Shown: one piece after another, positions 1-64,000 of the stretch
Numbering within the stretch: the stretch's first letter is position 1
Layout of the letters: each line of letters begins with the position of its first letter
Source of the DNA: an uncultured Gemmatimonadales bacterium
GTDB lineage: Bacteria; Gemmatimonadota; Gemmatimonadetes; Longimicrobiales; RSA9
Direction: 5' to 3'
Assembly: GCA_963798085.1 (NCBI GenBank)
Contig: CAWCRS010000008.1
Span: forward strand, 224,001-288,000
DNA length: 64,000 bases
The notes under the pieces: generated by a model
Databases searched by the model: none
Seen by the model: only the letters and a program-made list of their open reading frames with translations
What the model was told of the DNA's origin: nothing
Made by a program: the position numbers and the translations under genes

Positions 1-189
1 TTGTCGGTAGCGAGAGCATTCGCTCGGGCGAGGGCATTGCGACGACAGTGCCCGATGGCAGCGAGATCGTTATTCTGCCGGCCGTCAGTGGCGGAGCAGG
101 CCACCACACAGCCTGACGTTCGTCGCGCGCGACTCGCACGCACGAACGCATCGCGGACGGGCCCGACATTGCCGGGCCCGTCGTGCGTT

Positions 190-2638
190 TCAGTCCTCGC
201 GCAGCGCGGTGGTCGGATCCACGCGCGTGGCGCGCCGCGCCGGCACCCACGACGCGATGAGCACCGTGGCCGCGAGCAGGGTTGCGACCAGTGCGTACGT
301 GGGCACATCAACGGGTGAGACCTCGAAGAGCAGTTCGCCCAGCAGATGCGTCAGCATTGCCGCGCCAGCCAGGCCAATGCCGATGCCCAGCAGTGCGATC
401 AGACTGGCGCTGCCCAGCACGATGCGCAGAACCTGGCGCGGTCGCGCGCCCAATGCCATGCGCAGCCCGAACTCGCGCGTGCGCCTTCCCACTGCGAACG
501 AGGCCGAGCCGTAGATACCGGCCGCCGCGAGCAGCAGTCCCGCGATCGCGAACACGGCGATCACGAGGCTGTTGAACTCGGGCTGTCCCATGGCGATGCG
601 CATCACGGCATCGCCTGTCGAAACACCGTACACGGCCGCGACGGGTGACACCGCGCGGACAGCCGCGCGGAAGTCAGTGGTCAGACGAGCCGGATCGCCA
701 CGCGTGCGCACTGTATACGCCAGCGCGGACAGCCGCGCGACATCCGACTGCGCGAGCGGATAGTACAGCTGCGGTTTCAGTGCCGCGCCCAGCGTGCCGC
801 TGCGTACATTGTCGACGACACCCACGATCTCGATCCATGGACGGTCCAGGCCGTAGGCGCCGCGCTTGATGCGCCGGCCCAGCGCGCTGCCGCCGGGCCA
901 GTAGTGCTGCTCGAACGAGCGGCTCACGATCGCGACCGGCGCAGCGTCCCTGCGGTCCGCATCCGTGAAGTCGCGGCCGGCGAGCAGGCGCACACCCATG
1001 GCGAGGAACCAACCCGGTGTTATGAAACGGCCGGGATTGATCGTCCGCTCACTGGGGCTGGTCGGCGGCTGGTCCTGCACCGAGTAGTTGAAGCCCACAT
1101 CGCCGTCCTCGAAGGGCACCGAACTCACGGCAGCGGCCGCAACCACGCCGGGAATCGTACGCACCTGATCCAGCACCGTACGGGTGAAGGCCGTGCGTCC
1201 CGCCGGTGTGCCCGCGTACAATGCCGGCGCGGAGACACGCGCAATGAAGAGTGCCGTCGCATCGAATCCGGGAGGCACGGCGCGCAGCCGCGCGAAACTG
1301 CGCATCATCAGGGTGGCGCCGATCAGCAGCATCAGACTGAGCGCCACCTGGCCGACGACGAAGCCGTTCTGCAGCCGCCGTTCGCGCCGGCCCATCGAGG
1401 ATCCGCGCGCGTGGCGCAGCGTCTCGATCGAGCCGGCCCCGCGCACCACGGGCACTTTCGCCAGCAGCAGGGCAACAGCGCCGCCGAGCAGCAGCGACCA
1501 GCCCAGGACGGAGGGCGAGAAGCCGACGCGGTCGAATGCGGGATTGTTCGGTGGCGCCACTGCTAACAGCGCCTTGACACCCCACGCGCCCAGCACGCCG
1601 CCCAGCAGCGCGCCGCTCAGGGCCAGTGTCAGGTTCTCCACCAGCACCTGCTGCGTCAGCTGGTGGCGGGGTGCACCGAGCGCCGTGCGCACGGCGTGCT
1701 GCCAGGTCTCGCTCTCCGCGCGCGCCAGCATGAGGTTGGCCACGTTCGCAGTGGCCAGCAGCAGCAGGAACAGTGCGCCGCCGAACAGCGCCCACAGGGG
1801 CCGGCGGAAGCTGCCCACCAGGTATTCGTTGAGCGGTACCGCCTCGTATCCGAAATCGCCGAAGAAGACAGGGTCGACCGCGCGCATGCGGACGGCCAGC
1901 GCATCGAGGTCGTGCGCCAGCGCCGCGCGATTGCTCGTCGGCGGCAGGCGGCCGATCACCGCGAGCACGCCGGTACCGCGCTGCTCGTTCGCGGTGAAGT
2001 CCTCGGGCACGAACGCCGCCCAGATATCGGCGCGGCTGGGAAAGCGAATGACACCCGGCAGCACGCCCACGATCTGATAGGCCTGGCCCGTCAACTCGAG
2101 CGTCTGCCCGAGCACATCGGGACTGCGCCCGAAATGGCTCGACCAGTACGCCTCGCCGATCAGCGCCGTGCGCCGGCCGCGCTCCACATCACGCGGGTCG
2201 AGCAACCGACCCATCAGCGGGCGCACACCCAGCACGGCGAAACTGCCCGCCACCACCTCCGCGCCCGGTACGCGCTCCGCTGTGCCGTCGCGTACCACAT
2301 CGAGATCGCGCTCATAGAACGCGGCGACACCGGACAGCACGCGGCCCTCCTCGATGAGACTGCGCGTGGGCAGCCACGAGACCCAGTAGTTCTCCTTCGG
2401 ATTCGTGCGCGTCCTGCTGAACGCCGCGATCTGGTACAGCTCGCCCGGCCGCTCGAAGGGCTGCGGTCGCAGCAGGACGGGCTCCAGCACCGCGAACACG
2501 CCCGTTGCCGCACCCGTGCCCGTCGCCAGACAGAGCACGAATGATCGCTGTGAACAGGGGACGGCGGCGTGCCCGCCGGCCCACCAGAACCAGATCGCGA
2601 CGCAGTGCATCAATGAAGCGAACAATCCCGCCGCTCAT
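190..2638 (-). CDS. Orphan ABC transporter permease (duplicated MacB-periplasmic/FtsX, ADOP-like); apparent +1 frameshift near 2540
   Basis: Motifs ANVANLMLAR, VVGQVALSLMLLIGA, RTREFGLRMALGA and PARRATRVDP. The family-typical N-terminus (MSGGIVRFIDALRRDL..RRRPLFTAII) is in another frame and joins VLCLATG if one base at 2540-2541 is removed. GGAG precedes the ATG at 2638. Confidence 0.88.
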
Positions 2639-2697
2639 CCCCGTCTCCATTTGCGTGACGCGCGCGCCGAACGAGTCCGGCGGCGCTGGTTCGCACA

Positions 2698-4281
2698 TCA
2701 GGCCGCCGGCGACACCCGCGTCTCCCGCAGCAGCTCCGCGGCCATGCGCTCCGCCGCATCCACGAAGCTCACGAAATCAGCGCGCGTGCTGCAATGATTG
2801 CAGATGCACACGCGCAGCGTGAAGCGGCCATCCAGCTGCGTGCCCGAGGGCACGGCGACGCCGCTCTCCTGGATGCGCATCAGCAGCTCGCGGTTCAGTG
2901 CATCACTGCGCTCTCCGTCGTCGCGCACTTCGAGCCGAAACGCGACCACGTTCAGCGCGACCGGCGCCACGCGCACGAACAGCGGCGACGAGTCGATCAG
3001 GTGCGCCAGGAACCTCGCCTGCCGCACATTCTGCGCGACGAGTCGCCCGAACTTCTCGATGCCGTGCTCCTTGATCGTGAGCCACACCTTGAGCGCCTTG
3101 AAGCCGCGCGAAAGCTGCAGCCCTCTGCCCCCCGCGCTGTCTCGCAAGGAGCCCGTGCCGCGCGCCAGCGGCTCGAGGTAATCGCCCCCGGCCGCGAACG
3201 TGCGCCGCTGCGCATCCGCATCGCGGATCAGCACACAGCCCGCCTCGTAGTTCACATACATCCATTTGTGGAAGTCGAAGGCGAGGGAATCGGCGCGCGC
3301 GAGGCCGGACACCAGCCGTCGCGTTTCCGGCGAGAGCGCCGCCATGGCGCCGAACGCGCCGTCCACGTGGAACCAGAGTCCCGTGCGCTCCGCCAGGTCA
3401 GCGAGCGCGTTCAGATCATCGATCGCGCCCGTGTTGATCGTGCCCGCCGTGCCCACGATCGCGAACGGACGCAGACCCGCGCGACGATCCTGCTCGATCA
3501 CGGACGCCATCTCCGGGACACACACGCGCCATTCGCTGTCCACGCCGACCAGCCGCACCGCGTCCCGGCCCAGACCCAGCAGCTTCGCCGCCTTGAATAC
3601 CGACGAGTGCACCTCCGTCGACGCGTAGAGCACCAGCCGCTGCGGCGCCGCGCCGACGCCCTGCGCGCGCACATCGAAACCGGCCGCTTCGTCGCGCGCC
3701 ACCGCGAGTCCCACCAGATTCGCGACCGAGCCGCCGCTCACCATCACCCCGCCCGACTCCGCCGGGAAACCGAGCGCCTGCTTCATCCATTGCAGCAGCT
3801 GCGCCTCGACCCGCGCCGCGCCATCATTGAAATTGCCCGGCACCGAGTTCATGCCCGCCGCTAACATCTCTGCTATCATGCCCGCGGGTGAGCCGGTACC
3901 GCCCGCCCAGCCCCAGAAACGCGGATGGTGCAGGCCGGTCGGGTACGGCAGCACCGTCTCCACGAAGTCGCGGAACGCAGCCGCGTGACCACTGCCCGCG
4001 GCCGGCAGTGCCGACCGGAAACGCGCTTCCACCGCCGCCGGCAACGGCCGCCACGCCGGACCCATGCGCGCATCCCGCTGGAAATCGAGCATGCGATCCA
4101 GCAACTCGTGCGCATCCGCGCGGAACGCCTCCCAATCCTGCGGATCGAGCGTCTCCTCGGCGGCGTGCGGCTCAGCCGTGCCTGCGACCTCACCGACATC
4201 GGCTTCATCGCATTCCTCGCGTCCCGCGGTCGCGAATCCGACGACCTCGGTGCGAGCCTCGAGTCCGTTGTCCGGGTCCAT
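2698..4281 (-). CDS. PLP-dependent group II decarboxylase (aromatic-L-amino-acid decarboxylase family)
   Basis: HPRFWG, SGGSVANL, HSSVFKA, GTAGTINTGAIDDL, WFHVDGAFG and the PLP-lysine motif DFHKW. Confidence 0.92.
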   Translation of the reverse strand: MDPDNGLEARTEVVGFATAGREECDEADVGEVAGTAEPHAAEETLDPQDWEAFRADAHELLDRMLDFQRDARMGPAWRPLPAAVEARFRSALPAAGSGHAAAFRDFVETVLPYPTGLHHPRFWGWAGGTGSPAGMIAEMLAAGMNSVPGNFNDGAARVEAQLLQWMKQALGFPAESGGVMVSGGSVANLVGLAVARDEAAGFDVRAQGVGAAPQRLVLYASTEVHSSVFKAAKLLGLGRDAVRLVGVDSEWRVCVPEMASVIEQDRRAGLRPFAIVGTAGTINTGAIDDLNALADLAERTGLWFHVDGAFGAMAALSPETRRLVSGLARADSLAFDFHKWMYVNYEAGCVLIRDADAQRRTFAAGGDYLEPLARGTGSLRDSAGGRGLQLSRGFKALKVWLTIKEHGIEKFGRLVAQNVRQARFLAHLIDSSPLFVRVAPVALNVVAFRLEVRDDGERSDALNRELLMRIQESGVAVPSGTQLDGRFTLRVCICNHCSTRADFVSFVDAAERMAAELLRETRVSPAA

Positions 4282-4292
4282 TAGCCGCCTCT

Positions 4293-4399
4293 ATTGTATC
4301 GGTACAATCTGCCAGTACAAATCGCGTATTGTACTGGAGTGAATCACGATAGATGTTGACAATGTTCCCCGTCAATGTCCATGATTGTACCATGACAAT
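4293..4399. promoter_or_regulatory. Divergent promoter region with repeated palindromic operator-like sites (probably for the MocR regulator)
   Basis: AT-rich island. ATTGTA-TCGG-TACAAT at 4293-4308, CCAGTACAA-N8-TTGTACTGG at 4312-4337, and ATTGT-ACCATG-ACAAT at 4384-4399 overlapping the regulator start codon. TTGACA lies at 4356-4361. Confidence 0.7.
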
Positions 4400-5795
4400 A
4401 TGGAAGGCGACTCTCCAGAACAGCGACACACCTCGCTACCTCGCCATTGCGGACGCCATTGCGCGCGATGTCGCGCGCGGCGCGCTGGTGCCGGGTACGC
4501 GACTGCCCACGCATCGGCAGCTGGCGCAGCAGCTGGGCGTGACCGTGGGCACCGTAACACGCGGTTATGAGGAGGCGGAGCGGCGCGGGCTGACCGTGGG
4601 CGAGGTGGGGCGAGGCACGTTCGTGCGGGGCCGGGAGGAGCCGGAGCGTCACGGCTGGAAGAGTGCGCCTCGCCACAGCAGCGGCGTCATCGACCTGAGC
4701 CTGGCGACGCCCTGGGTGCCGCCGGACGGCGAGGATGGGCGAGTGCTGGGGGCGACGCTGCAGCGTCTGGCGGCGGACACGGATCTGAGCGACCTGCTGG
4801 TCTACGATGTCGACACCGCGTCCGCCCGCCAGTGCGCCGCGGCCGCCGCGTGGATCGGTCGCCTGGGGCACACGGTGGCGCCCGGGCAGATCATTGCCAC
4901 GGCGGGTGCCCAACACGCGATTACAGCGATCCTTTCGGCGTTGCTGCGGCCGGGCGACACGCTGCTGGTCGAGGAGCTGACCTATCCGGCGCTCAAGGCG
5001 GTGGCGCAGCTGCTGGGTCTGCGCCTGCGCGCCGTGGCGCTGGATGAGGAGGGCGTGCAGCCGGAGGATCTGGAGCGCGCGTGTGTGGAGACCGGCGCGC
5101 AGCTGCTGTATTGTCTGGCGACGATCCAGAATCCGACCTGCCGCAGCATGTCACTGGCGCGCCGTGAAGCCATCGCCGCGGTGGCGCGCAAACACGGCCT
5201 TACAGTGATCGAGGATGCCGTGCACGTGCCGCTCGCGGAGGATACGACACCGCCCATTGCACAGCTGGCGCCGGAGCGCACGGTGTACGTCGCGACCCTG
5301 TCGAAGTGGGCAACCTTCGGTTTGCGCGTCGGCTTCGTCGCGGCGCCCGAGCCGCTGGTGGAGCGGGTGCGTGCGGCTGTGCGCACCACGCTGTGGATGG
5401 CGGCGCCGCTCATGGTCGAGATCGCGGCCCGCTGGCTGGTGGACGGCACGGGCGAGCGCCTGGCGGCGCGCAAGCGGGAGGAGCTGCGTGAGCGGCACGT
5501 GCTGGTGCAGGAAATCCTGGGCGCACACTATCGCGTGGAAACGCAGCCGCGTTCGCTGCATTTCTGGCTCTACCTGCCCGAACCGTGGCGCAGCGACGAG
5601 CTGGTCATGCAGGCGAGACAGCGCGGCATTCTCGTCGCGGGTGCCGAGGCTTTTGCCGTGGGCCGCGGCGAAGTGCCGCATGCCGTGCGCGTCGCCATCG
5701 CCGCGCCCGCCGAACGCGAGGACCTGCGCCGCGCACTCACCACGCTGCACGACATCCTGTCCGGCGGCGCCCAGTCCTGCGTGAACATCCTCTGA
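4392..5795 (+). CDS. MocR/GabR-family transcriptional regulator (GntR wHTH + PLP aminotransferase-like domain)
   Basis: N-terminal PGTRLPTHRQLAQQLGVTVGTVTRGY..GRGTFV, then AGAQHAI, IQNPT, IEDAVH and TLSK..GLRVG. Divergent from the decarboxylase. Confidence 0.93.
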   Translation: MTIWKATLQNSDTPRYLAIADAIARDVARGALVPGTRLPTHRQLAQQLGVTVGTVTRGYEEAERRGLTVGEVGRGTFVRGREEPERHGWKSAPRHSSGVIDLSLATPWVPPDGEDGRVLGATLQRLAADTDLSDLLVYDVDTASARQCAAAAAWIGRLGHTVAPGQIIATAGAQHAITAILSALLRPGDTLLVEELTYPALKAVAQLLGLRLRAVALDEEGVQPEDLERACVETGAQLLYCLATIQNPTCRSMSLARREAIAAVARKHGLTVIEDAVHVPLAEDTTPPIAQLAPERTVYVATLSKWATFGLRVGFVAAPEPLVERVRAAVRTTLWMAAPLMVEIAARWLVDGTGERLAARKREELRERHVLVQEILGAHYRVETQPRSLHFWLYLPEPWRSDELVMQARQRGILVAGAEAFAVGRGEVPHAVRVAIAAPAEREDLRRALTTLHDILSGGAQSCVNIL

Positions 5796-5802
5796 TGGGA
5801 AG

Positions 5803-5839
5803 CGGCCCGGTTCCGCGCTCAGGAAGCGGAACCGGGCCG
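5803..5839. terminator. GC-rich hairpin between convergent genes (possible bidirectional terminator)
   Basis: Perfect 14-bp stem CGGCCCGGTTCCGC / GCGGAACCGGGCCG with a 9-nt loop, just after the MocR stop. No U-tract. Confidence 0.55.
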
Positions 5840-5858
5840 GGACCACGTCGACGGACGA

Positions 5859-6435
5859 CTAGCGGACCTGGATATTCCCCATTATCACCGGCCATGTGCG
5901 CGCGTTATCAGCCGGCCAGATCCGAGCCGCGCAATACTCCGCCGACGTGGCTATGCCGCCACCGCCTTCGAAGCCCATGAATGATGTGCGGTCGGGCTCA
6001 CCCGAGAAGTCACCCGCGTTGAGCACGCGGAACCAGAATGTCGCGACCGATCTGGTGGATGGGCGTCTGCAACGCGGGATCCGTGGTCGCGTTGCGCGTG
6101 ACCACACCGCCGATCCAGGCCCGACCCGTAGCCGGCTCGGTGGCCAGGCAGGTGACGCGGCCTGCGAGATCGTAAACCAGATCGCCATCCGTGAAGTAAA
6201 TGCTGAATGTCCCGGTCGGCGCCGCCGACCCGTGCTGCGTGAGACTGAAGTTGAAGCGCACGTTGTCCACCCCGGCAAACAGGTAGACGCCCTTGCCCTT
6301 TGCGGACATGTCGGGCGGCGGCGCCACATCCATCGAGGGCGACGCTGGTGCTGTCGGGGTTGCCGGCGCGGTGACCGGTCTGTCGCACGATAGAGCGAGC
6401 GCGGAAAGCGCCACACTCAATGCAAGCCTGCGCAT
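5859..6435 (-). CDS. Hypothetical lipoprotein; apparent +1 frameshift near 6037
   Basis: Signal peptide with lipobox (MRRLALSVALSALALSC) and a Pro/Thr linker. Removing one base at 6037-6038 joins ..QIGRDI to WFRVLNAGD..GNIQVR* in the second frame. Confidence 0.65.
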
Positions 6436-6718
6436 GACTGCCTCCAGTATGGAACGGGGATGTCCCCTGCGGCGGGGCGACCATTCGGCAGTATGCAGTC
6501 AGGGCGAGCGGCTGTCTTGAACGTTCCAACGGCCATGGAAGGAAAGGGACATCACGGGAGCCTTCGCCCGTGCGCTCAGTTCAGCAGACGCACGGTCAGG
6601 CCTGCCGCCCGAGTCGCGGGCCACCGGGTGGGGGCAAGGACGGACCCCTCCCGTCGCAAAGCAAACGCGGCGCGCGTTGGATGAAGGGGCGTTGTCGACC
6701 TTTCTTTCCGCGGTGCAA

Positions 6719-7537
6719 ATGGCTCTTGATCTGGTGCCGGTCACCATGGGCAGTCCGCGCTTCGTGGCGCGAGAGCTGAACGGGATCGCGGTCCGGGCGC
6801 TCTGGTTCCCGCCCACGCTGCATCTGGTGCCGCACACCCATGAGGAGCCGGTGTTCGGCGTGATGCTGCACGGCTCGATGCGCGGCCACCTCGGCAGGCG
6901 CCGGTATGACTGTCCGGTCGATACAGTGTTCACCGAGCCGGCGGGCGAACCGCACGACAACTACTTCGAGCGCCAGGGCGGTCGCGTGATGGCGCTGCTG
7001 CCGGATACCACACGCAGCGATCTGTTCGGGCCCTTCTCCGAGCTTCTGGGCCGCCCCTCCCACTTCCGCAACGCACAGGTAGTGGCCAGCGCCCGGCGCA
7101 TGCAGCAGGAGATGGCGACACCCGACGCGCTGTCGGTCCTGGCCGTCGAAACGCTGGCCTTCGAGATGCTGATCGCCGCGACACGCATGCAGCGCGAACC
7201 CGAGCGCCCGGCAGCGCCCGCCTGGTTGGAACGGCTGCGCGACATGCTGCACGACCGCGCCCTCGAGCGACTCCTGCTTTCCGACCTCGCCCGGGAATGC
7301 GACGTGCACCCGCGTCACCTCACGCGCCTCTTCCGGCAATGCTACGGTACCAGCATCGCCGCCTACGTCCGCACCCTGCGTCTGCACTGGGCGGCCACGC
7401 AGCTGCGCGGCGGCCGTGCTTCACTCTCCGACATCGCTTTCCGCGCCGGCTTCGCCGACCAGAGCCATTTCACGCGCGTCTTCCGCAGGCACATGGGCTG
7501 CACACCCGGAGAGATGCGCCGCTCCTCGAAAGGCTGA
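6719..7537 (+). CDS. AraC-family transcriptional regulator (cupin + double HTH)
   Basis: PHTHEEP cupin motif, VHPRHLTRLFRQ, and LSDIAFRAGFADQSHFTRVFRRHMGCTPG. The start could instead be the TTG at 6677. Confidence 0.92.
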   Translation: MALDLVPVTMGSPRFVARELNGIAVRALWFPPTLHLVPHTHEEPVFGVMLHGSMRGHLGRRRYDCPVDTVFTEPAGEPHDNYFERQGGRVMALLPDTTRSDLFGPFSELLGRPSHFRNAQVVASARRMQQEMATPDALSVLAVETLAFEMLIAATRMQREPERPAAPAWLERLRDMLHDRALERLLLSDLARECDVHPRHLTRLFRQCYGTSIAAYVRTLRLHWAATQLRGGRASLSDIAFRAGFADQSHFTRVFRRHMGCTPGEMRRSSKG

Positions 7538-7541
7538 TACG

Positions 7542-7581
7542 TCCGCCAACCGGCGTCACGCTCCGCCAACCGGCGTCACGC
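7542..7581. repeat. Perfect 20-bp tandem duplication
   Basis: TCCGCCAACCGGCGTCACGC occurs twice (7542-7561, 7562-7581) right after the AraC stop. Confidence 0.85.
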
Positions 7582-7696
7582 GATGTGAACACACACGTGC
7601 GCGTGGGAAAGCGGGCCGCTGGGACGAGGCCAGCGTTGCCACGATCACTGGTCCTGCGGTTGGACGTGGAGACCGTGCGCGCGGATCCGTTGTCGC

Positions 7697-8191
7697 TTAC
7701 GCCGCCAGACCGGCGAGCTGCTCGTTGACCGTGCGCAAGCGCTGGCGTATTTCATCGGCGAGCGAGTCCACCCGCTCGTTTACATGCAGCACCGCATCCT
7801 CGAGACGGTCGAATCGCTGTTCCAGGTTGCCCAGACGCAGCTCGACGTGCGCGAGTCGCGCCGACATCAAGGCCACTTCCTGACGCAGCTCCGCCATCTC
7901 CGCCAGGATGCGTGCTTCGAAATGATCCATGCGCAGCGTCCGCGAGGCGAAGCGCTCTTCCAGGCTGATGAACTTCTCCTCGAAGCGCACCGCCATCCCA
8001 TCGACCCGCCGTTCCAGTCGCGCAATGCGCTGCTCCAGGGACTCCATGCGCTGCTCGAGCGATTCCATGCGCTGCTCGAGCCGCCGGAAGCGCTCCTCGT
8101 TGTGCACGTCAATGCGCTCGATCAGCGCGACCAGCCCATCGAAACGCTGATCGATCCGTTCGAAGGCGGTCCTCATTTCCGCGTCGCTCAT
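7697..8191 (-). CDS. Hypothetical coiled-coil protein with heptad repeats
   Basis: LEQRMES-LEQRMES-LEQRIAR-LERRVDG heptads; helical throughout. Confidence 0.75.
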   Translation of the reverse strand: MSDAEMRTAFERIDQRFDGLVALIERIDVHNEERFRRLEQRMESLEQRMESLEQRIARLERRVDGMAVRFEEKFISLEERFASRTLRMDHFEARILAEMAELRQEVALMSARLAHVELRLGNLEQRFDRLEDAVLHVNERVDSLADEIRQRLRTVNEQLAGLAA

Positions 8192-8409
8192 GTCCGCCAA
8201 GGTAGGCGCAGGGCCGGGTCATTGCCATGACGGCGTGGGCCAGCGCGGAACCCGCCGCCGGCCGCCGCGCCCGGGCCGTCGCCCAGCCAGTCGCCACCGC
8301 AAGCGACCGCCACGGGGCAACCTTCTTGTCTGTTCCGATCATCGGACTAATATTCCGACCGCCGGAAGTGAGCACGCGGCCGCGCGCGGAACGATGCGGA
8401 GGGCACAAA

Positions 8410-8754
8410 ATGGAGCCGATCACCCCACTGAGCATGGCGATCCTGCTGGCGCTCGTGAAGCAGGACCAGCACGGCTACGCACTGATGACGGAAGTCGCCG
8501 GACAGCTGGGCAAGCGCCCCGGCACCGGTAGCCTGTATGCGGCGCTCGAGCGGCTGGTGGAAGAGGGCCTGATTCAGGAGACGCCGGACGGACCCGGTCC
8601 ACGCGAGGATCAGCGGCGCAAGTACTTCCGCATCACGAAGCCAGGCCGCGAGTGCGCTCGCGCGGAGGCAGCGCGCATGCTGCGCGTACTGGATCTGGCG
8701 CGCGAGAAATCGCTGATCGGCAGCCTGTCGGATCTGCGCAAGGCGGAGCGCTGA
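8410..8754 (+). CDS. PadR-family transcriptional regulator
   Basis: ILLAL..QHGYALM, GSLYAALERLVEEGLI and RRKYFRITKPG. Coupled (TGATG) to the permease. Confidence 0.92.
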   Translation: MEPITPLSMAILLALVKQDQHGYALMTEVAGQLGKRPGTGSLYAALERLVEEGLIQETPDGPGPREDQRRKYFRITKPGRECARAEAARMLRVLDLAREKSLIGSLSDLRKAER

Positions 8755-11375
8755 TGCGTGCGGACTGCAGGTCCCGCCTGTATCGCGTGCTGCTGCGTCT
8801 GCTGCCGCGCGACTTCCGTGCCCGTCAGGGTGAAGCCATGGAACAGGCGTTCGTGACACTGCGGACGCAGGCGCGTGCGCGCGGCCGGCTGCGCGTCGTC
8901 GGCCTCCATGTGAGTGAAGCATGGGACCTCCTGCGCACCGGTGCGGCAATGCGCCGGCGCAACCGGCAGGCATCGATAACAACGGATTACGGCATGTCCT
9001 CGGCATCCTCGCCTCGCGCGGCGTCGCTCTTCCTCGACGAGCTGCGCATGGCACTGCGCTCGGCCACCCGCCACCGCGCCTTCTTCGCGTTTGCCGCGGT
9101 CACCTTCGCGCTGGGTGTGGGCGCGACCACGGCGGTATTCAGCGCCCTCAAGTCCGTGGTGCTGGAGCCGCTGCCCTTTCCGAAGCCGGACCGCCTGGTG
9201 CTCGTGTTTCGCACCGTGCAGAACAACGCGCTGGTCACGCCCGAGCCGGAACAGATCGATTCCCTGCGCGGACTGAGCGCTGTTTTCGAAGACATTGCCA
9301 CGTTCGGTGGCAGCAGTGTCTTCATGACCGGTGCCGGTGATCCGGTCAGGGTGAATGTCGTGCAGATGGGCGCCACGCTGGCATCGTTCCTGGGCATCCG
9401 TCCGGTGCTGGGTCGCACGTTCACGCCGGACGAGCAGGCCGGCGAGGGCGCGCACGTGGCGCTGCTTTCGTGGGAACTCTGGAAGGGTCAATTCGGCGGC
9501 ACGCCCGACGTCACCGGTCGCACCCTCGATCTGAACGGCGAGCCCTGGACGATCATCGGCGTCATGCCGCCCGGCCTGGTGCGGCCCAACGGCGCGGCTG
9601 GCCGTGTGGACCTGTGGCTGCCGCTGCCTTCTAACGCAAAGTTTGTGCTGCCCATCGCCCGCCTGCGACCGGGCGTGAGTCTGGCCGCGGCCACGCAGGC
9701 CGTGGATGCCCTCATCCGGCGCATCGACAGGGAATCGCAGCTCGGCGGCAAGGTCACCCCGGCCACCGCGCTGCGTTCCGGCGGATTGCACGATCCGCTC
9801 AGCATTCTCATGGCGGCCGTGACGCTGCTGCTGCTCATCGCCTGCGTGAACGTGAGCAACCTGCTGCTGCACCGGGCGGCGGCGCGGCAGCGCGAGAGTG
9901 CCGTGCTGGCCGCGCTGGGCGCGACCCGTTCGCGACTGCTGCGTCAGAGTCTGCTGGAGAGTCTGCTGCTGGCGCTGGCGGGTGGATCGCTGGGCGTGCT
10001 GCTCGCCCTCGCCGCCATTCGCGCCGCCGCGACGCTGCGTCCCGCGCGGCTGGAGGCGCTGCAGTCCGTGCATCTCGATGGCCTGGTGCTGGCCTTCTCA
10101 CTGCTGGTCTCGGTCGTGGCGGGTCTGCTCTTCGGCATGCTGCCCGCGCTGCGGGCGGCTCGCAGCGATGCGGCGGCCACGCTGGCGCGTGCGCCGCGCG
10201 AGGGCATTGCCGCATCGGCACGCTTCCGCTGGACGCTCGTGGGCGTCGAGGTGGCGCTCTCCTTCGCGCTGCTCGTCGGCGCATCGCTGCTGATCCGTTC
10301 GCTGGTCGAGCTCTCGTCGCGCGATCCCGGTTACCAGCCGCAAGGCCTGATCGACCTGAGCGTGACGCTGCCCACGTGGCGCTACACGCAGGAGCCGGCG
10401 CGCCGCGAGGCCTTCGCACGCCTGGCCGATGGGGTGCGCCGGATCCCCGGTGTGCAGCTGGTATCACTGTCGACCGGTGCCCCGCCCAACGCCGGCATCT
10501 ACTTCGCCAACCTGCACCTGGAAGGCAGGCCGCCAGCGACGCAATCGACCATGCTGTACGGCATGAACATCGATCCCGACTATCTCGCTGTTATCGGACA
10601 GCCGCTGCGGGCCGGTCGCGGCTTCACGCGCGACGAGATGACCGGCAAGGGCAACAGCGTGATCCTGGGCGAGACGGCGGCGAAGCAGCTGTTTCCCGAC
10701 GGCAGCGCGCTGGGCCAGCGCTTCGGCTTCGGCAGTACCGACATGTACACGGTCGTGGGCATCGTCGGCGATGCTGCGCTCAACGGACTGTCCGAGGGTC
10801 CCGCGGCCATCGCCTACTGGCCCATGACGGAGGTGTACGCAGCTACGCACGTGCTGGTGCGCAGCAACCTGGATGCGGCGAAGCTCGGCAGTGCATTGCG
10901 TGACGCCGTGCGTGCGGTCGAGCCGGCGGCGCTCATTCAAGTCAATCGCGGCACCGAGCTGCTCGGCTTCTCGCTCACGCTGCAGCGCTTCACCACGACG
11001 CTGCTCACGGCATTCGCGGCACTGGCGCTGCTGCTCTCCGCCATTGGCCTGTACAGCGTGCTCAGTCAGCTGGTCACGGGACGAACGCACGAGATCGGCG
11101 TGCGCGTGTCGCTGGGCGCCAATGCAGGGCGCATCCGGCTGATGGTGCTGCGCTCCGGCCTGGGCGCGATTGCGGGCGGGCTGCTCGCGGGCGGGCTGAT
11201 GGCCGCTGCGGGAATCCGCATTGCGGGCAGCCACATGTTCGGCCTCACGCAGCTGCGGCCCTCGGCGTGGCTCGCGGCCGGCGTCGTGCTCGGCGTGGTG
11301 GCGCTGCTGGCCATGTGGTGGCCGGCCGAGCGTGCGGCCCGCACGGACCCGATCCTCGCCATGCGCGCCGAGTAA
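8754..11375 (+). CDS. Orphan ABC transporter permease (ADOP-like)
   Basis: ALGVGATTAVFS, IACVNVSNLLL, EVALSFALLVGA, RTHEIGVRVSLGA and PAERAARTDP. The N-terminal LYRVLLRLLPRDFR prefix is typical of PadR-linked permeases. Confidence 0.92.
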   Translation: MRADCRSRLYRVLLRLLPRDFRARQGEAMEQAFVTLRTQARARGRLRVVGLHVSEAWDLLRTGAAMRRRNRQASITTDYGMSSASSPRAASLFLDELRMALRSATRHRAFFAFAAVTFALGVGATTAVFSALKSVVLEPLPFPKPDRLVLVFRTVQNNALVTPEPEQIDSLRGLSAVFEDIATFGGSSVFMTGAGDPVRVNVVQMGATLASFLGIRPVLGRTFTPDEQAGEGAHVALLSWELWKGQFGGTPDVTGRTLDLNGEPWTIIGVMPPGLVRPNGAAGRVDLWLPLPSNAKFVLPIARLRPGVSLAAATQAVDALIRRIDRESQLGGKVTPATALRSGGLHDPLSILMAAVTLLLLIACVNVSNLLLHRAAARQRESAVLAALGATRSRLLRQSLLESLLLALAGGSLGVLLALAAIRAAATLRPARLEALQSVHLDGLVLAFSLLVSVVAGLLFGMLPALRAARSDAAATLARAPREGIAASARFRWTLVGVEVALSFALLVGASLLIRSLVELSSRDPGYQPQGLIDLSVTLPTWRYTQEPARREAFARLADGVRRIPGVQLVSLSTGAPPNAGIYFANLHLEGRPPATQSTMLYGMNIDPDYLAVIGQPLRAGRGFTRDEMTGKGNSVILGETAAKQLFPDGSALGQRFGFGSTDMYTVVGIVGDAALNGLSEGPAAIAYWPMTEVYAATHVLVRSNLDAAKLGSALRDAVRAVEPAALIQVNRGTELLGFSLTLQRFTTTLLTAFAALALLLSAIGLYSVLSQLVTGRTHEIGVRVSLGANAGRIRLMVLRSGLGAIAGGLLAGGLMAAAGIRIAGSHMFGLTQLRPSAWLAAGVVLGVVALLAMWWPAERAARTDPILAMRAE

Positions 11376-12212
11376 TCAGGAACTGCGATCCCACCGACGC
11401 GCGGGAGGCCCGCAGGGCGCCTGCCAGCCTGCCGGGTCGCGCGGCCGTCCTAACTGTCTGTCAGGAGGCGCGCGAACCGTGCGTGGTGCCTGCGCGGTCG
11501 CCCGTCCCTGCGGCCGCTCACCGCGTTGCGGGAACGCAGGCCGGCGCTGGCCGCGCAGCCAGCGCGCGGGTCGCTTGATCAGCTCGGTGCCGAGCGAGCG
11601 GAAGTGGATCAGCGGCGAAGGCGTGCGTACGGACACCGGCCTCGCCTCGCACAGCACGGCGCGCAGCTCTGCCGCGTTCGCGAAGGGTGGCAGCAGGGTG
11701 AAGGCACCACCGATTTCGCGGCCGAAGTGTGCATCCGTGCTGGCGGCGGTCGCCAGTTCCGCGGCTTCCGCCGCATCCCGTGCCAGCCGGTTCCACGCGC
11801 GGACGAAAGCGCGCGCGTTGTGCACCTCCACGATGTCGGCGACTGCCAGCACGTGTGCCGCCCGCTGCATGGCGTGGCGCAGATAGGCGTAAGGGTGCGG
11901 TGCGTAGACCACGCCCCCCTGCTCGCGTATGCGCGCCGCCACTTCCGCGACGGGCAGACCCGCAGGAATCGGCTCGTGCAGGAACAGGCCAATGAGGTCG
12001 GAGCCGTCCGCACAATCGATCTCCTCACCCGGAATGATGAGGTCCGGATCGAGCGCGGCTGCTTCCCACGCGCCCTCCATGCGGTTGTGATCGGTGATCG
12101 CGACGCGGTCGAGGCCGGCAGCACGGGCGCGCCGGACGAGCGTGGCGGGGGAGAGCGTGGAATCCTGTGAGTACCGTGTATGTACGTGAAAGTCGACTCG
12201 AATTCGCTGCAT
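11376..12212 (-). CDS. PHP-domain metal-dependent phosphoesterase
   Basis: DFHVHTRYSQDS, AITDHN, IPGEEI, APHPY, EVHNAR and STDAH metal-binding motifs. Confidence 0.9.
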   Translation of the reverse strand: MQRIRVDFHVHTRYSQDSTLSPATLVRRARAAGLDRVAITDHNRMEGAWEAAALDPDLIIPGEEIDCADGSDLIGLFLHEPIPAGLPVAEVAARIREQGGVVYAPHPYAYLRHAMQRAAHVLAVADIVEVHNARAFVRAWNRLARDAAEAAELATAASTDAHFGREIGGAFTLLPPFANAAELRAVLCEARPVSVRTPSPLIHFRSLGTELIKRPARWLRGQRRPAFPQRGERPQGRATAQAPRTVRAPPDRQLGRPRDPAGWQAPCGPPARRWDRSS

Positions 12213-12577
12213 GATCCTGATTCGTTCGGGCCGGCCTGCGGCAGCCGGCTTCTCCGTGCTGCTCCTCGTAGTGAGCGTGGGCGATCGAATTCTGCCTGCA
12301 GTATCGGCTCCATACCGCCCACCGTTCAGTCCGGCGCGCTCCTGCGCGCGGGTCGCGAGCGCCGCAGCGATTGCGCTCTCACATATGCACAACCAGCATG
12401 CAGGTTCCGCGCACGGTCACCGCCCGGGCTCCCGGCCACGGCGGCGAAACCGGCGGCGCGGAAGGAGCGTAACGGCATCATTGCACGCCAGAGTAATCAG
12501 GCGACGACGGGTGTGTCATCACCCCGTCGCTGCCGAACACGCACCTGCAGCCCCAATGCAAGGCGAGGAGGTCCTCC

Positions 12578-15013
12578 GTGAGTGGCCAGGGCAATCGCTG
12601 GCGCCTGCTCGACGATTTCGTGCAGGATCTGCGCATCGCGCTGCGCGGACTCGCGCGCCATCGCGGGTTCACAATCGTCGCGGTGATCACTGTGGCCGTA
12701 GGCATGACGGCCACAGCTTCCATTGCCAGCATGGCAAATGCGGTGTTATGGCAGCTGCTGGCCGTGCCCGAGCCGGAACGCCTCGTCTCCATCTGGGAGC
12801 AGCGGCGAGGCATGACCAGCACCGGGCTCGAGGGCATGCTGCTGCCCGCGCCGCGGGTTCGCGAGTACCGCGAAGCCACCCGCGACATCTTCAGCGGGCT
12901 GGCCGCACACGAGTACACGAACCTGGCGCTGCGTTCCGGCGACCGCTCCCAATCGCTCTCCGGCGTCTTCACCTCGGGCAACTACTTCACGGTGCTCGGC
13001 CTCAGCCCGCTTGCCGGACGCTTCTATGCGGACGATCGCGAGCCGGGCGTGGTTCTGAGCGCCGCACTCTGGCGGGGGCGCTTCAACAGTGATCCGGGCG
13101 TGATCGGCCAGTCGATCCGTCTGAACAGTCGGTCGCTCACCGTGCTGGGTGTGGCGCCGCCCGGCTTCACTGGCGTTGCGTGGGGCTTCCCTGTCGACAT
13201 CTGGGTACCGGCTGTCGCCTACGCCGAAGCCGCGGGGCAGAGCGGCGATGGCTTCATGCTCGTGCCCTTCGGCCGGCTGCGCCCGGGCATCGACCGGCGC
13301 CAGGCCGAAGCGCAGGTCGCCGCGATTGCACGCCGCATTCCGCCCGCGGAGCCGCAGACGACCGTGCAGGGCGCGCGTCTCGATCCCGTGCGCTGGCGAG
13401 GCGATGCGCTGCCGGCTCTTGTGGGATTCCTTGCCATGCTGATGATCACGGCGTTGCTCGTGCTCGCCATTGCCAGCGCCAACATCGCGGGCATGCTCAC
13501 GGCACGAGCAGTGGCGCGGCGGCGCGAGCTGGCCGTGCGTCTCGCCATCGGCGCGGGACGCGGCCGGCTGCTGCGCGAGGCGCTGACCGACAGCCTGCTG
13601 CTGTTTCTGCTGGGCGGCGCCGGCGGCGTGCTGCTCGCATTCTGGGGCACGCGCACACTGTCGCGCATGTCCATTCCCATTCCCATTCCCGTGGCATTCG
13701 ACCTCACACCCGACTGGCGCGTGTTGAGCTTCAGTCTCGCCGTCGCTGCGCTGACGGGTCTGCTGTTCGGGCTGGGCCCCGCGTTGCGTGCGACCGGCAT
13801 CGATGTGATGCGGGCGCTCAAGGAGGGCCTGGGCGTGACCGGCGGCCGGAGCGGCCGGCGCCGCGGCCTCTTCGTGGCCGGCCAGCTCGCGATCTCCGTG
13901 CTGCTGCTGGTTACCGCCGCGCTGCTGGCGCGCTCGCTGCAACGCGGCCTGCACGCGAACCCCGGCTTCGATCCGCACGATGTAACCGTGGCCACCACCA
14001 ATCTCGCGCCGCACCACTATGACGAGCCGCGCAGCCGCGCATTCCACGAGGCGCTGGCCGCGCGCGTGCGGCAGTTGCCGGGCGTGGAAGCGGCGGCGCT
14101 CGCGAACATCGTGCTGCTTTCGGGCGAGAGCACGAGCAACGACGTCGAGGACGGCGATCCCGCCGTGGCATCGCCCCGGCGCACTAACATGCGGTTCAAT
14201 GTGGTCGACACCGCGTACTTCCGCACCATGCGGATGGAGCTGGTCGCGGGGCGCGGCTTCACCCCCGCCGACCGGGCGGGCGCCGGCGACGTGACTGTCG
14301 TGAACGAAACTCTGGCGCGCCGGCTGTGGCCCGGCCTGAGCCCGCTGGGCCGGCAGCTGCGCATGGGGAAACGCATCTTCGACGTGATCGGCGTGGTCCG
14401 TGACGGCAAGTACCAGTTCGTGACCGAGAGGCCGCAGGCGTTCGCGTTCCTGCTCTACGCGCAGAACTTCGAGTCACGCATGGCGCTGCATGTGCGCTCC
14501 CGCCTGCCCTCGGCCACGGTGTTCGCCGAGATCGAACGCGCGGTCCAGGCGCTGGATCCGAATGTGGCACTGGAGAACCAGCAGGCGCTGACGCAGACCG
14601 TGGAACTGTCGCTGTTCCCGCAGCGCATTGCCGCCGACCTCATTGGCCTGTTCGGCCTGGCCGGCCTGCTGCTGGCCGCCATCGGCGTATATGGTGTGTT
14701 AGCCATGCACGTGGCCCAGCGGCGTCGCGAATTCGGCATCCGCATGGCCCTGGGCGCGAGCAGTTCCGCACTGCTGCGCGCGGTCCTGGCACAGGGCGCA
14801 CTGCTGGCACTGGCCGGCGCGGGCATCGGCCTGGCTGCCGCATTCGGACTCACGCGCTTCCTGCGTACACTGCTCTACGGCGTGAGCCCGTTCGATCCAC
14901 CGTCGTTCGCGGCAGTGCCCGTGCTGCTGCTGGCGGTGGCGCTGCTGGCGAGCCTGATCCCCGCCCGCCGCGCCACACGCGCCGACCCGCTCGAGGCCAT
15001 GCGCCAGGAATGA
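12578..15013 (+). CDS. Orphan ABC transporter permease (ADOP-like)
   Basis: QDLRIALRGL, IASANIAGML, RRRELAVRLAIGA, RRREFGIRMALGA and PARRATRADP. Confidence 0.92.
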   Translation: MSGQGNRWRLLDDFVQDLRIALRGLARHRGFTIVAVITVAVGMTATASIASMANAVLWQLLAVPEPERLVSIWEQRRGMTSTGLEGMLLPAPRVREYREATRDIFSGLAAHEYTNLALRSGDRSQSLSGVFTSGNYFTVLGLSPLAGRFYADDREPGVVLSAALWRGRFNSDPGVIGQSIRLNSRSLTVLGVAPPGFTGVAWGFPVDIWVPAVAYAEAAGQSGDGFMLVPFGRLRPGIDRRQAEAQVAAIARRIPPAEPQTTVQGARLDPVRWRGDALPALVGFLAMLMITALLVLAIASANIAGMLTARAVARRRELAVRLAIGAGRGRLLREALTDSLLLFLLGGAGGVLLAFWGTRTLSRMSIPIPIPVAFDLTPDWRVLSFSLAVAALTGLLFGLGPALRATGIDVMRALKEGLGVTGGRSGRRRGLFVAGQLAISVLLLVTAALLARSLQRGLHANPGFDPHDVTVATTNLAPHHYDEPRSRAFHEALAARVRQLPGVEAAALANIVLLSGESTSNDVEDGDPAVASPRRTNMRFNVVDTAYFRTMRMELVAGRGFTPADRAGAGDVTVVNETLARRLWPGLSPLGRQLRMGKRIFDVIGVVRDGKYQFVTERPQAFAFLLYAQNFESRMALHVRSRLPSATVFAEIERAVQALDPNVALENQQALTQTVELSLFPQRIAADLIGLFGLAGLLLAAIGVYGVLAMHVAQRRREFGIRMALGASSSALLRAVLAQGALLALAGAGIGLAAAFGLTRFLRTLLYGVSPFDPPSFAAVPVLLLAVALLASLIPARRATRADPLEAMRQE

Positions 15014-15343
15014 TGGCATCGCCGTGACGCGCCGACCGTGTGTGTGTTACCACGACCGGCCCGCCGGCGCACCCATCTTGCGCCCTCTGCGGCGACCGCT
15101 TAGGTATCGGCGGGAATTGGCTGCTGCGGCCCCTCGGTCCCGTGACTGCGCGGGTCCCTCGTATCACCTGCCGTGGCGACCGGAAGCAATCCGGGCGCAC
15201 CCCCACGCCTCCAGCCCAATGCCGGGCACGCTGTCCGCATCGAGGCGCTTCGCCCGCTTACTTGAACAACACGAGCGTACCGATGACGTGACCGGTTCGT
15301 GCCGGCGCGTGGTCGTCATGCTGGCTCACCACCGCGGAGCTCC

Positions 15344-16435
15344 GTGGACCCGATCGCATCCGAGGCCGTTGCCACCCTCACCACCGCCGTGACGTCGCTG
15401 CTGCCGCCTCCGGTGGATCCGTCCGTTCCACACGCCGTACTGGTCACGCCACTGCGCATTGCCACCACTGGGCTGGGCGGTTTCGTGGGTCTGAACCCGG
15501 ACCCCCAGGGTGAGATTTTCGGGCGGCGCATCCGGGCGAGAGTGGACGTGAACGTGGGCGCGTTGACCGCGACCGGACTCGATTCCGCGCTCGCTCACGT
15601 GACCAGCGCGGTGATGACGACGGGTCGCGAAGAGTTGTCGCAGCTCGGAATCCTGAAGCTCGGCGTGCTCGAGCTGGGTCCCCAGCCCGATGCCAGCGCC
15701 GCACCGCCTGCCGCCGCGCGCCGCGCCGTGTCGTTCAATGTGCTGTACGAATTCCTGAAGCTGCCCGTGCAGGCCGGCGGCGTCATCCAGACGATCCCGC
15801 TCGACATCGACAGCACCCTGGCGGTGAACGATCCGCGCGTGCTGCTGCGCGGGCCGTTCCTGCCTCCCTCGTTGGATCTCTTCGAAGTCTTCGACGACAA
15901 CGCGGCCACCACGGCGTCGCCTTCGGCATGGTCTTTCGACACGGCCGACGCGGCCATCATCCAGACGGCAGACATCACGGGTGGCGCAAACGCGCCGACG
16001 CCCGACAAGCCCGGAACGTACTGCGTGCTGCGCACCACGCCGGTGCGTCCACCGCTGCGCGACTTCACCATGGCGGCGGAGGTGCTCACTACCTCGCCGG
16101 GCGGCATCGGCATGGTCTTCCGCTTCGTCGATGTGAACAACTTCTATTTCGCGCTGCTCGACAGCCGTAACGGCTTCCGCATGCTGGGCAAGAAGGTGGC
16201 GGGCGTGTTCGGGGCGCTGCAATCCGGAGGTCTGGATGCGGCGGCGGGTTTCAGCGCGGGCACGCTCGTGCGCGTGCGTCTGGTGGCCCAGGGCGATGAG
16301 TTCCGCCTGCTGATCGACGGTCGCGGCGTGCTCGACGGCCGGGATGATGAGCTGGCGGCGGGCGGGCGCGTGGGTTTCCTGACACGTCATTGCACGGGCG
16401 CGCGCTTCTTCGACCTGATGCTCGTCCGGCTGTAA
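15344..16435 (+). CDS. Putative tail terminator/cap-like protein fused to a C-terminal ConA-like (DUF1080/lectin-type) beta-sandwich
   Basis: First gene, just before the sheath; GTG start after GGAG. C-terminal pattern GGIGMVFRFVDVNNFYFALL..VRVRLVAQGDEFRLLIDG..DDELAAGGRVGF..ARFFDL. The terminator role is inferred from position and alpha/beta pattern only. Confidence 0.5.
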   Translation: MDPIASEAVATLTTAVTSLLPPPVDPSVPHAVLVTPLRIATTGLGGFVGLNPDPQGEIFGRRIRARVDVNVGALTATGLDSALAHVTSAVMTTGREELSQLGILKLGVLELGPQPDASAAPPAAARRAVSFNVLYEFLKLPVQAGGVIQTIPLDIDSTLAVNDPRVLLRGPFLPPSLDLFEVFDDNAATTASPSAWSFDTADAAIIQTADITGGANAPTPDKPGTYCVLRTTPVRPPLRDFTMAAEVLTTSPGGIGMVFRFVDVNNFYFALLDSRNGFRMLGKKVAGVFGALQSGGLDAAAGFSAGTLVRVRLVAQGDEFRLLIDGRGVLDGRDDELAAGGRVGFLTRHCTGARFFDLMLVRL

Positions 16436-16522
16436 CGAATCGGCGCCCGTCCGCGGGCGAACCCGTCCGCGTCCGGCTGGCTCCCGGACGCGCGGCGATC
16501 ACTCCAGCGTGGGAGGCTGCAC

Positions 16523-17599
16523 ATGGCTGAGACTTTCACTCTTTCCGAGCTGGTCGTACCGGGGACGTACATCCGGGTGTCCGCGGAAGGGCTCATTGGC
16601 GTCGGCGGCATCTCGACCGGGAACATCGGCATTGTGGGAACCGCGGGTACTGTGGACGCCGAGACGCACATCCTCGGCGACTACCGCACGACCGGCGAGA
16701 CATTCGGCGCGTACGACGGCGCCAGCAACGGCAGCGGTACGCTGAATCTCACGCGGGCGCTCGAGATCGCCTACCGCAACGGCGGGCGCACCGTGTTTGC
16801 GCGCGCACTGGCGGCGGGCGCCAATGCGGCCGCGTTCTCCACCGCGTTCGACGAGATCATCAAGGAGGATGTCAACATCCTGATCGCGCCCGAGCTGTCC
16901 ACCAGCGATGCGCTCAGCGTGCTGGGCAGCGCCGTGGAGACGGCGGAGAATGCGGGTCGCGACATGATCGCCGTGGTGGGCTCCAATGCCAGCACCGTGG
17001 CCACCATCAACGGCCAGGTGCCCACCAACGATCGCATTGTCTTCACCGGTCCGGGCATCGTCGCGTTCAATGCGGCGCTGGGCGCCTCGGTCGCGCTCAA
17101 CGGCACCTACAGCGCCGCCGCCGTGGCCGGTCTGCTGAGCACGCTGTCGCCGCAGCAGAGCCCCACTAACAAGGTACTATCGGGTGTGGTGCAGCTGGCG
17201 CGGCGTTTCTCCTATGCGGAGAAGATCCAGCTGCTCAACGGTCGCGTGGCCGTGCTGGAGCAGCGCCAGGGCGTGCGCGTGGTGCGCGGCCTCACCACCA
17301 ATGACGGCGGCTTCCGCCAGATCACTACCCGCCGCATCACGGACTTTGCCAAGGCGGGCATCCGCAAGGCATCCGATCCGTTCATCGGCAAGCTGAACAA
17401 CCAGCGTGTGCGCAAGGCGCTCTACGGCGCCATCGACGGCTTCCTCACCACCATGCTGCTGGACGAGCAGCTCACCGGCTACACGCTCGAGGTCACGGCC
17501 TCGCGCCAGGACGAGATCAATGGCCGCGCGCTGGTGAACGCGGTGCTGCGTCCGACGTTCAGCATCGACTTCGTGGCGGTCACTCTGGTCCTCGAATAG
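16523..17599 (+). CDS. Contractile tail sheath protein (short, 358 aa)
   Basis: N-terminal PGTYI, AAAVAGL..SPTNK, VRVVRGLTT, RRITDF..FIGKLNN and C-terminal LRPTFSIDFVAVTL. GGAGG RBS. Confidence 0.93.
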   Translation: MAETFTLSELVVPGTYIRVSAEGLIGVGGISTGNIGIVGTAGTVDAETHILGDYRTTGETFGAYDGASNGSGTLNLTRALEIAYRNGGRTVFARALAAGANAAAFSTAFDEIIKEDVNILIAPELSTSDALSVLGSAVETAENAGRDMIAVVGSNASTVATINGQVPTNDRIVFTGPGIVAFNAALGASVALNGTYSAAAVAGLLSTLSPQQSPTNKVLSGVVQLARRFSYAEKIQLLNGRVAVLEQRQGVRVVRGLTTNDGGFRQITTRRITDFAKAGIRKASDPFIGKLNNQRVRKALYGAIDGFLTTMLLDEQLTGYTLEVTASRQDEINGRALVNAVLRPTFSIDFVAVTLVLE

Positions 17600-17613
17600 G
17601 GAGAAACACAGCG

Positions 17614-18108
17614 ATGGCGAATACGCGGGTGTACACGGGGGCAGATGGCTCGATCACACTCTCGGCGGGGCAGGGTGCCGAAGGCGACGCCGCTAACGCG
17701 GTGATCACGGCGTTCGACACCATCTCGGTGGGTCGCGTGCAGAACGTGCGCGTCGAGGTGCAGTCCGCCGTGAAGGCGTACCACGAGATCGGCCAGCGCT
17801 ACGCGACCGAGCTGCGCCCCGGCAACGTCACGGTGCGCGGCACGATCGGCCGCGCCATGATCAACGGCGCCATGCTGCGTCTGCTGCTGGGCGAGGCGGC
17901 CAATGGCCGGCCCAAGGCGAGCTGGGCGCAGCCTTCCTTCAACATCACGCTGCTCGCGGAAAACGCGGCGCAGCCGGGCGTGCGCAACACGCTCACGCTG
18001 CACGATGTGAAGCTGGAGTCGTGGGTCTACGCCATGCCCGAAGATGAATTCCTGGCGGAAGCGCTCACCTTCCAGGCGCTCTACGTCACCGTGGCGGATG
18101 AAGGCTGA
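17614..18108 (+). CDS. Tail tube protein
   Basis: 164 aa directly after the sheath. VGRVQNVRVEV..YHEIG..GNVTVRGTIGR..FNITL..TLTLHDVKL..EALTFQA matches the beta-rich tube pattern. Confidence 0.85.
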   Translation: MANTRVYTGADGSITLSAGQGAEGDAANAVITAFDTISVGRVQNVRVEVQSAVKAYHEIGQRYATELRPGNVTVRGTIGRAMINGAMLRLLLGEAANGRPKASWAQPSFNITLLAENAAQPGVRNTLTLHDVKLESWVYAMPEDEFLAEALTFQALYVTVADEG

Positions 18109-18581
18109 TGCTGAGCGCCGAGGAATTGCTCGCGGGCAGCGGGCTGGCGTACGAGGTGCGCCTGCCGCCGGAGGTATTGCGGCCGGGCGCGGGTGATGCG
18201 GCGAACGCGGGCGCGCAGACGGTGAAGCTGCGCCCGCTCACCGTGGCCGATCTCCAGCTGGTCACGCGCGCCGCCAGGGAGAGCGACACGCTGGTCGCCA
18301 CGCTCATGGTCCAGCGCGCGCTGATCGAACCCGCCATGACGGTCGTGCAGGTGGCGGGCATGCACGTGGGACTGCTGGAATTCCTGCTCGGCGAAGTCAT
18401 GCGCATCAGCGGCATGAGCGTGACCGAGCCCGAATTGCAGTCCGCGGTGGAGGCGCCGCTGGCGAAGGCGGCGCACGTGCTGGCGAAGGAGTTCGGCTGG
18501 ACACCGCCACAGGTCAGTGAGCTGACGCTGGGCCAGATCATGGTGCACCTGCAGATGCTGCAGCAGGAGGCATCACCTTGA
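18108..18581 (+). CDS. Tail assembly chaperone (G-like domain VKLRPLT fused in frame to a T-like FGWTP..ELT domain)
   Basis: Follows the tube with TGATG coupling. VKLRPLTVADL..ALIEP..VMRISGM, then LAKEFGWTPPQVSELTLGQ. Confidence 0.75.
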   Translation: MLSAEELLAGSGLAYEVRLPPEVLRPGAGDAANAGAQTVKLRPLTVADLQLVTRAARESDTLVATLMVQRALIEPAMTVVQVAGMHVGLLEFLLGEVMRISGMSVTEPELQSAVEAPLAKAAHVLAKEFGWTPPQVSELTLGQIMVHLQMLQQEASP

Positions 18582-19624
18582 GCCGCACGCCGCGCGAAGG
18601 CGGGTCCGAATCCATGCATATGGGCAACGCCGTGCTGCTGGCGCACGTCCGCCACGTGCGTTCGCTGCTGGCGCGGCTGCGCCAGCCGGACGCGCCCCTC
18701 TGGCGCCTGGCGGGGGATGCCGAGGCGCACCTGCGCGTGCTGACACCGCAGTTCGCGGCGCTCGAGGTGGACCCGTTCGCTGGCCTGCCGGCCGTGGCGT
18801 ACGAACAGCCCGTTGAGGGCGACGACGCACCCGCCCCCGTCCGGCGCGAAGTGGAACCGCCGTTGCCGCCGCCGCGTCCGGCGACGTCTTTGGAAGCAGC
18901 GGCCGAGCCTCTGCGTTCGGCGAACCCGGCCCGCGCCGGCGAGGTCGCGCCGAAGGGCCAACACGGTGTCAGAGGTGCCGTGCTGCCACTCTCGCCTCGC
19001 CGGCGGTCGCGCGCAACGGCGGCGGGCTCGGCGGGCAGTCGCGCGCACGCGCTCGGCGCCATCGAACCGCCCGCTCCTCCGGCTGCAGCCGCCCGGGCCG
19101 ACGCAGCAGGACCGCCAGCCGTGGCCGCTAATGTCGTGTCAGTAAGCGTGGAGAACGCGGGCGTTGTCGCGCAGCCGATGGATCTGGGTGCGCTGGCGGC
19201 GCGGGTGCTGGCGCAGGTCGCGGCAGAGAAAGCGCGCACGGCGCCGGCCGGGCCGGGCACGCGCGATCGACTGACACGGGCTGCGCCGCGGTCCGCGAGC
19301 GGGCCTGCTGCAGAGGCGGCGCTGCGCGGCGCCACGCTGCGCCCCGCCGTTCCCCGCAGCGTCGCGCGCGACAGGCGAGCCGGCAATGTACCGTCGGCCG
19401 ACGCGAGTCCCCGGGCAGCGCTGCTGCCATCATTGCCCGATGCCGCGCGCCCTGTGGCGGCGCCGCTGGCCGCACCTGTCGACGGGGCTGCGCGCGAGCC
19501 CGGGTTCTACTTCGACCCGCTCGCGCCGCGTGCGGCGGTGGCGGACGAGGAAGAGCTGCTGGCGGAGCGGGTCGCGCGCGTGCTGCACGAGCAGGCCCGC
19601 CGCCAGGGAGTGGACCTGACGTGA
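18578..19624 (+). CDS. Pro/Ala-rich low-complexity tail-associated protein with short helical caps
   Basis: Overlaps the chaperone stop. Disordered middle; C-terminal EEELLAERVARVLHEQARRQG helix. Start uncertain. Confidence 0.55.
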   Translation: MSRTPREGGSESMHMGNAVLLAHVRHVRSLLARLRQPDAPLWRLAGDAEAHLRVLTPQFAALEVDPFAGLPAVAYEQPVEGDDAPAPVRREVEPPLPPPRPATSLEAAAEPLRSANPARAGEVAPKGQHGVRGAVLPLSPRRRSRATAAGSAGSRAHALGAIEPPAPPAAAARADAAGPPAVAANVVSVSVENAGVVAQPMDLGALAARVLAQVAAEKARTAPAGPGTRDRLTRAAPRSASGPAAEAALRGATLRPAVPRSVARDRRAGNVPSADASPRAALLPSLPDAARPVAAPLAAPVDGAAREPGFYFDPLAPRAAVADEEELLAERVARVLHEQARRQGVDLT

Positions 19625-19657
19625 CGCGCGGACTGCGCCGCCGTCCGGACTGAAGCC

Positions 19658-22600
19658 ATGGCCACGGTACTCGAGCAGATCCAGGCTGCGCTGTCCGGCA
19701 ATGACGCGAACGTTCGCGTCAGCGCGCAGGCCGGCAACCTGCAGGGCATCGGCGGCCTGGTCGCGGGTCTCGCGAAGAGTCCGCCCGCGCAGATCACGAA
19801 CCTGCAGCGCGCCTTCGCCGCGCTCGAGCTGCCCGACTTCCCCCTGGGCGATTTCGTCTCGCGCATCAGTGACGCGCGCGCGGCCCTGCCCACGGATGCG
19901 GGGGGCGCGCTCAGCGGCGTGCTGGGAGATCTCTCGAACATCGAGCAGGAGTTCAGCGGCGGCATCGCGTCGTCGCTGGCCAATGCACTCGTCGCCTTCG
20001 AAAAGGTGCAGGCGCTGGCCGACATCCGGTTCCACTGCACGAATGGCGCAGGCAGTGCACCGGCGGGCGGCGGCAGTGCGGGCGGAGCGGGCGGAGCGGG
20101 CGGCGCGGGCGGCGCGAGTGGCTCAGGCGGTGCCGGTGGCACGGGCAGCGCCACGGCGCCGCCGCCCACACCCATGGCGCTCGCGGTGGCGCAGGCTGAC
20201 AGCGTGTTCGACCGACTGCCGGTGCCCTTCGATCTGCGCGCGCTGCTGCGCTTCCTGCACGACAAGACAGCGTTCCGCCGCGAACCGCTGTTCCCGGCGG
20301 TGCTGCCGCTGTTCGACGATCTGCGCGATCCGCTGGACACGCTCATGGTGTGGGAGTCGCTGACACCGGCGCAGGTGCTGCAGCAGATCGCGACGGCGCT
20401 GCAGGATGCGAACACGCATGTACGCACGGGTGTGGAGCGCACGCTGGGTCCGCTGTTCGCCGACCTCGATGGCTTCATGGCCACCATGCCGGCGGCGGAC
20501 CTCGCCCGCATCGCGGACCGCATCACCATCCGTCTGGGCGAGCTGCGCGCCGCGGTGCAGGCCGGCAATGTGGGCGGCACAGGCGGGGCCGTGAGCGAGA
20601 TCGGTGCGCTGCTCGACGAATACGATGCGCTGCGCCCCGCACTGGCGCCTCGCATCAATGCGGTGCCGGCGCTGCGTACACGTCTCGCCGAAGTGGCGGA
20701 GGATCTGGACCTCGGCATGGCCAGCATGGTCTCGATCCTGAAGCCGGGCGGCGGCGCGCTCACTCGCCTGGCCATGCCGCGCTTCGAATGCGCTGAACCG
20801 GCTGCAGATCTGGGCGCAGGGCATGGCCGACTGGCTGCACAATGTGGCCGGCGCCATTGACCTCTCCGCCATCCAGGGCCCCATCGGCACCATCGCCGGC
20901 CGCGTCGAGTCCGTGGCCGAGGGGCTGCAACAGGGCATTACCACGATCACGGTGGACGTGCAGAGCGTGTTCACGACCGTGCAGTCCGTGATCGACACGC
21001 TCGATCCTGCGCAGCTGCAGGCGGAGGTGCAGGCCGCAGTCCAGCGTTTCCGCGACGAGATCATTGCGCGTGTCAGCGCCCTGGTCGGCCCGGCGCGCGC
21101 GGCGGTGCTTCAGGCTGTGACCGCGATCGATCAGGCCGTCGGTGCATTCGATCCGGGCAATGTCATTGCGGCCATCTCCGCTGCCATCAATGCGCTGGCC
21201 GGCGTGCTGGGCGATGGTCCCATCGGCCAGGCCATGAGTGCCGTGCACGATGGCCTCGAAGCGGTGGCGAAGCAGCTGACGGCGCTCTCCTTCACACCCA
21301 CCGCCGACTCCGTGGTGAGCGTGATCGACTCCCTCCGATCCACGCTCGAGGCCATCGATCCGGCTCTGCTGCCCTCGCCGGCAGCGGATGCGCTCAAGTC
21401 CGCCGCATCCGTGCTGCCGGGCGATCTCGAGCCCATCACGGATCCCATCATCGACAGCTTCGGCGAGATCGTGGACAGCGGGCCGACCCCGGTTCTCGAG
21501 CAGGTGCGCGATGCGCCCGCGCAGTTGCTCGAGGCCGTGCGCAGCTTCGATCCCGAATCGCTGGTCGGCGATCAGCTGACGGGACCGTTCAATAGCGTGC
21601 TGCGCTCCATGGAGCAGTTCCGGCCGAGCGATCTGCTGAAGCCAGTGGGCAAGGAGCTGGACGCCTTCAAACAGCAGCTGCGCAAGGCAGCCAGTCCGGG
21701 GCGCGCAGCGCAGGCGCTGCAGGCACCGTTCGACGCGCTGAAGCAGACGCTCGCGAACTTCGATCCCAATGCACTGGTGCAGCCGCTGCAGGGGGCGCTC
21801 GCAACCGTGCGCGACGGCCTGCTCAAGGTTGTGCCGGTGGATGAGACGTTCGCCATCATCGACGAAGGTCTTGCCGCCGTCCAGCGCGTGCTTGACACCA
21901 TGGACGCGGTGGTGCGAGTCCTGCGCCGTGTGCACGAGGCTGCGAATTCGCTCGTCGGTGTGCGCGGACAGCTGGACGCGTGGGTGAACAATGTACTGGC
22001 GCGCGTCGAATGGCATTACGGACACGTCGAGCCTGGTGCCGTTGCTGGACAACCTGCGCACCGCGCTGGATGGCACGCGCGCGTCGGCGATCGGTCCGCG
22101 TTTCGCCGCGGGCACGGCCACGGCGCGTGCTGCGCTCGACAGCGTGAACGGCACGACCCGTCTCGCGTCGCTGATCCAGGCGCATCGTGCCATCCCGCGG
22201 CCCGCGCTGCAGGCGCTGCCGGCCTCGGCGCAGAAGACCGCACTGCAGGCGGTGCTGGATCGCTTCGATCCACTGCTGCCCGCGTTCGGTTCGCCATGGC
22301 AGCAGCTGGGCGCGCTGCGCCAGGGACTCGTCGAGGGTGACGCCGAGCTGCAGGCGCTGCTGCCCGTGTGGGACGATCGCTTCCACTTCGCGGGCGGCTC
22401 ACTCGACGAGCTGCGTCAGGCCCAGCCCACCACGGCGCAGTTGCGCGCGTTCGCGCAGCAGGCGCTCGAGACGCACTTCGTCGAGCCCATTGCCAACGCC
22501 CTGTCGTTTCTCGATCCGGCAAGAGAGTTCCTCGATGCTCTGCTGACTCCCTTCGAGGATCTGATCACCACGCTGCACGCGCGCCTGGCCGCACTGCTCA

Positions 22601-23121
22601 CGGGCCCGGCATCACTCACGGCGATTCGCGATGGGCTGGGCCGCATCGACGACCTGGTGAAGGGACTGGACCTCGAGTTCCTGCGCACCAGCCTGCACAC
22701 GCTGTTCGACGACATTCGTCACAAGCTCGACGACGTGAGCCCGCAGAAGCTGGCGGAAGCGCTGGACAGGAGCTTCGCGGCGGTGCTGGACGGCATCACG
22801 ATCGATCTGATCCTGCCGCCCGCCAATGTGAAGCAGATCGACAAGACATACAGCGACGTGGTGGAGAAGCTGCGGTTGCTCGACCCGTCGCACATCGTGA
22901 ACAATGTGGTGAAGCCGCTCTTCGAGCAGAAGGTGGTGCCGCTCGTCGACAAGTTCGACGTCTCGCCCTTCATCGACACGATCAACGATCGCCTGGGTTC
23001 GCTCGACGATGAGCTGCGCGCGGAAATCGGGCATGTGAATCAGGCGTACATCAAGCTGCTCGCGGCACTGCCCTCCGGCAGTACGCCGAGTGCCAGCGTG
23101 TCCGTCTCGGTAGCCGCATGA
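19658..23121 (+). CDS. Long amphipathic alpha-helical protein A (~1153 aa after repairing +1 insertions at ~20787 and ~22009); tape-measure-like
   Basis: Three consecutive ORFs (19658, 20823, 21991) align end to end with the intact paralog at 26217-29669 (e.g. REPLFPAVLPLFDDLRDP / NEPLLPAVIPVWDDLRDP; DSGPTPVLEQV / DSGPVPVLEQV). The 3464 nt span minus 2 is a multiple of 3. Confidence 0.8.
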
Positions 23122-23146
23122 GCAGACGAGCGGCAGGGCGGTGCGC

Positions 23147-25615
23147 ATGGTGATGGGCGAAGTGCTGACGCAACCGCAGCGCATGCGACGCGCAACCGTC
23201 ATGGATCCGGGCATTGCCCTGATCAATGACCTGACCAGCCTGGCCACACGACTCGCGCAGGACGCGGAACAGAGCGCTCAGCTTGCGCAGGTTGCACGCA
23301 GTGCGCTGGAAGACGCAGTCCGCACACTGGTGCAGCAGCGGCTGGGAGCGCTGAAGTCGGTATTGCCGAAGCTGGCGGACTGGCTGCTGCGCGTGCTGCG
23401 CGCGACCACCGGCATCGGGCCCGAGCTGATCCCCACGTCTTCCCCCGCGGGTGTGCTGTCTCTGATCAGCCAGCTCATCGACACGATGGCGCAGGCGGCG
23501 CAGAACGGAAATGCCGCGCGCATTCAGCCGTACGTCGCCGAGCTGCTGGGCATCGTGCAGCACGATCTGGGGTTGAGCCTGCCCGCGCTCGAGACTGCCT
23601 TCTGGGGCGTGATCGACTCCATCATTGCACGTCTCGAGGCACTGCCGCTCGAGGCGGATCGCCGCGAGCGCGAGAACCGGCTGGACACGATTCGCGCACT
23701 GCGCCGCATGCGCCGGCTGGTACGCGGCCGGTTCCCGCTGCCCGCACTGGATGCCGATCGCATAGCTGATGCTCTGGCGGCAACGCTGCGCACCATCGAC
23801 GCGGCCGCGCTGGGCCGCGCGGCGCAGTGTGTGGCCCAGGCGATCGAGAAAGTAGCCGATGCGGGCCAGGCCATCGAGCAGCTGGTGCCGCTCGGCGCGC
23901 TGACCGGGTTCCGCAGCCTGGGCGCGGCTGCCGCGGTGGCCAGTGGGGAGACCTACTGCTGGTACGCCAGCTGGCTGTATGAGGAGGACGTGATCATCAA
24001 TGCGGCGGGCACGGAGATCCGGCGCGGCGACACCGTCATTGCCAGCGGCACGGGCCTGACCTTCGCCAGCATCCCCGACTTCACGACGGCCACGCCACAC
24101 TACACCTTCAACTGCGTCAGCCTCGCCACCATGGAGACGCTGACCAACGTCGTGTTTGTGCTGGCCGACGCCATCATCGTGGTGTGCCATCTGGTGTCGA
24201 TCGAAACTGGCGACGTCGCTTCCAATGCCCTGAATGTGGGCGCCTTCGGCTTCCTGGGCGTCATGGGCAAGCTGGTGGGCAGGAGTCCGCTCGCCTCCAG
24301 CGGTGTCGAGGACTGGGTCTACCCCCTGGCGGCCTCGTTCGCGGGCTCGTTCCAGGGTATTCACACGAAAGCGTCGGGCGGCAACATCTTCCTCATGTGG
24401 GTGACGCTGTTCCTGCCCGACTTCATCGAGGCGGTCATCTACAAGCAGGTCTCGCTCATTGCCCGCGACCTGGTGCTGTCGCTGCTGACACTGATCAACT
24501 ACGACGGGCCGCTCGAGTCGTCCGGCTCACCCGATACGCGCCCGCTCAACCGCATTCACATCGACGGCGTGGCCTGGGTGGGCGAGTGGCTGGGCAGTCT
24601 GGTATTCATGACGTTCTATCCCCGCGAGGAGTACGCGCAACCCTTCGCCTCGGGCGGGCACGCGGCCAAGTTCTTCCTGTTCTGGGACCTGTTCCTTAAC
24701 AACCTGTTCTACGTGCTGGGCCGGCTGGTGGGCTGCATCCTGGGCATGTCGGTGGCGCAGGTGTTCGACTTCGACACATGGGTGAAGCCCATGCCGCTCA
24801 AGCTGCTGCTGCTCAATCCGCTCATGTTCATTGTGAGCCTGTACATGGACAAGGAAGGGGACACGAAGGACGGACATTACAACCCGACCGGTGCGGAATA
24901 CGCCGGTTACCCGGACAAGGCGTCGTCGCCCTATCAACTGCCGTTCCCGAAGGACAACACGTACTACCTGGTGCAGGGCAACCAGGGATTCTTCAGTCAC
25001 CACCACCTCAATTTCGATCAGCAGTACTCGTACGACTTCTCCATGGACCAGGACGATCCCATCCTGGCCAGCCGCCCGGGCACGGTCGTCGATTATTTCG
25101 ACTGGATCAAGGACAACACCAATCCGGACACAACGGATATGACTGCGGCGACGACGGAAGCGACCGCGTCCGGCTTCCTCGTACCCGGCCAGACCACGTC
25201 CGACAGCTGGAACTTCATTGCCATCCGCCATGATGTGGACGATGCGGGCGCCGCGCTCCCGCCGGATAACACGCACGACAAGGCGGCGGGCGGCAGCGTG
25301 GTGACGACGTACGCGATCTACGGTCACGGGCGGAAGGGCAGTGTGCGCGATGCATTCCAGGCGAGGGGCGTGGCCGCCAACGCGATCATCGGTACGAAAG
25401 TCAAGCAGGGCCAGCGCATCATGCGCTCCGGTGACACGGGCGTGAGCTTCAACAATCACCTGCACATCATGGTGCAGGAAGGGCCGGCGAGCACGACGGC
25501 GCCGCCGGTTTCGCGGGGCGCGCTGTCGCAGCCGACGCTCCCGTTCGTGTTCAAGGACGCGGGCGTGCCAAAGCACCTGGACTGGTACGAGTCGAGTGTG
25601 ACGGAGGTAGTCTGA
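23147..25615 (+). CDS. Helical N-domain + multi-pass hydrophobic region + C-terminal M23 metallopeptidase, paralog 1
   Basis: QGNQGFFSH..YSYDF, ILASRPGTVV, YAIYGH and VKQGQRIMRSGDTGVSFNNHLH. Several hydrophobic segments; no signal peptide. Confidence 0.82.
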   Translation: MVMGEVLTQPQRMRRATVMDPGIALINDLTSLATRLAQDAEQSAQLAQVARSALEDAVRTLVQQRLGALKSVLPKLADWLLRVLRATTGIGPELIPTSSPAGVLSLISQLIDTMAQAAQNGNAARIQPYVAELLGIVQHDLGLSLPALETAFWGVIDSIIARLEALPLEADRRERENRLDTIRALRRMRRLVRGRFPLPALDADRIADALAATLRTIDAAALGRAAQCVAQAIEKVADAGQAIEQLVPLGALTGFRSLGAAAAVASGETYCWYASWLYEEDVIINAAGTEIRRGDTVIASGTGLTFASIPDFTTATPHYTFNCVSLATMETLTNVVFVLADAIIVVCHLVSIETGDVASNALNVGAFGFLGVMGKLVGRSPLASSGVEDWVYPLAASFAGSFQGIHTKASGGNIFLMWVTLFLPDFIEAVIYKQVSLIARDLVLSLLTLINYDGPLESSGSPDTRPLNRIHIDGVAWVGEWLGSLVFMTFYPREEYAQPFASGGHAAKFFLFWDLFLNNLFYVLGRLVGCILGMSVAQVFDFDTWVKPMPLKLLLLNPLMFIVSLYMDKEGDTKDGHYNPTGAEYAGYPDKASSPYQLPFPKDNTYYLVQGNQGFFSHHHLNFDQQYSYDFSMDQDDPILASRPGTVVDYFDWIKDNTNPDTTDMTAATTEATASGFLVPGQTTSDSWNFIAIRHDVDDAGAALPPDNTHDKAAGGSVVTTYAIYGHGRKGSVRDAFQARGVAANAIIGTKVKQGQRIMRSGDTGVSFNNHLHIMVQEGPASTTAPPVSRGALSQPTLPFVFKDAGVPKHLDWYESSVTEVV

Positions 25616-25619
25616 TCGC

Positions 25620-26213
25620 ATGAAGATCAAACCGATGCTCGGCGACTGGGAGGTGCCTCACATTGCAGGCATCGAGACGCTCGAGCGCCGCGAGCTGGCG
25701 GAGCTGGAGATTCCCGGGCGCACGGGCAGCCTGTTCCAGGACCTGAACGCCGCGCCCACGCGCATTGCCATTCGCGGCAGCCTCTTCGGCGATGCGAACC
25801 GCGATGACTTCCTGCAGCAGGTGCGCGACAAGTTCCGCGCAGGCGAGCCGGTCACGTTCGTCGCCGACATCATTACCGCGACTGAGGTGCAGTACGTCCT
25901 CATCGAAACCATGCATTTCGCGGAGAGCGGTGTTGCGCCCGATGAGACCAGCTACTTCCTGGTGTTGCGCGAGAGTCCGCCGCCGCCACCGCCACCGGAC
26001 CCACTGGGCGGCCTCGATGCGGGGCTGCTGGATCAGGCGGGCTCGCTGCTCGACACGGTGACGGGCGCGCTCGATGCCCTCGACGCGCTGGCCAACATTC
26101 CCGACCTGCAGGATCCCACGCCACCGCTGCGTGGCATTCTGGACGGTGTGTCCGGCGCGCTCGATGGACTGGGCGGCGTGACCGGCTCCATCAGCGATCT
26201 CTTCGGCAGCTGA
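25620..26213 (+). CDS. Tail tube initiator / baseplate-proximal protein (Mu gp43 'DNA circularization' N-domain / P2 gpU-like)
   Basis: RRELAELEIPGRTGSLFQDLNAAPTRIAIRGSL..GEPVTF..VLIE..YFLVLRE, then a poly-Pro linker and a helical tail. Confidence 0.72.
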   Translation: MKIKPMLGDWEVPHIAGIETLERRELAELEIPGRTGSLFQDLNAAPTRIAIRGSLFGDANRDDFLQQVRDKFRAGEPVTFVADIITATEVQYVLIETMHFAESGVAPDETSYFLVLRESPPPPPPPDPLGGLDAGLLDQAGSLLDTVTGALDALDALANIPDLQDPTPPLRGILDGVSGALDGLGGVTGSISDLFGS

Positions 26214-26216
26214 CGC

Positions 26217-29200
26217 ATGGCGACCGTCTCCGCGCAGCTCGACGCCAGCATGGCCGGCAATGATGTGTCGGCACGCGTGGGCACGCAGATCACGCAGCTG
26301 AACGGCATCGCGACGCAGCTGGCCACGCTGATCCAGCATCCGCCCGGTGCTGTGAACCAGCTGTTGCGCGCGTTCGGCGATCTGCCGCTGCCCGAGTTCC
26401 AGGTCGCGGCGCAGCTGTCCACCCGGCTGATCGAGATGCGCGGCGCCGTGCCCACCGATGTCAGTGGACTGCTGCGTGGCGTGCTCGATGGCATCGCCCA
26501 ACTGCAGACCGACTTCGGCGGTGCACTGGGTGGCCAGCTGGCGAAGGCGCTGCTGCTGATCGAGCGACTGCACGCGCTGACGCAGATCGACCTGCGCTGT
26601 CTGGGTGGCGCTTCGTCGAGCACGGCGACACTGACGGCGGGCGGGGCAGCGGGCGCAACTGGCGCGAGCGGCGTGGCGGCGGCGACCGGCACGAGCGCGG
26701 CCACTGCACCCTCGCCGTCCGCCACGCAGGACACGGTCGCACGTGCTAACACGATCCTCGATGCCATACCGCAGCCGCCCGGCATCGAGGGTGTGCTGCG
26801 CTGGGCGCACAGCGGCACCGTGATCGAACGCAATGAGCCGCTGCTGCCCGCCGTGATCCCGGTCTGGGATGATCTGCGCGACCCCGTGGATACGCTGATC
26901 ACGTGGGACACCATGACACCGGCGCAGCTGGGCGTCGAGCTGACCACGTCGCTCACCGACACGGCCGCGTTCCTGCGCGAGACGCTGGCACGCGAGCTGG
27001 AGCCGCTGGCCGCGGACATCAGCGCGCTGCTGACGCCGCTGCCGCAGGCGGATCTCACGCGCATTGCGGATCGGCTGACCGCGCGTCTCGTTGCGATCGG
27101 TGCTGCAGTGCACGCCGGCAACCTCAGCGGCATGAGTCCGGCCGCGACGGAAGTGCACGCGCTGCTCGATGAGTACAGCACATTGCAGGCGACACTGCCC
27201 GTCACGCTCGCGACCGACGCGACGCAGCTGCGGGGCCGGCTGGCCGAGCTGGCGGATGATCTGCATGAAGGCTGCTGCCACGCGATCTCGATTCTGCGTC
27301 CGGGCGGCGCGGTCCTCATCAATCTTCCGGCCGGCCTCGAGGCCAATGCGCTGGCGGACCTGCGCAACTGGCTCACCGGCGTTTCCGACTGGCTGGAAAA
27401 TGTGCTGAGCGCCGTCGATCTGGACGCGCTGCAGGCGCCCATCAGGCAGCTGGCGAGTGGTGCGCAGGGTGTGGCCGCTTCGCTGGATGAAGCCCTGGCC
27501 ACGGTCGTGGTGCAGGTGCAGAGCCTGTTCCAGCAGCTGGAATCGCTCATCGATGCGGTCGACATCGCCGCTATAACGACCAGCGTGCAGACCGCGATCA
27601 CGCAGTTCCGCACCGAGGTGGTGCAGCGCATCACGGGTGCGCTCGCTCCTGCGCGCACGGCGATCGAACAGGCCGTTGGCGCACTCGCCGCTGCGGTCAA
27701 TGGTTTCGACCCCGCCGACATTGTGGCCGCGCTGCACGATGCCATTGACCGGGTGGCGGGCGTGCTGCAGGACCCGGGCGTGACCGCGGCGATCGGCCAG
27801 ATCAAAGGTGTGATCGACACCGCCACGCAGCAGGTGCAGTCGCTTTCCTTCACGCCCGTGACCGATCAGGTGATTGCCGTGATCGATGCGCTGAAAGGGA
27901 AGGTGCAGGAGATCGACCCGGCGCAGCTGCCCGATGCCGCAAAGGCGGCGTTAGCGGCGGCCGCGCTGGTGCTGCCCTCCGATCTGCAGCCCATCACGGA
28001 CCCGATCGTGGTGGATTTCAGCGGTCTGGTGGACAGCGGACCCGTGCCCGTGCTGGAGCAGGTGAAGCAGCAGCCGGCGAAGCTGCTCGAGCAGGTGACG
28101 CGCTTCGAGCCGTCGAAGCTGATCGGTGATACACTGTCGCAGCCGTTCCAGAAGCTGCTGCGCGACCTGGATGCGTTCCGGCCGAGCAAGCTGCTCAAGC
28201 CGCTGGGCAGGGAGCTGGACACCTTCAAGCAGACGCTGCTGCGCAGCGCCTCGCCCAGTCGTGCGCTGCAGCCTCTGGCCGGTCCCTTCGGCGAAGTGAC
28301 GGCCGCACTGGGCCGGCTGGATCCGACACAGCTTACCAAGCCGATCGACGACGCACTGGCCGAGGCCGGCAAGAAGCTGTCAGACCTGCTGCCCGTGCAG
28401 GACCTGTTCGATGCGATTGATGCAGTGCTCGGCGCCGTACGCCGTTTTCTCGACAGCTATGACGCCATGCTCGCGCTGCTGCGCCGCCTGCACGGGCTCG
28501 CCGATGCCCTGGCGAATGCGCCCGCCGACCTGGTCGCCTGGATCAACCGCGTGCTGGACAGGATCGAGCAGGTGCCGGATCCCGCGGCCGTCAATCTGGG
28601 CGTCGTAGCCCTGCGTGATGCGGTCGATGCGACGCGCGGCGCCGCCATCGGGGCGCGCTTCAATGCGTTGACCGCGACATCGCGGGCCGCCTTGGACAGT
28701 GTCGATGGCGGGAACCGGCTGTCCGCGCTGATCACGGCGTATCACGGCGTTTCGCGACCCGCGCTCGAGGCATTGCCCGACTCGCCGACGCGCACATCGC
28801 TGCTTGCGGCACTGGACCGCTTCGATCCGCTGACCCCCTCGTTCGGTGCGCCCTGGCTGGCATTGGGTCAGTTGCGCAGCGCAGTGGGCGGCGCCCGCGC
28901 GGCGCTCGAGGCGCAGCAGAGCCAGTGGGACACCGACTACCACTTCGCGGGCAGTGCGCTCTCCGATCTGCGACGCGATTCCGCCACACCGGCCGAACTG
29001 CGCGCGTTCGCGCAGGAGCTGCTGGACGCGCAGCTGGTGCAGCCGATCGCGGCCGTGAGTGCATTCCTGGAGCCGGCGCGCGTGGTCTTCGGCAGCATTC
29101 TCGACGGCGTGGAAGATCTGCTGGGCCGCGTGCGCAGCCGCCTTGATGCGCTGCTGCTCGGGCCGCAGTCGGTGCAGGGTCTGCGCGATGCCATGGGTGA

Positions 29201-29669
29201 CATTGTCGCCGACGTGACCAGCCTGAACGTCGATTTCCTCCCTGACAGCCTCAACACGCTGTTTGGCGCGGTGCGGGCCAGACTCGAGGCCATCTCCCCC
29301 GCAGCACTGGGCAAGCCGCTGGATGACGTGTTCAAGGCCATCCTGGACACCTTGAGCCTCGAGGTCGTGCTGCCGAAAGCGGAGCTGCAGGCGCTGGACG
29401 CCACTTACGAAGCGTTCGTCGCGAAGATCCGTCCGCTCGATCCGGGCCAGCTCGTGATCGAAGCCGTGCAGCCGGTCTGGGATCAGACTGTGCTGCCCCT
29501 GCTGGCGGCGTTCGATCTCACGCCCGTGATCGAGGCGCTGATCGAGAAGCTGCATTCCCTCGATGACAGTCTGCGCGCGGAGCTGGAACGCGTGAACGGC
29601 TCGTACCAGCAGCTGCTCGCCGCCATCCCGTCGGGGGATGTCAGCGTCAGCGCGAGTATCTCGCTATGA
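26217..29669 (+). CDS. Long amphipathic alpha-helical protein B (1150 aa); tape-measure-like
   Basis: Intact ORF, collinear paralog of 19658-23121. Recurrent (F/L)DP..L helical repeats and a Gly/Ala/Thr linker near residues 130-170. Confidence 0.82.
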   Translation: MATVSAQLDASMAGNDVSARVGTQITQLNGIATQLATLIQHPPGAVNQLLRAFGDLPLPEFQVAAQLSTRLIEMRGAVPTDVSGLLRGVLDGIAQLQTDFGGALGGQLAKALLLIERLHALTQIDLRCLGGASSSTATLTAGGAAGATGASGVAAATGTSAATAPSPSATQDTVARANTILDAIPQPPGIEGVLRWAHSGTVIERNEPLLPAVIPVWDDLRDPVDTLITWDTMTPAQLGVELTTSLTDTAAFLRETLARELEPLAADISALLTPLPQADLTRIADRLTARLVAIGAAVHAGNLSGMSPAATEVHALLDEYSTLQATLPVTLATDATQLRGRLAELADDLHEGCCHAISILRPGGAVLINLPAGLEANALADLRNWLTGVSDWLENVLSAVDLDALQAPIRQLASGAQGVAASLDEALATVVVQVQSLFQQLESLIDAVDIAAITTSVQTAITQFRTEVVQRITGALAPARTAIEQAVGALAAAVNGFDPADIVAALHDAIDRVAGVLQDPGVTAAIGQIKGVIDTATQQVQSLSFTPVTDQVIAVIDALKGKVQEIDPAQLPDAAKAALAAAALVLPSDLQPITDPIVVDFSGLVDSGPVPVLEQVKQQPAKLLEQVTRFEPSKLIGDTLSQPFQKLLRDLDAFRPSKLLKPLGRELDTFKQTLLRSASPSRALQPLAGPFGEVTAALGRLDPTQLTKPIDDALAEAGKKLSDLLPVQDLFDAIDAVLGAVRRFLDSYDAMLALLRRLHGLADALANAPADLVAWINRVLDRIEQVPDPAAVNLGVVALRDAVDATRGAAIGARFNALTATSRAALDSVDGGNRLSALITAYHGVSRPALEALPDSPTRTSLLAALDRFDPLTPSFGAPWLALGQLRSAVGGARAALEAQQSQWDTDYHFAGSALSDLRRDSATPAELRAFAQELLDAQLVQPIAAVSAFLEPARVVFGSILDGVEDLLGRVRSRLDALLLGPQSVQGLRDAMGDIVADVTSLNVDFLPDSLNTLFGAVRARLEAISPAALGKPLDDVFKAILDTLSLEVVLPKAELQALDATYEAFVAKIRPLDPGQLVIEAVQPVWDQTVLPLLAAFDLTPVIEALIEKLHSLDDSLRAELERVNGSYQQLLAAIPSGDVSVSASISL

Positions 29670-29694
29670 CGGTGCGCGGCCGGGAGGCGTGGTC

Positions 29695-32205
29695 ATGGTG
29701 ATGGGCTCCGTGCTGGTGCAGCCGCAGCGCGTGCGCCGCGGCCGGCACGCGGATCCGGGGATCTCGCTGTTCACGGATCTGTTCAGCGTGATTACTCGCC
29801 TGTTGACGGACGCGAAACTGGGCGGCCGGCTGGGCGACATCGCCGGCGAGGCGCTCGTCGCCAATTTCCAGCGCATTGCGACGGAGCGCGTCGCGCGCAT
29901 CGCGCAGGCGGGCCCGCACGCGGTGCAGCGGCTGCTCGATCTGCTGCGCGCGATAACCGGTGTCAGTGCGACGGTTCGCATCGCGGCGCCGGCGGACGCG
30001 CTGGAACTCGCGCGTCAGCTGCTGGACCACTTCGCGGATGGTGTGGAAGGGGTTACCGCGGTGCGTCTGCGCCCGCATGTCGCGGCATTTCTGGACATTC
30101 TCGAGACCGACCTGGGCTTCAGCCTGGTGCAGGCGGAGGCCGAGTTGTGGCGCATCGTCCACGACATCATCGACCGCCTCGAAGCCGAGCCGCCGGAGCC
30201 GAACGTGCGCGCCCGCGAGAATCGCCTCGAGGTCATCTGTCTGCTGCGGCGCATCCTGCGCGTACTCTCGGGTTTCACCATGCCGCGCATCAATGCGGAT
30301 GGGCTCGCCAGCCTCATGGCGTCGCTGCTGGCCGGCCTCAGGGCGCCGGCGTTTGCCGCCCGCCTGCGCTGCGTGGCGCGCGCACTGGAGAGCGCGGCGC
30401 GTACCGGCCAGAGCGTGACCGAGCTGGTCGCGATCGGCTCGTTCGCGGAGTTCCGCAGCCTGGGCGCGGCCGCCGCGGCGGCGGAGCAGCAGGAACGCTT
30501 CTGCTGGTACGCCACGTGGGTGCTGGGGAAGAACACGGTGATCAGCAAGGACCGGTCAGAGATCCGCTTTGGTGGCAAAGTCGTCATGACTGGCGAGAAC
30601 CTCGGCCTGGCCGATATCCCCGAGTTCCGCGACACGAACACAGTCGACGGCAAGCCGTTCTTCTACACGTACGCCAGGGTCGATCTGGAGGCGCTCGACA
30701 CCATCGCGTTCGTGAGTGCCGTGGCGGCGGACGCACTCATTGTGCTGTTCCACACGATCTCAATGGAGGAAGGCGACTTCATCGCCAACCTCGTAAACAT
30801 GCAGTTTGCCATGCTGGCGGGCATTTACAAGGCGGCCGCCGCCAGGCCCATGCTGCCGCTCTGGGCCGAGAACTGGCTCATTCCAATGGGCATCACGATT
30901 CCGGCCTCGCTCGAAGGCATCCACACGCACGCCGCCCCGGCGCAGGGCGCCATTCTGTGGCTCACGCTTTTCGGACCGGATTTCGGCGAGGAACGGTTGT
31001 ACCGGGGGTACGGCCTGACCGCGCGCAACGCGCTGTTATCCATCCTCACACTGGCGAATCACAGGAACGCGCCCAACGGCGTGCCGGAGAATCACAAGGT
31101 CGCGGCCGGCCTCAACGACCTGCTGGGCTTCGTGGTCAGCATGCTGTACAGCCTGAAGGTGCCACGCGACGAGTGGGGCCTGGTCAATACACAGGTGACG
31201 CCGCGCGACTTCAATGCGGGCCTTGTCTTCGGCTGGGTGCTGGGCTTCGCATCGCTGGGCTGGCTCACCGGTCGCGTGGTGGGCGGGCTGCTGGCGTGGG
31301 CGATCACGCGCGAGGTGGCGCCCTGGGCATGGTTCGGCCGGCGCTGGTGGTCCCTCTTCGAGCACTGGCTCTGGTACGCCAGCTTCCTGTACTGGTGGAT
31401 CGAGGGCGACACCGACGGTGGCCATTACAACTCGGCCGGCGGACCGGCGTACGCCGGCTATCCGCCGAAGGAGAACTCGCCGTACACACTGCCCTACGTG
31501 GCTGGAAACTCGTGTTATGTGGGCCAGGGCAACATGGGCCTGTTCAGCCACAACAAGCTGAATGGCGACCAGACGTATGCCATCGACTTCGCACTGGATC
31601 AGGACGAGAAGATCCTGGCCGCGCGCGCCGGCACCGTCGTCGACTGGTTCGACTGGGTCACCGACGACGAGAACATCAGGACGGCATGGCCTGACGCGGC
31701 CGCCGCGGACAATCCCACGGGTGTGCAGCCGGTCGTGCTGCCGGATGGAACATCCCAGACCACATCCTCGGTCAAGAATTTCATCCTCGTGCGTCACGAC
31801 CGCGACGAAGACGGCAACCTGCTGCCCGTGGGCACGTTCAATGACACGCACGATCGGGGCGCGGGCAACACGCCGACACGCACGTACACGGCGTACCTGC
31901 ACGGTCGCAAGGGAAGCATCCGCGAAGCGTTTGCCGCACGCGGCATTACGCCCGTCAACATCATGGGTCAGGTACTGCTGCGCGGGCACTGGATCATGCG
32001 CACGGGCGCCACGGGCAAGGCGCCGCACAACCATCTGCATTTCGCGGCCAGGCCGGGCCCGGACAACGCCGAATTCGTGGTGCCGTACAGCTCCATGGGT
32101 GACGAGCTGCCGGTCGTATTCCGCGATGTCAGCAACTTCCTGGGCACCGACGGCGTGCCGACGAAGCTGAACTGGTACACGTCGTCCACCGCGGAGCGGT
32201 CATGA
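29695..32205 (+). CDS. Helical N-domain + multi-pass hydrophobic region + C-terminal M23 metallopeptidase, paralog 2
   Basis: GQGNMGLFSH..YAIDF, ILAARAGTVV, YTAYLHG and TGATGKAPHNHLH. GGAGG RBS before MVMGSVLVQPQR. Confidence 0.82.
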   Translation: MVMGSVLVQPQRVRRGRHADPGISLFTDLFSVITRLLTDAKLGGRLGDIAGEALVANFQRIATERVARIAQAGPHAVQRLLDLLRAITGVSATVRIAAPADALELARQLLDHFADGVEGVTAVRLRPHVAAFLDILETDLGFSLVQAEAELWRIVHDIIDRLEAEPPEPNVRARENRLEVICLLRRILRVLSGFTMPRINADGLASLMASLLAGLRAPAFAARLRCVARALESAARTGQSVTELVAIGSFAEFRSLGAAAAAAEQQERFCWYATWVLGKNTVISKDRSEIRFGGKVVMTGENLGLADIPEFRDTNTVDGKPFFYTYARVDLEALDTIAFVSAVAADALIVLFHTISMEEGDFIANLVNMQFAMLAGIYKAAAARPMLPLWAENWLIPMGITIPASLEGIHTHAAPAQGAILWLTLFGPDFGEERLYRGYGLTARNALLSILTLANHRNAPNGVPENHKVAAGLNDLLGFVVSMLYSLKVPRDEWGLVNTQVTPRDFNAGLVFGWVLGFASLGWLTGRVVGGLLAWAITREVAPWAWFGRRWWSLFEHWLWYASFLYWWIEGDTDGGHYNSAGGPAYAGYPPKENSPYTLPYVAGNSCYVGQGNMGLFSHNKLNGDQTYAIDFALDQDEKILAARAGTVVDWFDWVTDDENIRTAWPDAAAADNPTGVQPVVLPDGTSQTTSSVKNFILVRHDRDEDGNLLPVGTFNDTHDRGAGNTPTRTYTAYLHGRKGSIREAFAARGITPVNIMGQVLLRGHWIMRTGATGKAPHNHLHFAARPGPDNAEFVVPYSSMGDELPVVFRDVSNFLGTDGVPTKLNWYTSSTAERS

Positions 32206-32212
32206 GGCGCGC

Positions 32213-34663
32213 ATGGTGATGGGCTCCGTGCTGGCGCAGCCGCAGCGTGTGCGGCGAGGCCGGGTGGCCGGGCCGGAGGCCGCGCTGATCGCGGACCTGG
32301 GCAGCCTGCTCACTCGCCTGACCACGGACGCCAGCCGCGGCGGCCGCATCGCCGGAATCGTGCAGGACGCGCTGCTCGCCGCCTTCGAGCGCATCGTCAA
32401 TCAGCATCTCGCAAAGGTGCAGCAGGCCGGGCCGCGCGTACTCCAGCGGCTGGGCGACCTGGCGCGCGCGATTACGGGTCTGGATGCCAGCGTGCGCGTG
32501 AATACGCCGGCGGACGCGCTCGACATCGCGCGCCGGCTGCTCGATCACGTCGCGGACGGCATGGAAGGGTTGAGCGCGGCGAAGATCCAGCCTCACGTCG
32601 TCGCCTTCATCGACATTCTCGCGACGGATCTGGGCTTCAGCATCGAGCAGGCCGAGTCGGAGTTCCGCGCCCTGTTCGACGACGTCATCAACGCGCTCGA
32701 AGCGGCGCCGCCCGAGCCCTCGGTGGAGGCACGCGAATCCCGCCTCGAGGCTGCGTGCGTGCTGCGCCAGCTGCGCCGCCACGTGCTGGCGCGGTTCCAG
32801 CTGGAGCGCATGGATGCCGCCCGCCTTGCCAGCCGCCTTGCCCGGCTGGTGAGCAACCTGCGCGCGCCCGCCTTCGCCAGCCGCCTGCGCTGCGTGGCGA
32901 GGGCACTCGAACAGGCAGTTAGTACGGGCCGCGCAGTCCAGGACCTGGTGCCCGCCGGCGCGTTCGCCGGCTTCCGCAGCCTGGGCGCGGCGGCCGCGGC
33001 GGCCGCACAGAAGGAGCAGTACTGCTGGTACGCGTCCTGGGTGCTGCATGACGACGTCGTGATCAGCAGCGACGGCACCGGGATCCGCAAGGGCAACACC
33101 GTCATTGCGCACGGCCGCGACCTGACGCTGGCCGACATTCCGCAGTTCCTGCCGGGCCACGACCCGCATTTCTCGTTCGCCCGGTTCGGCGTCGAAACGC
33201 TGGAAACCATCGCGCTGGCCAGCGCCGCGGGTGCGGACGCGCTGATGTTCCTGCTGCACTTCATCTCGCTGGAGCAGGGCAATGTGATCGCCAACAGCGT
33301 GAACCTGCCGCTGGCCTTCACGTCAGGCAGTCTCAAGGTCGTGCTCCGCCATCCGCTGATGGGTCCCATCAAGGAGCAGTGGCTGCTGCCGCTGGCGCTC
33401 ACGTTCCCGGCATCGCTCGAGGGGCTGCACGACAAGGCCACCGGCAAGAACCGCTTCCTGATGTGGCTCACGCTGGTGGGCCCGGATGTGGGCGAGGAGC
33501 GACTGTACCGCTTCTACGGCAGTGCGCTCCGCAATGCGCTGTTATCCACGCTCACACTGCTGAATCACAAGGAGCCGGCGGCCGCTGGTGTCCGCCCGGA
33601 GAACTTCAAGGAGCTGGACGGCTTCTCCGATTTCATCGGCTACATCATCGCCATCATGATCTCGACACACATGAGTCGCGATGACTGGTGGATCCTCAAT
33701 GCGCAGGTCACGCCCAGCCAGATCCAGTGGTCGCTCTTCTTCTGGCACTGGCTGGGCAAGTCCACGCTCTGCGCCATGACGGGGCGGCTGGTGGGCGGCT
33801 TCTATGCCTTCATCGCGTCGCAGGCCAGGGCGCCCTTCAAGTCCTGGCTCTTCCCCAGCTGGTACATGATGCTCGTGCACTGGTTCTGGTACATCGCATT
33901 CACCTACTGGCACATGGATGGCGACACCGATGACGGCCGCTACAACGGCCACACCGGCGGCGCCGCCTTCACCGGCTATCCGTCGAACGGCAGTTCGCCG
34001 TACACACTGCCGTATTCCGGCAGCCTGTGTTATGTGGGGCAGGCCAATGAAGGCGTGTTCAGCCACAACCACCGCAACGGCGATCAGACGTACGCCATCG
34101 ACTTCTCGCTCGACCAGGACAGACACGTGCTGTGCGCGCGGCCCGGCACGGTCGTCGACTGGTTCGATTTCGCGCCCGACAACGAGAACACGTCCACCGC
34201 GGCGGATCCGGCCATCGTCAAGGCCGGACAGACACACAACAGCGGCGCCAACTTCGTGCTGGTGCGCCACGACATCGATGACAATGGCGTGGACATACCC
34301 GTCGGCACCTTCGACGCCGTGCACGATCTGGGCGAAGCCGGCGTGGCGGGTCGCACGTACGCGCTGTATCTGCACGGCCGCAATGGCAGCGTGCGCGAGG
34401 CTTTCCTCAGCCGCGGCATCAACGCGGTCGACATCATCGGCCAGGTCGTGAAGCGCGGAGACTGGATCATGCGCGCGGGTGACACCGGCGTCAGCTTCCA
34501 CAACCACCTGCACATGGCGATCTCCATCGGACCCGACGTGAAGCTGCCCACCAGCGTGAAGCTGTCCGGACTGAGCGATCCTGACATCCCGTATGTGTTC
34601 AAGGATGTCGACGGTCCGGTCACCAAGCTGAACTGGTACCGCTCCAGCACGGTGGAGACCTGA
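32213..34663 (+). CDS. Helical N-domain + multi-pass hydrophobic region + C-terminal M23 metallopeptidase, paralog 3
   Basis: GQANEGVFSH..YAIDF, VLCARPGTVV, YALYLHG and VKRGDWIMRAGDTGVSFHNHLH. Confidence 0.82.
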   Translation: MVMGSVLAQPQRVRRGRVAGPEAALIADLGSLLTRLTTDASRGGRIAGIVQDALLAAFERIVNQHLAKVQQAGPRVLQRLGDLARAITGLDASVRVNTPADALDIARRLLDHVADGMEGLSAAKIQPHVVAFIDILATDLGFSIEQAESEFRALFDDVINALEAAPPEPSVEARESRLEAACVLRQLRRHVLARFQLERMDAARLASRLARLVSNLRAPAFASRLRCVARALEQAVSTGRAVQDLVPAGAFAGFRSLGAAAAAAAQKEQYCWYASWVLHDDVVISSDGTGIRKGNTVIAHGRDLTLADIPQFLPGHDPHFSFARFGVETLETIALASAAGADALMFLLHFISLEQGNVIANSVNLPLAFTSGSLKVVLRHPLMGPIKEQWLLPLALTFPASLEGLHDKATGKNRFLMWLTLVGPDVGEERLYRFYGSALRNALLSTLTLLNHKEPAAAGVRPENFKELDGFSDFIGYIIAIMISTHMSRDDWWILNAQVTPSQIQWSLFFWHWLGKSTLCAMTGRLVGGFYAFIASQARAPFKSWLFPSWYMMLVHWFWYIAFTYWHMDGDTDDGRYNGHTGGAAFTGYPSNGSSPYTLPYSGSLCYVGQANEGVFSHNHRNGDQTYAIDFSLDQDRHVLCARPGTVVDWFDFAPDNENTSTAADPAIVKAGQTHNSGANFVLVRHDIDDNGVDIPVGTFDAVHDLGEAGVAGRTYALYLHGRNGSVREAFLSRGINAVDIIGQVVKRGDWIMRAGDTGVSFHNHLHMAISIGPDVKLPTSVKLSGLSDPDIPYVFKDVDGPVTKLNWYRSSTVET

Positions 34664-34666
34664 GTC

Positions 34667-35794
34667 ATGGCCTTCGACCTCCCGCTCTTCGGCAGCAGTG
34701 CACCCCCCGCGGTGCGGCGCCCGCTGTTCCAGGTGTCATTCGGCGGCGGCGCCGCTGCCGGTGGGGGCGGCCTGCTCTCCGCCGCGGCATCCGCCGTCGG
34801 CCTGGGCGGTGGCGGTGCGGCGGATCCGTGGCAGCGCTCGATTGCGCGCATCACGCTCGAGCGGGGTGTGGCGCCCGAGCTGGATGGCGCGGAGATCACG
34901 CTGGCCGATGATGCACAGGCGCCACCCGTCGCGGTGGGCGACGCGGGCAGCATCGCACTGGGCTTCGAGGATGAAGGTCCGACCACTGTCTTCACCGGCC
35001 GCATCGAAGCGATCCGCCGTGATGCGCGCGGCTCACAGCGCATTACCATCGCGAACGGCGCTGCTCGCCTGGCAGCACTGCGCGTGCAGCAGAGCTTCGA
35101 GAATCAGTCGGCCGGCAATGTCGTGCGCGAACTGGCGGGCAAGGCCAATGTGACGCCCGGCAACATTGCCGACGGCGCAGACCTCGCCTTCCTCGTGCTG
35201 GATGATGCACGCAGTGCGTGGGACCACATTGCCAGACTGGCGCGCGTCAGCGGGCATATGGCGATCATGACTGCGGATGACGAACTGGATTTCCGGCCGC
35301 CGGACGACGGCCAGCCCGTGCAGTCGTTCCGCTGGGGCGTCAATGTGCTGTCCCTCGAGCGCGCGCAGACCGAACCGGTGTTCCAGAGTGTGACGGTTTC
35401 GGGCGAAGGCGCGGCGGGCAGTCAGGGCAAGGATGCGTGGAACTGGCTGACCAAACAGCCATCGTCGGTGACGGGTCAGGCGGGCAGCGGCGATCGCACG
35501 CGCAGCTTCGCGGACCGCGCACTGCGCACGGCGGACGCGGTGCAGGCGGCGGCGCGCGCCCTCGCGGATGCGGCGGCCCGCGCGGCGCAGGCGGGCGTGC
35601 TGCTCGTGCCGGGCGCGCCCGCTGTGCTGCCCGCCTCACAGATCCAGATCGGCAGCACACCGCGCGGTGGCATGGACGGCACATACCTGGTCACGCGCGT
35701 CCGACACACCTGCGACAAGCGCGCCGGCTTCCGCACACGCGTGCAGTTCATTGGCGCGAGCGGCGCGGCGGGCGCGACAGGAGGCCTGCCGTGA
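34667..35794 (+). CDS. Baseplate hub protein (phage late control D / gp27-like, VgrG N-terminal half)
   Basis: VGDAGSIALGF..VFTGRIE, QSFENQSAGNVV, SAWDHIARLA, FRWGVNVL and GTYLVTRVRH..GFRT. Confidence 0.85.
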   Translation: MAFDLPLFGSSAPPAVRRPLFQVSFGGGAAAGGGGLLSAAASAVGLGGGGAADPWQRSIARITLERGVAPELDGAEITLADDAQAPPVAVGDAGSIALGFEDEGPTTVFTGRIEAIRRDARGSQRITIANGAARLAALRVQQSFENQSAGNVVRELAGKANVTPGNIADGADLAFLVLDDARSAWDHIARLARVSGHMAIMTADDELDFRPPDDGQPVQSFRWGVNVLSLERAQTEPVFQSVTVSGEGAAGSQGKDAWNWLTKQPSSVTGQAGSGDRTRSFADRALRTADAVQAAARALADAAARAAQAGVLLVPGAPAVLPASQIQIGSTPRGGMDGTYLVTRVRHTCDKRAGFRTRVQFIGASGAAGATGGLP

Positions 35795-36402
35795 GCGCGA
35801 CACTGGTGGACTCCGTACGCCGCGTCGTGGCGGAGGAACTGCGGCGCCTGCGCTTCGCCGACCTGGCGCGCGTCACCGACATCCACCCCTCCGATCCCGA
35901 CAACTACGCCTGCACCGTCGAGCTGCGCGACAGCGGCATCGTGCTCAAGAACGTGCCCGTCGCCACGCACAGGATCGGCACGGTCAGCATTCCCGCGGTG
36001 AACGACCTCGTGCTCGTGCAGTTCGTGGGCGGGGATGTGAATGCGCCCGTCATTGTGGGCAGTCTCTACAACGACGAGGACCGGCCGCCGGAGAACAAGG
36101 ATGGGCAGTGCATCCTGCACCTGCCGCCCGGCGCGGCTGATTCGGATGCGGCGCACATCGAGCTGACCAGCGTGGATGCGCGCGTGCTCGTGATCCGCAT
36201 GGGCAGCACGGAGGTCACCATTCAGGATGATGACCCCGCCATCAGGATCAATGTGGGTGGCAACGCCACGCTGACGATTGGCAGCAATGGCGCGGTCAAG
36301 CTGCAATCCTCCGGCAGCATTGAAATCAAGGGCGATGGCAATGTTTCCGTGGAAGCGGGTGGTACGCTGAAGCTCAAGGGTGCCGTCGTGAACATCAACT
36401 GA
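35791..36402 (+). CDS. Baseplate spike protein (gpV/gp5 OB-fold + beta-helix)
   Basis: GTGA overlap with the hub. IPAVNDLVLVQFVGGDVNAPVIVGSLYN, followed by C-terminal beta-strand repeats ending LKLKGAVVNIN. Confidence 0.9.
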   Translation: MSATLVDSVRRVVAEELRRLRFADLARVTDIHPSDPDNYACTVELRDSGIVLKNVPVATHRIGTVSIPAVNDLVLVQFVGGDVNAPVIVGSLYNDEDRPPENKDGQCILHLPPGAADSDAAHIELTSVDARVLVIRMGSTEVTIQDDDPAIRINVGGNATLTIGSNGAVKLQSSGSIEIKGDGNVSVEAGGTLKLKGAVVNIN

Positions 36403-36411
36403 GCGACCGTC

Positions 36412-36795
36412 ATGGGACAGCCCGCCGCCAAACAGGGAGACTTCATTCAGGCCGTGGACACGCACATCGTGATCATCGGCCCGGCCACGCCGGCACTGCC
36501 GCATCCGTTCATGGGGCAGATCGACGGCGAGCTGAGCAGTGACGTGAACATCGAGGGCAAGCCGGCCGCGGTCGTGGGCAGCACGGCGAGCAACACGCCG
36601 TCGCACATTCCGGCAGGCGGGTCCTTCATGAATCCGCCGAAGAACAAGGGCACGATCATCATGGGCAGCGGCACGGTGAACATCAACGGCAAGCCGGCCG
36701 CGCGCATGGGTGACACGGCCACGACGTGCAATGACCCCGCGGACCTGCCTGTCGGCAAGGTGATCGCGTCCGGTACCGTGTTCATGGGAGGTTGA
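36412..36795 (+). CDS. PAAR-domain spike tip protein
   Basis: PAAKQGD, VNIEGKPAAVVGS, VNINGKPAARMGD..C and SGTVFMGG. Confidence 0.95.
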   Translation: MGQPAAKQGDFIQAVDTHIVIIGPATPALPHPFMGQIDGELSSDVNIEGKPAAVVGSTASNTPSHIPAGGSFMNPPKNKGTIIMGSGTVNINGKPAARMGDTATTCNDPADLPVGKVIASGTVFMGG

Positions 36796-36796
36796 G

Positions 36797-37298
36797 GTGG
36801 CGCAGAACGCGAACCTGCTCACGGACGTGCGCCTGGAGCTGCAGGACCACCGCCTGCGACCCGTCTATGTCGCGGCGCAGCGCGAAACGCACGTGCCCAC
36901 GCGGCCCGATCGCTTTCTCGATTTCAGATGTCACCACCGGTCGCGACAATCTGGCGCAGGCCATCATCATGCGGCTGCTGACGCCGCGCGGCGAGCTGGA
37001 CGCGCTCGGCCACCCGGAATACGGCTCGCGACTGCACGAGCTGATCGGCCGCACTAACACGGACACAACACGCAACCTGGTCAAGCTCTTCATCCTCGAG
37101 GCGCTGCAGCTGGAGCCGCGCATCGAGCCGAAGCTGACCGTGATCGTGACGCCCGCGGACGAGAAGCCGCCCGCCGTGGGCAAGGGCGCACGCAATGTGA
37201 CGCTGGCGCCGCGCGTCAATGTCGAGATTTCCGTCACGCCGGTCGGCGAAACCGCTGTCGTGACGATCGGACCCTTCACGCTGGAGCTCGAACCGTGA
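36797..37298 (+). CDS. gp25/GPW-like baseplate wedge protein; apparent +1 frameshift at ~36926
   Basis: GRDNLAQAIIMRLLTPRGEL..HPEYGSRLHELIG..EALQLEPRI. The N-terminus MAQNANLLTDVRLEL is in the adjacent frame. Confidence 0.88.
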
Positions 37299-39061
37299 GC
37301 TTCCGACGACGTGGTTATCCCGAGGTCCTGGAAAACCTGCTGACCTCGCTATCGGGCGGTGTTGCCGCCGAGACCCAGCCGTTCCCACCCGACGGCGCAA
37401 CCTCGCCCCCGTTCCGCATGTCGCTGGAACAGACGCAGGCACGCGATGTCATTTCCGTGCACGGCACGCGCAACGGCGAATCGCACCGCTTCCGCAAGGG
37501 CACCGACTTCACACTGGATGGCGCGGCACTGGTCTGGCCGGAAGCGGCGGAACTGCCGGATCCGGGCACGATCGTGCACGTCAACTACTTCGGCCCGCCC
37601 CGCGCTTCGCCCGTGACCGACATCCACACGGGCAGTGTCGTGCGCACACTCGCGGAGACCATTGCGCTCGAGATCGCGGGACTCTACGCGCAGCTGGAAG
37701 CCGTCTACGAGTCGGCGTTCATCGATACCGCGGACGGGCGCTCGCTGGATCACGTGGTGGCGCTGCTGGGCATCGAGCGCGTGCGCAGCGGCCGGGCGAC
37801 GACGCAGATCGAGTTCACGCGCGCACCCGGCAGCCGCGGCGCGATCACGATTCCCGCCGGCACACGCATCATGGACGAGCAGGGCGAGATCGAGTACGAG
37901 ACCACCGAGGAGGCCACACTGCCGCCCGAGCAGAAGACGATTCGAGTGGCCGCACGCGACCTCGAACCCAACGACCCCGTGGCCGCGGACACACTCACTG
38001 TCCTGCCTGTTCCCATCGCCGGCATCGTGCAGGTGAGCAATCCGGGCCCGGCCGTGCTGGGCACGAAGGATGAAACCGATGAAGAGCTCCGCACGCGCGC
38101 GAAGAGCTTCCTCCACGGCAGCGAACGCGCCACGATTGGGGCACTGCGTGGTGCCGTGACACGCCAGGGCGGCAACATCACGGCGGATGTCGTGGAAGAC
38201 GACACGCCGGGTTTCGTCTCCATCACGCCGCACGCGGAATCGCTGTCGCCCACACTGCACCAGCGGCTCCTCTCGGCCGTCAACGATGCGCGCCCCGCCG
38301 GTGTGCGCGTGACGCTCCAGGCCGAGGTGCCGCCGCGCAAGGTGAGTGTCGAACTGCGCCTGATAACCCTGAGCACACTGCTCGAGCAGGACCTGCGCGC
38401 CGCACACGACGCGGTCAAGGCGAAGATCACCGACTACTTCGCGAAACTGCCGGTCAGTGAGAATGGCAGTGTCAACAAGCTCGTGGGTCTGGCGCTGAGC
38501 GTGCCGGGTGTCGAGGATGTGCGCGTGCTGGGCGCCACGCTCGACAATGGCACGGACATTCTCGATCGCAATGCCGGACTGCTGCGTATTGCAGACCTGC
38601 CCACAGTGCTCGGCTCGCTGCGCGTGGCAGACCCCAACCTGGCCACCACGCTGCTGGCCGCGATCACGTTCCCCAACGGTGAAGCGCCGGCGGACGCGGC
38701 GCAGATCCAGGCGTCGCTCGAGGAACTGATTGCGTACGTGAACGCGATCAACGCCAGCGAGCCGGACGGCGCCGCCGATCAGGCCGCGCGTACCCTCAGC
38801 TACGGCAAGTTCCTGCTGGCCACGCCGTTGCCCGGCCATGCGGCGGGCAGTCTCGAGGATTTCAATGCGCAGGCCGCGAGCGGCACCGCTCCCGCGCTGC
38901 CTGATGCGAGTACGGCGCTGCCGTACCGCGTGAGCTTCGTGCTGACACAGGCCACAGGTCTGGCGACACGTCTCAGTCAGGCCGCTCAGAATTACACGCT
39001 GACACCGTTCGAGCGTCTGACACTGGGTGCGGTGCAGGTCGCGGTGGATGGCAATGCCTAG
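37295..39061 (+). CDS. Baseplate J-like protein (gpJ / Mu gp47 family) with N- and C-terminal extensions
   Basis: TDIHTGSVVRTLAE..FIDTADGRSLD..GIER, ITIPAGTRI, GTKDETDEELRTRA and RPAGVRV. Confidence 0.92.
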   Translation: MSFRRRGYPEVLENLLTSLSGGVAAETQPFPPDGATSPPFRMSLEQTQARDVISVHGTRNGESHRFRKGTDFTLDGAALVWPEAAELPDPGTIVHVNYFGPPRASPVTDIHTGSVVRTLAETIALEIAGLYAQLEAVYESAFIDTADGRSLDHVVALLGIERVRSGRATTQIEFTRAPGSRGAITIPAGTRIMDEQGEIEYETTEEATLPPEQKTIRVAARDLEPNDPVAADTLTVLPVPIAGIVQVSNPGPAVLGTKDETDEELRTRAKSFLHGSERATIGALRGAVTRQGGNITADVVEDDTPGFVSITPHAESLSPTLHQRLLSAVNDARPAGVRVTLQAEVPPRKVSVELRLITLSTLLEQDLRAAHDAVKAKITDYFAKLPVSENGSVNKLVGLALSVPGVEDVRVLGATLDNGTDILDRNAGLLRIADLPTVLGSLRVADPNLATTLLAAITFPNGEAPADAAQIQASLEELIAYVNAINASEPDGAADQAARTLSYGKFLLATPLPGHAAGSLEDFNAQAASGTAPALPDASTALPYRVSFVLTQATGLATRLSQAAQNYTLTPFERLTLGAVQVAVDGNA

Positions 39062-41826
39062 TTTGCCCGCGCTGATCGACCGGCTGCCATCGCTCTACCG
39101 GCCGGAACCCGACGACGGCACACTGCTGGCCACACTGCTGGCCAGTGTCGCCGCCGAGCTGGATGCTGCACGCGATGACACCAGCATGCTGCTGCCCGCG
39201 CACTGGGTGCTGCACGCGGATCGCGCGACGTTCGATCCCTGGTTCACACGCCGCCGCCAGCGGGCCGGGCTGCCCGCACTCGTTCCCACGGACCTGCTCG
39301 ATTTCGACGATGCGCGCAAGTTCCTCATCGCGGTGAAGGATGCGAACACACCGCTCACCGAATTCCTGCGCGATTCGCTCAGCAGCACGCTGCAGGCCGA
39401 GCTGGATGCGTGGGATGACGCCCTGCAGCCGCCGATCGTGCTGCAGCGCCACGCGCTGGATGCGCTGACCCGCCTGGCCCGTGGCGCGCTGCTCTACAAT
39501 GGGGCACGCTTCGATGGCGTGACCCTGTCCGCGGCAACTGTGGCGCGAGCCGAAGCGAACCCGCCGGGCGTCGAGCGCACTGCCGTGAACGTGCAGCTGC
39601 TGCTCGAGGCGTTCCCCGCCCAGCTGCGGGCCGCGTCGCTGGACCTGGCGTTCGTGCGCGATCTCGGGCGGCTGGGCGCACTCGTGCCCGTGGTGCCGTG
39701 GCGGGAACCGCTTTCGCTGCGCGAGACCGTCGAGGCGTTCCGCATCCGCATGCAGCGCATGGTGGCGCTCTACCGGCACGGCCTGGGCACCGTGAACGCA
39801 CTGCGCTCCGTTGTCGAGGCCACACTGCCCGTGGATTTCGCGCAACCCGCAGAGCTGCGCGATCGCCCGTTCGCCATCGAGGAGTTCACGCCGCTCGCCG
39901 TGACGGCGGTGGCCGCGCCCACCAATGGCCCGCCCGACAACCTAGTCGGGCCGCTCATGCGCTGGGTGATCGAGAATCCCGGCCTGAGCGCGGCGGCGCC
40001 GACGCTTCTCGTCACCGGACTCTCGCCCGCTGCCGGGATTGCCGCCACCTCCCACCCGCTGATCGAGCGGATCGGTGGTGGCAGCGGGCGCAAACACGTT
40101 GCTATCGGCTATGCCGGCACTGTGGCCGCCAGCGACACACTGCGGCTGCGTCCGACGTACGCCACGTGGACGCTCGGGCAGGCCGGACTCCTGCGTGCGG
40201 ATCACCTGCCGGATGGCGAGACACCCGCCGACCCCACCGAGCCCGGCGCCGCTGCGGCCGTGGCCGGTGCGCCTGCCGGCATTGTGGCGCTGTTCCAGAC
40301 CTCCGACGGCGTGCTCTGGGCCGCGGCCGACAATGGCGCCACGCTGGCCCGCTTCGATGGCGTCGCCTGGAACAGCTTCGCCTCCGGCCTGGCCGCCATC
40401 CGCTGCTTCGCCGAGCACGATGATGCGCTGCTGCTGGGTACAGCCGCTGGCCTGCTGCGAACCCCACTGTTCCCGGCACAGGGCGAAGACCCGACACCGG
40501 CGCCGGTTCCGGGCTTCGCGAACATCGCGGTTCGCAGCATCACGCCGCCAGAGGGTGGCACCGAACGGTGGCTGGGCACGGACACCGGCGCGCTCCACTG
40601 GGATGGCACCGGCTCGCCTGACATTGTCGTGCTGGGCGGCGGCGCGGGCATCAGCACCCCCGTGCACGCCCTCGCGCTCGATCCCGGTGGCGCCATCCAT
40701 TTCGCCTGTGACCTGGGCGTCTTCCAGTACCAGCCGATGCGGGCCGCGTGGTACTGGTACGCGGGCGATGCCTTCACCGAACAGACACCCGAGTGGCGGG
40801 CATTCAGCGCGACTGCCGACGGCACACCCGGGACCGGGAACGTCTTCCTGCCGGCCGTGCTGGATATTCGTCGCGGTCCCAATGCATCGCTCTGGCTGGC
40901 CACCGCGAATGGCATCGCACGCTACGTCGCGCTCGAGGTCGACAGCGGCAGCTATACGACCTGCCTCGAGGCGTTTCCCGACCTGTGCGCCGGGCCGGTC
41001 ACACAAATGCTCGAGGACGCGCGCGGCGGCATCTCGGTTCTGCACGGAGCGCGGGCTGCTGCGCTTCGATGGCCGCGACTGGTACCAGCGGCGAGGCGAG
41101 GCGTGGGTGCACCTGGGCCGCTCCAATGTGCTGCCCGGCGCAGCGGCGAGGCCGCGCGGCAGCTGGCGTTTCGACCGCGCCGGCAGCCGCTGGCAGCGCT
41201 TCGATACCGGCAGCGGCAGCTGGCTGACGCCCGTTACCCAGCTGCGCACCACGGGCGAGCCGGCGGTGACCCACGTGATGGTGACTGACCACGTCGTCGG
41301 CGACCTGGGCAGCTTCAATGGCGCCAGCTTCACGCACGCCTCGGACGTGGCCGCTAACGACGTGTTCATGCACGTCAAGCCGGCCGAGGACCGCATTGTC
41401 GTGGGCGGCATGCCGTATCTGCCACGCGTGCCCCCGGGCACCTCCGCGTGGCGCTATCTGGAGCGCGAGCCGGCCAATCTGCAGCCGCCAGCCGCGGGCG
41501 ACCGGCCCGCATGGAGCACCGAGGGACGGCTGTTTCCGCCGCCGCCCGCACTGGACGCACCCTACGCGGGCCGCCATGACGTGGACACGCCCGCCGACGG
41601 TCATTTCGACCAGGCCGTGTTTTCCTTTGATCCGGCCGCGCGCGTGACGTTCATCTTCGAGCCGCGCCGGCCCTGTGCGGTCCTGGTCCGGTTGTATCGA
41701 CGCGCCACTGATCCCGCTTACGACCCCGCTGTGCTGGACCGCGTCTGGGAAGGCATCCAGCGGGTCCGGCCCGCGGGTGTGCGCACCCTGCTTGCCGTGG
41801 ACGAGACCATCGTCAGGAGGAGCTGA
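39054..41826 (+). CDS. gpI-like baseplate wedge protein with inserted beta-propeller (~923 aa after repairing a +1 insertion at ~41035)
   Basis: LIDRLPSLYR N-terminus, FRIRMQR..GTVNALR and C-terminal IQRVRPAGVR. About seven repeats resembling W-x-G/A-T-x-x-G-L-x-R. Confidence 0.75.
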
Positions 41827-41828
41827 AC

Positions 41829-43331
41829 ATGCCGTTAGCCGCGAACCTGGGCACCAAGGCGCCCGGCCAGCTGATCAAGTCGGAAGACTGGAACGCACTG
41901 GTCGCCGGCGTGAACGCCATCGAAAGCGCACTGGATGCGCGCATCACCAGCGTGGAAGGCGCCGTGACCACGCTGGGTACACGCATGAACGCCGCCGAAG
42001 CGAACATCGGCGGACTGCGCAGCGATGTCGACGACATCCTCGCCAGTACCTTCCGTATCACGCTGGCGACGGCAAAGGTGAACTACGCGCTGGGCGAGCT
42101 GGCCGAGATCACGGCCACCGTGCGTGATGCCCGCGGCCAGATTCCCGCCACCATCGCCACGGCGCCGCCCTCCGTGGATTTCGTGACCACGTGGGGCAAC
42201 CTCAAGGCCGCGCCCGGCTTCGTTTCGGTGGCCGGCGAGGCGGAGCGCAGCATCTCGGTGCAGTGCAATGCGCAGGGCGAGGCGCGGGTGCGGCTGTCGT
42301 CGGAGATCCTGCACGACATGACCAACGACATGGAGCTGGAGTTCAGCAATTTCCTCGATACCAGGGTGGGCACGCAGAACCTGAGGTTTGCGGATGTCGT
42401 GCTGAGTTCGAGCACACCTTCGGATCAGGGCGTCGCCACCGCCTACAAGGCCGCGACCGCCAGCTACGACAGCCCGCAGACCGGCAACTTCCGCGAGTAC
42501 GTGGACAGCTATTACGTGGCTAACAGCACGCGCATCGCGGGCAAGATCGCGCCCAGCATCACGAATCAGTGGCGCCAGCAGTGGCGCGACCACCACATCA
42601 CGGTGCTGGCTTTCGGCAAGGCGGATGGCGATCCGCGCACGCCGGACAGTGGCCGCGGCGCCAATGCCATCCAGGTCACGTTCCGCGACTGGATCGGCTC
42701 CTGGATGATCATCGACTACATTCCCGGCGCCGCCCAGCGCGTGCCCCAGTACATCAGTGTGCTGCAGGGCGCGATAACCCTGGATTACGAGCAGTCCGCC
42801 AACCTGATGCGCGATGCCGTGCAGCAGCGTGTGCAGGGCTTCGGCCTGCTGGGCAAGACGCGCGAGTACGAGGCGCTGCGCGGTGCCCTCGACCAGGTCA
42901 ATCCGCCCCAGCCGGTGGCGTTCATGGCACAGCTGCGGCAGTCCATGAAGTCGGCGGTCACACTGCAGCAGTCCTTCCAGCAGGCCCAGCTCACGACACC
43001 GGGCGCGGCCGCGGAGGAAGTGGCGCTCAACGCCTTCACCAGCACGGCCGTGCGCGCCGATTCGGCCGTCGCCGGCGTGAACGCGCAGGTGCTGCAGGTG
43101 CAGCAGGCGGTGCAGCTGGCGCAGCAGAACATCAGCTCGCTGGGCAGCCGCCTCGATGCCACGGCGGCAACCGGCGGGCAGATCGATCAGCTGCGCGCCA
43201 ACCTCACGACCGTCACGGACCAGGTGCATGCACTCCGCGCACTGGGTGATCCCACTGTGGTCAGTGACCGGCTCAACTTCATCTCGTCCCTCGACAACCG
43301 GCTCACCCGCATCGAGCGTGGAGGCACCTGA
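41829..43331 (+). CDS. Putative tail fibre/fibre-attachment protein 1 (Ig-like core, coiled-coils)
   Basis: N-terminal PGQLIKSEDWN anchor-like motif, a coiled-coil, an Ig-like strand block and a C-terminal coiled-coil. Lies after the baseplate genes. Confidence 0.55.
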   Translation: MPLAANLGTKAPGQLIKSEDWNALVAGVNAIESALDARITSVEGAVTTLGTRMNAAEANIGGLRSDVDDILASTFRITLATAKVNYALGELAEITATVRDARGQIPATIATAPPSVDFVTTWGNLKAAPGFVSVAGEAERSISVQCNAQGEARVRLSSEILHDMTNDMELEFSNFLDTRVGTQNLRFADVVLSSSTPSDQGVATAYKAATASYDSPQTGNFREYVDSYYVANSTRIAGKIAPSITNQWRQQWRDHHITVLAFGKADGDPRTPDSGRGANAIQVTFRDWIGSWMIIDYIPGAAQRVPQYISVLQGAITLDYEQSANLMRDAVQQRVQGFGLLGKTREYEALRGALDQVNPPQPVAFMAQLRQSMKSAVTLQQSFQQAQLTTPGAAAEEVALNAFTSTAVRADSAVAGVNAQVLQVQQAVQLAQQNISSLGSRLDATAATGGQIDQLRANLTTVTDQVHALRALGDPTVVSDRLNFISSLDNRLTRIERGGT

Positions 43332-45268
43332 TGAGCAGTCGCCTGACCATTGCCGTGCAGGACGTGTCGCCGGCCAATGCGCAGCGCGTCCTGAACTTCC
43401 TCAACGCGGCCACCAGCGCGCAGCAGATCGCTGATACCATCGAGCTGCCCGGCGAGCTGGACATTGGCGTGCATCTCGCGCAGCGCCTGCTGGCGCGTCG
43501 CACACAGCTGGGCGGCTTCACCACGCTCCAGCAGGTGGCCGCTGTGCCGCTCATCGGACCCAAGCGCTTCACCGACATCATCATTTCCCTCACCGCGCAG
43601 CGCCCGAGCGGCGAGCCGCCCTCTCCCATCGACGCGCTGCAGCAGCAGCTGGATGCATTGCGGCGCCGCGTCGATGCCGGCAGCGCCGGTGCTGCCGCCG
43701 GGCGTCGTCGCCTGACCCTGTCCGCCGTGGGGCCGCACACTTTCCTGGGCCAGCCGCTGTCACTGGTGGCCACGCTGACGGAGGACGAACAGCCTGTTAC
43801 CGACGTGCCCATTGCCTTCGTTGCCACGCGTGGCGAGCTGAGCGCGCGCGACGGCTACGATGCCTGCCGCGGGCATTTCATCACCGCGCGCACCGGCATC
43901 GACGGCATCGTGCGACTCACGGTGCAGACGCGCACCACGGAAGCACTGTCGCCCCTGCAGCAGGATGCGCTGCTGTCAATGCTGGGCCTGCTCGATGCCG
44001 GCGCGCTGACACCCGCGGATGTCCAGGCGGGGCTGCAGGCCATGGCGCAGCAGTATGCGTGGGAAATCAATGTTCCCTTCCGTCAGGCCGTCGACATCTA
44101 CGTGCGCGATTATCACCCGCAGCTGCTCGACACCGTCAATCTGGTGGACAACCTGAGCGCATGGGTGTTCCAGGACTCGGCCGTGCTCGCGTTCGCGCCA
44201 GCCGAGGGAACGGGCGAGCAGGGCAGCTCCGTGGCGGCCACGGCCACGCTCCAGGTGCGCGCCACCGACTGGATCCCCGCGTTCCTCGAGACCTTTGTGG
44301 CGCTCACGCGGCAGAACAGCACGCTCACCGCCGAGCTGCGCGACATCTCGCTGACCTCGCCGGACCCGAGCGCCATGGTCAACGCGATGTACGACAAGGC
44401 TGGCGCCTATGTGGCATCGCGCTACGGCAAGGTGGGCGCGTACGTGGGGCGCAAGGTGGCCGAGTCGTCCATCCGTGGCTTCCTGGACCAGGACCTGGCC
44501 AGCCTGCCGCTGGACACGCGCATCGACCTGTTCCCCGCGCTGGATGTGGCCTCGCGCACGATCGCACACGCCGATGTCGGCGTGATCCAGGGGCTGGTCA
44601 GCACGCGCAAGGACATCACCCAGGACGTGGATCGCAAGATCGGCAAGGGCACGGTTACGCTGGGCCTGCTCAACACGCGCGTGGGCAAGGCCGAGGCCCA
44701 GCTGACGCAGGTTCCCGATAACACCGCATTGCTGAACCTGCGCACCGAAATGCTCAACGCCGTGCAGACCTCGCGCAACGATCTGACGCTTGCCATTGAT
44801 GCCACGCGCAAGGACCTGACCGTCGCCATTGACACCACGCGCAAGGACCTGACCACTTCGGTGGACGCGGCGCGCAAGGACTTCACGCTCGGCCTGTCGC
44901 AGACGAATGCGGACATCACGAAGCTGCGCACCAATGTGGACGCCATCAAGCCGCGACTCAATGCGACGCTCTCGCAGGCCGACCTGGACACGGCACTGGC
45001 CGACAAGGTCACCAACACACAGCTCAACAGCGCGCTTGCCGACCGTGTAACCACCACACAGATGGACACGGCACTGGCCGATCGCGTTACCACCACGCAG
45101 ATGAACACCGCCCTGTCGGACCGGGTGACCACGGCGCAGCTGAATGCCGGTCTGGCCACGCGCGTCGACACGGCCACATTCAACAGCTTCAGCGGCAACG
45201 TGAATCAGCAGTTCAAGACCGTGAACACGTCGATCACCACGATCAACGGCCGGCTGCCGCGGCAGTGA
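43331..45268 (+). CDS. Putative fibre protein 2: N-terminal helix-hairpin-helix domain, Ig-like core, C-terminal repeat coiled-coil
   Basis: FLNAAT..DIGVHLAQRLL..GGFTTLQQVAAVPLIGPKRF is a ComEA-type HhH pattern. 11-aa and 13-aa tandem repeats near the C-terminus; TGATG coupling. Confidence 0.65.
   Translation: MSSRLTIAVQDVSPANAQRVLNFLNAATSAQQIADTIELPGELDIGVHLAQRLLARRTQLGGFTTLQQVAAVPLIGPKRFTDIIISLTAQRPSGEPPSPIDALQQQLDALRRRVDAGSAGAAAGRRRLTLSAVGPHTFLGQPLSLVATLTEDEQPVTDVPIAFVATRGELSARDGYDACRGHFITARTGIDGIVRLTVQTRTTEALSPLQQDALLSMLGLLDAGALTPADVQAGLQAMAQQYAWEINVPFRQAVDIYVRDYHPQLLDTVNLVDNLSAWVFQDSAVLAFAPAEGTGEQGSSVAATATLQVRATDWIPAFLETFVALTRQNSTLTAELRDISLTSPDPSAMVNAMYDKAGAYVASRYGKVGAYVGRKVAESSIRGFLDQDLASLPLDTRIDLFPALDVASRTIAHADVGVIQGLVSTRKDITQDVDRKIGKGTVTLGLLNTRVGKAEAQLTQVPDNTALLNLRTEMLNAVQTSRNDLTLAIDATRKDLTVAIDTTRKDLTTSVDAARKDFTLGLSQTNADITKLRTNVDAIKPRLNATLSQADLDTALADKVTNTQLNSALADRVTTTQMDTALADRVTTTQMNTALSDRVTTAQLNAGLATRVDTATFNSFSGNVNQQFKTVNTSITTINGRLPRQ
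44984..45178 (+). repeat. Five 39-nt (13-aa) coding tandem repeats
   Basis: LDTALADKVTNTQ / LNSALADRVTTTQ / MDTALADRVTTTQ / MNTALSDRVTTAQ / LNAGLATRVDTAT. Confidence 0.85.
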
Positions 45269-45281
45269 CCAGGGCAGATCG

Positions 45282-47357
45282 ATGAACCTGCAGTCGGTGG
45301 CGTTCACGGGCGCTGACGCACTGGCGATGACGCTCTTCGCGTTGCGTTCGCCCGTCACGGTCAACGGCCGTTCCGTCTTCCGCCGCGTCTTCGGCCTGCG
45401 CATCAGCTCGGGTGGGCTGGCCGACGGCATTCGCTTCGCTGCCGCGGCCTCGCATTTGGCGCTGACCTTCGGCGCCAATGACAACTTCGATGTCCGCGCG
45501 GCCGGCATCGCCAATGTGCAGGCGAAAGGCGGCAGCACACTCATCGTCGAGTTGCCCGCGCCCGTGCGCGTGCGCGGCGCGCACCTCACGGGCGGCGTCA
45601 CCTCGGACGCCTTCACAATCGACCTGTTCCGCATGGATGGCGATGAGCTGGCCGGCGATCCTACCAAGTCGTTCACCAACAACGGCAATGTCAGTGGCGA
45701 TTTCACGGACCGCCGCTTCGCGCTGCGGCTGCGCAAGCAGGACGGCAGCTTCGTGGCCATCACACCGGCCAACCTGACGCAGCTGCGCGTGCTCGGGCTG
45801 CCCACCGCCGCGCGCGCGGGCCTTGCACCCGCCGGCCAGGACCCGGCCAGCGCGCTGTTCTTCTTCAACCTGCCCGGCGTGGTGGGACAGAACACGAACA
45901 GCCCGTCCGGCAATGCCGACATCGGCGCGCCGCTGGCCGCCGCGCTGGAGCAGCAGATCGGCGCACTCGAGCCGCCGTTCCCCGATCCGCTCGACCTGCT
46001 GCTGGTCGTGGAATCGGATGCGCCCTGTCAGCTGCAGGTCAACAGCTTCGCCCTGCCGCTGACCCTGGAACGCACGCATTTCCGCGCCTTGCTGCTGCGT
46101 GCCGAGGACGTGACTGACCCGGTCGCCTTCCTCACCCGCCTGCACGATGGATCGGCGCCACTAACAGCCTATTTGCGCAGCCATCTGGCGCCGCCCACAC
46201 TGGCCGCGATCGAGCGCACCATCGGTGGCAGGGCGCCGGCGCGCGTGATCGAGGCCGTCGCGCGTGACCTGAACAGCCTGCTGCAGGCGGATGCCGTGTA
46301 TGCGGCCACGCGCTTCCAGGGGATCAGCCTCACGCCGGAGACACTGGCCGCGGCGCAGGCAGGCGCCACGGGCACCAGGCGTACGCGCCTGAATCGCACA
46401 CTGCTCGAGGAGGCGTTCCCGGGTGTGCTGGCGCCCATCCCGCCATCCGGCAGTGACGAGAAGGAAACGCTGCGCGCGCAGGGCGCGACCGCGACACTCG
46501 AGGTGCACGTCGAGCTGCCCCGCGCCGCGCTGATCAGCGCGGCCACGCTGCGCATGGAAGCCAGTCTGCGGGGTGATGCACCCGGTGGCGCCCGCGGGGA
46601 GGACGGCGCTGACGCAGGCGAGGATGGTGGCGGTGCGAACGGCGGGGAGTGGCAGGCGAGCATCCCGGACACCACAGGCGTCGCGGCCAATGCCACGCGC
46701 GCCGTCGCCCGGCGCTTCCAGCCGGAGGCCGCGCTGCACGCCAGTGGCATGGCCCTCGCCCTCGCCGGCATTGCCCCGAGCAATGAGCTGACGGCGGAAA
46801 TCCGGGCCGAGGAAGGCGGAGCGCCCACAGGCCGCACCGTCGCCTCCGGTAAGGTCGTGTTAGAAGCGCTCGACGACCCGGCCTGGGTCCATTTTCCGTT
46901 CGCCGCCGCGGCCGTGCTGCAGGCGAAGCCGTACTGGATCGTGCTGCGCGCCACGCAGGGGGCGGTATTGTGGCTGGCGGATCAGCAGCCCGCGATCACA
47001 CGCGTGGGTGACCCGGCGCCCAGAGGCTGGACCGACCGCGGCGGCTTCAGTGACATCGCGCCGCTGCACCAGATCTGGGAGCGCGGCGCAGCGCCGCGGG
47101 CAGTCGCCGGAGACGGCGGCAGCGGCAGCAGCGGCCAGGATCTGAGCGGACGACTGCGCGTGAAGATCGGCGACATGATTCTCACACCCCTTCCAGCCCA
47201 GGGCAGGGCAGTCACCGTTGACATCACCGCTGCCCTGGCCAGCTGGCTCGCGGCGCAGCCGGCGTCGCCGCCCATCGTCACTGTGCCCATCGCGATTGCC
47301 GCACTGGGAAAGGGGACCGTCACCGTGTATCCGCCGGAGATACGCTACAGCCTCTGA
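45282..47357 (+). CDS. Hypothetical multi-domain beta-rich protein, last gene of the tail locus (possible receptor-binding/fibre-tip protein)
   Basis: 691-aa ORF, 13 nt after the previous gene. Shares a ~110-aa domain with the gpI-like protein. C-terminal beta-sandwich (AVARRFQ..GAPTG..WVHFPF..YWIVL). Confidence 0.6.
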   Translation: MNLQSVAFTGADALAMTLFALRSPVTVNGRSVFRRVFGLRISSGGLADGIRFAAAASHLALTFGANDNFDVRAAGIANVQAKGGSTLIVELPAPVRVRGAHLTGGVTSDAFTIDLFRMDGDELAGDPTKSFTNNGNVSGDFTDRRFALRLRKQDGSFVAITPANLTQLRVLGLPTAARAGLAPAGQDPASALFFFNLPGVVGQNTNSPSGNADIGAPLAAALEQQIGALEPPFPDPLDLLLVVESDAPCQLQVNSFALPLTLERTHFRALLLRAEDVTDPVAFLTRLHDGSAPLTAYLRSHLAPPTLAAIERTIGGRAPARVIEAVARDLNSLLQADAVYAATRFQGISLTPETLAAAQAGATGTRRTRLNRTLLEEAFPGVLAPIPPSGSDEKETLRAQGATATLEVHVELPRAALISAATLRMEASLRGDAPGGARGEDGADAGEDGGGANGGEWQASIPDTTGVAANATRAVARRFQPEAALHASGMALALAGIAPSNELTAEIRAEEGGAPTGRTVASGKVVLEALDDPAWVHFPFAAAAVLQAKPYWIVLRATQGAVLWLADQQPAITRVGDPAPRGWTDRGGFSDIAPLHQIWERGAAPRAVAGDGGSGSSGQDLSGRLRVKIGDMILTPLPAQGRAVTVDITAALASWLAAQPASPPIVTVPIAIAALGKGTVTVYPPEIRYSL

Positions 47358-47437
47358 CACGGCGCAACGTGGCAGAGTCCGGCGCGGCTGGTTACGTTGA
47401 CAGACAACCGCTCACGCACCGGCACCGTGGAGCGTCC

Positions 47438-48514
47438 ATGCCTGTGAACCATTCCCTGCGATCCGCGATCCGCACGGCTGTCCTCGCGATTGCCGCTTTG
47501 CCCCTGGCCCTCGCCGCGCAGGGCAATAGCTCGCCCACCAACGACGCGCCCAATCCGTACCGCACGATCGAAGGCTGGGCGAAGCTGCCGGACGGCCGGA
47601 CGTGGGGCTCGACCAGTGCCGTCGACATCGATCCCGACGGCGTGAGCATCTGGGTGGCGGAGCGCTGCGGCGCCAACAGCTGCGCCGGCTCCGATCTCGA
47701 TCCCATCATGAAGTTCGATTCCACAGGCAGGCTGGTCGTGAGCTTCGGCAAAGGCCTGCTGCTCTCGCCGCACGGCATCTTCGTCGATCGCCAGGGCAAC
47801 GTGTGGGTCACGGATTGTGCGTGCACGGGCGGTGGCGGCCGCGGCCGTGGTGAGGCGGCGCCGGCGGGCCCGCCGAAGGGTCACCAGGTCTTCGAGTTCA
47901 GCCCGGACGGCAGGCTGCTCCTGACACTGGGCAAGGCGGGCGGCGCGCGCGAGCCGGATTTCTTCTGGCAGCCGAACGACGTGCTGGTCGCACCCAATGG
48001 TGAGATTTTCGTCGCGGAAGGCCATGCCTCGAGCGATGGCGCCAACGCGCGTGTGCTGCGCTTCACGAAGGACGGCAGATTCCTGAAGGCGTTCGGCGTG
48101 AAGGGCACCGGGCCCGGCCAGTTCGACCAGCCGCACGCGCTGGCCATGGATTCGAGAGGCCGGCTGTTCATCGGCGATCGCGGTAACAACCGGGTCGTCA
48201 TTACCGACGTGGACGGCAAGGTGCTGGACACGTGGTACCAGTTCAGCCGGCCCAGCGGTATCTGGATCGACCGCAGCGACAACATCTATGTCGCGGACTC
48301 CGAGTCGGGCTCTGTCGCGAAGACGCGGACGGACTGGAAGCGCGGCATCCGCATTGGCAGCGTGCGCGACGGCCGCGTCACGGCCTTCATCCCGGATCCG
48401 GCGGAGAATCCGCCCAGCACGAGCGCGGCCGAGGGCGTTGCCGTAGATTCCCGCGGCAACATCTACGGCGCCGAAGTCGGGCCGCGAGCATTGAAGAAAT
48501 ATGTCAGACGTTGA
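47438..48514 (+). CDS. Secreted NHL-repeat beta-propeller (peptidyl-alpha-hydroxyglycine alpha-amidating lyase-like)
   Basis: Signal peptide; [36 protein letters not shown] and [26 protein letters not shown]. Confidence 0.88.
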
Positions 48515-48557
48515 AGATTCGGCGTATCCACTGACCACGCCACGGAGCGGTATCGCC

Positions 48558-49058
48558 ATGACGGTCTCCTTCAAGGTCAACGGGAAAGCCACCACGGTGG
48601 ACGTCCCCGCCGACATGCCCCTGCTCTGGATCCTGCGCGATGTGCTGGATCTCAAGGGCACCAAATACGGCTGCGGCATCAATCAGTGCGGTGCGTGTTC
48701 GGTCCATCGCGATGGGCAGCTGGTGCGCTCCTGTCGGGTCGCGGCCTCGACGCTGCAGGGCGCCGAGATCACCACGATCGAGGGCCTCTCGCCCGGTGGC
48801 ACGCACCCGGTGCAGCGCGCCTGGGAAGCGCTCGATGTGCCGCAGTGCGGCTACTGCCAGGCCGGTCAGGTCATGGCCGCCGCCGCATTGCTCGCGACGA
48901 CGCCCAACCCCACGGACGAGCAGATCGACACGGCCATGAACCGCAACATCTGCCGTTGCGCCACCTACATGCGCATCCGTGAGGCGATTCATCGGGCGGC
49001 GACAATGCCCGCCACGGAAACCGGCGGCAGCGGACGCGACGGCAAGTCCGGCGACTGA
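48558..49058 (+). CDS. [2Fe-2S] small subunit of a xanthine-oxidase-family molybdoenzyme (IorA/CoxS-like)
   Basis: [22 protein letters not shown] and NICRCATY. Confidence 0.95.
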
Positions 49059-49132
49059 AGCGCTGAGCAGAGCGCGACGCCCGGAGCGGCGCGCGTCAGG
49101 CATTGACTACACGAGAGCGAGCGGGAGCGATC

Positions 49133-51368
49133 ATGGAAACGACATTGAGCGTCAGTCGCCGGCAGTTCGTGCGCGTCAGCGCCGTGGCCGGCGGCGGTAT
49201 GCTGATCGGCACATCGCTGCAGTGGCTGGGGCCGAAGGATGCGCTGGCCGAAGAGCTGCGCGCCGAGGGCGAGCTCAACGCCTACATCCGCATCACACCC
49301 GACAACATCGTCACGATCGTCGCCAAGAACCCGGAGATCGGGCAGGGCGTCAAGACGATGCTGCCCATGATCATCGCGGATGAGCTGGATGTCGACTGGA
49401 AGAACGTGCGCATCGAGCAGGGCGATCTGGACACCACGAAGTTCACCGGCCAGGGCGCAGGCGGCAGCACGGCAACGCCCACGAACTGGATCCCCATGCG
49501 TCGTGTGGGCGCCGCGGGCCGTGCCATGCTCGTGGCCGCGGCCGCGCAGACGTGGGGTGTGGCCGAGGCGGAATGCGAGACCGGCGCCGGCGTGGTGCAG
49601 CATCGTGCCACCAGCCGCAAGCTGACCTACGGCGAGCTGGCCACGAAGGCCGCGTCTCTGCCCGCGCCCGATCTCGAGACCGTGAAGCTGAAGGACCCGA
49701 AGGACTTCAGGATCATCGGCACGCGCGTACCCGGTGTCGACAATCACTCGATCATCACGGGCAAGCCGCTGTACGGCATCGACATGACACTGCCCGGCAT
49801 GCTCTACGCGCAGTACGTGAAGTGCCCGGTCTTCGCCGGCAAGGTGGCGAGCGCCAATGTGGACGAGCTGAAAGCCGAGCCCGGTGTGAAGAGCGCCTTC
49901 GTCATCGAGGGTGGCGACCAGCTGGCAGGTCTGTTAGGCGGCGTCGCCATTGTGGGCGAGACCTGGTGGCACGTGCGCAGTGCGCGTCAGAAGCTCAAGG
50001 TCACGTGGAACGAAGGACCCACGGCATCGCAGAGCAGTGTCGGCTTCGCGCAGCAGGCGGCCGCAATCTCGAAGCAGCCGCCGCAGCGCTCGCTGCGCAA
50101 GGATGGCGATCCCGATGGCGCGCTCAAGAGCGCCGCGAAGGTGGTCGAGGCCGCGTACTTCTATCCCTTCATCTCCCACTCGCCGCTCGAGCCGCAGAAC
50201 TGCACGGCGCAGTTCCAGAATGGCAAGCTGGAGATGTGGGCGCCCACGCAGCAGCCGCAGGGCGGCCGCGGCCTGGTGGCTCGCACCCTCGGCATCGACG
50301 AGAACGACATCACGATTCACATGACGCGCAGCGGCGGCGGCTTCGGCCGGCGCCTCAACAACGACTACATGGTCGAAGCCGCGGCCATCGCGAAACAGCT
50401 GAACGGTCCGCCCGTGAAGCTGCTCTGGATGCGCGAAGACGACATGGCGCACGACTTCTATCGCCCGGCCGGCTTCCATTATCTCAAGGCCGGCGTCGAT
50501 GCGAGCGGCAAGGTGACCGCGTGGAAGAACCACTTCGTCACGTTCGGTGAAGGCGATCGCTTCGCGTCCAGTGCCTCATTGGGGGCGACCGAGTTCCCGC
50601 AGCCCTTCATTCGATAATTATGCGCTCGATGCTTCCCTGATTCCTCTGGGGGTGCCCACCGGTGCACTGCGCGCGCCCACCAGCAACGGTGTGGCCTTCG
50701 TGATGCAGTCGTTCATTGACGAACTGGCGCACGCCGCCGGCAAGGACCCGGTGCAGTTCCGCCTGGACCTGCTGGCTAACACGAAGCCAGCCGATCCGGC
50801 CCCCGCCGGCCGCGGCGGCCGCGGCGGCGCCGGCTTCGGCTTCGACGCCTCGCGCATGAGCGGCGTGCTCAAACTGGTGGCGGACAAGAGCGGCTGGGGC
50901 AAACAGACCCTGCCCCGCGGTACCGGCATGGGCGTTGCCTTCCACTTCAGCCATCGCGGCTATTTCGCGGAAGTCGTGCGCGCCTCGGTCAGCCAGGCTG
51001 GCCTGGTGAAAGTCGAGAAGGTCTGGGTCGCCGGCGACGTCGGCAGCCAGATCATCAATCCCAGCAACGCCGAGAGCCAGGTGCAGGGCGCCATCCTCGA
51101 CGGCATCGCCGAAGCCCTCGACCAGGAGATCACCATCGATCGCGGCCGCACCGTGCAGAGCAACTTCAACAACTTCCACCTGCTGCGCCTGGCCCAGGCG
51201 CCCGCCGCCATCGAAGTGCACTTCAACATCACCGATTTCCCCGTGACCGGCATGGGCGAACCCGCCCTGCCCCCCGTGATCCCCGCCCTCTGCAACGCCA
51301 TCTTCCAGGCGACGGGCAAGCGCGTGCGCTCACTGCCCCTGTCCAGGCAGGATCTCAAGTGGGCGTGA
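49133..51368 (+). CDS. Molybdopterin-binding large subunit (isoquinoline 1-oxidoreductase beta-like) with Tat signal; apparent +1 frameshift at ~50610
   Basis: SRRQFV Tat motif, EIGQG, GGSTAT, GGGFGRR, GALRAP, SQVQG and [13 protein letters not shown]. The two ORFs join if one T at 50610-50611 is removed. Confidence 0.9.
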
Positions 51369-51515
51369 TAGTCATGGGTTAGTTGTTCCCAGAGCGTTGC
51401 CGGGGCTGGGGCTGGGGAACGGAATCTGGCGGGCCGGTTTGCGCGGTGGGATGCGCGACCGGCCCGTCTCGCGTCACCTCAATTCCGCAGAAAAGAAAAC
51501 AGCAGCCCCGACCCG

Positions 51516-52445
51516 TCAGCACGCCACGCTGAGTTTCAATGACGAGGCGGTGCCTCCGCGTCCTCCGCGCTCTTCGCCGTGAAAAGAGGAGGCCGACGGG
51601 AAGGAGGTGTTAGCATTGTGCGCAGCCTGCTGCAGCAGCCGTATGGTGGCCGCAGGGAGGGACAGGGGATGGCCGTTCGCGAAGGCCTGCGCGGGCAGGG
51701 TGCGTACGTCGCGGCCGGATAGTCGCTCGTAGATCTCGAGCGCGGCCAGGAACGTGCCCATCGCGGTGGGGTGCAGGCCGTCCGGACTGTAGAGCGGCAG
51801 TGTCGGATCCATCTCCAGCGCGGAATGCCATGCTTCGCCTGCCGGCAGGAAGATGCCGTTCACGGACGCTGCCGCCTGCTGGAACGAGATGCGGATCTCA
51901 TCGAACCACTCGAGCGGACCCTGGTAGGGCCAGGCCATGAAGACCGCCGGCTGCGCGCCCGCGGCACGGATGTATGGATCGAACAGCTGCGTCCACAGCA
52001 CCAGCGAATCGCGACAGATGCCGGCCGGCGTCGGGCCCTGCTGCAGCACCACGTAGTTCCAGCCACCCTGGCGCATCGCGGCCACCGCGTCGGTCGCGCC
52101 GTTCAGGTGATCGATCAGCGCCAGGTTGGGACCCGCCGCGGTCGCAACATGGAAGGTGTCGCCCGCCAATGCGGCAATCGCGGCCACCGTGGCCGGCAGG
52201 TCATTCACGTACGTCAGGCTGTTGCCCACGAACAGCACGTGAACGCCACCCGGCGGCAGCGGCTCCAGCGGCCCATGCCCCGAGTGACAGCCGCCCAGCA
52301 GTCCGCCCGCCAGCAGCACCAGCCCGGCAACGTGGCGGCACGCAGGCGAACGCCATGTCCGGCGCCGCGATAATGTGGAGTTAGCTACGCGGGGCGGAAG
52401 CGAGGCCGCCCTGCGTGCGGCGAAGAGCAGGTCGTCTCCGGTCAT
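51516..52445 (-). CDS. SGNH/GDSL-family hydrolase, probable lipoprotein (start uncertain)
   Basis: VLFVGNSLT (block I), VVLQQG, DGLHPT (block V) and lipobox-like LLGGC. Confidence 0.8.
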   Translation of the reverse strand: MTGDDLLFAARRAASLPPRVANSTLSRRRTWRSPACRHVAGLVLLAGGLLGGCHSGHGPLEPLPPGGVHVLFVGNSLTYVNDLPATVAAIAALAGDTFHVATAAGPNLALIDHLNGATDAVAAMRQGGWNYVVLQQGPTPAGICRDSLVLWTQLFDPYIRAAGAQPAVFMAWPYQGPLEWFDEIRISFQQAAASVNGIFLPAGEAWHSALEMDPTLPLYSPDGLHPTAMGTFLAALEIYERLSGRDVRTLPAQAFANGHPLSLPAATIRLLQQAAHNANTSFPSASSFHGEERGGRGGTASSLKLSVAC

Positions 52446-52676
52446 GCCGCAGGATTCCACCCCCGCCTGCCCCGAACAACCACCGCGTGGCCGCCGCGCC
52501 GCCCGCCGTGACGAACGCCCTGCATTCCGCGTCCGCAACCGGAGCGCAATGCAGCCGTCGCTCATATCCAACCGCGCCCGACTCCACCCCGCTGATCGCC
52601 AGCCGCGCGCCCCCCCCAGCGGCCGGGAGCCTCCCGCCACGACCGCCACACCAGCTGCACCACTCCCGAATGCCTT

Positions 52677-52750
52677 TCCCTGAACGGGTGCCCTTGCCCG
52701 CGTCCGACCCCTGAACCTGTCCCCAACCCCTGAACCTGCCCCCAACCCCT
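52677..52750. repeat. Intergenic dispersed repeat, copy 1 (with internal CCCCTGAACCTG tandem)
   Basis: 52677-52718 matches 62917-62958 at 40 of 42 nt. Confidence 0.8.
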
Positions 52751-52989
52751 CGACTGACCCCTGACCCCGCCCCTATGGCCAGGCCTTTCTGCGAACAGAG
52801 AACAGGATGCCCGCCGTCTGCCAGGACCTTCCGAGGGCATCGATTCCGACAGCGGCCGCGAGGCGGGCGGCAGCGGAACGAACCGCAACGGTCGCACCGC
52901 TGGCGCTGCCCCTCGCCAGATGCTACCTGTTAGACGCATCAGCCCACCTGTGCGCACGCATTGTCAGGCCAACAGACCTGGAGGTAGCC

Positions 52990-54177
52990 ATGCAGGTGAA
53001 GCAGGCCGTTTCCCGTCGTGGCTTCGTCGGGGGCGTCACCGCAGCCCTCGGTTACCTGGGTCTCCGGCCCGACGCGCTTCTCTGGGGTCAGGCCATCGGC
53101 GCGGCCCCGGCGCCTCGCCCGCAGCTTTCGCCCGACGACTACGACGCCATGGCGAAGCTGGCGAACAACGAAAACCCGTGGGGCCCCTCGGATGCGGTGA
53201 TGCGCGCCATGAACGGCGCGTGGAAGTACGCCAATCGCTACGGCTATCCCGATGGCGGACTCGTCGCGGCGATCGCGGATCACCACGGCGTGAAGCCCGA
53301 GAACATCATGCTGGGCGCGGGCTCAGGCGAGATCCTCGACGTGGTGGGCTCGGCCTTCCTCGATGGCGAAAAGAAGGTGGTGGGCGTCGAGCCGTCGTAC
53401 TCGCAGGTGTACCAGCACGCGACCAGCATTCGCGCGGATGTCATCAGGATCCCGCTGCTGGACGATCACCGCCAGGACATTCCCGCAATGATCCGCGCGA
53501 TTCATCTGCACTATCGCGACATCGGCTTCGTGTACCTGTGCAATCCCAACAATCCCACGGGCCGCACGGTCAGCAAACAGGAAGTCAGGCAGCTGCTGGA
53601 CGGCATTCCCGATGACATGCCCGTCCTGATCGACGAGGCGTACCACCACTATGTCGAGGATCCGGCGTACGCGACGTCGATTCCCTGGGTGCTCGAGGGT
53701 CGCCGCGTCATCATTGCGCGCACCTTCTCGAAGATCTACGGCATGGCCGGCATGCGGCTGGGCTTCGCCATCGCGCCGCCCGACATGATCCAGCAGATGA
53801 AGCCGTACAGCACGGGCACCATCAACGCGATCGTGAAATGGGGCGGCGTCGCCGCGCTGGACGACACGGAATCCGCTGCTCGCGTCAGGCGCAATACCAT
53901 CGCGCTGCGCCAGCAGGCCATGAGCGACCTCGCCGTGCTCGGCTACGAGTCGATCCCGTCCGAGACCAACTTCTTCATGGTGCACATCCGCCGGCCCGTA
54001 CAGCCCGTGATCGAAGAGTTCCGCAAGAAAGGCGTGCTCGTGGGCCGGCCCTTCCCGCCCATGACGCAGCATCTCCGCGTGTCCATTGGACTGCCCGAGG
54101 AAATGAACCGCTTCCAGGTCGCGTTCCGCCAGATCTTCACGGGCACCGCGACCAGCCCGGGCGGTTCGCACGGGTGA
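52990..54177 (+). CDS. Class I/II PLP aminotransferase (HisC-like) with twin-arginine signal
   Basis: SRRGFVGG, LANNENPWGP, YLCNPNNPTG, DEAYH and RTFSKIYGMAGMRLG. GGAGG RBS. Confidence 0.9.
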   Translation: MQVKQAVSRRGFVGGVTAALGYLGLRPDALLWGQAIGAAPAPRPQLSPDDYDAMAKLANNENPWGPSDAVMRAMNGAWKYANRYGYPDGGLVAAIADHHGVKPENIMLGAGSGEILDVVGSAFLDGEKKVVGVEPSYSQVYQHATSIRADVIRIPLLDDHRQDIPAMIRAIHLHYRDIGFVYLCNPNNPTGRTVSKQEVRQLLDGIPDDMPVLIDEAYHHYVEDPAYATSIPWVLEGRRVIIARTFSKIYGMAGMRLGFAIAPPDMIQQMKPYSTGTINAIVKWGGVAALDDTESAARVRRNTIALRQQAMSDLAVLGYESIPSETNFFMVHIRRPVQPVIEEFRKKGVLVGRPFPPMTQHLRVSIGLPEEMNRFQVAFRQIFTGTATSPGGSHG

Positions 54178-54330
54178 TGCCCTGAGCTGAACTGCGTTGC
54201 CCGGGCTGGTTGCTGGGGCTGGTTTCACGGGAACAGATTCAGAATGACCAGCCCCGGCAACGCCCATGGATCCGTCACGCCGTTCCCAGCAACCAGCGCC
54301 AGCAACCAGGCAACGCAGTCAATTCCGTAT

Positions 54331-57015
54331 CTACTGCTGCCCCAGGGTCCTCGCCGGATCCACCGCTGAGGCGCGCCGCGCCGGCACATAACACGCTGTC
54401 AGGATGGTCACGGCCAGCACAGCCGTGGCCAGCAGCAGGGTGGCGGGATCCGTGGTGGACACGCCGAAGAGGACGGAGCGCAGCGAGCGCGTGGCGGCCA
54501 CGCCGGCCAGCAGGCCGGCGCCAATGCCAATGGCGGCCACCAGCCCGCCCTGGCGCATGACCAGCATCACGATGTCCCGGCGTGTCGCGCCTACCGCCAT
54601 GCGCGTGCCGATCTCGCGTGTGCGCTGCCGCACCACGTACGACATGACGCCGTAAATGCCTACGGCCGCCAGCGCCAGCGCGCACAGCGCGAAGACGCCC
54701 AGCAGCCAGAGCAGCAGCTGCGTGACGCGGATGGACTGGCTGGCGATGTCACCGAGCGACTGCACGTTGAGAAATGACGTGTTGGGTTCGAGTGAACGCA
54801 TGCTGGCCCGCAACGCGCCGGCCGCACGCCCCGGGTCGCCGGCTGTCTTCACAAACAGGGTGATCTGGTTGCTGGGCGAGCGCTCGAACGGCATGTACAG
54901 ATCCGCGCGCGGCTGATCGTCCAGACCGGCACGGCGGATATTGCCGACCACACCCACGATCTCTGCGTTCTGCTGCCCCATCTTCAACTGCCGGCCGATC
55001 GCGCTCTCGCCCGGAAAGAAGCGCTTCTCAATGGCCTCGCTGACGATGACCACCGGCTTGCCGTCCGGAATATCGTGCTCATCGAACAGCCGGCCCGACA
55101 GCAATGGAATGCCCAGCGTCCGGAAGAAACCGCCGGACGCGACCTGCCAGCCTACGTCGGGCGGCCGCTGGCCTTGCGCTACGGGCTGGTCGGCACGCTC
55201 GAACGGAGCCGTCCAGTTGTTGCCCGTGAGCGGCACGACGACCGCCGCGCCCATCTCCTGCACGGCCGGCGTCGCGCGCAGCTGCTCGAACGCGCGCGAC
55301 CAGAACGCGGACAGCGCCTGCGGGCTCCTGTAGCGATCGCCCGGCAGCTGCACGGTGAGCGTCAGCACGTCGTCGTAATGAAAACCCGGATCCACCGAGA
55401 GCAGACCGGCAAAGCTGCGCAGGATCAGCCCCGCACCCAGCAGCAGCACCACGGCGAGCGCGACTTCGGCGACGACGAGCCCGCCCAATGCGCGTCGCGC
55501 CAGCCGGCTCATGGTCGCGCGGCCCGCGGACGCGAGTGTGTCGGCGGCGGACTCCAGCCGCAGTGTCATGGTCGCGACTGCACCGAAGAACAGCGCCGTC
55601 ACCACCGCCATGGCGAGCGCGAACGAGAGCACCGCGCCGTTCATGCGCACATCATGCAACCCCGGCACCTGCACGGACGCGGGCATCAGTGCGACCAGTG
55701 TGCGCACGCCCCAGTGAGCGGCGATGATGCCGGCTATGCTGGCGACAACGGCCAGCGCAAAGCTCTCCGTTAGCAGCAGCGCGGCAAGACGGGCCCGGCC
55801 GGCTCCCAGTACCATGCGCACAGCCAGCTCACGCCGCCGGCCCAGTGAACGCGCCAGCTGCAGGTTGGCCACGTTGGCGCAGGCGATCAGAAGCACCACG
55901 CCCACGGCCGCGAGCAGCAGCATGAGCGCGGTACGCGTGCTGCCCACCAGCGAATCGCGCAGCGAATCCGCGTAGTACGTCGATCCCTCGTTCTGGTCCG
56001 GATGCTCCTGCTCGAGCTGCTTCGCAATGGCGCCCAGCGCGCTCGTGGCGGAGGCCGCCGTCTGTCCCGGACGCAGCCGCGCCAGGGCCAGCGTCCAGTC
56101 GGCGGCACGCGCGGCGGGCGCCTGCAGCGGCAGACTCATGGGTGCGATGACATCGGTGTTCGCAGTGGGTGGAAAACTGAAGCCGGCCGGCGCAACCCCC
56201 ACGATCGTCGCCTGCTGCCGCCCGATCTTCACACTGCGTCCGATGACTGCGGGATCGCCCCCGAAACGATCCTGCCAGAGCTTATAACCGATCATTATCA
56301 CGGCCGCCGCACTGTCCCGCGAATCCGCGGCGTTGAGCCCCCGTCCGGCCACCGCACGCACCTGCAGCACCTCGAGCAGACCCGGCCCTGCCAGCAGCGC
56401 CGGGACCCGGTACGGTCCGTCGGGACCGTAGATCGTCGCCTGCACATTGCTGTACGCCGCCATCGACGCGAACACCTTCTGCCGCTCCGCCATGTCGACA
56501 TAATCCCCCAGCGCGATGAACGGCTTGGTGAAGCCCGTCCGCTGATCACGGTGGTTCAGGATCACCAGCCGATCGGCACCCGCGTAGGGCAGCGGCCGCA
56601 GCAGCACCGCATCCACGACCGCAAACACCGCGACGTTCGCACCCACGCCCAGTGCCAGTGTGAGCGCTGCCGCGATCGTGAACGCGGGCTCGCGCAGCAG
56701 CCGGGTGAACGCATGGCGCAGCTGGTAGAAGAACATGTCGATTCGCTCCGCAGGGCGTCTGCCTCGCGCGCCGGCTGGCAGTCGCACCCGCGACAGCCAC
56801 TCGACGACGATGAGCCGCCAGCAATCCAGGAAGAGAAGCAGAAGTCGCGTGTGCAACAGCAGCGCGCGGAACACACGCGTCGGGCGGGATCCCGTGTTCG
56901 CGCTCGCGACAGGCTGCGCGATCCGCAAATGCTGCGAAGCCGGTACCCACACCTCGTCGTGCATCCGCCGCGGCAACAGGCGCAGCCGACAATGTTCCGT
57001 CATGTCCTCAGGCAT
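54331..57015 (-). CDS. Orphan ABC transporter permease (ADOP-like)
   Basis: TLALGVGANVAVF, IACANVANL, EVALAVVLLLGA, RTREIGTRMAVGA and PARRASAVDP. The start overlaps the PadR stop. Confidence 0.92.
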   Translation of the reverse strand: MPEDMTEHCRLRLLPRRMHDEVWVPASQHLRIAQPVASANTGSRPTRVFRALLLHTRLLLLFLDCWRLIVVEWLSRVRLPAGARGRRPAERIDMFFYQLRHAFTRLLREPAFTIAAALTLALGVGANVAVFAVVDAVLLRPLPYAGADRLVILNHRDQRTGFTKPFIALGDYVDMAERQKVFASMAAYSNVQATIYGPDGPYRVPALLAGPGLLEVLQVRAVAGRGLNAADSRDSAAAVIMIGYKLWQDRFGGDPAVIGRSVKIGRQQATIVGVAPAGFSFPPTANTDVIAPMSLPLQAPAARAADWTLALARLRPGQTAASATSALGAIAKQLEQEHPDQNEGSTYYADSLRDSLVGSTRTALMLLLAAVGVVLLIACANVANLQLARSLGRRRELAVRMVLGAGRARLAALLLTESFALAVVASIAGIIAAHWGVRTLVALMPASVQVPGLHDVRMNGAVLSFALAMAVVTALFFGAVATMTLRLESAADTLASAGRATMSRLARRALGGLVVAEVALAVVLLLGAGLILRSFAGLLSVDPGFHYDDVLTLTVQLPGDRYRSPQALSAFWSRAFEQLRATPAVQEMGAAVVVPLTGNNWTAPFERADQPVAQGQRPPDVGWQVASGGFFRTLGIPLLSGRLFDEHDIPDGKPVVIVSEAIEKRFFPGESAIGRQLKMGQQNAEIVGVVGNIRRAGLDDQPRADLYMPFERSPSNQITLFVKTAGDPGRAAGALRASMRSLEPNTSFLNVQSLGDIASQSIRVTQLLLWLLGVFALCALALAAVGIYGVMSYVVRQRTREIGTRMAVGATRRDIVMLVMRQGGLVAAIGIGAGLLAGVAATRSLRSVLFGVSTTDPATLLLATAVLAVTILTACYVPARRASAVDPARTLGQQ

Positions 57016-57331
57016 TGGATGGGCGAGGCCGCGTGGCCAGCCGGTTGACGGCGTCGTAGAAGCCGTGCGTCTGCGTCCACGTCTTGCGCCCCGCCGCCGT
57101 GATGCGATAACGACGCTCACGCAGGCTGCGGTCGCCCGTATCCACCTGCTCGTACCAGCCTTCCACCAGGCCGTCTCGCTCCAGCCTCGCCATCAGCTGG
57201 TAGAATGCCGCCAGCGTGTGCCGCCCGCCGAAACGCCGGACCTGCTCGCGTATCGAGCGGCCCGGCTGCTCCGCCGCCATCAGCACGCCCAGCGCCAGGT
57301 ACTGCAGGTGCGAGATTGCGGGGAATTCCAT
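57008..57331 (-). CDS. PadR-family transcriptional regulator
   Basis: FYQLMARLERDGLVEG..RRYRITAAG. Coupled to the downstream permease. Confidence 0.85.
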   Translation of the reverse strand: MEFPAISHLQYLALGVLMAAEQPGRSIREQVRRFGGRHTLAAFYQLMARLERDGLVEGWYEQVDTGDRSLRERRYRITAAGRKTWTQTHGFYDAVNRLATRPRPSNA

Positions 57332-57737
57332 TTCATCGCCTCTTCATCGCCTCGACGATCCAAGGTCGCATTATATCGTGTTGGATACCCGCAAACCGAG
57401 GAGGGTTGCGTGGGATTCGCCACGCCACCCGCTCTCCCCCATCCGTGTCGGCTGCGTGCGCATTGGTCTCACGCGGAGCGCGGAGCTGCGAAAGAGCCCG
57501 TCCCCGCGGATCTCAGACTGCTGGCCGGGGCGCACTCGGCGCACGGAAGCGCGAGGCGGACGCCTCTGCGGCTCCGCGCGAGACGGTATTCGGCCTGGCC
57601 CTCACGCGAGCGATCGAGCCCGCCATCGCTTGAATCCCCCGCCGTTCTCGTCTATCCTGCAGAAACCTCCTGTCGGCTCGCCGCCAACGGCCAGCCCGGG
57701 CAGCCCAGGCATTCACCCCTCCAACACCCGACGAGCC

Positions 57738-59174
57738 ATGAAGTACTCCTTGCGGCAGTCCGGCTTCTTCGTCGTCCTGGCGACCCCACTGGCCGCGCTG
57801 CCGTTGTCGGCGCAGCGCGGCGGTACGCCGAACGTCATTACCATCCCGTTCGAGCGTGTGACGCTGCCCAACGGCCTGAACGTGCTGCTGGCGCCGGATC
57901 ACGCGACGCCGCAGGTCGCGGTCAATGTGTGGTATCACGTGGGATCGAAGAACGAGCAGCCGGGGCACACCGGCTTCGCGCACATGTTCGAGCACGTCAT
58001 GTTCACCGGCTCCGGTCACGTGCCGTATGGCATGCACGACCGGCTCACGGAGGGCGTGGGCGGCAACAACAACGGCTCGACGAGCAACGATCGCACGAAC
58101 TACTACGAGAACGTGCCCTCGAACTACTTCGAGGACGCACTCTGGCTGGAATCGGATCGCATGGGTTTCCTGCTGGACAAGCTCAATGAGGCGAAGTTCG
58201 TGGCGCAGCGGGACATCGTGCAGAATGAACGGCGTCAGGGTGTGGACAACCAGCCGTACGGCCGCGCTGGTGAAATCATGGACGCGGCCGAGTACCCGGC
58301 GTCGAATCCGTACTCATGGCCCATTGTCGGATACATGGCGGATCTGCAGCAGGCGACTGTCGACGACGTGAAGAACTTCTTCCGCCTCTACTACGCTCCG
58401 TCGAACGCCATCCTCGCCATTGTCGGCGACTTCGATCCGGCACAGGCGAAGGCGTGGGTAACAAAGTATTTCGGAGACCTGAAGAAGGGTGCGCCCATCA
58501 CGCGGCCGCAGGTGACGGCCCCGGCGCTGGCGGGCGAGAAGCGACTCGTATTCGAGGACCACGTGCAGGTGCCCCGCCTCTATCTGCGCTGGCCCACGGT
58601 CGGCGAGGGCAATGCGGATTCCAACGTGCTCAATGTGCTGGGTGACATTCTGTCCGGTTCGCGCACGGCGAGGCTGACGAAGGCGCTGGTATACGACAGC
58701 CAGTCGGCGGCCAACGTGCAGGCGGGCAACGGGTCGAACGAGAATGCCGGCGATTTCCATGTCGTCATCACGCCACGCCCGGGCCATACGCTGAGCGAGC
58801 TGGAGGCTGCGGCCGATTCGGTGATCGGCAGGCTGGAGCGCGACGGACCCACGGCGGACGAGATGGCGAGGAGTCAGGCGGGTCTCGAGTTCGGCTTCGT
58901 CGCCGCACTCGAGTCGAACCTGGGCAAGGCCGAGATCCTCAACTCTGGCCTCGCCTTTCACGGTGATCCCGCGTACTACCAGAAGCAGTACGCGGCCCTC
59001 AAGGCGGTCACGGCCGCCAATGTGAAACGCGTGGCCAACAGGTATCTGGGCAGCGGTCGCGTGGTGTTGAGCGTCGTGCCGCTGGGCAAGACGGAGCTGG
59101 CAGCGAATCCCGCATCGAGTCGGAAGGTTACCGTGTCCCCCGATGGCGGCCACTACATCATGGAGTCACGCTGA
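57738..59174 (+). CDS. M16 (pitrilysin/insulinase) zinc peptidase, catalytic subunit, secreted
   Basis: TLPNGL, WYHVGS, TGFAHMFEH (HxxEH), NGST..RTNY, LESDRM and NERR. Signal peptide. Confidence 0.95.
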   Translation: MKYSLRQSGFFVVLATPLAALPLSAQRGGTPNVITIPFERVTLPNGLNVLLAPDHATPQVAVNVWYHVGSKNEQPGHTGFAHMFEHVMFTGSGHVPYGMHDRLTEGVGGNNNGSTSNDRTNYYENVPSNYFEDALWLESDRMGFLLDKLNEAKFVAQRDIVQNERRQGVDNQPYGRAGEIMDAAEYPASNPYSWPIVGYMADLQQATVDDVKNFFRLYYAPSNAILAIVGDFDPAQAKAWVTKYFGDLKKGAPITRPQVTAPALAGEKRLVFEDHVQVPRLYLRWPTVGEGNADSNVLNVLGDILSGSRTARLTKALVYDSQSAANVQAGNGSNENAGDFHVVITPRPGHTLSELEAAADSVIGRLERDGPTADEMARSQAGLEFGFVAALESNLGKAEILNSGLAFHGDPAYYQKQYAALKAVTAANVKRVANRYLGSGRVVLSVVPLGKTELAANPASSRKVTVSPDGGHYIMESR

Positions 59175-60658
59175 TGCGTACGCAGAGAGAGAATCAGCCG
59201 GCCGCCGCCCGGCGGGGCGCGCAGCCCAGCACGGTGCTGCCGCTCGCACTGCTGCTCACGCTCGTGGCGTCGCCGCTGGCGGCGCAGCTGGACCGCGACA
59301 AGGTGCCACCCGCGGGTCCGTCGCCCACGCTGCACGTGCCCGGATGGACGAGCACGAAGCTGGCGAATGGCGCGCAGCTGGTGGTGACGCCGAAACGTGA
59401 TCTTCCGCTGGTCGCGTTCAGCATCAGTTTCATTGGCGGCGCCGACAACTACGAGCCTGCCGACAAGGCAGGAGTCGCGTCTTTCACGGCGCAGATGCTG
59501 AGCGAAGGCACGGCCACGCACAGTGCGGACGACCTGTCCAACGCGCAGCAGCTGCTGGGCACGGCGATCTTCGCGTCCATTGGTGACGAGGCCGGGTCGA
59601 TGCGCTTTACATCGCTGCGCGACAAGTTCGAGCCCGCGCTCACACTGCTCGCGGACATGATGCTGCATCCCACATTCCCGGACGAAGCGCTGCAGCGCAT
59701 TCGCGCGCGCGCACTCGTCTCACTCCGGCAGTCGCGCGATCAGCCCAACGCCATCGCGTCCAATGTTTTCGACCGCGTGCTCTATGGCCAGGGGCACCCG
59801 TACGGGCGGGTGGTGAGCGAAGCCACACTCGACGCCATCACGCGCGCTGACATTGTGGCCTTCCACAAGACGTACTTCCGACCCGGCCGCGCGGTCATCA
59901 CGGTCACGGGTGATGTGGACCCGGCTGCGGTGCGCGCGCAGGTGGAGAAGGCGCTGGCCGCATGGCCGGCCGGTGGCGAGCGGCCGCCGTTCGACTATCC
60001 CGCCGTACCCCCGCCCCGCAGCACGGCGATCTATCTGGTGGACAAGCCCGGTGCTGCGCAGTCGGTCTTCGCCATTGGTCTGCCCGGGCCGCCCCGCAAC
60101 ACGCCGGACTACTACGCCATCACGGTCATGAACCACCTGTTAGGCGGACTCTTCCAGTCCCGCCTCAATCATGACATCCGTGAAGTGAAGGGGTACAGCT
60201 ACGGCGTCAATTCACGCTTCTCCTTCGGCAGGGGACCCGGCGCGTTCCGCGCCGGCGGCGGCATCGTCACCGCCAAGACGGACAGCGCGCTGATCGAATT
60301 CATGCTTCACCTGAAAGGCGTGCAGGGCGGGATTCCGTTCACCGAAGACGAGGTCAGGCAGGGAAAGGAATCCCTCATCCAGTCGCTGCCTCGCCGGTTC
60401 GCTTCCGTGAATGGCATTTCCGCATCGGTGGGCGACATCTACACCGAAGACCTGGCGCAGAACTACTATCAGGACTACGCCGCGAAGATCAACGCTGTGA
60501 CGGCTGCCGATCTGGTGCGCGTCGCGAAGAAGTACATCGACCTCGATCACCTCGACATCGTGATTGTGGGTGACCGGTCGAAGATCGAGGCGCCTCTGCG
60601 CGCCACCGGCATCGCTCCGATCAAGCTGCTCGACATCGACGCGAAACCGGTGACGTGA
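59174..60658 (+). CDS. M16 peptidase, non-catalytic partner subunit
   Basis: No HxxEH. LANGAQL, MLSEGT, SRLNHDIREVKGYSYG (R/Y pair); TGATG coupling. Confidence 0.92.
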   Translation: MRTQRENQPAAARRGAQPSTVLPLALLLTLVASPLAAQLDRDKVPPAGPSPTLHVPGWTSTKLANGAQLVVTPKRDLPLVAFSISFIGGADNYEPADKAGVASFTAQMLSEGTATHSADDLSNAQQLLGTAIFASIGDEAGSMRFTSLRDKFEPALTLLADMMLHPTFPDEALQRIRARALVSLRQSRDQPNAIASNVFDRVLYGQGHPYGRVVSEATLDAITRADIVAFHKTYFRPGRAVITVTGDVDPAAVRAQVEKALAAWPAGGERPPFDYPAVPPPRSTAIYLVDKPGAAQSVFAIGLPGPPRNTPDYYAITVMNHLLGGLFQSRLNHDIREVKGYSYGVNSRFSFGRGPGAFRAGGGIVTAKTDSALIEFMLHLKGVQGGIPFTEDEVRQGKESLIQSLPRRFASVNGISASVGDIYTEDLAQNYYQDYAAKINAVTAADLVRVAKKYIDLDHLDIVIVGDRSKIEAPLRATGIAPIKLLDIDAKPVT

Positions 60659-60694
60659 GTTCCGTGGCGACCGGGTCACCGTCCGGAACTGCAG

Positions 60695-62404
60695 TCATGT
60701 CTGCCGTGTCCGCTTCGTGCGCCAGCGCCACGCCAGATACACCGCGGCCAGTACTGCCAGCACCATGAGCGGTCCTGTCAGGATCATGAACCTCGTGCGC
60801 ATGAGGACCTCGTGGTCGTGCCGGATGCGCTGCGCCTCCGAACGTATGCCGGCCAGCTCGCCGAGCGCGTCCGCGTATCCGTACCACCAGGCATAGTCGG
60901 GCGCCATGTGGAATGCGCCCTTGTAGCTCTTGAGTGCGGAAAAGAAGAACAGGTTGAAATAGTCGCGTTCGATGGGGGAGACGTCGTAGTACAGGCTCGT
61001 GGGTGAATGCTGCGCGACGCCGCCCGGCAGTTCAATGGCGGAGAAATGGGGACCGGGGAGCAGGCCGGCAGAACGCGCTTCCTGGCTCGGGTCGAGCAGG
61101 TGATCGTCGTACAGCCCCTTGAGTATGCCCTGCGCCTGCACGACCAGGGCGTCGCCCGCCAGCTTGTGCGCATCGGCCGAAGACAGATACTCGCTCGCCT
61201 TGTCCTCCGAGTGACAAATGACACAGGTGCGAATCATGGCAGTGCGCTTCGCCACGTTCTCCGGCTGCACCGTAATGTCCTGCAGCTGACCGGTTGCAGC
61301 CTGGACGCCCATTCCCCAGATGATCTTGTCGGTCATGTTGTGGGTGACGCTGCGGGAGCCGTCGGGCGCGACATGAAGCATGTGACAGTAGGCGCAGGTT
61401 GGTGCATTGTAGGCCGCCTGCGCCATGGACACGGTCCAGTCCCACTGCTGGCCGCGCGCGGCATAGATGGAGCCGTGCTTCGACTCCATGTAGGCCTCGA
61501 AGTTCGGATGGTCCGGTCCCATGTGGCAGGTGTGACAGGCTTCGGGCTTGCGAGCCTCCTCCAGGTTGAAGGAATGGCGCGTGTGACACGCGATGCAGCC
61601 GTTGCGGTAGGGCAGGCTGCTCGTGTCGATGTATTTCTGAAGGCTGTCGCTCCAGTACTTCGCGTCGGTCGCGCCGGCCTGGGCGTGACAGGCGTCGCAG
61701 CCCATTTCCATGACCTTGCGCGGCATCTGCTTGTAATGCGGCACATCAATGTTGCGCGACCAGTTGATCCCCAGGTCACCGGGGCCAGGACCGTAGGAGT
61801 GCCCCGCGTCCAGCACGTGCTCCTTGTAGATCTGCGCGTGGCATGCGCCACAGGTCTCTTCAGCGACGCGCCCGCGTGATGCCATGATCTTGTCGTGGTC
61901 CATGCCGTGGCAATCGGCGCAGCCGATCTGCGCCCGTGCATAGACGACGCGCGGGTTCTGCTTGCCGGCGTGCCCCATCGCGCTCGACTGGAATTGCGCC
62001 ACAATGATCGGGTTGTAGCGCTCGTGGCAGGAAATGCAGCTGGCCGGGTCCTGGATGCCGCTCGGCAGATCGGCGCGGAGACGCGGCGGCGGCGCCGCGA
62101 CTGTGCGCACGTACTCGAAGATGCTGCGGGCATCATCGTCGCTCACGACATCGGGCGGGAACTGCGGCATCAGATTGCGCGGATTGCGAAGCTGGCTCAG
62201 GAAGGCGTCGAATGGGAGGCCCGTCGCCGCCAGTGATGGTCCGACACCGCCCCGCGCACTCGCTCCATGACAGCCGAGACAACCCTTCAGGATGAAGAGG
62301 CGTTCGCCCTGCTGTGGGGCCGGACTGGCGGCGCCTTGCGCGCACGCCGCTCGAGGCAGAAGAAGCAGCAGCGGGAATGCGAGGAGGAAAGACCGTGGAT
62401 TCAT
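60695..62404 (-). CDS. Nine-heme cytochrome c: N-terminal class I monoheme domain + octaheme hydroxylamine-oxidoreductase-like domain, C-terminal membrane anchor
   Basis: CxxCH motifs: CLGCH, CISCH, CADCH, CGACH, CDACH, CIACH, CHTCH, CAYCH, CVICH. HAO-family motifs CHTRHSF, CHMGPDHP, ESKHG and GAFHMAPDY. Signal peptide and terminal TM helix. Confidence 0.88.
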   Translation of the reverse strand: MNPRSFLLAFPLLLLLPRAACAQGAASPAPQQGERLFILKGCLGCHGASARGGVGPSLAATGLPFDAFLSQLRNPRNLMPQFPPDVVSDDDARSIFEYVRTVAAPPPRLRADLPSGIQDPASCISCHERYNPIIVAQFQSSAMGHAGKQNPRVVYARAQIGCADCHGMDHDKIMASRGRVAEETCGACHAQIYKEHVLDAGHSYGPGPGDLGINWSRNIDVPHYKQMPRKVMEMGCDACHAQAGATDAKYWSDSLQKYIDTSSLPYRNGCIACHTRHSFNLEEARKPEACHTCHMGPDHPNFEAYMESKHGSIYAARGQQWDWTVSMAQAAYNAPTCAYCHMLHVAPDGSRSVTHNMTDKIIWGMGVQAATGQLQDITVQPENVAKRTAMIRTCVICHSEDKASEYLSSADAHKLAGDALVVQAQGILKGLYDDHLLDPSQEARSAGLLPGPHFSAIELPGGVAQHSPTSLYYDVSPIERDYFNLFFFSALKSYKGAFHMAPDYAWWYGYADALGELAGIRSEAQRIRHDHEVLMRTRFMILTGPLMVLAVLAAVYLAWRWRTKRTRQT

Positions 62405-62916
62405 CGTCGGCATCTCCTTTCCACTGCGCGGCCCGGGGGTGTGACACAACACAGTACATTTGCTCCGCCTGCCGTGCCAGCGCCGATCGCGGTCCCTGCG
62501 CCACGCACCCGCGGGCCGGGGGATTGCCGGGCGAGAGGAGCTTTGAAGCACTCCTCCGCCTGGACCCGCGGCGAGTCCGTGTCTGCGCGGTGGAAGCCGC
62601 CCCGTTCCAGTCCCCTCTCCCCACCCGTAAACCCTCCCCCTCCTCCGCCTCTGACTCCTGGCTGTCCGCACGCAGCGGCGTTACCACGGCCGATCAGTCT
62701 GCCCAGGTGGCTCCGACATGGGCGCCGTCGTGCAGCTGGCTTCCAATGTACCCATCTCGCCACCATCCCCGGCCCATTCCCCGGCGCAACTAACAACCTG
62801 TCAGAACCGGGAGACGGACAGGGACATGGAGACGGATCGGGGGAGGAGAAGGAGGAGGAGTGTGTACGGGAAGGGAGAGGGGCAGGGTCAATGCCTGCGC
62901 AGTTCCCCTGCCCCCA

Positions 62917-62958
62917 TCCCTCAACGGGTGCCCATGCCCGCGTCCGACCCCTGAACCT
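62917..62958. repeat. Intergenic dispersed repeat, copy 2
   Basis: TCCCTCAACGGGTGCCCATGCCCGCGTCCGACCCCTGAACCT, near-identical to 52677-52718. Confidence 0.8.
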
Positions 62959-63000
62959 CGCCCTTCCCCGCACCCCTTCCCCCGCAGTCCAGGACCAGGG

Positions 63001-64000
63001 TCAGAGCGTCGGATGCCTCGTGTGCCAGTCGGTATTGATCTGATACTGGTGCGCCACAGAAAGGATGAGGTCGTCGTTGTACAGATTGCCGGCCAGCACG
63101 GCGCAGATGGGCTGCTGGTTGTAGACGGGCTCCGGCGTGGCAGTGGTGTCCGTGCCGCCTCGGCCCCGGCCGAAGCCGCGGCCCGCCGGCGGCGACTCGA
63201 ATTTGTACGGAACCACGGCGCACGGGATGGCCGGTCTGGGCGTGCAGGCCGATGTCGTACTGACCGCCGCCGGCGCCGCCCGGCACGTACATGTCCAGGT
63301 CCTTCAGCAGCTCGGCCATCTGGCTGATCAGGATGTAGCGCCGGCGTTGCTGCTGGATGAATTCGAAGGCGCGTGCAAACCGGCCGTTAGTCCAGCGCGT
63401 GAGGGCGGCCATGCCCGTGGGATTGCCCGGGTCGCCCGGCCGCGGCCGCCACCGAAATCGCCGCGCCCGCCGCCGCCGCGCCCCGTGCTGTCCGCGCCTG
63501 CGCCGCCACCGGCCGGCCACCACCCCCACCCCCGCCACCACCGCGCTGCGGCGGCTCGGGAATTGTCGCCAGGTCGATGCCCAGCTCCTTCGCCTTCCAC
63601 TCGACGTACGAGTCGAAAGCGGCTGGCGACTCCACGCCCAGCCCGCCGCCCTGCAGCGAAGGCCGTGCGCCGATGGTGGTGGGGTTCGCGCCCAGCTCGC
63701 GCAACTTGCCCACAACTCGGCCGGCGCGTTCTCGTCGACACCGATGCGCACGGCTGCGAGACTTGATGTTGCGGTCGAACTGGAATGGCGTCATGACCGT
63801 CGAGGGATCCTTCGGGATCGACGCCATGGATCGTGTTGAACGACCATGGCGCAGTCCTCGATGGTGCGGCAGATCGGCCCCACGCGGTCCTGCGACCAGG
63901 CCAGTACCATCCCGCCGTAGCGACTGACACGGCCGAACGTGGGACGCAGTGCGCTCAACCCGCACTCACGCGCGGGTGACACGATCGAGCCCGATGTCTC
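63001..64000 (-). CDS. Amidase-signature family protein (GatA-like), 5'-truncated by the window, with several apparent frameshifts
   Basis: ETSGSIVSPARECGLSALRPTFGRVSRYG..QDRVGPICR, then TGHP/CAVVP and GNLYNDDLILSVAHQYQ..WHTRHP in shifting frames. Confidence 0.85.

Follow-up and report, generated by a model that had tools for sequence, protein, structure and literature searches.

The window, a 64,000-nucleotide stretch from an uncultured Gemmatimonadales bacterium, carries a capsid-less contractile injection system (CIS) encoded by 20 genes, which lie on the + strand and form one co-oriented operon (15344-47357). Its gene order is common to 50 loci from at least 11 phyla (as named in the sequence records), and its sheath does not nest in the eCIS clade, which supports the distinct capsid-less lineage without ATPase or lysis cassette proposed in the initial annotation. 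On balance, we lean towards the view that the operon represents a domesticated, horizontally spread CIS lineage, apart from eCIS and T6SS, which delivers enzymes paired with a large helical protein, A, into bacterial envelopes.

Gene content of the operon

Every gene in the interval scores as coding under a genome-trained codon model, in agreement with the co-oriented tail operon described earlier. The features are as follows.

15344..16435, +, g01, putative cap/tail terminator (N-terminal ~155 aa) fused to a CBM66-like beta-sandwich
16523..17599, +, short contractile sheath, 358 aa (PF04984 and PF17482 over cut-off; phrog_279, E 3e-24)
17614..18108, +, tail tube, 164 aa, Phage_tube_2/XkdM-side, not T4-gp19/Afp1
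18108..18581, +, putative tail assembly chaperone (post-tube position; relatives 41-79% identical; no HMM match)
18578..19624, +, g05, Ala/Pro/Arg-rich, poorly conserved, candidate disordered tape measure
19658..23121, +, A1, second copy of helical protein A, spread over three frames
23141..25615, +, B1, cargo with helical N-domain, hydrophobic helical middle and C-terminal M23 peptidase
25620..26213, +, putative tube initiator, poly-Pro linker and amphipathic helical tail, no LysM
26217..29669, +, A2, 1,150-aa acidic all-alpha protein, cargo-cognate partner
29695..32205, +, B2, M23 cargo paralog (52% identical to B3; motifs intact)
32213..34663, +, B3, M23 cargo paralog (model pTM 0.72)
34667..35794, +, baseplate hub, gpD/gp27-like (PF05954, E 2e-5; phrog_1887, E 2e-13)
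35791..36402, +, gpV-type spike (PF04717 over cut-off)
36412..36795, +, PAAR tip (PF05488, E 5e-13)
36797..37298, +, gp25/sheath initiator, frameshift near 36926 in the assembly (phrog_975, E 1e-15)
37295..39061, +, baseplate J, 588 aa (PF04865, E 1e-19)
39054..41826, +, gpI-like wedge protein with inserted beta-propeller, frameshift near 41050
41829..43331, +, F1, conserved appendage protein with coiled-coil ends
43331..45268, +, F2, F1 paralog with coiled coil
45282..47357, +, F3, conserved last gene

Pfam cut-offs were passed by the sheath, the gpV OB-fold, PAAR and J, and the hub and gp25, which fall under the cut-off, are backed by PHROGs. The tube has no direct Pfam match and its profile found nothing in the PDB; its distant profile relatives bear PF18906/PF09393 (Phage_tube_2/DUF2001). 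The earlier calls of sheath, tube, hub, gpV, PAAR, gp25 and J therefore stand, whereas the chaperone, initiator, gpI-like and fibre-like genes passed no HMM and keep putative labels based on position and motifs.

The gene g01 comes first, ahead of the sheath, in 44/50 loci, a position that suggests a cap. Its C-terminal part matches a levanase CBM profile (E 8e-5), and many relatives carry the N-terminal part only. It showed no sequence or profile similarity to Pvc16_N and may be a remote structural homolog of Afp16/Pvc16_N. A tape-measure role of g05 is suggested by its setting: the chaperone-to-initiator interval is 313-514 codons in 34 loci, and the C-terminal motif ..EQARRxGVDL is conserved in relatives (regex match in 30/50 loci, some of these truncated). 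The putative initiator is 51-78% identical in relatives, with a weak PHROG match (E 7.5e-4), and its profile, like that of F3, returned noise only. The gpI-like protein is intact at 786-1040 aa in relatives; its propeller is well matched (E 8e-40), and position and terminal motifs point to the gpI role. F1 was present in 26/26 family regions, with profile matches to coiled-coil noise only. F2 of this locus has an N-terminal HHH_3-like segment, and one F2 homolog matches a tail-fibre PHROG (E 2e-6). F3 was found in 23/26 regions, the remaining three of which stop at a contig edge; it matched no Pfam, PDB or Atlas family except unnamed Atlas clusters.

Profile searches of the operon ORFs gave no match to capsid, terminase, portal, integrase, holin or AAA proteins, and Terminase_6N and Phage_portal had zero matches across the 90%-complete genome, which bears out the reported lack of head, packaging, integrase and holin genes. 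The operon ORFs likewise showed no match to the Afp15 AAA+ ATPase, LysM, PF06841 (Afp1/5-type, T4 gp19-like tube), DUF4157, TssJLM, ClpV or TssB/C. A sigma54 promoter motif was not enriched upstream of g01 (3/44 against ~1 expected), and neither a sigma70 site nor a terminator was found at the locus.

Spread and integrity of the family

The synteny search called for in the initial annotation revealed the 50 loci, with sheath identities of 48-82% and a fixed order across phyla. J was found in 28/29 genomes searched, and the tube family comprises about 1,260 clusters. Among kin the distribution is patchy, the locus being present in 3/60 relatives. Downstream halves of loci were taken from carrier genomes, most of them incomplete MAGs, and comparison of 26 family regions placed the operon boundary at F3, beyond which no downstream gene is shared. 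A literature search retrieved no description of this gene-cluster family. Some carriers are in culture (Hahella ganghwensis DSM 17046, Paracoccus sp. S-4012 and Nodosilinea spp.), so that our reading is open to direct testing.

None of the tested genes flanking orthologous loci resembles a head, lysis or integrase gene. The PHROG lysis class (E<=1e-12) was matched by 0/114 flank proteins, a count that small holins can escape, and the lone neighbouring amidase (locus L063) and SLT (L050) are not conserved across loci. No head genes adjoin the orthologous loci, which argues against the prophage remnant weighed in the initial annotation.

Four frameshifts, which the initial annotation had missed, interrupt this copy (A1 near 20780 and 22000, gp25 near 36926, gpI near 41050), against about 1.4 expected, and the L048 and L050 copies are also broken. 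These breaks, and the fact that within phage and plasmid collections the sheath is closest to those of large myophages and phage-plasmids, would suit what is left of a prophage tail, or an element that has decayed and no longer functions. We nevertheless consider this highly improbable: sheath identity and gene order are maintained across phyla, the tube has no relative in IMG/VR or INPHARED (best E 0.9), and a head gene occurs in neither flanks nor genome. Furthermore, 11/111 unrelated permease copies of the same assembly also change frame, and the extra base of gp25 at 36926 is absent from one independent contig (run X1, depth 3); of the four sites, the comparison with near-identical contigs covered this one. 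The four frameshifts may mean that this particular copy is decaying.

The exchangeable slot of protein A and large enzymes

The 15-kb paralog cassette reported earlier is confirmed by identities of 42-47% between A1 and A2 (in three consecutive pieces) and 38-52% among B1, B2 and B3. It is a cargo slot that has expanded in this genome only; the family trait is a two-gene slot between initiator and hub, composed of protein A (~1,140 aa, helical) and an exchangeable large enzyme. The cargo is M23-type in 17 loci and the window, an NHL-propeller protein in 11, an S8 subtilase in 4 and metallophosphoesterase-like in 1.

The B3 model matches LytM/lysostaphin in the segment ~590-800 (Z 10-10.7; 121-142 residues aligned at rmsd 2.7-4.2). 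H618, D630, H765 and H767 are invariant in 16/16 rows, and the HxxxD and HxH zinc motifs both occur in 14/17 B rows, the other three being cut by locus ends; B1, a B3 paralog, has the zinc-ligand motifs too. The M23 Pfam score of B is under the cut-off. B is thus predicted to be an M23 peptidase with a LytM fold, which lends support to the wall-degrading cargo suggested at the outset. Fold searches with its N-terminal and middle domains gave no family. Cys227 is invariant in B. Most antibacterial effectors have an adjacent small immunity gene; no small immunity-like ORF was found beside B.

Cargo type follows protein A. The A tree requires three cargo-type changes, the minimum (shuffled mean 11.1; 0/200 shuffles as low), compared with 10 in the core tree of sheath, tube and chaperone (shuffled 11.0; 48/200 shuffles). 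The initiator tree partly tracks cargo (7 changes vs 13.8 shuffled), the hub and F1 trees do not, and slight clustering is seen in J, gpV and tube (5, 10 and 4 of 200 shuffles, respectively). In one locus (L014), initiator, A and cargo have been relocated and inverted as a single unit. That A and cargo travel together could simply reflect their linkage as neighbouring genes. The A2 model is all helical (pLDDT 77), with ~23-residue, amphipathic, Pro-spaced helices. A fold search with A returned generic helical matches only (TM-score by query <=0.08); A matched no known adaptor family, and in the Atlas only an unnamed cluster. Its length is 1106-1172 aa in 32 homologs (1143 +/- 14 aa), which suits a ruler equally. 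Cys~128 of A is present in 18/18 M23-type rows and 0/12 rows with other cargo; the M23-type A proteins form one clade, so this pattern counts as one event and is no more than a lead.

NHL and S8 cargos are without the helical N-domain of B, and therefore no loading signal common to the cargo types was found. If folded, the cargos of 1,300-2,600 aa would exceed the tube lumen. We propose that sheath and tube polymerise on a hub-gpV-PAAR-gp25-J-I baseplate, with the disordered g05 measuring tube length and g01 capping it. A would serve as a carrier or scaffold specific to its cargo and would be incorporated together with its enzyme as baseplate and tube assemble, probably via the helical tail of the initiator, which would make the Afp15 ATPase dispensable. 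A surface would be bound by F1-F3, the propeller of gpI and the lectin domain of g01, and contraction would drive the payload into the envelope of a bacterium; there, B may cut peptidoglycan cross-links with its M23 domain and touch the membrane with its hydrophobic helices. Two copies of A and three of B would widen the payload set here. If A is a cargo carrier, this would be a new, ATPase-free way of loading very large enzymes onto a contractile syringe, and natural cargo swaps would mark its module boundaries. A bolder version, which we hold possible but short of probable, is that the family constitutes a major CIS branch beside eCIS, T6SS and tailocins, with an independent origin from a large myophage tail and ATPase-free loading of 800-2,600 aa enzymes by an initiator-docked ~1,140-aa carrier A.

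The constant length and all-helical, repeat-like character of A could also be read as a tape measure or trans-envelope conduit, with B as a tail lysin, in a tailocin-like killer acting by membrane puncture rather than by an effector. Among the weak BFVD matches of A are tape-measure and minor tail proteins, the relatives of J and sheath come from myophages, and a cyanophage ejection protein has an M23 domain. However, the BFVD matches have TM-scores <=0.08, A follows the initiator and swaps with cargo while g05 keeps the tape-measure position, the subtilase, NHL and phosphoesterase types of cargo are not enzymes of wall penetration, and a lysis cassette is not conserved; this explanation is unlikely.

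Somewhat less likely again is a self-directed or cytoplasmic CIS as in Streptomyces, whose particles would remain inside the producer and whose M23 or protease payload would trigger producer lysis, wall remodelling or particle release in place of holin and endolysin. It would account for the lack of a conserved holin, endolysin or immunity gene and suits the regulators found immediately upstream (sigma54 activators in 5 loci, SARP regulators in 2 scanned loci of a 3-member cluster); CIS that are cytoplasmic and self-lysing have been described (PMC12998442). Yet three conserved appendage genes, the propeller and the lectin domain suggest binding to an external surface, polymorphic swapped cargo fits conflict, and no conserved membrane adaptor gene was found. 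The retention or anchoring in the cell suggested initially found no support: no strongly hydrophobic segment was seen in hub, J, gpI, initiator or F1-F3. The delivery of A-paired enzymes into bacterial envelopes remains our preferred reading.

Comparison with known contractile systems

The same genome carries, elsewhere, a canonical eCIS with an Afp15-type ATPase (C1:80.8-104.4 kb) and a T6SS on C4, both missed in the initial annotation; the genome search it proposed for an Afp15-like ATPase thus located one, outside this locus. The locus barely matches either system. Its tube gave no alignment with the gp19-type tube of the genome (hhalign probability 0.2%), PF06841 is matched in the genome by the C1 eCIS only, and neither J (tblastn against the C1 J genes) nor the initiator (against the C1 CIS_tube protein) found a match. 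PF22977 (Afp15 WHD) occurs in 7/28 carrier genomes and adjoins the locus in none. A general need for the C1 ATPase in trans was rejected, as 21/28 carriers, many of them incomplete, have no PF22977 match. In a sheath tree built without R-pyocin, PBSX and diffocin sheaths, six eCIS sheaths formed a 100/100 clade without the family, and an AU test does not reject family and eCIS as sisters (p 0.21). PDB sheath matches are weak, with eCIS sheaths ahead of diffocin.

Diffocin, PBSX and R-type tailocins resemble the locus in their ~355 aa sheath, XkdM-side tube, short J and separate hub and spike (sheath vs diffocin, phmmer E 0.04). Tailocins usually have a lysis cassette, a LysM gene and a single long tape measure with a lytic domain; the locus differs in having no LysM gene, conserved lysis cassette or such tape measure, and in its swappable multi-domain enzymes and cross-phylum spread. 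Within phage and plasmid collections, sheath and J found their best matches, at 23-33% identity, among large myophages and phage-plasmids (0305phi8-36, pBtic235-like, G, Myrna, YS40, HRTV-25, Kayvirus 812), and the best PDB matches of J are phage wedge proteins. Unlike these elements, the locus has no head or replication genes, and the fetched myophage and phage-plasmid tail regions gave no match to the family profiles of tube, A, B, F1 and gpI.

In T6SS effector-adaptor cassettes, a cognate partner gene likewise travels with polymorphic cargo beside spike genes. The locus differs from T6SS in lacking a membrane complex, ClpV, TssB/C and an adjacent immunity gene, and A showed no match to known adaptor families. 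The Streptomyces davawensis CIS, compared by description only, is similar in belonging to a cross-phylum group, in an effector that co-purifies with tube initiator and spike and in the concept of tape-measure-like cargo; its effector is a DUF4157 nuclease (PMC11126660), and DUF4157 has no match here.

A close parallel in architecture is eCIS lineage II (dbeCIS IIa-IIc), which shares a headless contractile tail, single sheath, split hub and spike, PAAR, gp25, J, the absence of a classical tape measure and cross-phylum spread (PMC6899500). The split hub and spike, initially taken as unusual, are therefore not distinctive, because eCIS IIa, IIb and IIc also have a split afp8 (PMC6899500). The locus departs from lineage II in lacking an Afp1/5-type tube, Afp15, LysM-Afp7, DUF4157 and any sequence or profile match to Afp16/Pvc16_N, in a J far under the TIGR02243 cut-off (20 bits against 156), in a sheath outside the eCIS clade and in its A and cargo slot. 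Of the dbeCIS features, it has Afp8 (split), Afp9, the sheath and no capsid. As the dbeCIS screen requires an Afp1/5-type tube (PMC6899500), which the family lacks, it would overlook a lineage that has ~1,260 tube clusters and spans at least 11 phyla.

The operon and its reading frames

The window (C8:224001-288000) belongs to a 6.2-Mb, 90%-complete genome. A codon model trained on this genome revealed an unbroken run of genes flanked by permease and metabolic genes. The positions discussed are:

15344-47357, + strand: the operon
36926, + strand: frame break in gp25
39300-39630, + strand: ~110-aa segment of the gpI-like gene
46100-46430, + strand: the same segment in F3, the last operon gene
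190-2538, 8787-11375, 12578-15013 and 54331-56736: MacB/FtsX-type permease paralogs

The sheath, gpV, PAAR and J proteins passed Pfam cut-offs and PHROGs backed the hub and gp25, upholding the contractile injection system (CIS) operon proposed in the initial annotation. The tube had no direct match in the domain search; among the more remote members of its profile are proteins with Phage_tube_2 or DUF2001. The names chaperone, initiator, gpI and fibre were assigned by position. The segment common to the gpI-like gene and F3 is 35% identical and present in only some relatives.

Four frame breaks were found in the operon, two in A1 (a copy of protein A) and one each in gp25 and gpI. Of the 111 copies of an unrelated permease in the same assembly (255 kb), 11 also change frame, a rate that predicts ~1.4 per 32 kb and places the observed four at the upper edge (Poisson ~0.05, by hand). 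Because a 269-base contig from run X1 (depth 3) is one base shorter at the gp25 site, an assembly error is likely there; this evidence covers that site only. That the operon is a remnant appears very improbable. Across the genome, MacB/FtsX-type permease genes measuring at least 1.8 kb occur in 111 copies, and some of those in the window adjoin PadR-like genes.

Protein A and its partner enzymes

In loci long enough to show it, the gene for protein A lay in the initiator-hub interval together with one or two others that are large and variable. Protein A is acidic and all-helical, with ~23-residue proline-spaced helices; its 32 homologs measure 1106-1172 aa, with 15-45% identity to A2, and fold searches with it returned no match. 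Protein A is paired with an M23-type protein B in 17 loci and the window, with an NHL-propeller protein in 11, with a subtilase (1,480-2,590 aa) in four and with a phosphoesterase-like protein in one. The NHL-propeller protein is often followed by a second protein, whose N-terminus is conserved and whose C-terminus varies. The N-domain of B is helical, its middle is helical and hydrophobic, and its C-domain resembles LytM/lysostaphin and keeps the zinc ligands invariant; this M23 fold argues for the wall-degrading cargo proposed initially, an activity predicted from sequence and structural models. The 15-kb paralog cassette is real; as a lineage trait it did not hold, being an expansion of the A-plus-cargo slot in the window, with A1-B1 before the initiator and A2-B2-B3 after it. 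One B-type cargo (L007:17339-21085) has its middle interrupted by an OmpA-like domain. A second slot family, the gene before the hub in L086, L088, L089, L090, L092 and L093, has a conserved N-terminus and a variable C-terminus, which in some members includes PG-binding or Ig-like domains, and resembles polymorphic toxins.

On the A tree, cargo type required three changes, the lowest number possible, versus 11.1 when shuffled; on the core tree it required 10 versus 11.0 (29 rows, omitting the incomplete L051, L024, L047, L012 and L045). The initiator tree followed cargo in part (7 versus 13.8), the J, gpV and tube trees slightly, and the hub, sheath and F1 trees did not. At locus L014, initiator, A and cargo were relocated and inverted as a unit, and the g05 interval remained between chaperone and hub. 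Linkage alone could explain why A travels with its cargo.

We regard gene content, conservation, cassette exchange and the M23 fold as established, and lean towards a tail particle whose length would be measured by g05 and whose end would be capped by g01. A would serve as carrier or scaffold of its cognate enzyme, entering at the baseplate end via the helical tail of the initiator, so that an ATPase would not be needed. F1-F3, the gpI propeller and a CBM66-like cap domain may bind surfaces, and contraction would deliver the wall-cutting payload to bacteria. A tailocin-like killer, in which A would be the tape measure and B a lysin of the tail, seems unlikely; slightly less likely is a cytoplasmic system directed at the producer itself, which its enzymes would lyse or remodel. 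The lack of immunity and lysis genes favours this second reading.

Distribution of the family

From 172 pattern matches in GTDB genomes, a search with the window sheath recovered 51 loci. Identity is 48-82% in 50 of them; the remaining one, L052 (Haliangium), is distant. Family loci span at least 11 phyla by record titles. The tube followed the sheath in all 50, and g01 preceded it in 44, contig ends explaining four of the six misses. J turned up in 28 of 29 genomes searched. Of the 26 family regions obtained that surround J or lie downstream of it, 23 reached F3, the other three stopped at a contig edge, and no gene past F3 was common to more than two loci. The tube family comprises ~1,260 clusters at 90% identity; the 120 clusters listed carried no Pfam domain or name beyond 'hypothetical', and the operon tube had no relative in IMG/VR or INPHARED. 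Just 3 of 60 taxonomic relatives carry the operon, which points to probable horizontal spread.

The Haliangium locus (L052 and L079, a MAG) is a distant sister with a 565-aa sheath, a gpI-like gene, a second J-domain gene and homologs of the initiator and F3 (E 4e-19 each), and it hints that Myxococcota hold a wider superfamily. The gene immediately upstream of the operon encodes a sigma54-dependent activator at five loci (L005:7780, L007:7686, L021:2293, L043:7492, L049:4674) and a SARP/BTAD regulator at two (L006:7768, L008:7876); a sigma54 motif scan of family loci was not significant. In two Chloroflexota loci (L009:5579-6604, L011:8667-9677), the place of g01 is taken by a ~340-aa gene that is unrelated to it and matched neither Pfam nor PHROGs. 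Single-locus genes right after F3 encode a caspase-like protease (L062:14766), an amidase (L063:13298) and a trypsin-like protease (L069:10816), possibly extra cargo or release factors.

Relation to eCIS, T6SS and phage tails

A PHROG scan (E<=1e-12) of 110 of the 195 ORFs bordering family loci, plus four others, assigned none of these 114 proteins to head, lysis or integration classes; the capsid or terminase neighbours expected of a prophage were thus not seen.

The same genome encodes a T6SS (C4:49900-90000; L082, L083) and, on contig C1, a canonical lineage-II eCIS (C1:80828-104405; L081) with two J-like genes, making three contractile systems; eCIS and T6SS in one genome are rare according to PMC6899500. 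The Afp15-like ATPase sought elsewhere in the genome was found in this eCIS. Its sheath matched 132 plasmid records, among them those of Afp, Halogeometricum and Streptomyces systems, and the window sheath matched 24, Bacillota plasmids throughout. Among carrier genomes, an Afp15-type WHD occurred in 7 of 28 and beside the family locus in none.

In a 24-row sheath tree (truncated L048 dropped; rows exclude pyocin, PBSX, diffocin and T6SS sheaths), six eCIS sheaths formed a 100/100 clade excluding the family, which is therefore not nested within them. A sister relation to eCIS was not rejected (p-AU 0.21), and the tree gave the family no firm place among phage sheaths. The window sheath had weak PDB matches only, the best being eCIS sheaths, which counts against separation from eCIS; the best matches of J were phage wedge proteins.

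In the membership tests applied, the family did not qualify as eCIS, T6SS, tailocin or prophage. The gene set was found described nowhere in the portions of the literature covered, including PMC6899500 with supplements, PMC12210884, PMC11126660, PMC12998442, the PhageTAILor preprint, PMC9230969 and PMC10553843; locus tables (dbeCIS, eCIStem, preprint supplements) could still list members. The proposal of a distinct, possibly undescribed subtype stands: the family is a real and widespread CIS lineage that appears to be undescribed and carries a swappable cassette of carrier and enzyme, and its genes suggest that it works like an injection system.

The split hub and spike, initially considered unusual, is ordinary because eCIS subtypes IIa-IIc also have a split afp8 (PMC6899500). 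The gp19-type tube, Pvc16_N, Afp15-type ATPase, DUF4157 and CIS_tube are features of the C1 eCIS, and no operon protein matched that eCIS or the T6SS at E<=1e-3, except gpV against VgrG. Since the dbeCIS screen, as described in PMC6899500, requires an Afp1/5 tube with Afp11, this family would escape it.

Follow-up and report, generated by a model that had tools for sequence, protein, structure and literature searches.

A headless contractile tail operon with a predicted fold-back rod protein and an M23-fold companion in a Gemmatimonadales genome

Two copies (A1 and A2) of a helical protein of ~1,150 residues are encoded in a phage-tail-like injection gene cluster within a 64,000-nt window from an uncultured Gemmatimonadales bacterium. 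Comparison with related loci points to a family of headless tails, in which protein A is predicted to be a fold-back rod and is accompanied by B, a predicted M23 protein. In the explanation that we favor, held with even confidence, A would extend a tube initiator of the phage Mu gp43 type and act at the tail tip as a scaffold for B.

The A1/A2 pair and its operon

A sequence-only reading of this DNA had described the pair as collinear paralogs of nearly equal length, which is borne out: A1 has 1152 aa and A2 has 1150, and the two are 43.4% identical over 1139 columns when A1 is read with X at its frame breaks. A1 is distributed over three overlapping ORFs (19658-20860, 20823-22340, and 21991-23121) which match A2 in the same order at 43, 45, and 47% identity, respectively. 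No third copy was found in a search of the whole 6.2-Mb genome, and a stringent search, whose count is a floor, recovered A homologs in none of 400 further genomes from the same phylum. The C-terminal Ser/Val strings SASVSVSVAA and VSVSASISL are present just as claimed. A Cys followed by a Gly/Ala linker does occur in both copies (Cys127/128, then 70% and 51% Gly+Ala) but is poorly conserved in the family: among 106 full-length members from the best 150 of 1175 matches, the Cys is kept in 56, the linker varies from 13 to 85 aa, and the terminal strand from 0 to 26 aa, making these the least conserved parts of the protein. The (F/L)DP motif said to mark helical repeats exists but is sparse, with [FL]DP found just seven times in A1 and four times in A2.

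Table 1. Features of the tail operon (window coordinates).
Feature	Coordinates	Strand	Description
First operon gene, 363 aa	15344..16435	+	cap or terminator role suggested by position only
Tail sheath	16523..17599	+	PF04984, PF17482, PHROG 279
Tail tube, likely	17614..18108	+	follows sheath; without T4_gp19 match
Tail-assembly chaperone, likely	18108..18581	+	putative role, from position and conservation
348-aa low-complexity protein	18578..19624	+	tape-measure slot; best ruler candidate
A1	19658..23121	+	extra copy of helical rod protein; two frame breaks; 1152 aa with X at both
B1	23141..25615	+	helical N-domain, hydrophobic helical domain, M23-fold peptidase domain
Tube initiator (Mu gp43 / DNA_circ_N type)	25620..26213	+	poly-Pro linker and acidic amphipathic tail
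A2	26217..29669	+	helical rod protein, single ORF, 1150 aa; normal position in family
B2	29695..32205	+	second B paralog, catalytic set intact; 38% to B1, 52% to B3
B3	32213..34663	+	third B paralog
Hub (GPD), spike, PAAR, gp25-like sheath initiator, baseplate J	34667..39061	+	Pfam, PHROGs
Wedge with propeller repeats and three conserved coiled-coil or fiber-like genes	39027..47357	+	operon end

The operon is summarized in Table 1. The 363-aa gene has no match in Pfam, NCBIfam, or PHROG, and tblastn finds it in 30 related loci, immediately before the sheath. The likely tube protein is 53-68% identical among the related loci listed, with no match in Pfam and none among PDB sequences at E below 0.5. 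The wedge gene contains a frame break in the window and is a single ORF in relatives. The three paralogous B genes and the 348-aa gene at 18578 are observations beyond the sequence-only reading.

Gene order across related loci

Gene order was compared across 61 related loci, with counts referring to informative loci only. A lies after the tube initiator in 50/50 and before the M23-peptidase protein B in 53/53, and the A-B intergenic gap measures -32 to +33 nt at 38 of 40 junctions. A position in the tape-measure slot, earlier attributed to the pair, holds for A1, which sits between chaperone and initiator, but not for A2, which lies downstream of the initiator. Among related loci this slot holds A in 0/39, and of all A copies only A1 of the window is found there; the sole occupant in 39/39 is a different gene of ~350 aa, the counterpart of the 348-aa gene and here called the slot gene. 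Its product ranges from 308 to 479 aa (CV 0.12; 38 loci, with L012 dropped for a broken ORF), with conserved ends and an unalignable middle that is Pro-rich and not helical, and a C-terminal motif is found in 32/36 (excluding L012, L026, L030, and the window).

The window is unusual in carrying an additional A+B cassette ahead of the initiator and a third B, for a total of two A and three B genes, and the A1/A2 duplication is a local elaboration. Additional B copies also occur in L061 and, in part, L003, and at L028 the A protein is 984 aa long. Pairing of A with B may not be cognate, as P0002, of the A2 type, and P0025, of the B1 type, occur on equally long contigs. The family is carried by Pseudomonadota, Acidobacteriota, Actinomycetota, Chloroflexota, and Thermodesulfobacteriota, and since its carriers include the cultured Sulfitobacter sp. 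D35, a single-copy carrier, and Teichococcus deserti M3, the system is directly testable.

The link between A and the initiator extends to gene fusion. The initiator profile matches the N-terminus of fused initiator-A proteins at E 1e-37 to 1e-46, and such fusions account for 9 of the best 150 family representatives (of 1175 matches), plus P0019; they occur in Saprospiraceae. The window's own initiator gene has no Pfam match, and it is linked at E 3e-40 to the fused protein P0119, which matches PF07157 above the cut-off. Through this homolog the initiator can be assigned, indirectly, a DNA_circ_N domain followed by a helical domain. Its acidic amphipathic tail is conserved; this tail was considered as a relative of A, and no kinship was detectable. 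The fusions suggest that A belongs to the baseplate or tip and not to the lumen. In this respect they depart from the other options of the sequence-only reading (a lumenal carrier or translocon protein, or alternative particle types), which otherwise come near to the explanation favored here.

Length and predicted fold of protein A

The core of A (residues 171-1138) spans 944-981 aa with an SD of 6 in the 106 full-length proteins (best 150 of 1175 matches), whose median identity is 27%. This length is constant to ~0.7% across phyla versus the 12% variation of the slot gene. Covariation was scored by MI-APC on 221 A sequences (Neff 176) against a null of 200 column permutations, and revealed a parallel stripe at i/i+576 (score 2.23 versus a permutation maximum of 1.46) and an antiparallel stripe at i+j=1710 (2.56 versus 1.44). 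For the third strand pair these two stripes predict a band at sum 1134, and the strongest one lies at 1130. The three stripes are mutually consistent and in register, and on this basis we predict a chain folded back on itself as a helical rod of three strands. Such a register would explain the fixed length of A, and the long-range covariation is incompatible with an extended chain. We infer a rod length of ~28-42 nm, and likewise the oligomeric state. The parallel stripe approximates the offset of two homologous internal repeats of A and could be inter-chain. A comparison of A1 with A2 over 78 stripe pairs (both positions changed in 20, one in 32, none in 26) is uninformative on compensation.

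The AlphaFold model of A is all-helical with a pTM of 0.41, and structural matches to it cover ranges such as 274-880, 373-981, and 503-1117, long enough to suggest that distant parts of the chain pack together. No solved relative was found by Foldseek or VIA structure searches or by PDB sequence search, and an ESM Atlas search returned unnamed clusters only. Several candidates were rejected: Foldseek matches of the whole model are generically helical (TM ~0.05) and no homolog is claimed from them; the best VIA match, Z 8.9 to small helical bundles, is within range for any helical protein; Baculo_PEP_C and Apolipoprotein Pfam matches are regarded as compositional; and PDB sequence searches with the profiles of both proteins yielded, apart from M23, noise from amphipathic or designed helices.

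That A is itself a tape measure, for a tail of ~170-260 nm, with A1 and A2 forming a heteromeric ruler or specifying two particle lengths, is highly improbable, and the ruler role earlier proposed for the pair is not upheld. The proposal draws on the length, all-helical character, and internal repeats of A, the place of A1 in the slot, and a weak match to PHROG 1272 (tape measure; E 0.0086), beside which no Pfam or NCBIfam tape-measure match was found. One study describes eCIS tape measures as having a helical middle whose length sets particle length (10.64898/2026.05.27.728243), from which the Pro-rich, non-helical middle of the slot protein differs. Against this stand the normal position of A after the initiator, a slot otherwise occupied, a core length far steadier than that of the slot gene, in-register covariation at odds with an extended chain, and a search of 50,697 phage records and IMG/VR without any A homolog. 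Fixed length had been taken as the sign of a ruler, and the three-strand register of a folded-back chain accounts for it. Moreover, equal lengths of A1 and A2 could not yield two particle lengths.

Protein B, a predicted cell-wall peptidase

The model of B (pTM 0.75) matches many M23 chains at Z 9-10.4 with an rmsd of ~3 A over 120-150 residues, and Foldseek assigns M23 with a probability of 0.98-1.0, though with E above 0.01; the Pfam M23 match falls below cut-off. Putative M23 residues of B1 are H620, D632, H729, H773, and H775, and this H-D-H-H-H set, which we take to be metal or catalytic ligands from its LasA-type spacing, is retained in 45/45 B copies. B is thus predicted, on modeled structure, to be a cell-wall peptidase of M23/LytM fold. 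The remaining ~570 residues have no convincing solved relative, and residues 260-600 gave no match in the ESM Atlas.

Three possible ties between A and B gave no positive result. Profile likeness between the A C-terminal repeat and the B N-domain (probability 68-73%, reversed control 15%) was too weak to count as homology; charge complementarity was not found, B being only slightly less acidic than A; and a complex prediction of A2 370-1140 with B2 5-230, with a score of 0.00, is uninformative. A is amphipathic throughout. Segments above a hydropathy of 1.8 are absent from A in 38/44 and from B in 24/41, which lends little support to membrane insertion.

Proposed arrangement at the tail tip

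In the favored explanation, the needle end of the headless tail would carry the A rod suspended from its tube initiator, and A would hold or guide B into the target envelope. Mu gp43 is described in one report as combining a tube-like domain with a helix-rich domain that reaches as far as the wedges and is believed to enter the host (PMC11915804), and A may be a greatly enlarged version of this extra-tube domain. Around the hub and spike, several rods would form a cage or sleeve no longer than ~40 nm that moves with the tube tip upon contraction, whereupon the M23 domain of B could cleave peptidoglycan and its hydrophobic helices contact the membrane. Tube length would be set by the 348-aa gene and not by A, and the extra A1-B1 cassette and third B may give mixed or alternative tips rather than two rulers. 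More tentatively, and to our minds somewhat doubtful, these loci may represent an undescribed, phylum-spanning class of headless contractile machines whose initiator bears a ring of ~40-nm three-helix rods, a sleeve or envelope-spanning conduit round the spike that delivers a wall-cutting, membrane-engaging protein. If so, this would be a contractile tail with a podophage-like ejectosome on its outside, and two rods with three enzymes would give several kinds of tip in this genome.

Podophage gp15/gp16 are the model for another reading, which we consider unlikely, in which A and B are lumenal ejection proteins that are stored unfolded in the tube, ejected upon contraction, and refolded, the A rods forming a periplasm-spanning conduit while B opens the wall and inner membrane. 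A predicted rod about as long as the envelope is wide and the amphipathic character of A along its whole length are consistent with this, as is the likeness of the B M23 domain to a cyanophage A4 pre-ejectosome chain (9k2v; Z 8.7, rmsd 3.3, 130 aligned) and to the phi29 tail-tip enzyme (3csq). Opposed to it, the initiator-A fusions tie A to a domain whose exit lies outside the lumen in Mu, according to the account cited above, and M23 aside there is no sequence match to ejection proteins. The operon also has no AAA loader, which AlgoCIS requires for lumen cargo (10.64898/2026.05.27.728243).

Slightly less probable still is that the machine stays in or on its producer, with A anchoring the baseplate to the envelope and B cutting the cell's own peptidoglycan for tube passage or particle release. 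No holin, endolysin, head, or terminase genes are recognizable in the operon, the interval from B to the hub in the window contains no candidate immunity gene, and B is present with intact catalytic residues in every informative locus, resembling a core component more than an exchangeable toxin. Yet most A homologs have no transmembrane anchor, B starts with a long helical domain and shows no signal peptide by eye, and repeated gain of extra B copies (the window, L061, and partially L003) fits payload diversification better.

Relation to known contractile systems

The operon shares with the phage Mu tail module the order sheath-tube-chaperone-(ruler slot)-initiator-hub-spike-gp25-J and a DNA_circ_N-type initiator bearing a helical C-terminal appendage, as in gp43. 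Unlike Mu, it has no head or DNA-packaging genes, includes PAAR, and places a 1150-aa rod without phage homologs and an M23 protein between initiator and hub. With Afp/PVC-type eCIS (Afp, PVC, MAC, AlgoCIS, and tCIS) it has in common a headless sheath-tube-baseplate operon with spike and PAAR, and the eCIS-like features found are a contractile sheath, baseplate J, gp25, and spike without head genes. It differs from them in having no T4_gp19 tube, Pvc16_N, AAA loader, CIS_TMP, or eCIS_core match. A separate canonical cluster in the same genome (C1:80-97 kb) has four of these five markers, its matches including T4_gp19 tubes, Pvc16_N, and an AAA ATPase; the CIS_TMP search found no match anywhere in the genome, nor in the controls.

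The Tme/Sle1 proteins of Streptomyces are similar in that a large helical protein, bearing hydrophobic helices and an enzyme at its C-terminus, adjoins the initiator, and interaction of these effectors with the initiator or spike is reported (PMC11126660; PMC13277306). They are, however, DUF4157-linked, largely disordered, and upstream of the initiator, whereas here the helical scaffold and the enzyme are encoded downstream of it as two chains, a folded A and an M23 peptidase, B; no DUF4157/eCIS_core match was found in the operon. An M23 fold in a virion-tip context is shared with phi29 gp13 and the cyanophage A4 pre-ejectosome, the likeness being restricted to the ~130-residue M23 domain of B. 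R-type tailocins are likewise headless with a simple phage-like baseplate, and in contrast to them the window has A, B, and PAAR and no recognizable lysis cassette or phage tape measure.

Published surveys for such injection systems begin with Afp/PVC-type gene families (PMC12210884), so an operon without these families would be missed. The literature searched gave no account of this 14-gene headless tail family, which the supplementary gene tables of CIS surveys could list. The system may represent a new solution to the crossing of a bacterial wall by a contractile needle, carrying cargo without an AAA loader, and provides a testable case of a Pro-rich, unstructured protein as a contractile-tail ruler.

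Frame breaks in A1

One break in A1 lies within 20742-20860 and the other at ~22008-22012. Both are probably assembly errors, based on a 5-mer shared with other frameshift sites and on retention of 80/82 conserved columns (family median 94%). GAATG/CATTC occurs at 28 of 109 frameshift sites genome-wide versus 5.8 expected, with no over-representation in the genome at large, and is found near both A1 breaks and in the vicinity of the two other broken genes of the window. Of the readings weighed here we give least credence to A1 being a pseudogene with real breaks, leaving A2 alone in the particle. The assembly does show two breaks, and three of the five GAATG/CATTC sites in A1 have no break. 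Among the public runs listed, none from RNA and one from DNA contained this genome, the latter at a low share, and its contigs aligned to the region span neither break. To the contrary, apart from the 5-mer association and the intact conserved columns, the A1-leaning relative P0147 (51% identical to A1, 43% to A2) has an open frame across both break positions.

Operon organization and comparison with known systems

The operon opens with a first gene followed by sheath, tube, chaperone, a 348-aa gene at the position where a tape measure is expected (the slot gene), A1, B1, the tube initiator (Mu gp43/DNA_circ_N type), A2, B2 and B3, and continues with hub, spike, PAAR, gp25, J, wedge and three fibre-like genes. 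A1 and A2 are the two long helical proteins under study, and B1-B3, the putative M23-fold proteins encoded directly after them, share 38-52% identity. The layout is Mu-like. The operon works as an eCIS would, yet has no match to the Afp/PVC markers; the genome carries these in a second eCIS cluster of canonical type (L069). Tme and Sle1 (PMC11126660, PMC13277306) are the closest functional analogues, although their position, their link to DUF4157 and their enzyme are all different. No account of A or of the operon family was found in the literature searched, and we regard the operon as a new form of contractile injection system whose tip module is unusual.

Coordinates of the operon and associated features (window positions unless prefixed)
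Feature	Position	Strand	Remarks
Headless contractile-tail operon	15344-47357	+	Tightly packed
Slot gene	18578-19624		Pro/Ala-rich family member, in chaperone-initiator gap
A1	19658-23121	+	Three overlapping ORFs, order as in A2, 43-47% identity
A2	26217-29669	+	Single intact ORF, 1150 aa
Wedge gene	39027-41826		Split by frame break; single ORF in relatives
Molybdopterin oxidoreductase gene	49103-51368		Split by frame break
L069	G000:C1:80800-96900		Sheath, T4_gp19 tube, Pvc16_N, AAA ATPase, eCIS_core protein, CIS_tube, baseplate J

Scans with the A alignment recovered 30 genome and 31 metagenome loci, several of them near-duplicates; the scan patterns miss A1's own sequence, so that loci with only an A1-type protein would escape detection. 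The initiator lies immediately 5' of A in 50/50 informative loci (11 end too early) and B immediately 3' of A in 53/53 (8 end too early), while the chaperone-initiator gap spans 985-1463 nt, without A or B, in all 39 loci showing both genes. A member of the slot-gene family occupies this gap. Judged by this gene order, the usual locus has a single A, after the initiator, and the window has gained an extra A+B cassette ahead of the initiator. L061 likewise carries two B copies, and so in part does L003. In the FastTree phylogeny, A1 is sister to a group formed by A2 and the homologs P0002-P0004, and B1-B3 fall into a single clade (SH-like support 100); by these placements the A and B duplications appear to be old and lineage-specific. 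The closest named relative of B is from Longimicrobiales. The contigs of P0002 (A2-type) and P0025 (B1-type) are equal in size, which argues against a strict pairing of A1 with B1 and A2 with B2.

One related locus (L028:7261-14486) encodes a 984-aa A with ~165 residues missing, has no separate hub match, and is possibly in decay. A conserved gene of the fibre region (43331-45268) has an N-terminal helix-hairpin-helix motif (PF12836), also found in L070, and C-terminal coiled-coil repeats. Four ordinary MacB/FtsX-type permeases flank the operon (190-2625, 8652-15013, 54331-57120), one after a PadR gene.

Frame breaks in A1

The sequence-only reading had proposed two collinear paralogs of near-equal length, and this was borne out: with X at both breaks, A1 has 1152 aa against 1150, with 43.4% identity over 1139 aligned columns. 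Paralog comparison, with the first 900 of 1229 long ORFs as queries, located 109 frame switches across the genome. GAATG/CATTC occurs at 28 of these sites where 5.8 are expected, a roughly fivefold enrichment which suggests a systematic base-calling error, perhaps tied to a methylated motif. The second A1 break maps to 22008-22012, where one copy of the motif sits; the first could be narrowed only to a range (top scores at 20750-20826, frames allowing 20742-20860), with a site at 20786, and three further sites in A1 show no break. Neither break is covered by public contigs aligned to the region. The broken wedge and molybdopterin genes each have the motif nearby. Since the motif is enriched at frame switches, A1 retains 80/82 conserved columns (family median 94%), and P0147, a homolog nearer A1 than A2, has an open frame across both break positions, the A1 breaks are likely, though not proven, to be a systematic assembly error; that A1 is instead a pseudogene, as its three ORFs might be read, has only a slim chance. 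The motif-associated error should be kept in view wherever a gene of this assembly is broken.

Predicted architecture of protein A

The A profile matches 1175 representatives at E <=0.001, and family figures rest on the best 150. The 106 full-length unfused members among these span 1116-1200 aa (median identity 27%), with a core (171-1138) whose length has an SD of 6 aa. The previously noted Cys, linker rich in Gly/Ala and terminal strands are present, yet no other parts of the family vary as much: the Cys is kept in 56/106 members, the linker ranges over 13-85 aa and the tail over 0-26 aa. A distant subfamily (P0022, P0183-P0199; 460-500 bits) has the same length as A, at 1130-1144 aa where full length. 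A had no match in the phage collections searched and no relative among solved structures by structure and PDB sequence searches.

The AlphaFold model is all-helical (pLDDT 74, pTM 0.41; most confident at ~220-360 and 770-950), and hhalign identifies segments 370-520, 520-730 and 950-1140 as homologous repeats (93-98%, against 11-62% for reversed controls). Covariation over 221 sequences gave two stripes, a parallel one joining ~370-565 to ~945-1133 and an antiparallel one joining ~570-735 to ~1139-970, each exceeding all 200 column permutations, a null that does not preserve phylogeny. A further stripe joins ~190-350 to ~967-804, and for the pair formed by the first two strands the top-scoring band sits at the register predicted by the other stripes. 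Of the parallel and antiparallel stripes, only the former falls at a repeat offset; relatedness alone does not produce such register-specific stripes. Their simplest reading is a long hairpin with a turn near 855 and a third strand alongside, a predicted rod of at most ~280 residues. With a helix rise of 0.15 nm per residue, this rod would reach ~42 nm, or less if Pro-kinked. Because any indel would need to occur in three places simultaneously, A would keep a fixed length with no ruler role; the length conservation earlier taken to fit a ruler is thus accounted for by the folded-back rod, and the tape-measure reading was judged unlikely.

A candidate ruler in the slot gene

The slot-gene family (308-479 aa, Pro/Ala-rich) has conserved ends, including a C-terminal helix (L-x-EQA-x-x-x-G[VI]DL[ST]), and an unalignable middle, with no Pfam match in the 24 members scanned. 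At 0.229 nm per residue, the coefficient given for AlgoCIS in section 8 of 10.64898/2026.05.27.728243, the slot gene would specify a tube of ~80 nm and A one of ~260 nm. The slot gene is a candidate unstructured ruler, a role inferred only, since its middle is not helical and so sets it apart from the eCIS rulers already known; that A itself is the tape measure is highly improbable.

A proposed tip module carrying a predicted peptidase

A is fused behind a complete initiator in nine of the best 150 of 1175 representatives, as well as in P0019, and the initiator domain of the fused P0119 matches DNA_circ_N. Because these fusions put A's N-terminus at the tube exit, where the helix-rich domain of Mu gp43 leaves the tube (PMC11915804), A may lie at the tip. 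There, A may be an enlarged helix-rich domain building a cage or sleeve that would bring B to the wall upon contraction, a model to which we give about an even chance. A is acidic (~-8 per 100 aa) and amphipathic, and its sequence has no clear transmembrane segment. Alternatively, A and B could be ejected from the tube lumen and refold to form a conduit, which we consider unlikely.

In the B model (pTM 0.75), the helical N-domain extends to ~250; a domain of hydrophobic helices lies at ~330-570, and the C-terminal beta domain matches M23 peptidases with Z up to 10.4. All 45 copies examined conserve the five His/Asp residues, and B is a predicted M23 peptidase. Such an enzyme might instead cut the producer's own wall in a cell-bound machine, a quite unlikely arrangement in our estimation; the tip-borne cage or sleeve remains our preferred reading. 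Proteobacterial B proteins (L016:13462-17691, L008, L011, L036 and others) carry insertions of 100-165 aa after the N-domain, near residues 253-320; the insertions that were scanned matched no Pfam family. A Marinobacter locus has a B insertion of 510 aa, and the B insertions are possibly specificity modules.

Follow-up and report, generated by a model that had tools for sequence, protein, structure and literature searches.

A core M23-type peptidase gene in a contractile tail operon of an uncultured Gemmatimonadales bacterium

Three M23-type peptidase genes in a 64,000-nt stretch of DNA (hereafter the window) from an uncultured Gemmatimonadales bacterium (RSA9; GCA_963798085.1, contig CAWCRS010000008.1, positions 224,001-288,000, forward strand) are encoded in a 16-gene tail operon on the + strand (~15300-47357), of which the M23 gene is a core part and the only recognisable enzyme. 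The M23 observation of an earlier sequence-only reading is real and more general than was seen there: the operon encodes a hydrolase-bearing contractile tail, a kind already known, and the M23 gene suggests that this syringe attacks bacterial walls. The operon order is cap-position gene, sheath, tube, chaperone, low-complexity gene, 197-aa gene, 1,150-aa helical gene, M23 gene, hub and spike, followed by PAAR, gp25, baseplate J, a second baseplate gene and three distal genes (Table 1).

Table 1. Genes of the tail operon in the window and modules of M23 protein copy a.
Feature	Position	Strand	Remarks
First operon gene, terminator/cap position	15299..16435 (true start probably 15344)	+	No family match
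Contractile sheath, short, 358 aa	16523..17599	+	PF04984 E 4e-11, PF17482, PHROG tail sheath
Putative tube, 164 aa	17614..18108	+	Position, weak PHROG matches; profile not T4 gp19/Afp1-type
Putative tail assembly chaperone	18108..18581	+	Position; conserved across loci; no profile match
Low-complexity 348-aa protein, usual tape-measure slot	18578..19624	+	Conserved C-terminal helix; putative role
Helical partner copy A	19658..23121	+	Three frames, breaks near 20772-20797 and 22009; 43-47% identity to 26217-29669
M23 protein copy a	23147..25615	+	822 aa
Copy a, N-terminal amphipathic helical domain, residues 1-250	23147..23896	+	Conserved G-x-x-L-x-Q-P-Q start; predicted structure
Copy a, flexible Ala/Gly linker (251-265), YCWYASW motif, small beta module	23897..24121	+	Large insertions here in homologs
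Copy a, helical bundle 326-569	24122..24853	+	Marginally hydrophobic helices 473-490, 503-537
Copy a, candidate insertion hairpin, helices 473-490 and 503-537	24563-24757	+	Marginal hydrophobicity
Copy a, M23 zinc peptidase domain	24857..25612	+	H618, D630, H727, H771, H773
197-aa conserved gene, putative tube initiator	25620..26213	+	Weak phrog_184; poly-Pro linker, helical tail; putative role
Helical partner copy B, 1,150 aa, all-alpha	26217..29669	+	Tape-measure-like
M23 protein copy b	29695..32205	+	836 aa; H619, D631, H780, H782
M23 protein copy c	32213..34663	+	816 aa; H618, D630, H765, H767; sister of copy b
Baseplate hub	34667..35794	+	PF05954, PF24032, PHROGs
Spike, OB domain	35791..36402	+	Profile matches
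PAAR tip	36412..36795	+	PF05488 E 5e-13
gp25-like sheath initiator	36792..37298 (true start probably near 36927)	+	Profile and PHROG matches
Baseplate J	37295..39061	+	PF04865 E 1e-19
Second baseplate-type gene	39027..41826	+	Frame change near 40975-41033; single 922-aa ORF in locus L001
Three conserved distal genes, 500/645/691 aa, coiled-coil/fibre-like	41829..47357	+	Operon end

The M23 paralogs

End-to-end alignment of copies a, b and c, with pairwise identities of 40%, 38% and 52%, bears out the single architecture proposed earlier for the ORFs at 23147, 29695 and 32213. The zinc ligands, likewise reported as kept, are intact in all three copies (H618/619, D630/631 and HxH at 771-773, 780-782 and 765-767), and the accessory histidine (H727 in copy a) is invariant in the paralog alignment. 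The marks of M23 membership, namely the HxnD and HxH zinc/catalytic motifs and an upstream histidine (PMC12052989), occur in the three copies and in 130 of 139 homologs. The predicted structure of the domain matches M23 beta-sheet folds and supports the M23 identity, but the Pfam matches of the copies (PF01551; E-values of 2.8e-5, 1.8e-3 and 6.6e-4) are weak, with scores of 18.8-24.7 bits below the gathering score of 28.7, which some homologs pass. The three copies are proteins with an intact M23 site in a fold that is predicted with confidence. M23 enzymes cut peptidoglycan cross-links; the H-to-D spacing is mostly 10-13 residues, longer than the common HxxxD, and the substrate may therefore differ. 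LytM, lysostaphin, LasA and the LytM domains of EnvC/DipM share the fold and the HxnD/HxH zinc site, but the proteins described here have a long H-to-D loop, several insertions, no signal peptide and a fusion to ~570 aa preceding the M23 domain, for which no family match was found.

The model of copy a is compact (pTM 0.89) and comprises a helical N-domain (1-250), a disordered linker (251-265), a beta module (~268-325), a bundle (326-569) and the M23 domain (571-822). The helical N-domain, middle and M23 domain of the tri-modular build suggested earlier are thus recovered, while the beta module and linker make the build one of four modules. In the whole-protein model, the bundle contains a hairpin-like hydrophobic pair, which makes it at most a candidate for an alpha pore-forming domain of the colicin/translocator type, a helical bundle that hides a hydrophobic hairpin. 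Insertions of at least 25 residues are found at the YCWYASW site in 49 of 138 homologs, the largest reaching ~600 aa; some are folded beta domains and one carries an OmpA domain. Other insertions interrupt the M23 loops or extend the C-terminus, in one homolog by DUF11/CARDB. A clade including P0141, P0144, P0149, P0160 and P0176 (one from Bacteroidia) has 260-450 aa of repeated beta-type domains beyond the M23 domain, for which no Pfam match was found.

No signal-peptide-like stretch occurs in the N-termini of the three copies, in agreement with the earlier reading, and only 5 of 69 family members exceed a KD value of 2.0 over 12 residues within the first 40 aa. Neighbouring genes between 23121 and 34667 are 3-25 bp apart, so that no small ORFs, immunity-like ones included, lie between the M23 genes, again as had been noted; copies a and b are separated by the 197-aa and 1,150-aa genes, both conserved operon members.

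The usual order elsewhere is low-complexity gene, 197-aa gene, helical gene, M23 gene and hub, while the window has an extra helical and M23 pair (partner copy A and copy a) ahead of the 197-aa gene and a further M23 gene, copy c, behind copy b. In a quick tree, copy a falls in one well-supported clade and copies b/c in its sister clade, also well supported; b and c are sisters (96%). The three copies derive from an old duplication (a versus b/c), in which the partner was duplicated too, and a later one (b versus c); an a-type protein (P0198) and a b/c-type protein (P0004) whose longest contigs have an identical length of 37,988 suggest that the older duplication exists elsewhere. Tandem copies are found in 4 of 85 loci (L004, L020, L053 and L076). 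Both copies in L076 keep the M23 site, while the first copy in L004 has the N-terminal and hydrophobic modules and lacks the M23 domain. In L004 (4052-13186), the helical and M23 cassette has been relocated and now stands last in a different set of baseplate/fibre genes. As had been claimed, the hydrophobic middle (segment 471-568) is the most divergent part among the paralogs (20-33%), and it is also the fastest-changing family-wide; next to comparable family pairs, of which 13 of 52 are equally low, the middles of the paralogs show no excess divergence. Partner copy A lies in three frames, probably through sequence errors, since 19 of 140 MacB-type genes in the assembly also change frame. 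About 140 MacB/FtsX-type permease genes were matched in the source genome, four of them in the window (190-2625, 8652-11375, 12578-15013 and 54331-57120), and a molybdopterin oxidoreductase large subunit gene (named by eye; 49103-51368) is split by an apparent frameshift near 50550-50617, as in other assembly genes.

The tail operon and its distribution

The product of the first operon gene has a conserved N-terminus of ~150 aa and a variable C-terminal domain, and the putative chaperone carries a C-terminal motif that may resemble that of P2 gpE'. No solved structural relative of the tube protein was found from the tube alignment. The low-complexity gene is a candidate ruler of variable length; its homologs span 315-481 aa, with only the ends conserved (C-terminal L-x-EQA-x-R-x-G-V-D-L). 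For the 197-aa protein, with a mean column identity of 68% across 16 loci, no structural relative was found; other tube initiators have LysM in the place of its helical tail. The last operon gene (45282-47357) and the second baseplate gene (39027-41288) share a ~110-aa segment (35% identity, E 4e-8); in L001 this segment occurs only in the baseplate gene, as far as that contig reaches. Capsid, portal and terminase genes are absent from the window ORFs scanned or read and from the examined flanks, as is an AAA+ ATPase (Afp15) from the same ORFs and the flanks of five genomes. In the latter survey 30 selected proteins were profile-scanned and the others read by eye. Neither the window operon nor these flanks showed a holin, an endolysin or a spanin (ORFs of at least 80 aa, so that smaller holins could be missed), and no conserved immunity candidate was seen in the flanks. 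The family gene is single-copy in the five genomes, and unrelated, non-conserved genes abut the operon at both ends. One Imm70 gene lies 4.7 kb past the operon in L041, beyond an integrase.

Helical partner copy B is modelled as all-helical (pLDDT 78, pTM 0.45), with Pro-punctuated amphipathic repeats of 23-24 residues and a repeat autocorrelation of 0.27 in residues 400-760, against a shuffle maximum of 0.14 over the whole protein. Partner length is nearly constant (1,074-1,183 aa in 50 of 51), and no hydrophobic segment is called in the 1,150-aa protein on the biological scale. The match ranges suggest that the modelled protein folds back on itself as a nested hairpin. Its likeness to tape measures comprises a weak phrog_1272 match (E 0.0086) and fold matches among viral structures to tape measure/minor tail proteins, but with TM-scores of at most 0.12; the gene sits after the initiator slot, while the low-complexity gene occupies the usual ruler slot.

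The M23 family profile search yielded 207 representatives at E 1e-30 or better. Tail or helical-partner neighbours are present at 80 of 85 loci, the remaining five being contigs of 1.3-4.3 kb, and the tail association on which the sequence-only reading depended is thereby upheld. Thirty genome loci in the Pseudomonadota, Chloroflexota, Acidobacteriota, Gemmatimonadota, Cyanobacteriota and Actinomycetota share one gene order. The helical gene is directly upstream of the M23 gene in all 25 genome loci with enough flank, and the hub directly downstream in 24 of 26, the exceptions being L004 (rearranged) and L016 (a 2.8-kb contig). Of 55 metagenome loci, the helical gene is present at 36 and the hub at 45; 52 have one or both, and the other three span 1.3-4.3 kb. 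In L102 (98-4058), family matches occur on both strands in mirror order, and this contig is probably chimeric or folded back. One Bacteroidia protein is also a family member. The distribution is patchy, with one clear match among 40 relatives, no family match in 400 phylum genomes under stricter first-look criteria and no family member among 43 candidates on viral contigs; the nearest named tree neighbours are Longimicrobiales. Thauera mechernichensis TL1 and Hahella ganghwensis DSM 17046 encode a single-copy version, with the only PF04984 sheath match of each genome. Across 13 related loci, M23 protein distances track those of the sheath, tube, 197-aa protein, partner and baseplate J (Spearman 0.69-0.81, no formal test), with values of 0.50 for the hub and 0.44 for the spike. 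Being a fixed part of the core that diverges in step with the structural genes, the M23 gene is not a swappable, diversified effector gene.

The hydrophobic middle and the proposed mode of action

The middles had been described as Trp-rich and membrane-spanning. Copy b, with 17 W, and copy c, with 14 W, are indeed Trp-rich, copy a (8 W) less so, while a membrane-spanning nature finds little backing. Copies a, b and c have 3, 1 and 1 segments at KD of at least 1.6. In a scan on an approximate biological scale, the strict threshold is passed by 1, 0 and 0 of their segments and the lax one by 2, 2 and 1; two MacB permeases of the window, as controls, yield 8 and 7 strict segments, and four soluble control proteins no strict and 0-1 lax segments. 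Helix 503-537 is called in 127 of 139 homologs at the lax and 56 at the strict threshold, helix 473-490 in 54 and 7, respectively, and 77 homologs have no strict segment at all; in copy c, helix 503-537 escapes the lax threshold as well. The family as a whole preserves a charge-free, Gly-rich helix, although it is the fastest-changing part in sequence, and the copy a model buries helices 473-490/503-537 in a globular fold. A hairpin hidden in a soluble protein, which may insert into a membrane, fits these calls better than a membrane anchor does.

The M23 proteins are proposed, with moderate confidence, to serve as a payload built into a distinct contractile tail machine, which would deliver them into another bacterium's envelope. 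Of the two options raised earlier, an injected wall-lytic, membrane-active protein is the best reading in view of the tail association and intact M23 site, with the amendment that a fixed core gene is neither swappable nor diversified. The protein would be made soluble in the cytoplasm, away from peptidoglycan and with its hydrophobic helices buried, which would render a signal peptide and an immunity gene unnecessary. It would then be loaded near the hub or spike, probably by means of its amphipathic N-domain and along with the helical partner, and upon contraction be delivered into the envelope of another bacterium, where the M23 domain would cut peptidoglycan cross-links and helices 473-537 would insert into the inner membrane, breaching both wall and membrane. 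Such a dual breach would parallel the roles proposed for the diffocin hub hydrolase and tape measure in the available text of PMC11329794, and the three copies may widen the payload. Against a built-in payload stand the marginal hydrophobicity of helix 503-537, inserts of up to ~600 aa, some of them folded beta domains that would need unfolding to pass the tube, the long H-to-D spacing, and the absence of a lysis gene from every examined locus, although the particles would have to leave the cell.

That the particle instead fires at the producer's own envelope, with the M23 domain cutting its own wall for programmed lysis or particle release in place of a holin/endolysin, is considered unlikely, although it would agree with the lack of lysis genes in the window operon and the five flanks and has a precedent in cytoplasmic contractile injection systems that kill their producer, such as that of Streptomyces (PMC12237407; also PMC12998442, in its available text). 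The Chloroflexota carriers tested have peptidoglycan genes, so that a self substrate exists (murD over the cut-off in four of five tested genomes, all three Chloroflexota among them). The missing immunity genes do not discriminate between the readings, as a cytoplasmic M23 protein cannot reach the wall. Three divergent copies with active sites and variable binding-type inserts, however, suit varied foreign walls better, the operon is passed among phyla whose envelopes differ greatly and has no conserved membrane adaptor, and three distal fibre-like genes are retained. Also unlikely, and slightly more so, is an external baseplate drill, in which the M23 protein, with its partner, digests the wall as a folded appendage, the hydrophobic helices are merely the bundle core, and the tube or other cargo kills. 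The location among baseplate genes after the putative tube initiator, the compact fold, the tolerance of large folded inserts, the low-complexity gene in the ruler slot and the analogous diffocin hub hydrolase and phi29 tail enzyme speak for it, but the family-wide preservation of the charge-free helix does not, and the M23-less copy in L004 suggests that the middle has its own job.

The second option raised earlier, a conventional CisA- or TssJLM-like inner-membrane anchor whose M23 domain faces the producer's periplasm and opens a local hole, is improbable. One or two hydrophobic helices do precede the M23 domain, no TssL-type gene is found at the locus, and CisA shows that a bitopic adaptor can lack a signal sequence (PMC12237407). 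This option is nonetheless disfavoured by the missing export signal, by the lack of strict segments in 77 of 139 homologs and copies b and c (7-8 in the MacB controls), by the pairing of the candidate helices, which would keep both ends on one side, and by their burial in the model. It is highly improbable that these are ordinary polymorphic effectors with the N-domain as a loading tag for interchangeable toxins: the modular build with a flexible linker and the tandem copies in four other loci are in line with this, but 14 of 14 longer proteins matched by the N-domain profile (8,000 candidates scored) end in the M23 HxH motif, the gene position is fixed and the distances track those of the structural genes.

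Relation to known contractile systems

Diffocin, the R-type bacteriocin of Clostridioides difficile (hub-hydrolase CD1368, tape measure CD1366), and the operon described here have in common a contractile tail that lacks a head and in which hub and spike are distinct, together with a peptidoglycan hydrolase and a protein whose helices are proposed to enter the target membrane. In the available text of PMC11329794, the diffocin hydrolases (transglycosylase and Cys-His-His peptidase) are fused to the hub, which positions them to degrade the wall, while the membrane helices are in the tape measure, proposed to refold upon ejection and insert them. In the present system, by contrast, M23 domain and hydrophobic bundle belong to a single protein of their own, a helical protein of 1,150 aa is its partner, and both diderm and monoderm phyla carry the operon. 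Tme of the Streptomyces davawensis system (PMC11126660) and Sle1 (bioRxiv 10.1101/2025.11.06.686954), as far as the available texts describe them, are likewise large core cargo proteins encoded just upstream of the baseplate, with a helical N-part, hydrophobic helices (marginal here), a C-terminal functional domain and a cross-phylum spread. Tme has DUF4157, ~70% disorder and a nuclease C-terminus, and Sle1 depends on a DUF4157 partner, whereas the M23 protein lacks DUF4157, is predicted to be fully folded and, save for one M23-less copy, terminates in M23 where complete; DUF4157 (PF13699) is absent from the M23 locus and matches contigs C1 and C7 only (C7 weakly). Virion proteins with M23 domains for crossing the wall include the phi29 tail enzyme (PDB 3csq) and the cyanophage A4 ejection protein gp28 (PDB 9k2v), in which, in the available text of PMC12002296, helical bundles are joined to M23.

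Sheath, hub/spike, PAAR, gp25 and baseplate J are shared with Afp/PVC-type extracellular contractile injection systems (eCIS), for which peptidoglycan-hydrolysing cargo is known (toxin EAT10), although the present locus lacks a T4 gp19-type tube, Pvc16_N, DUF4157 and an ATPase, and EATs are accessory while the M23 gene is core (PMC6899500 and PMC8213781, available texts). From the eCIS core set given in the available text of PMC6899500, the sheath, Afp8 hub/spike (as separate genes), Afp9 and Afp11 are present, and the operon departs from it in tube type and ATPase. No Afp1/5 T4 gp19-type tube (PF06841) is found at the operon, only contig C1 being matched, as is the case for PF14065; the genes at 15299 and 25620 occupy the positions of the Afp16 terminator and the Afp7 initiator with no profile match. 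With R-type tailocins the operon shares contractile tail genes free of head genes. R-type tailocins have a linked holin/endolysin cassette, unlike the present operon: the window and five full neighbourhoods showed none. In open full text (supplements and subscription papers being outside this scope), only analogues and no published account of an M23-bearing contractile system like the present one were found; database tables could list such loci.

The operon may, as a tentative and rather doubtful proposition, represent an undescribed cross-phylum lineage outside the Afp/PVC eCIS, T6SS and lysis-linked tailocins, with an ejectosome-like two-gene core payload, in which the 1,150-aa amphipathic hairpin would span the target periplasm and its M23 partner would cut the wall and plug into the inner membrane. 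If so, it would be a dedicated antibacterial syringe without immunity or lysis genes, which Gemmatimonadota-related carriers would have expanded into a multi-warhead version. Where their targets are known, eCIS that carry effectors mostly act on eukaryotes or the producer. A catalytically intact wall peptidase at the core of an otherwise enzyme-free tail operon points to a bacterial envelope as target, and the triplication itself matters less; the His-to-Ala exchange in one gene provides a handle for testing such targeting, and the single-copy version in two cultured strains makes the target question testable at the bench. Marker-based surveys may have skipped this operon, which misses the usual eCIS markers. 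A separate canonical eCIS with a T4 gp19-type tube, Pvc16_N, DUF4157, sheath and baseplates lies on contig C1 (~80,800-104,400), while TssL/DotU (PF09850), the only marker searched for the TssJLM membrane complex, is absent from the operon and found in the source genome on contig C4 only. With these markers on C1 and C4, the M23 operon is the third system, and the source genome appears to hold three contractile systems.
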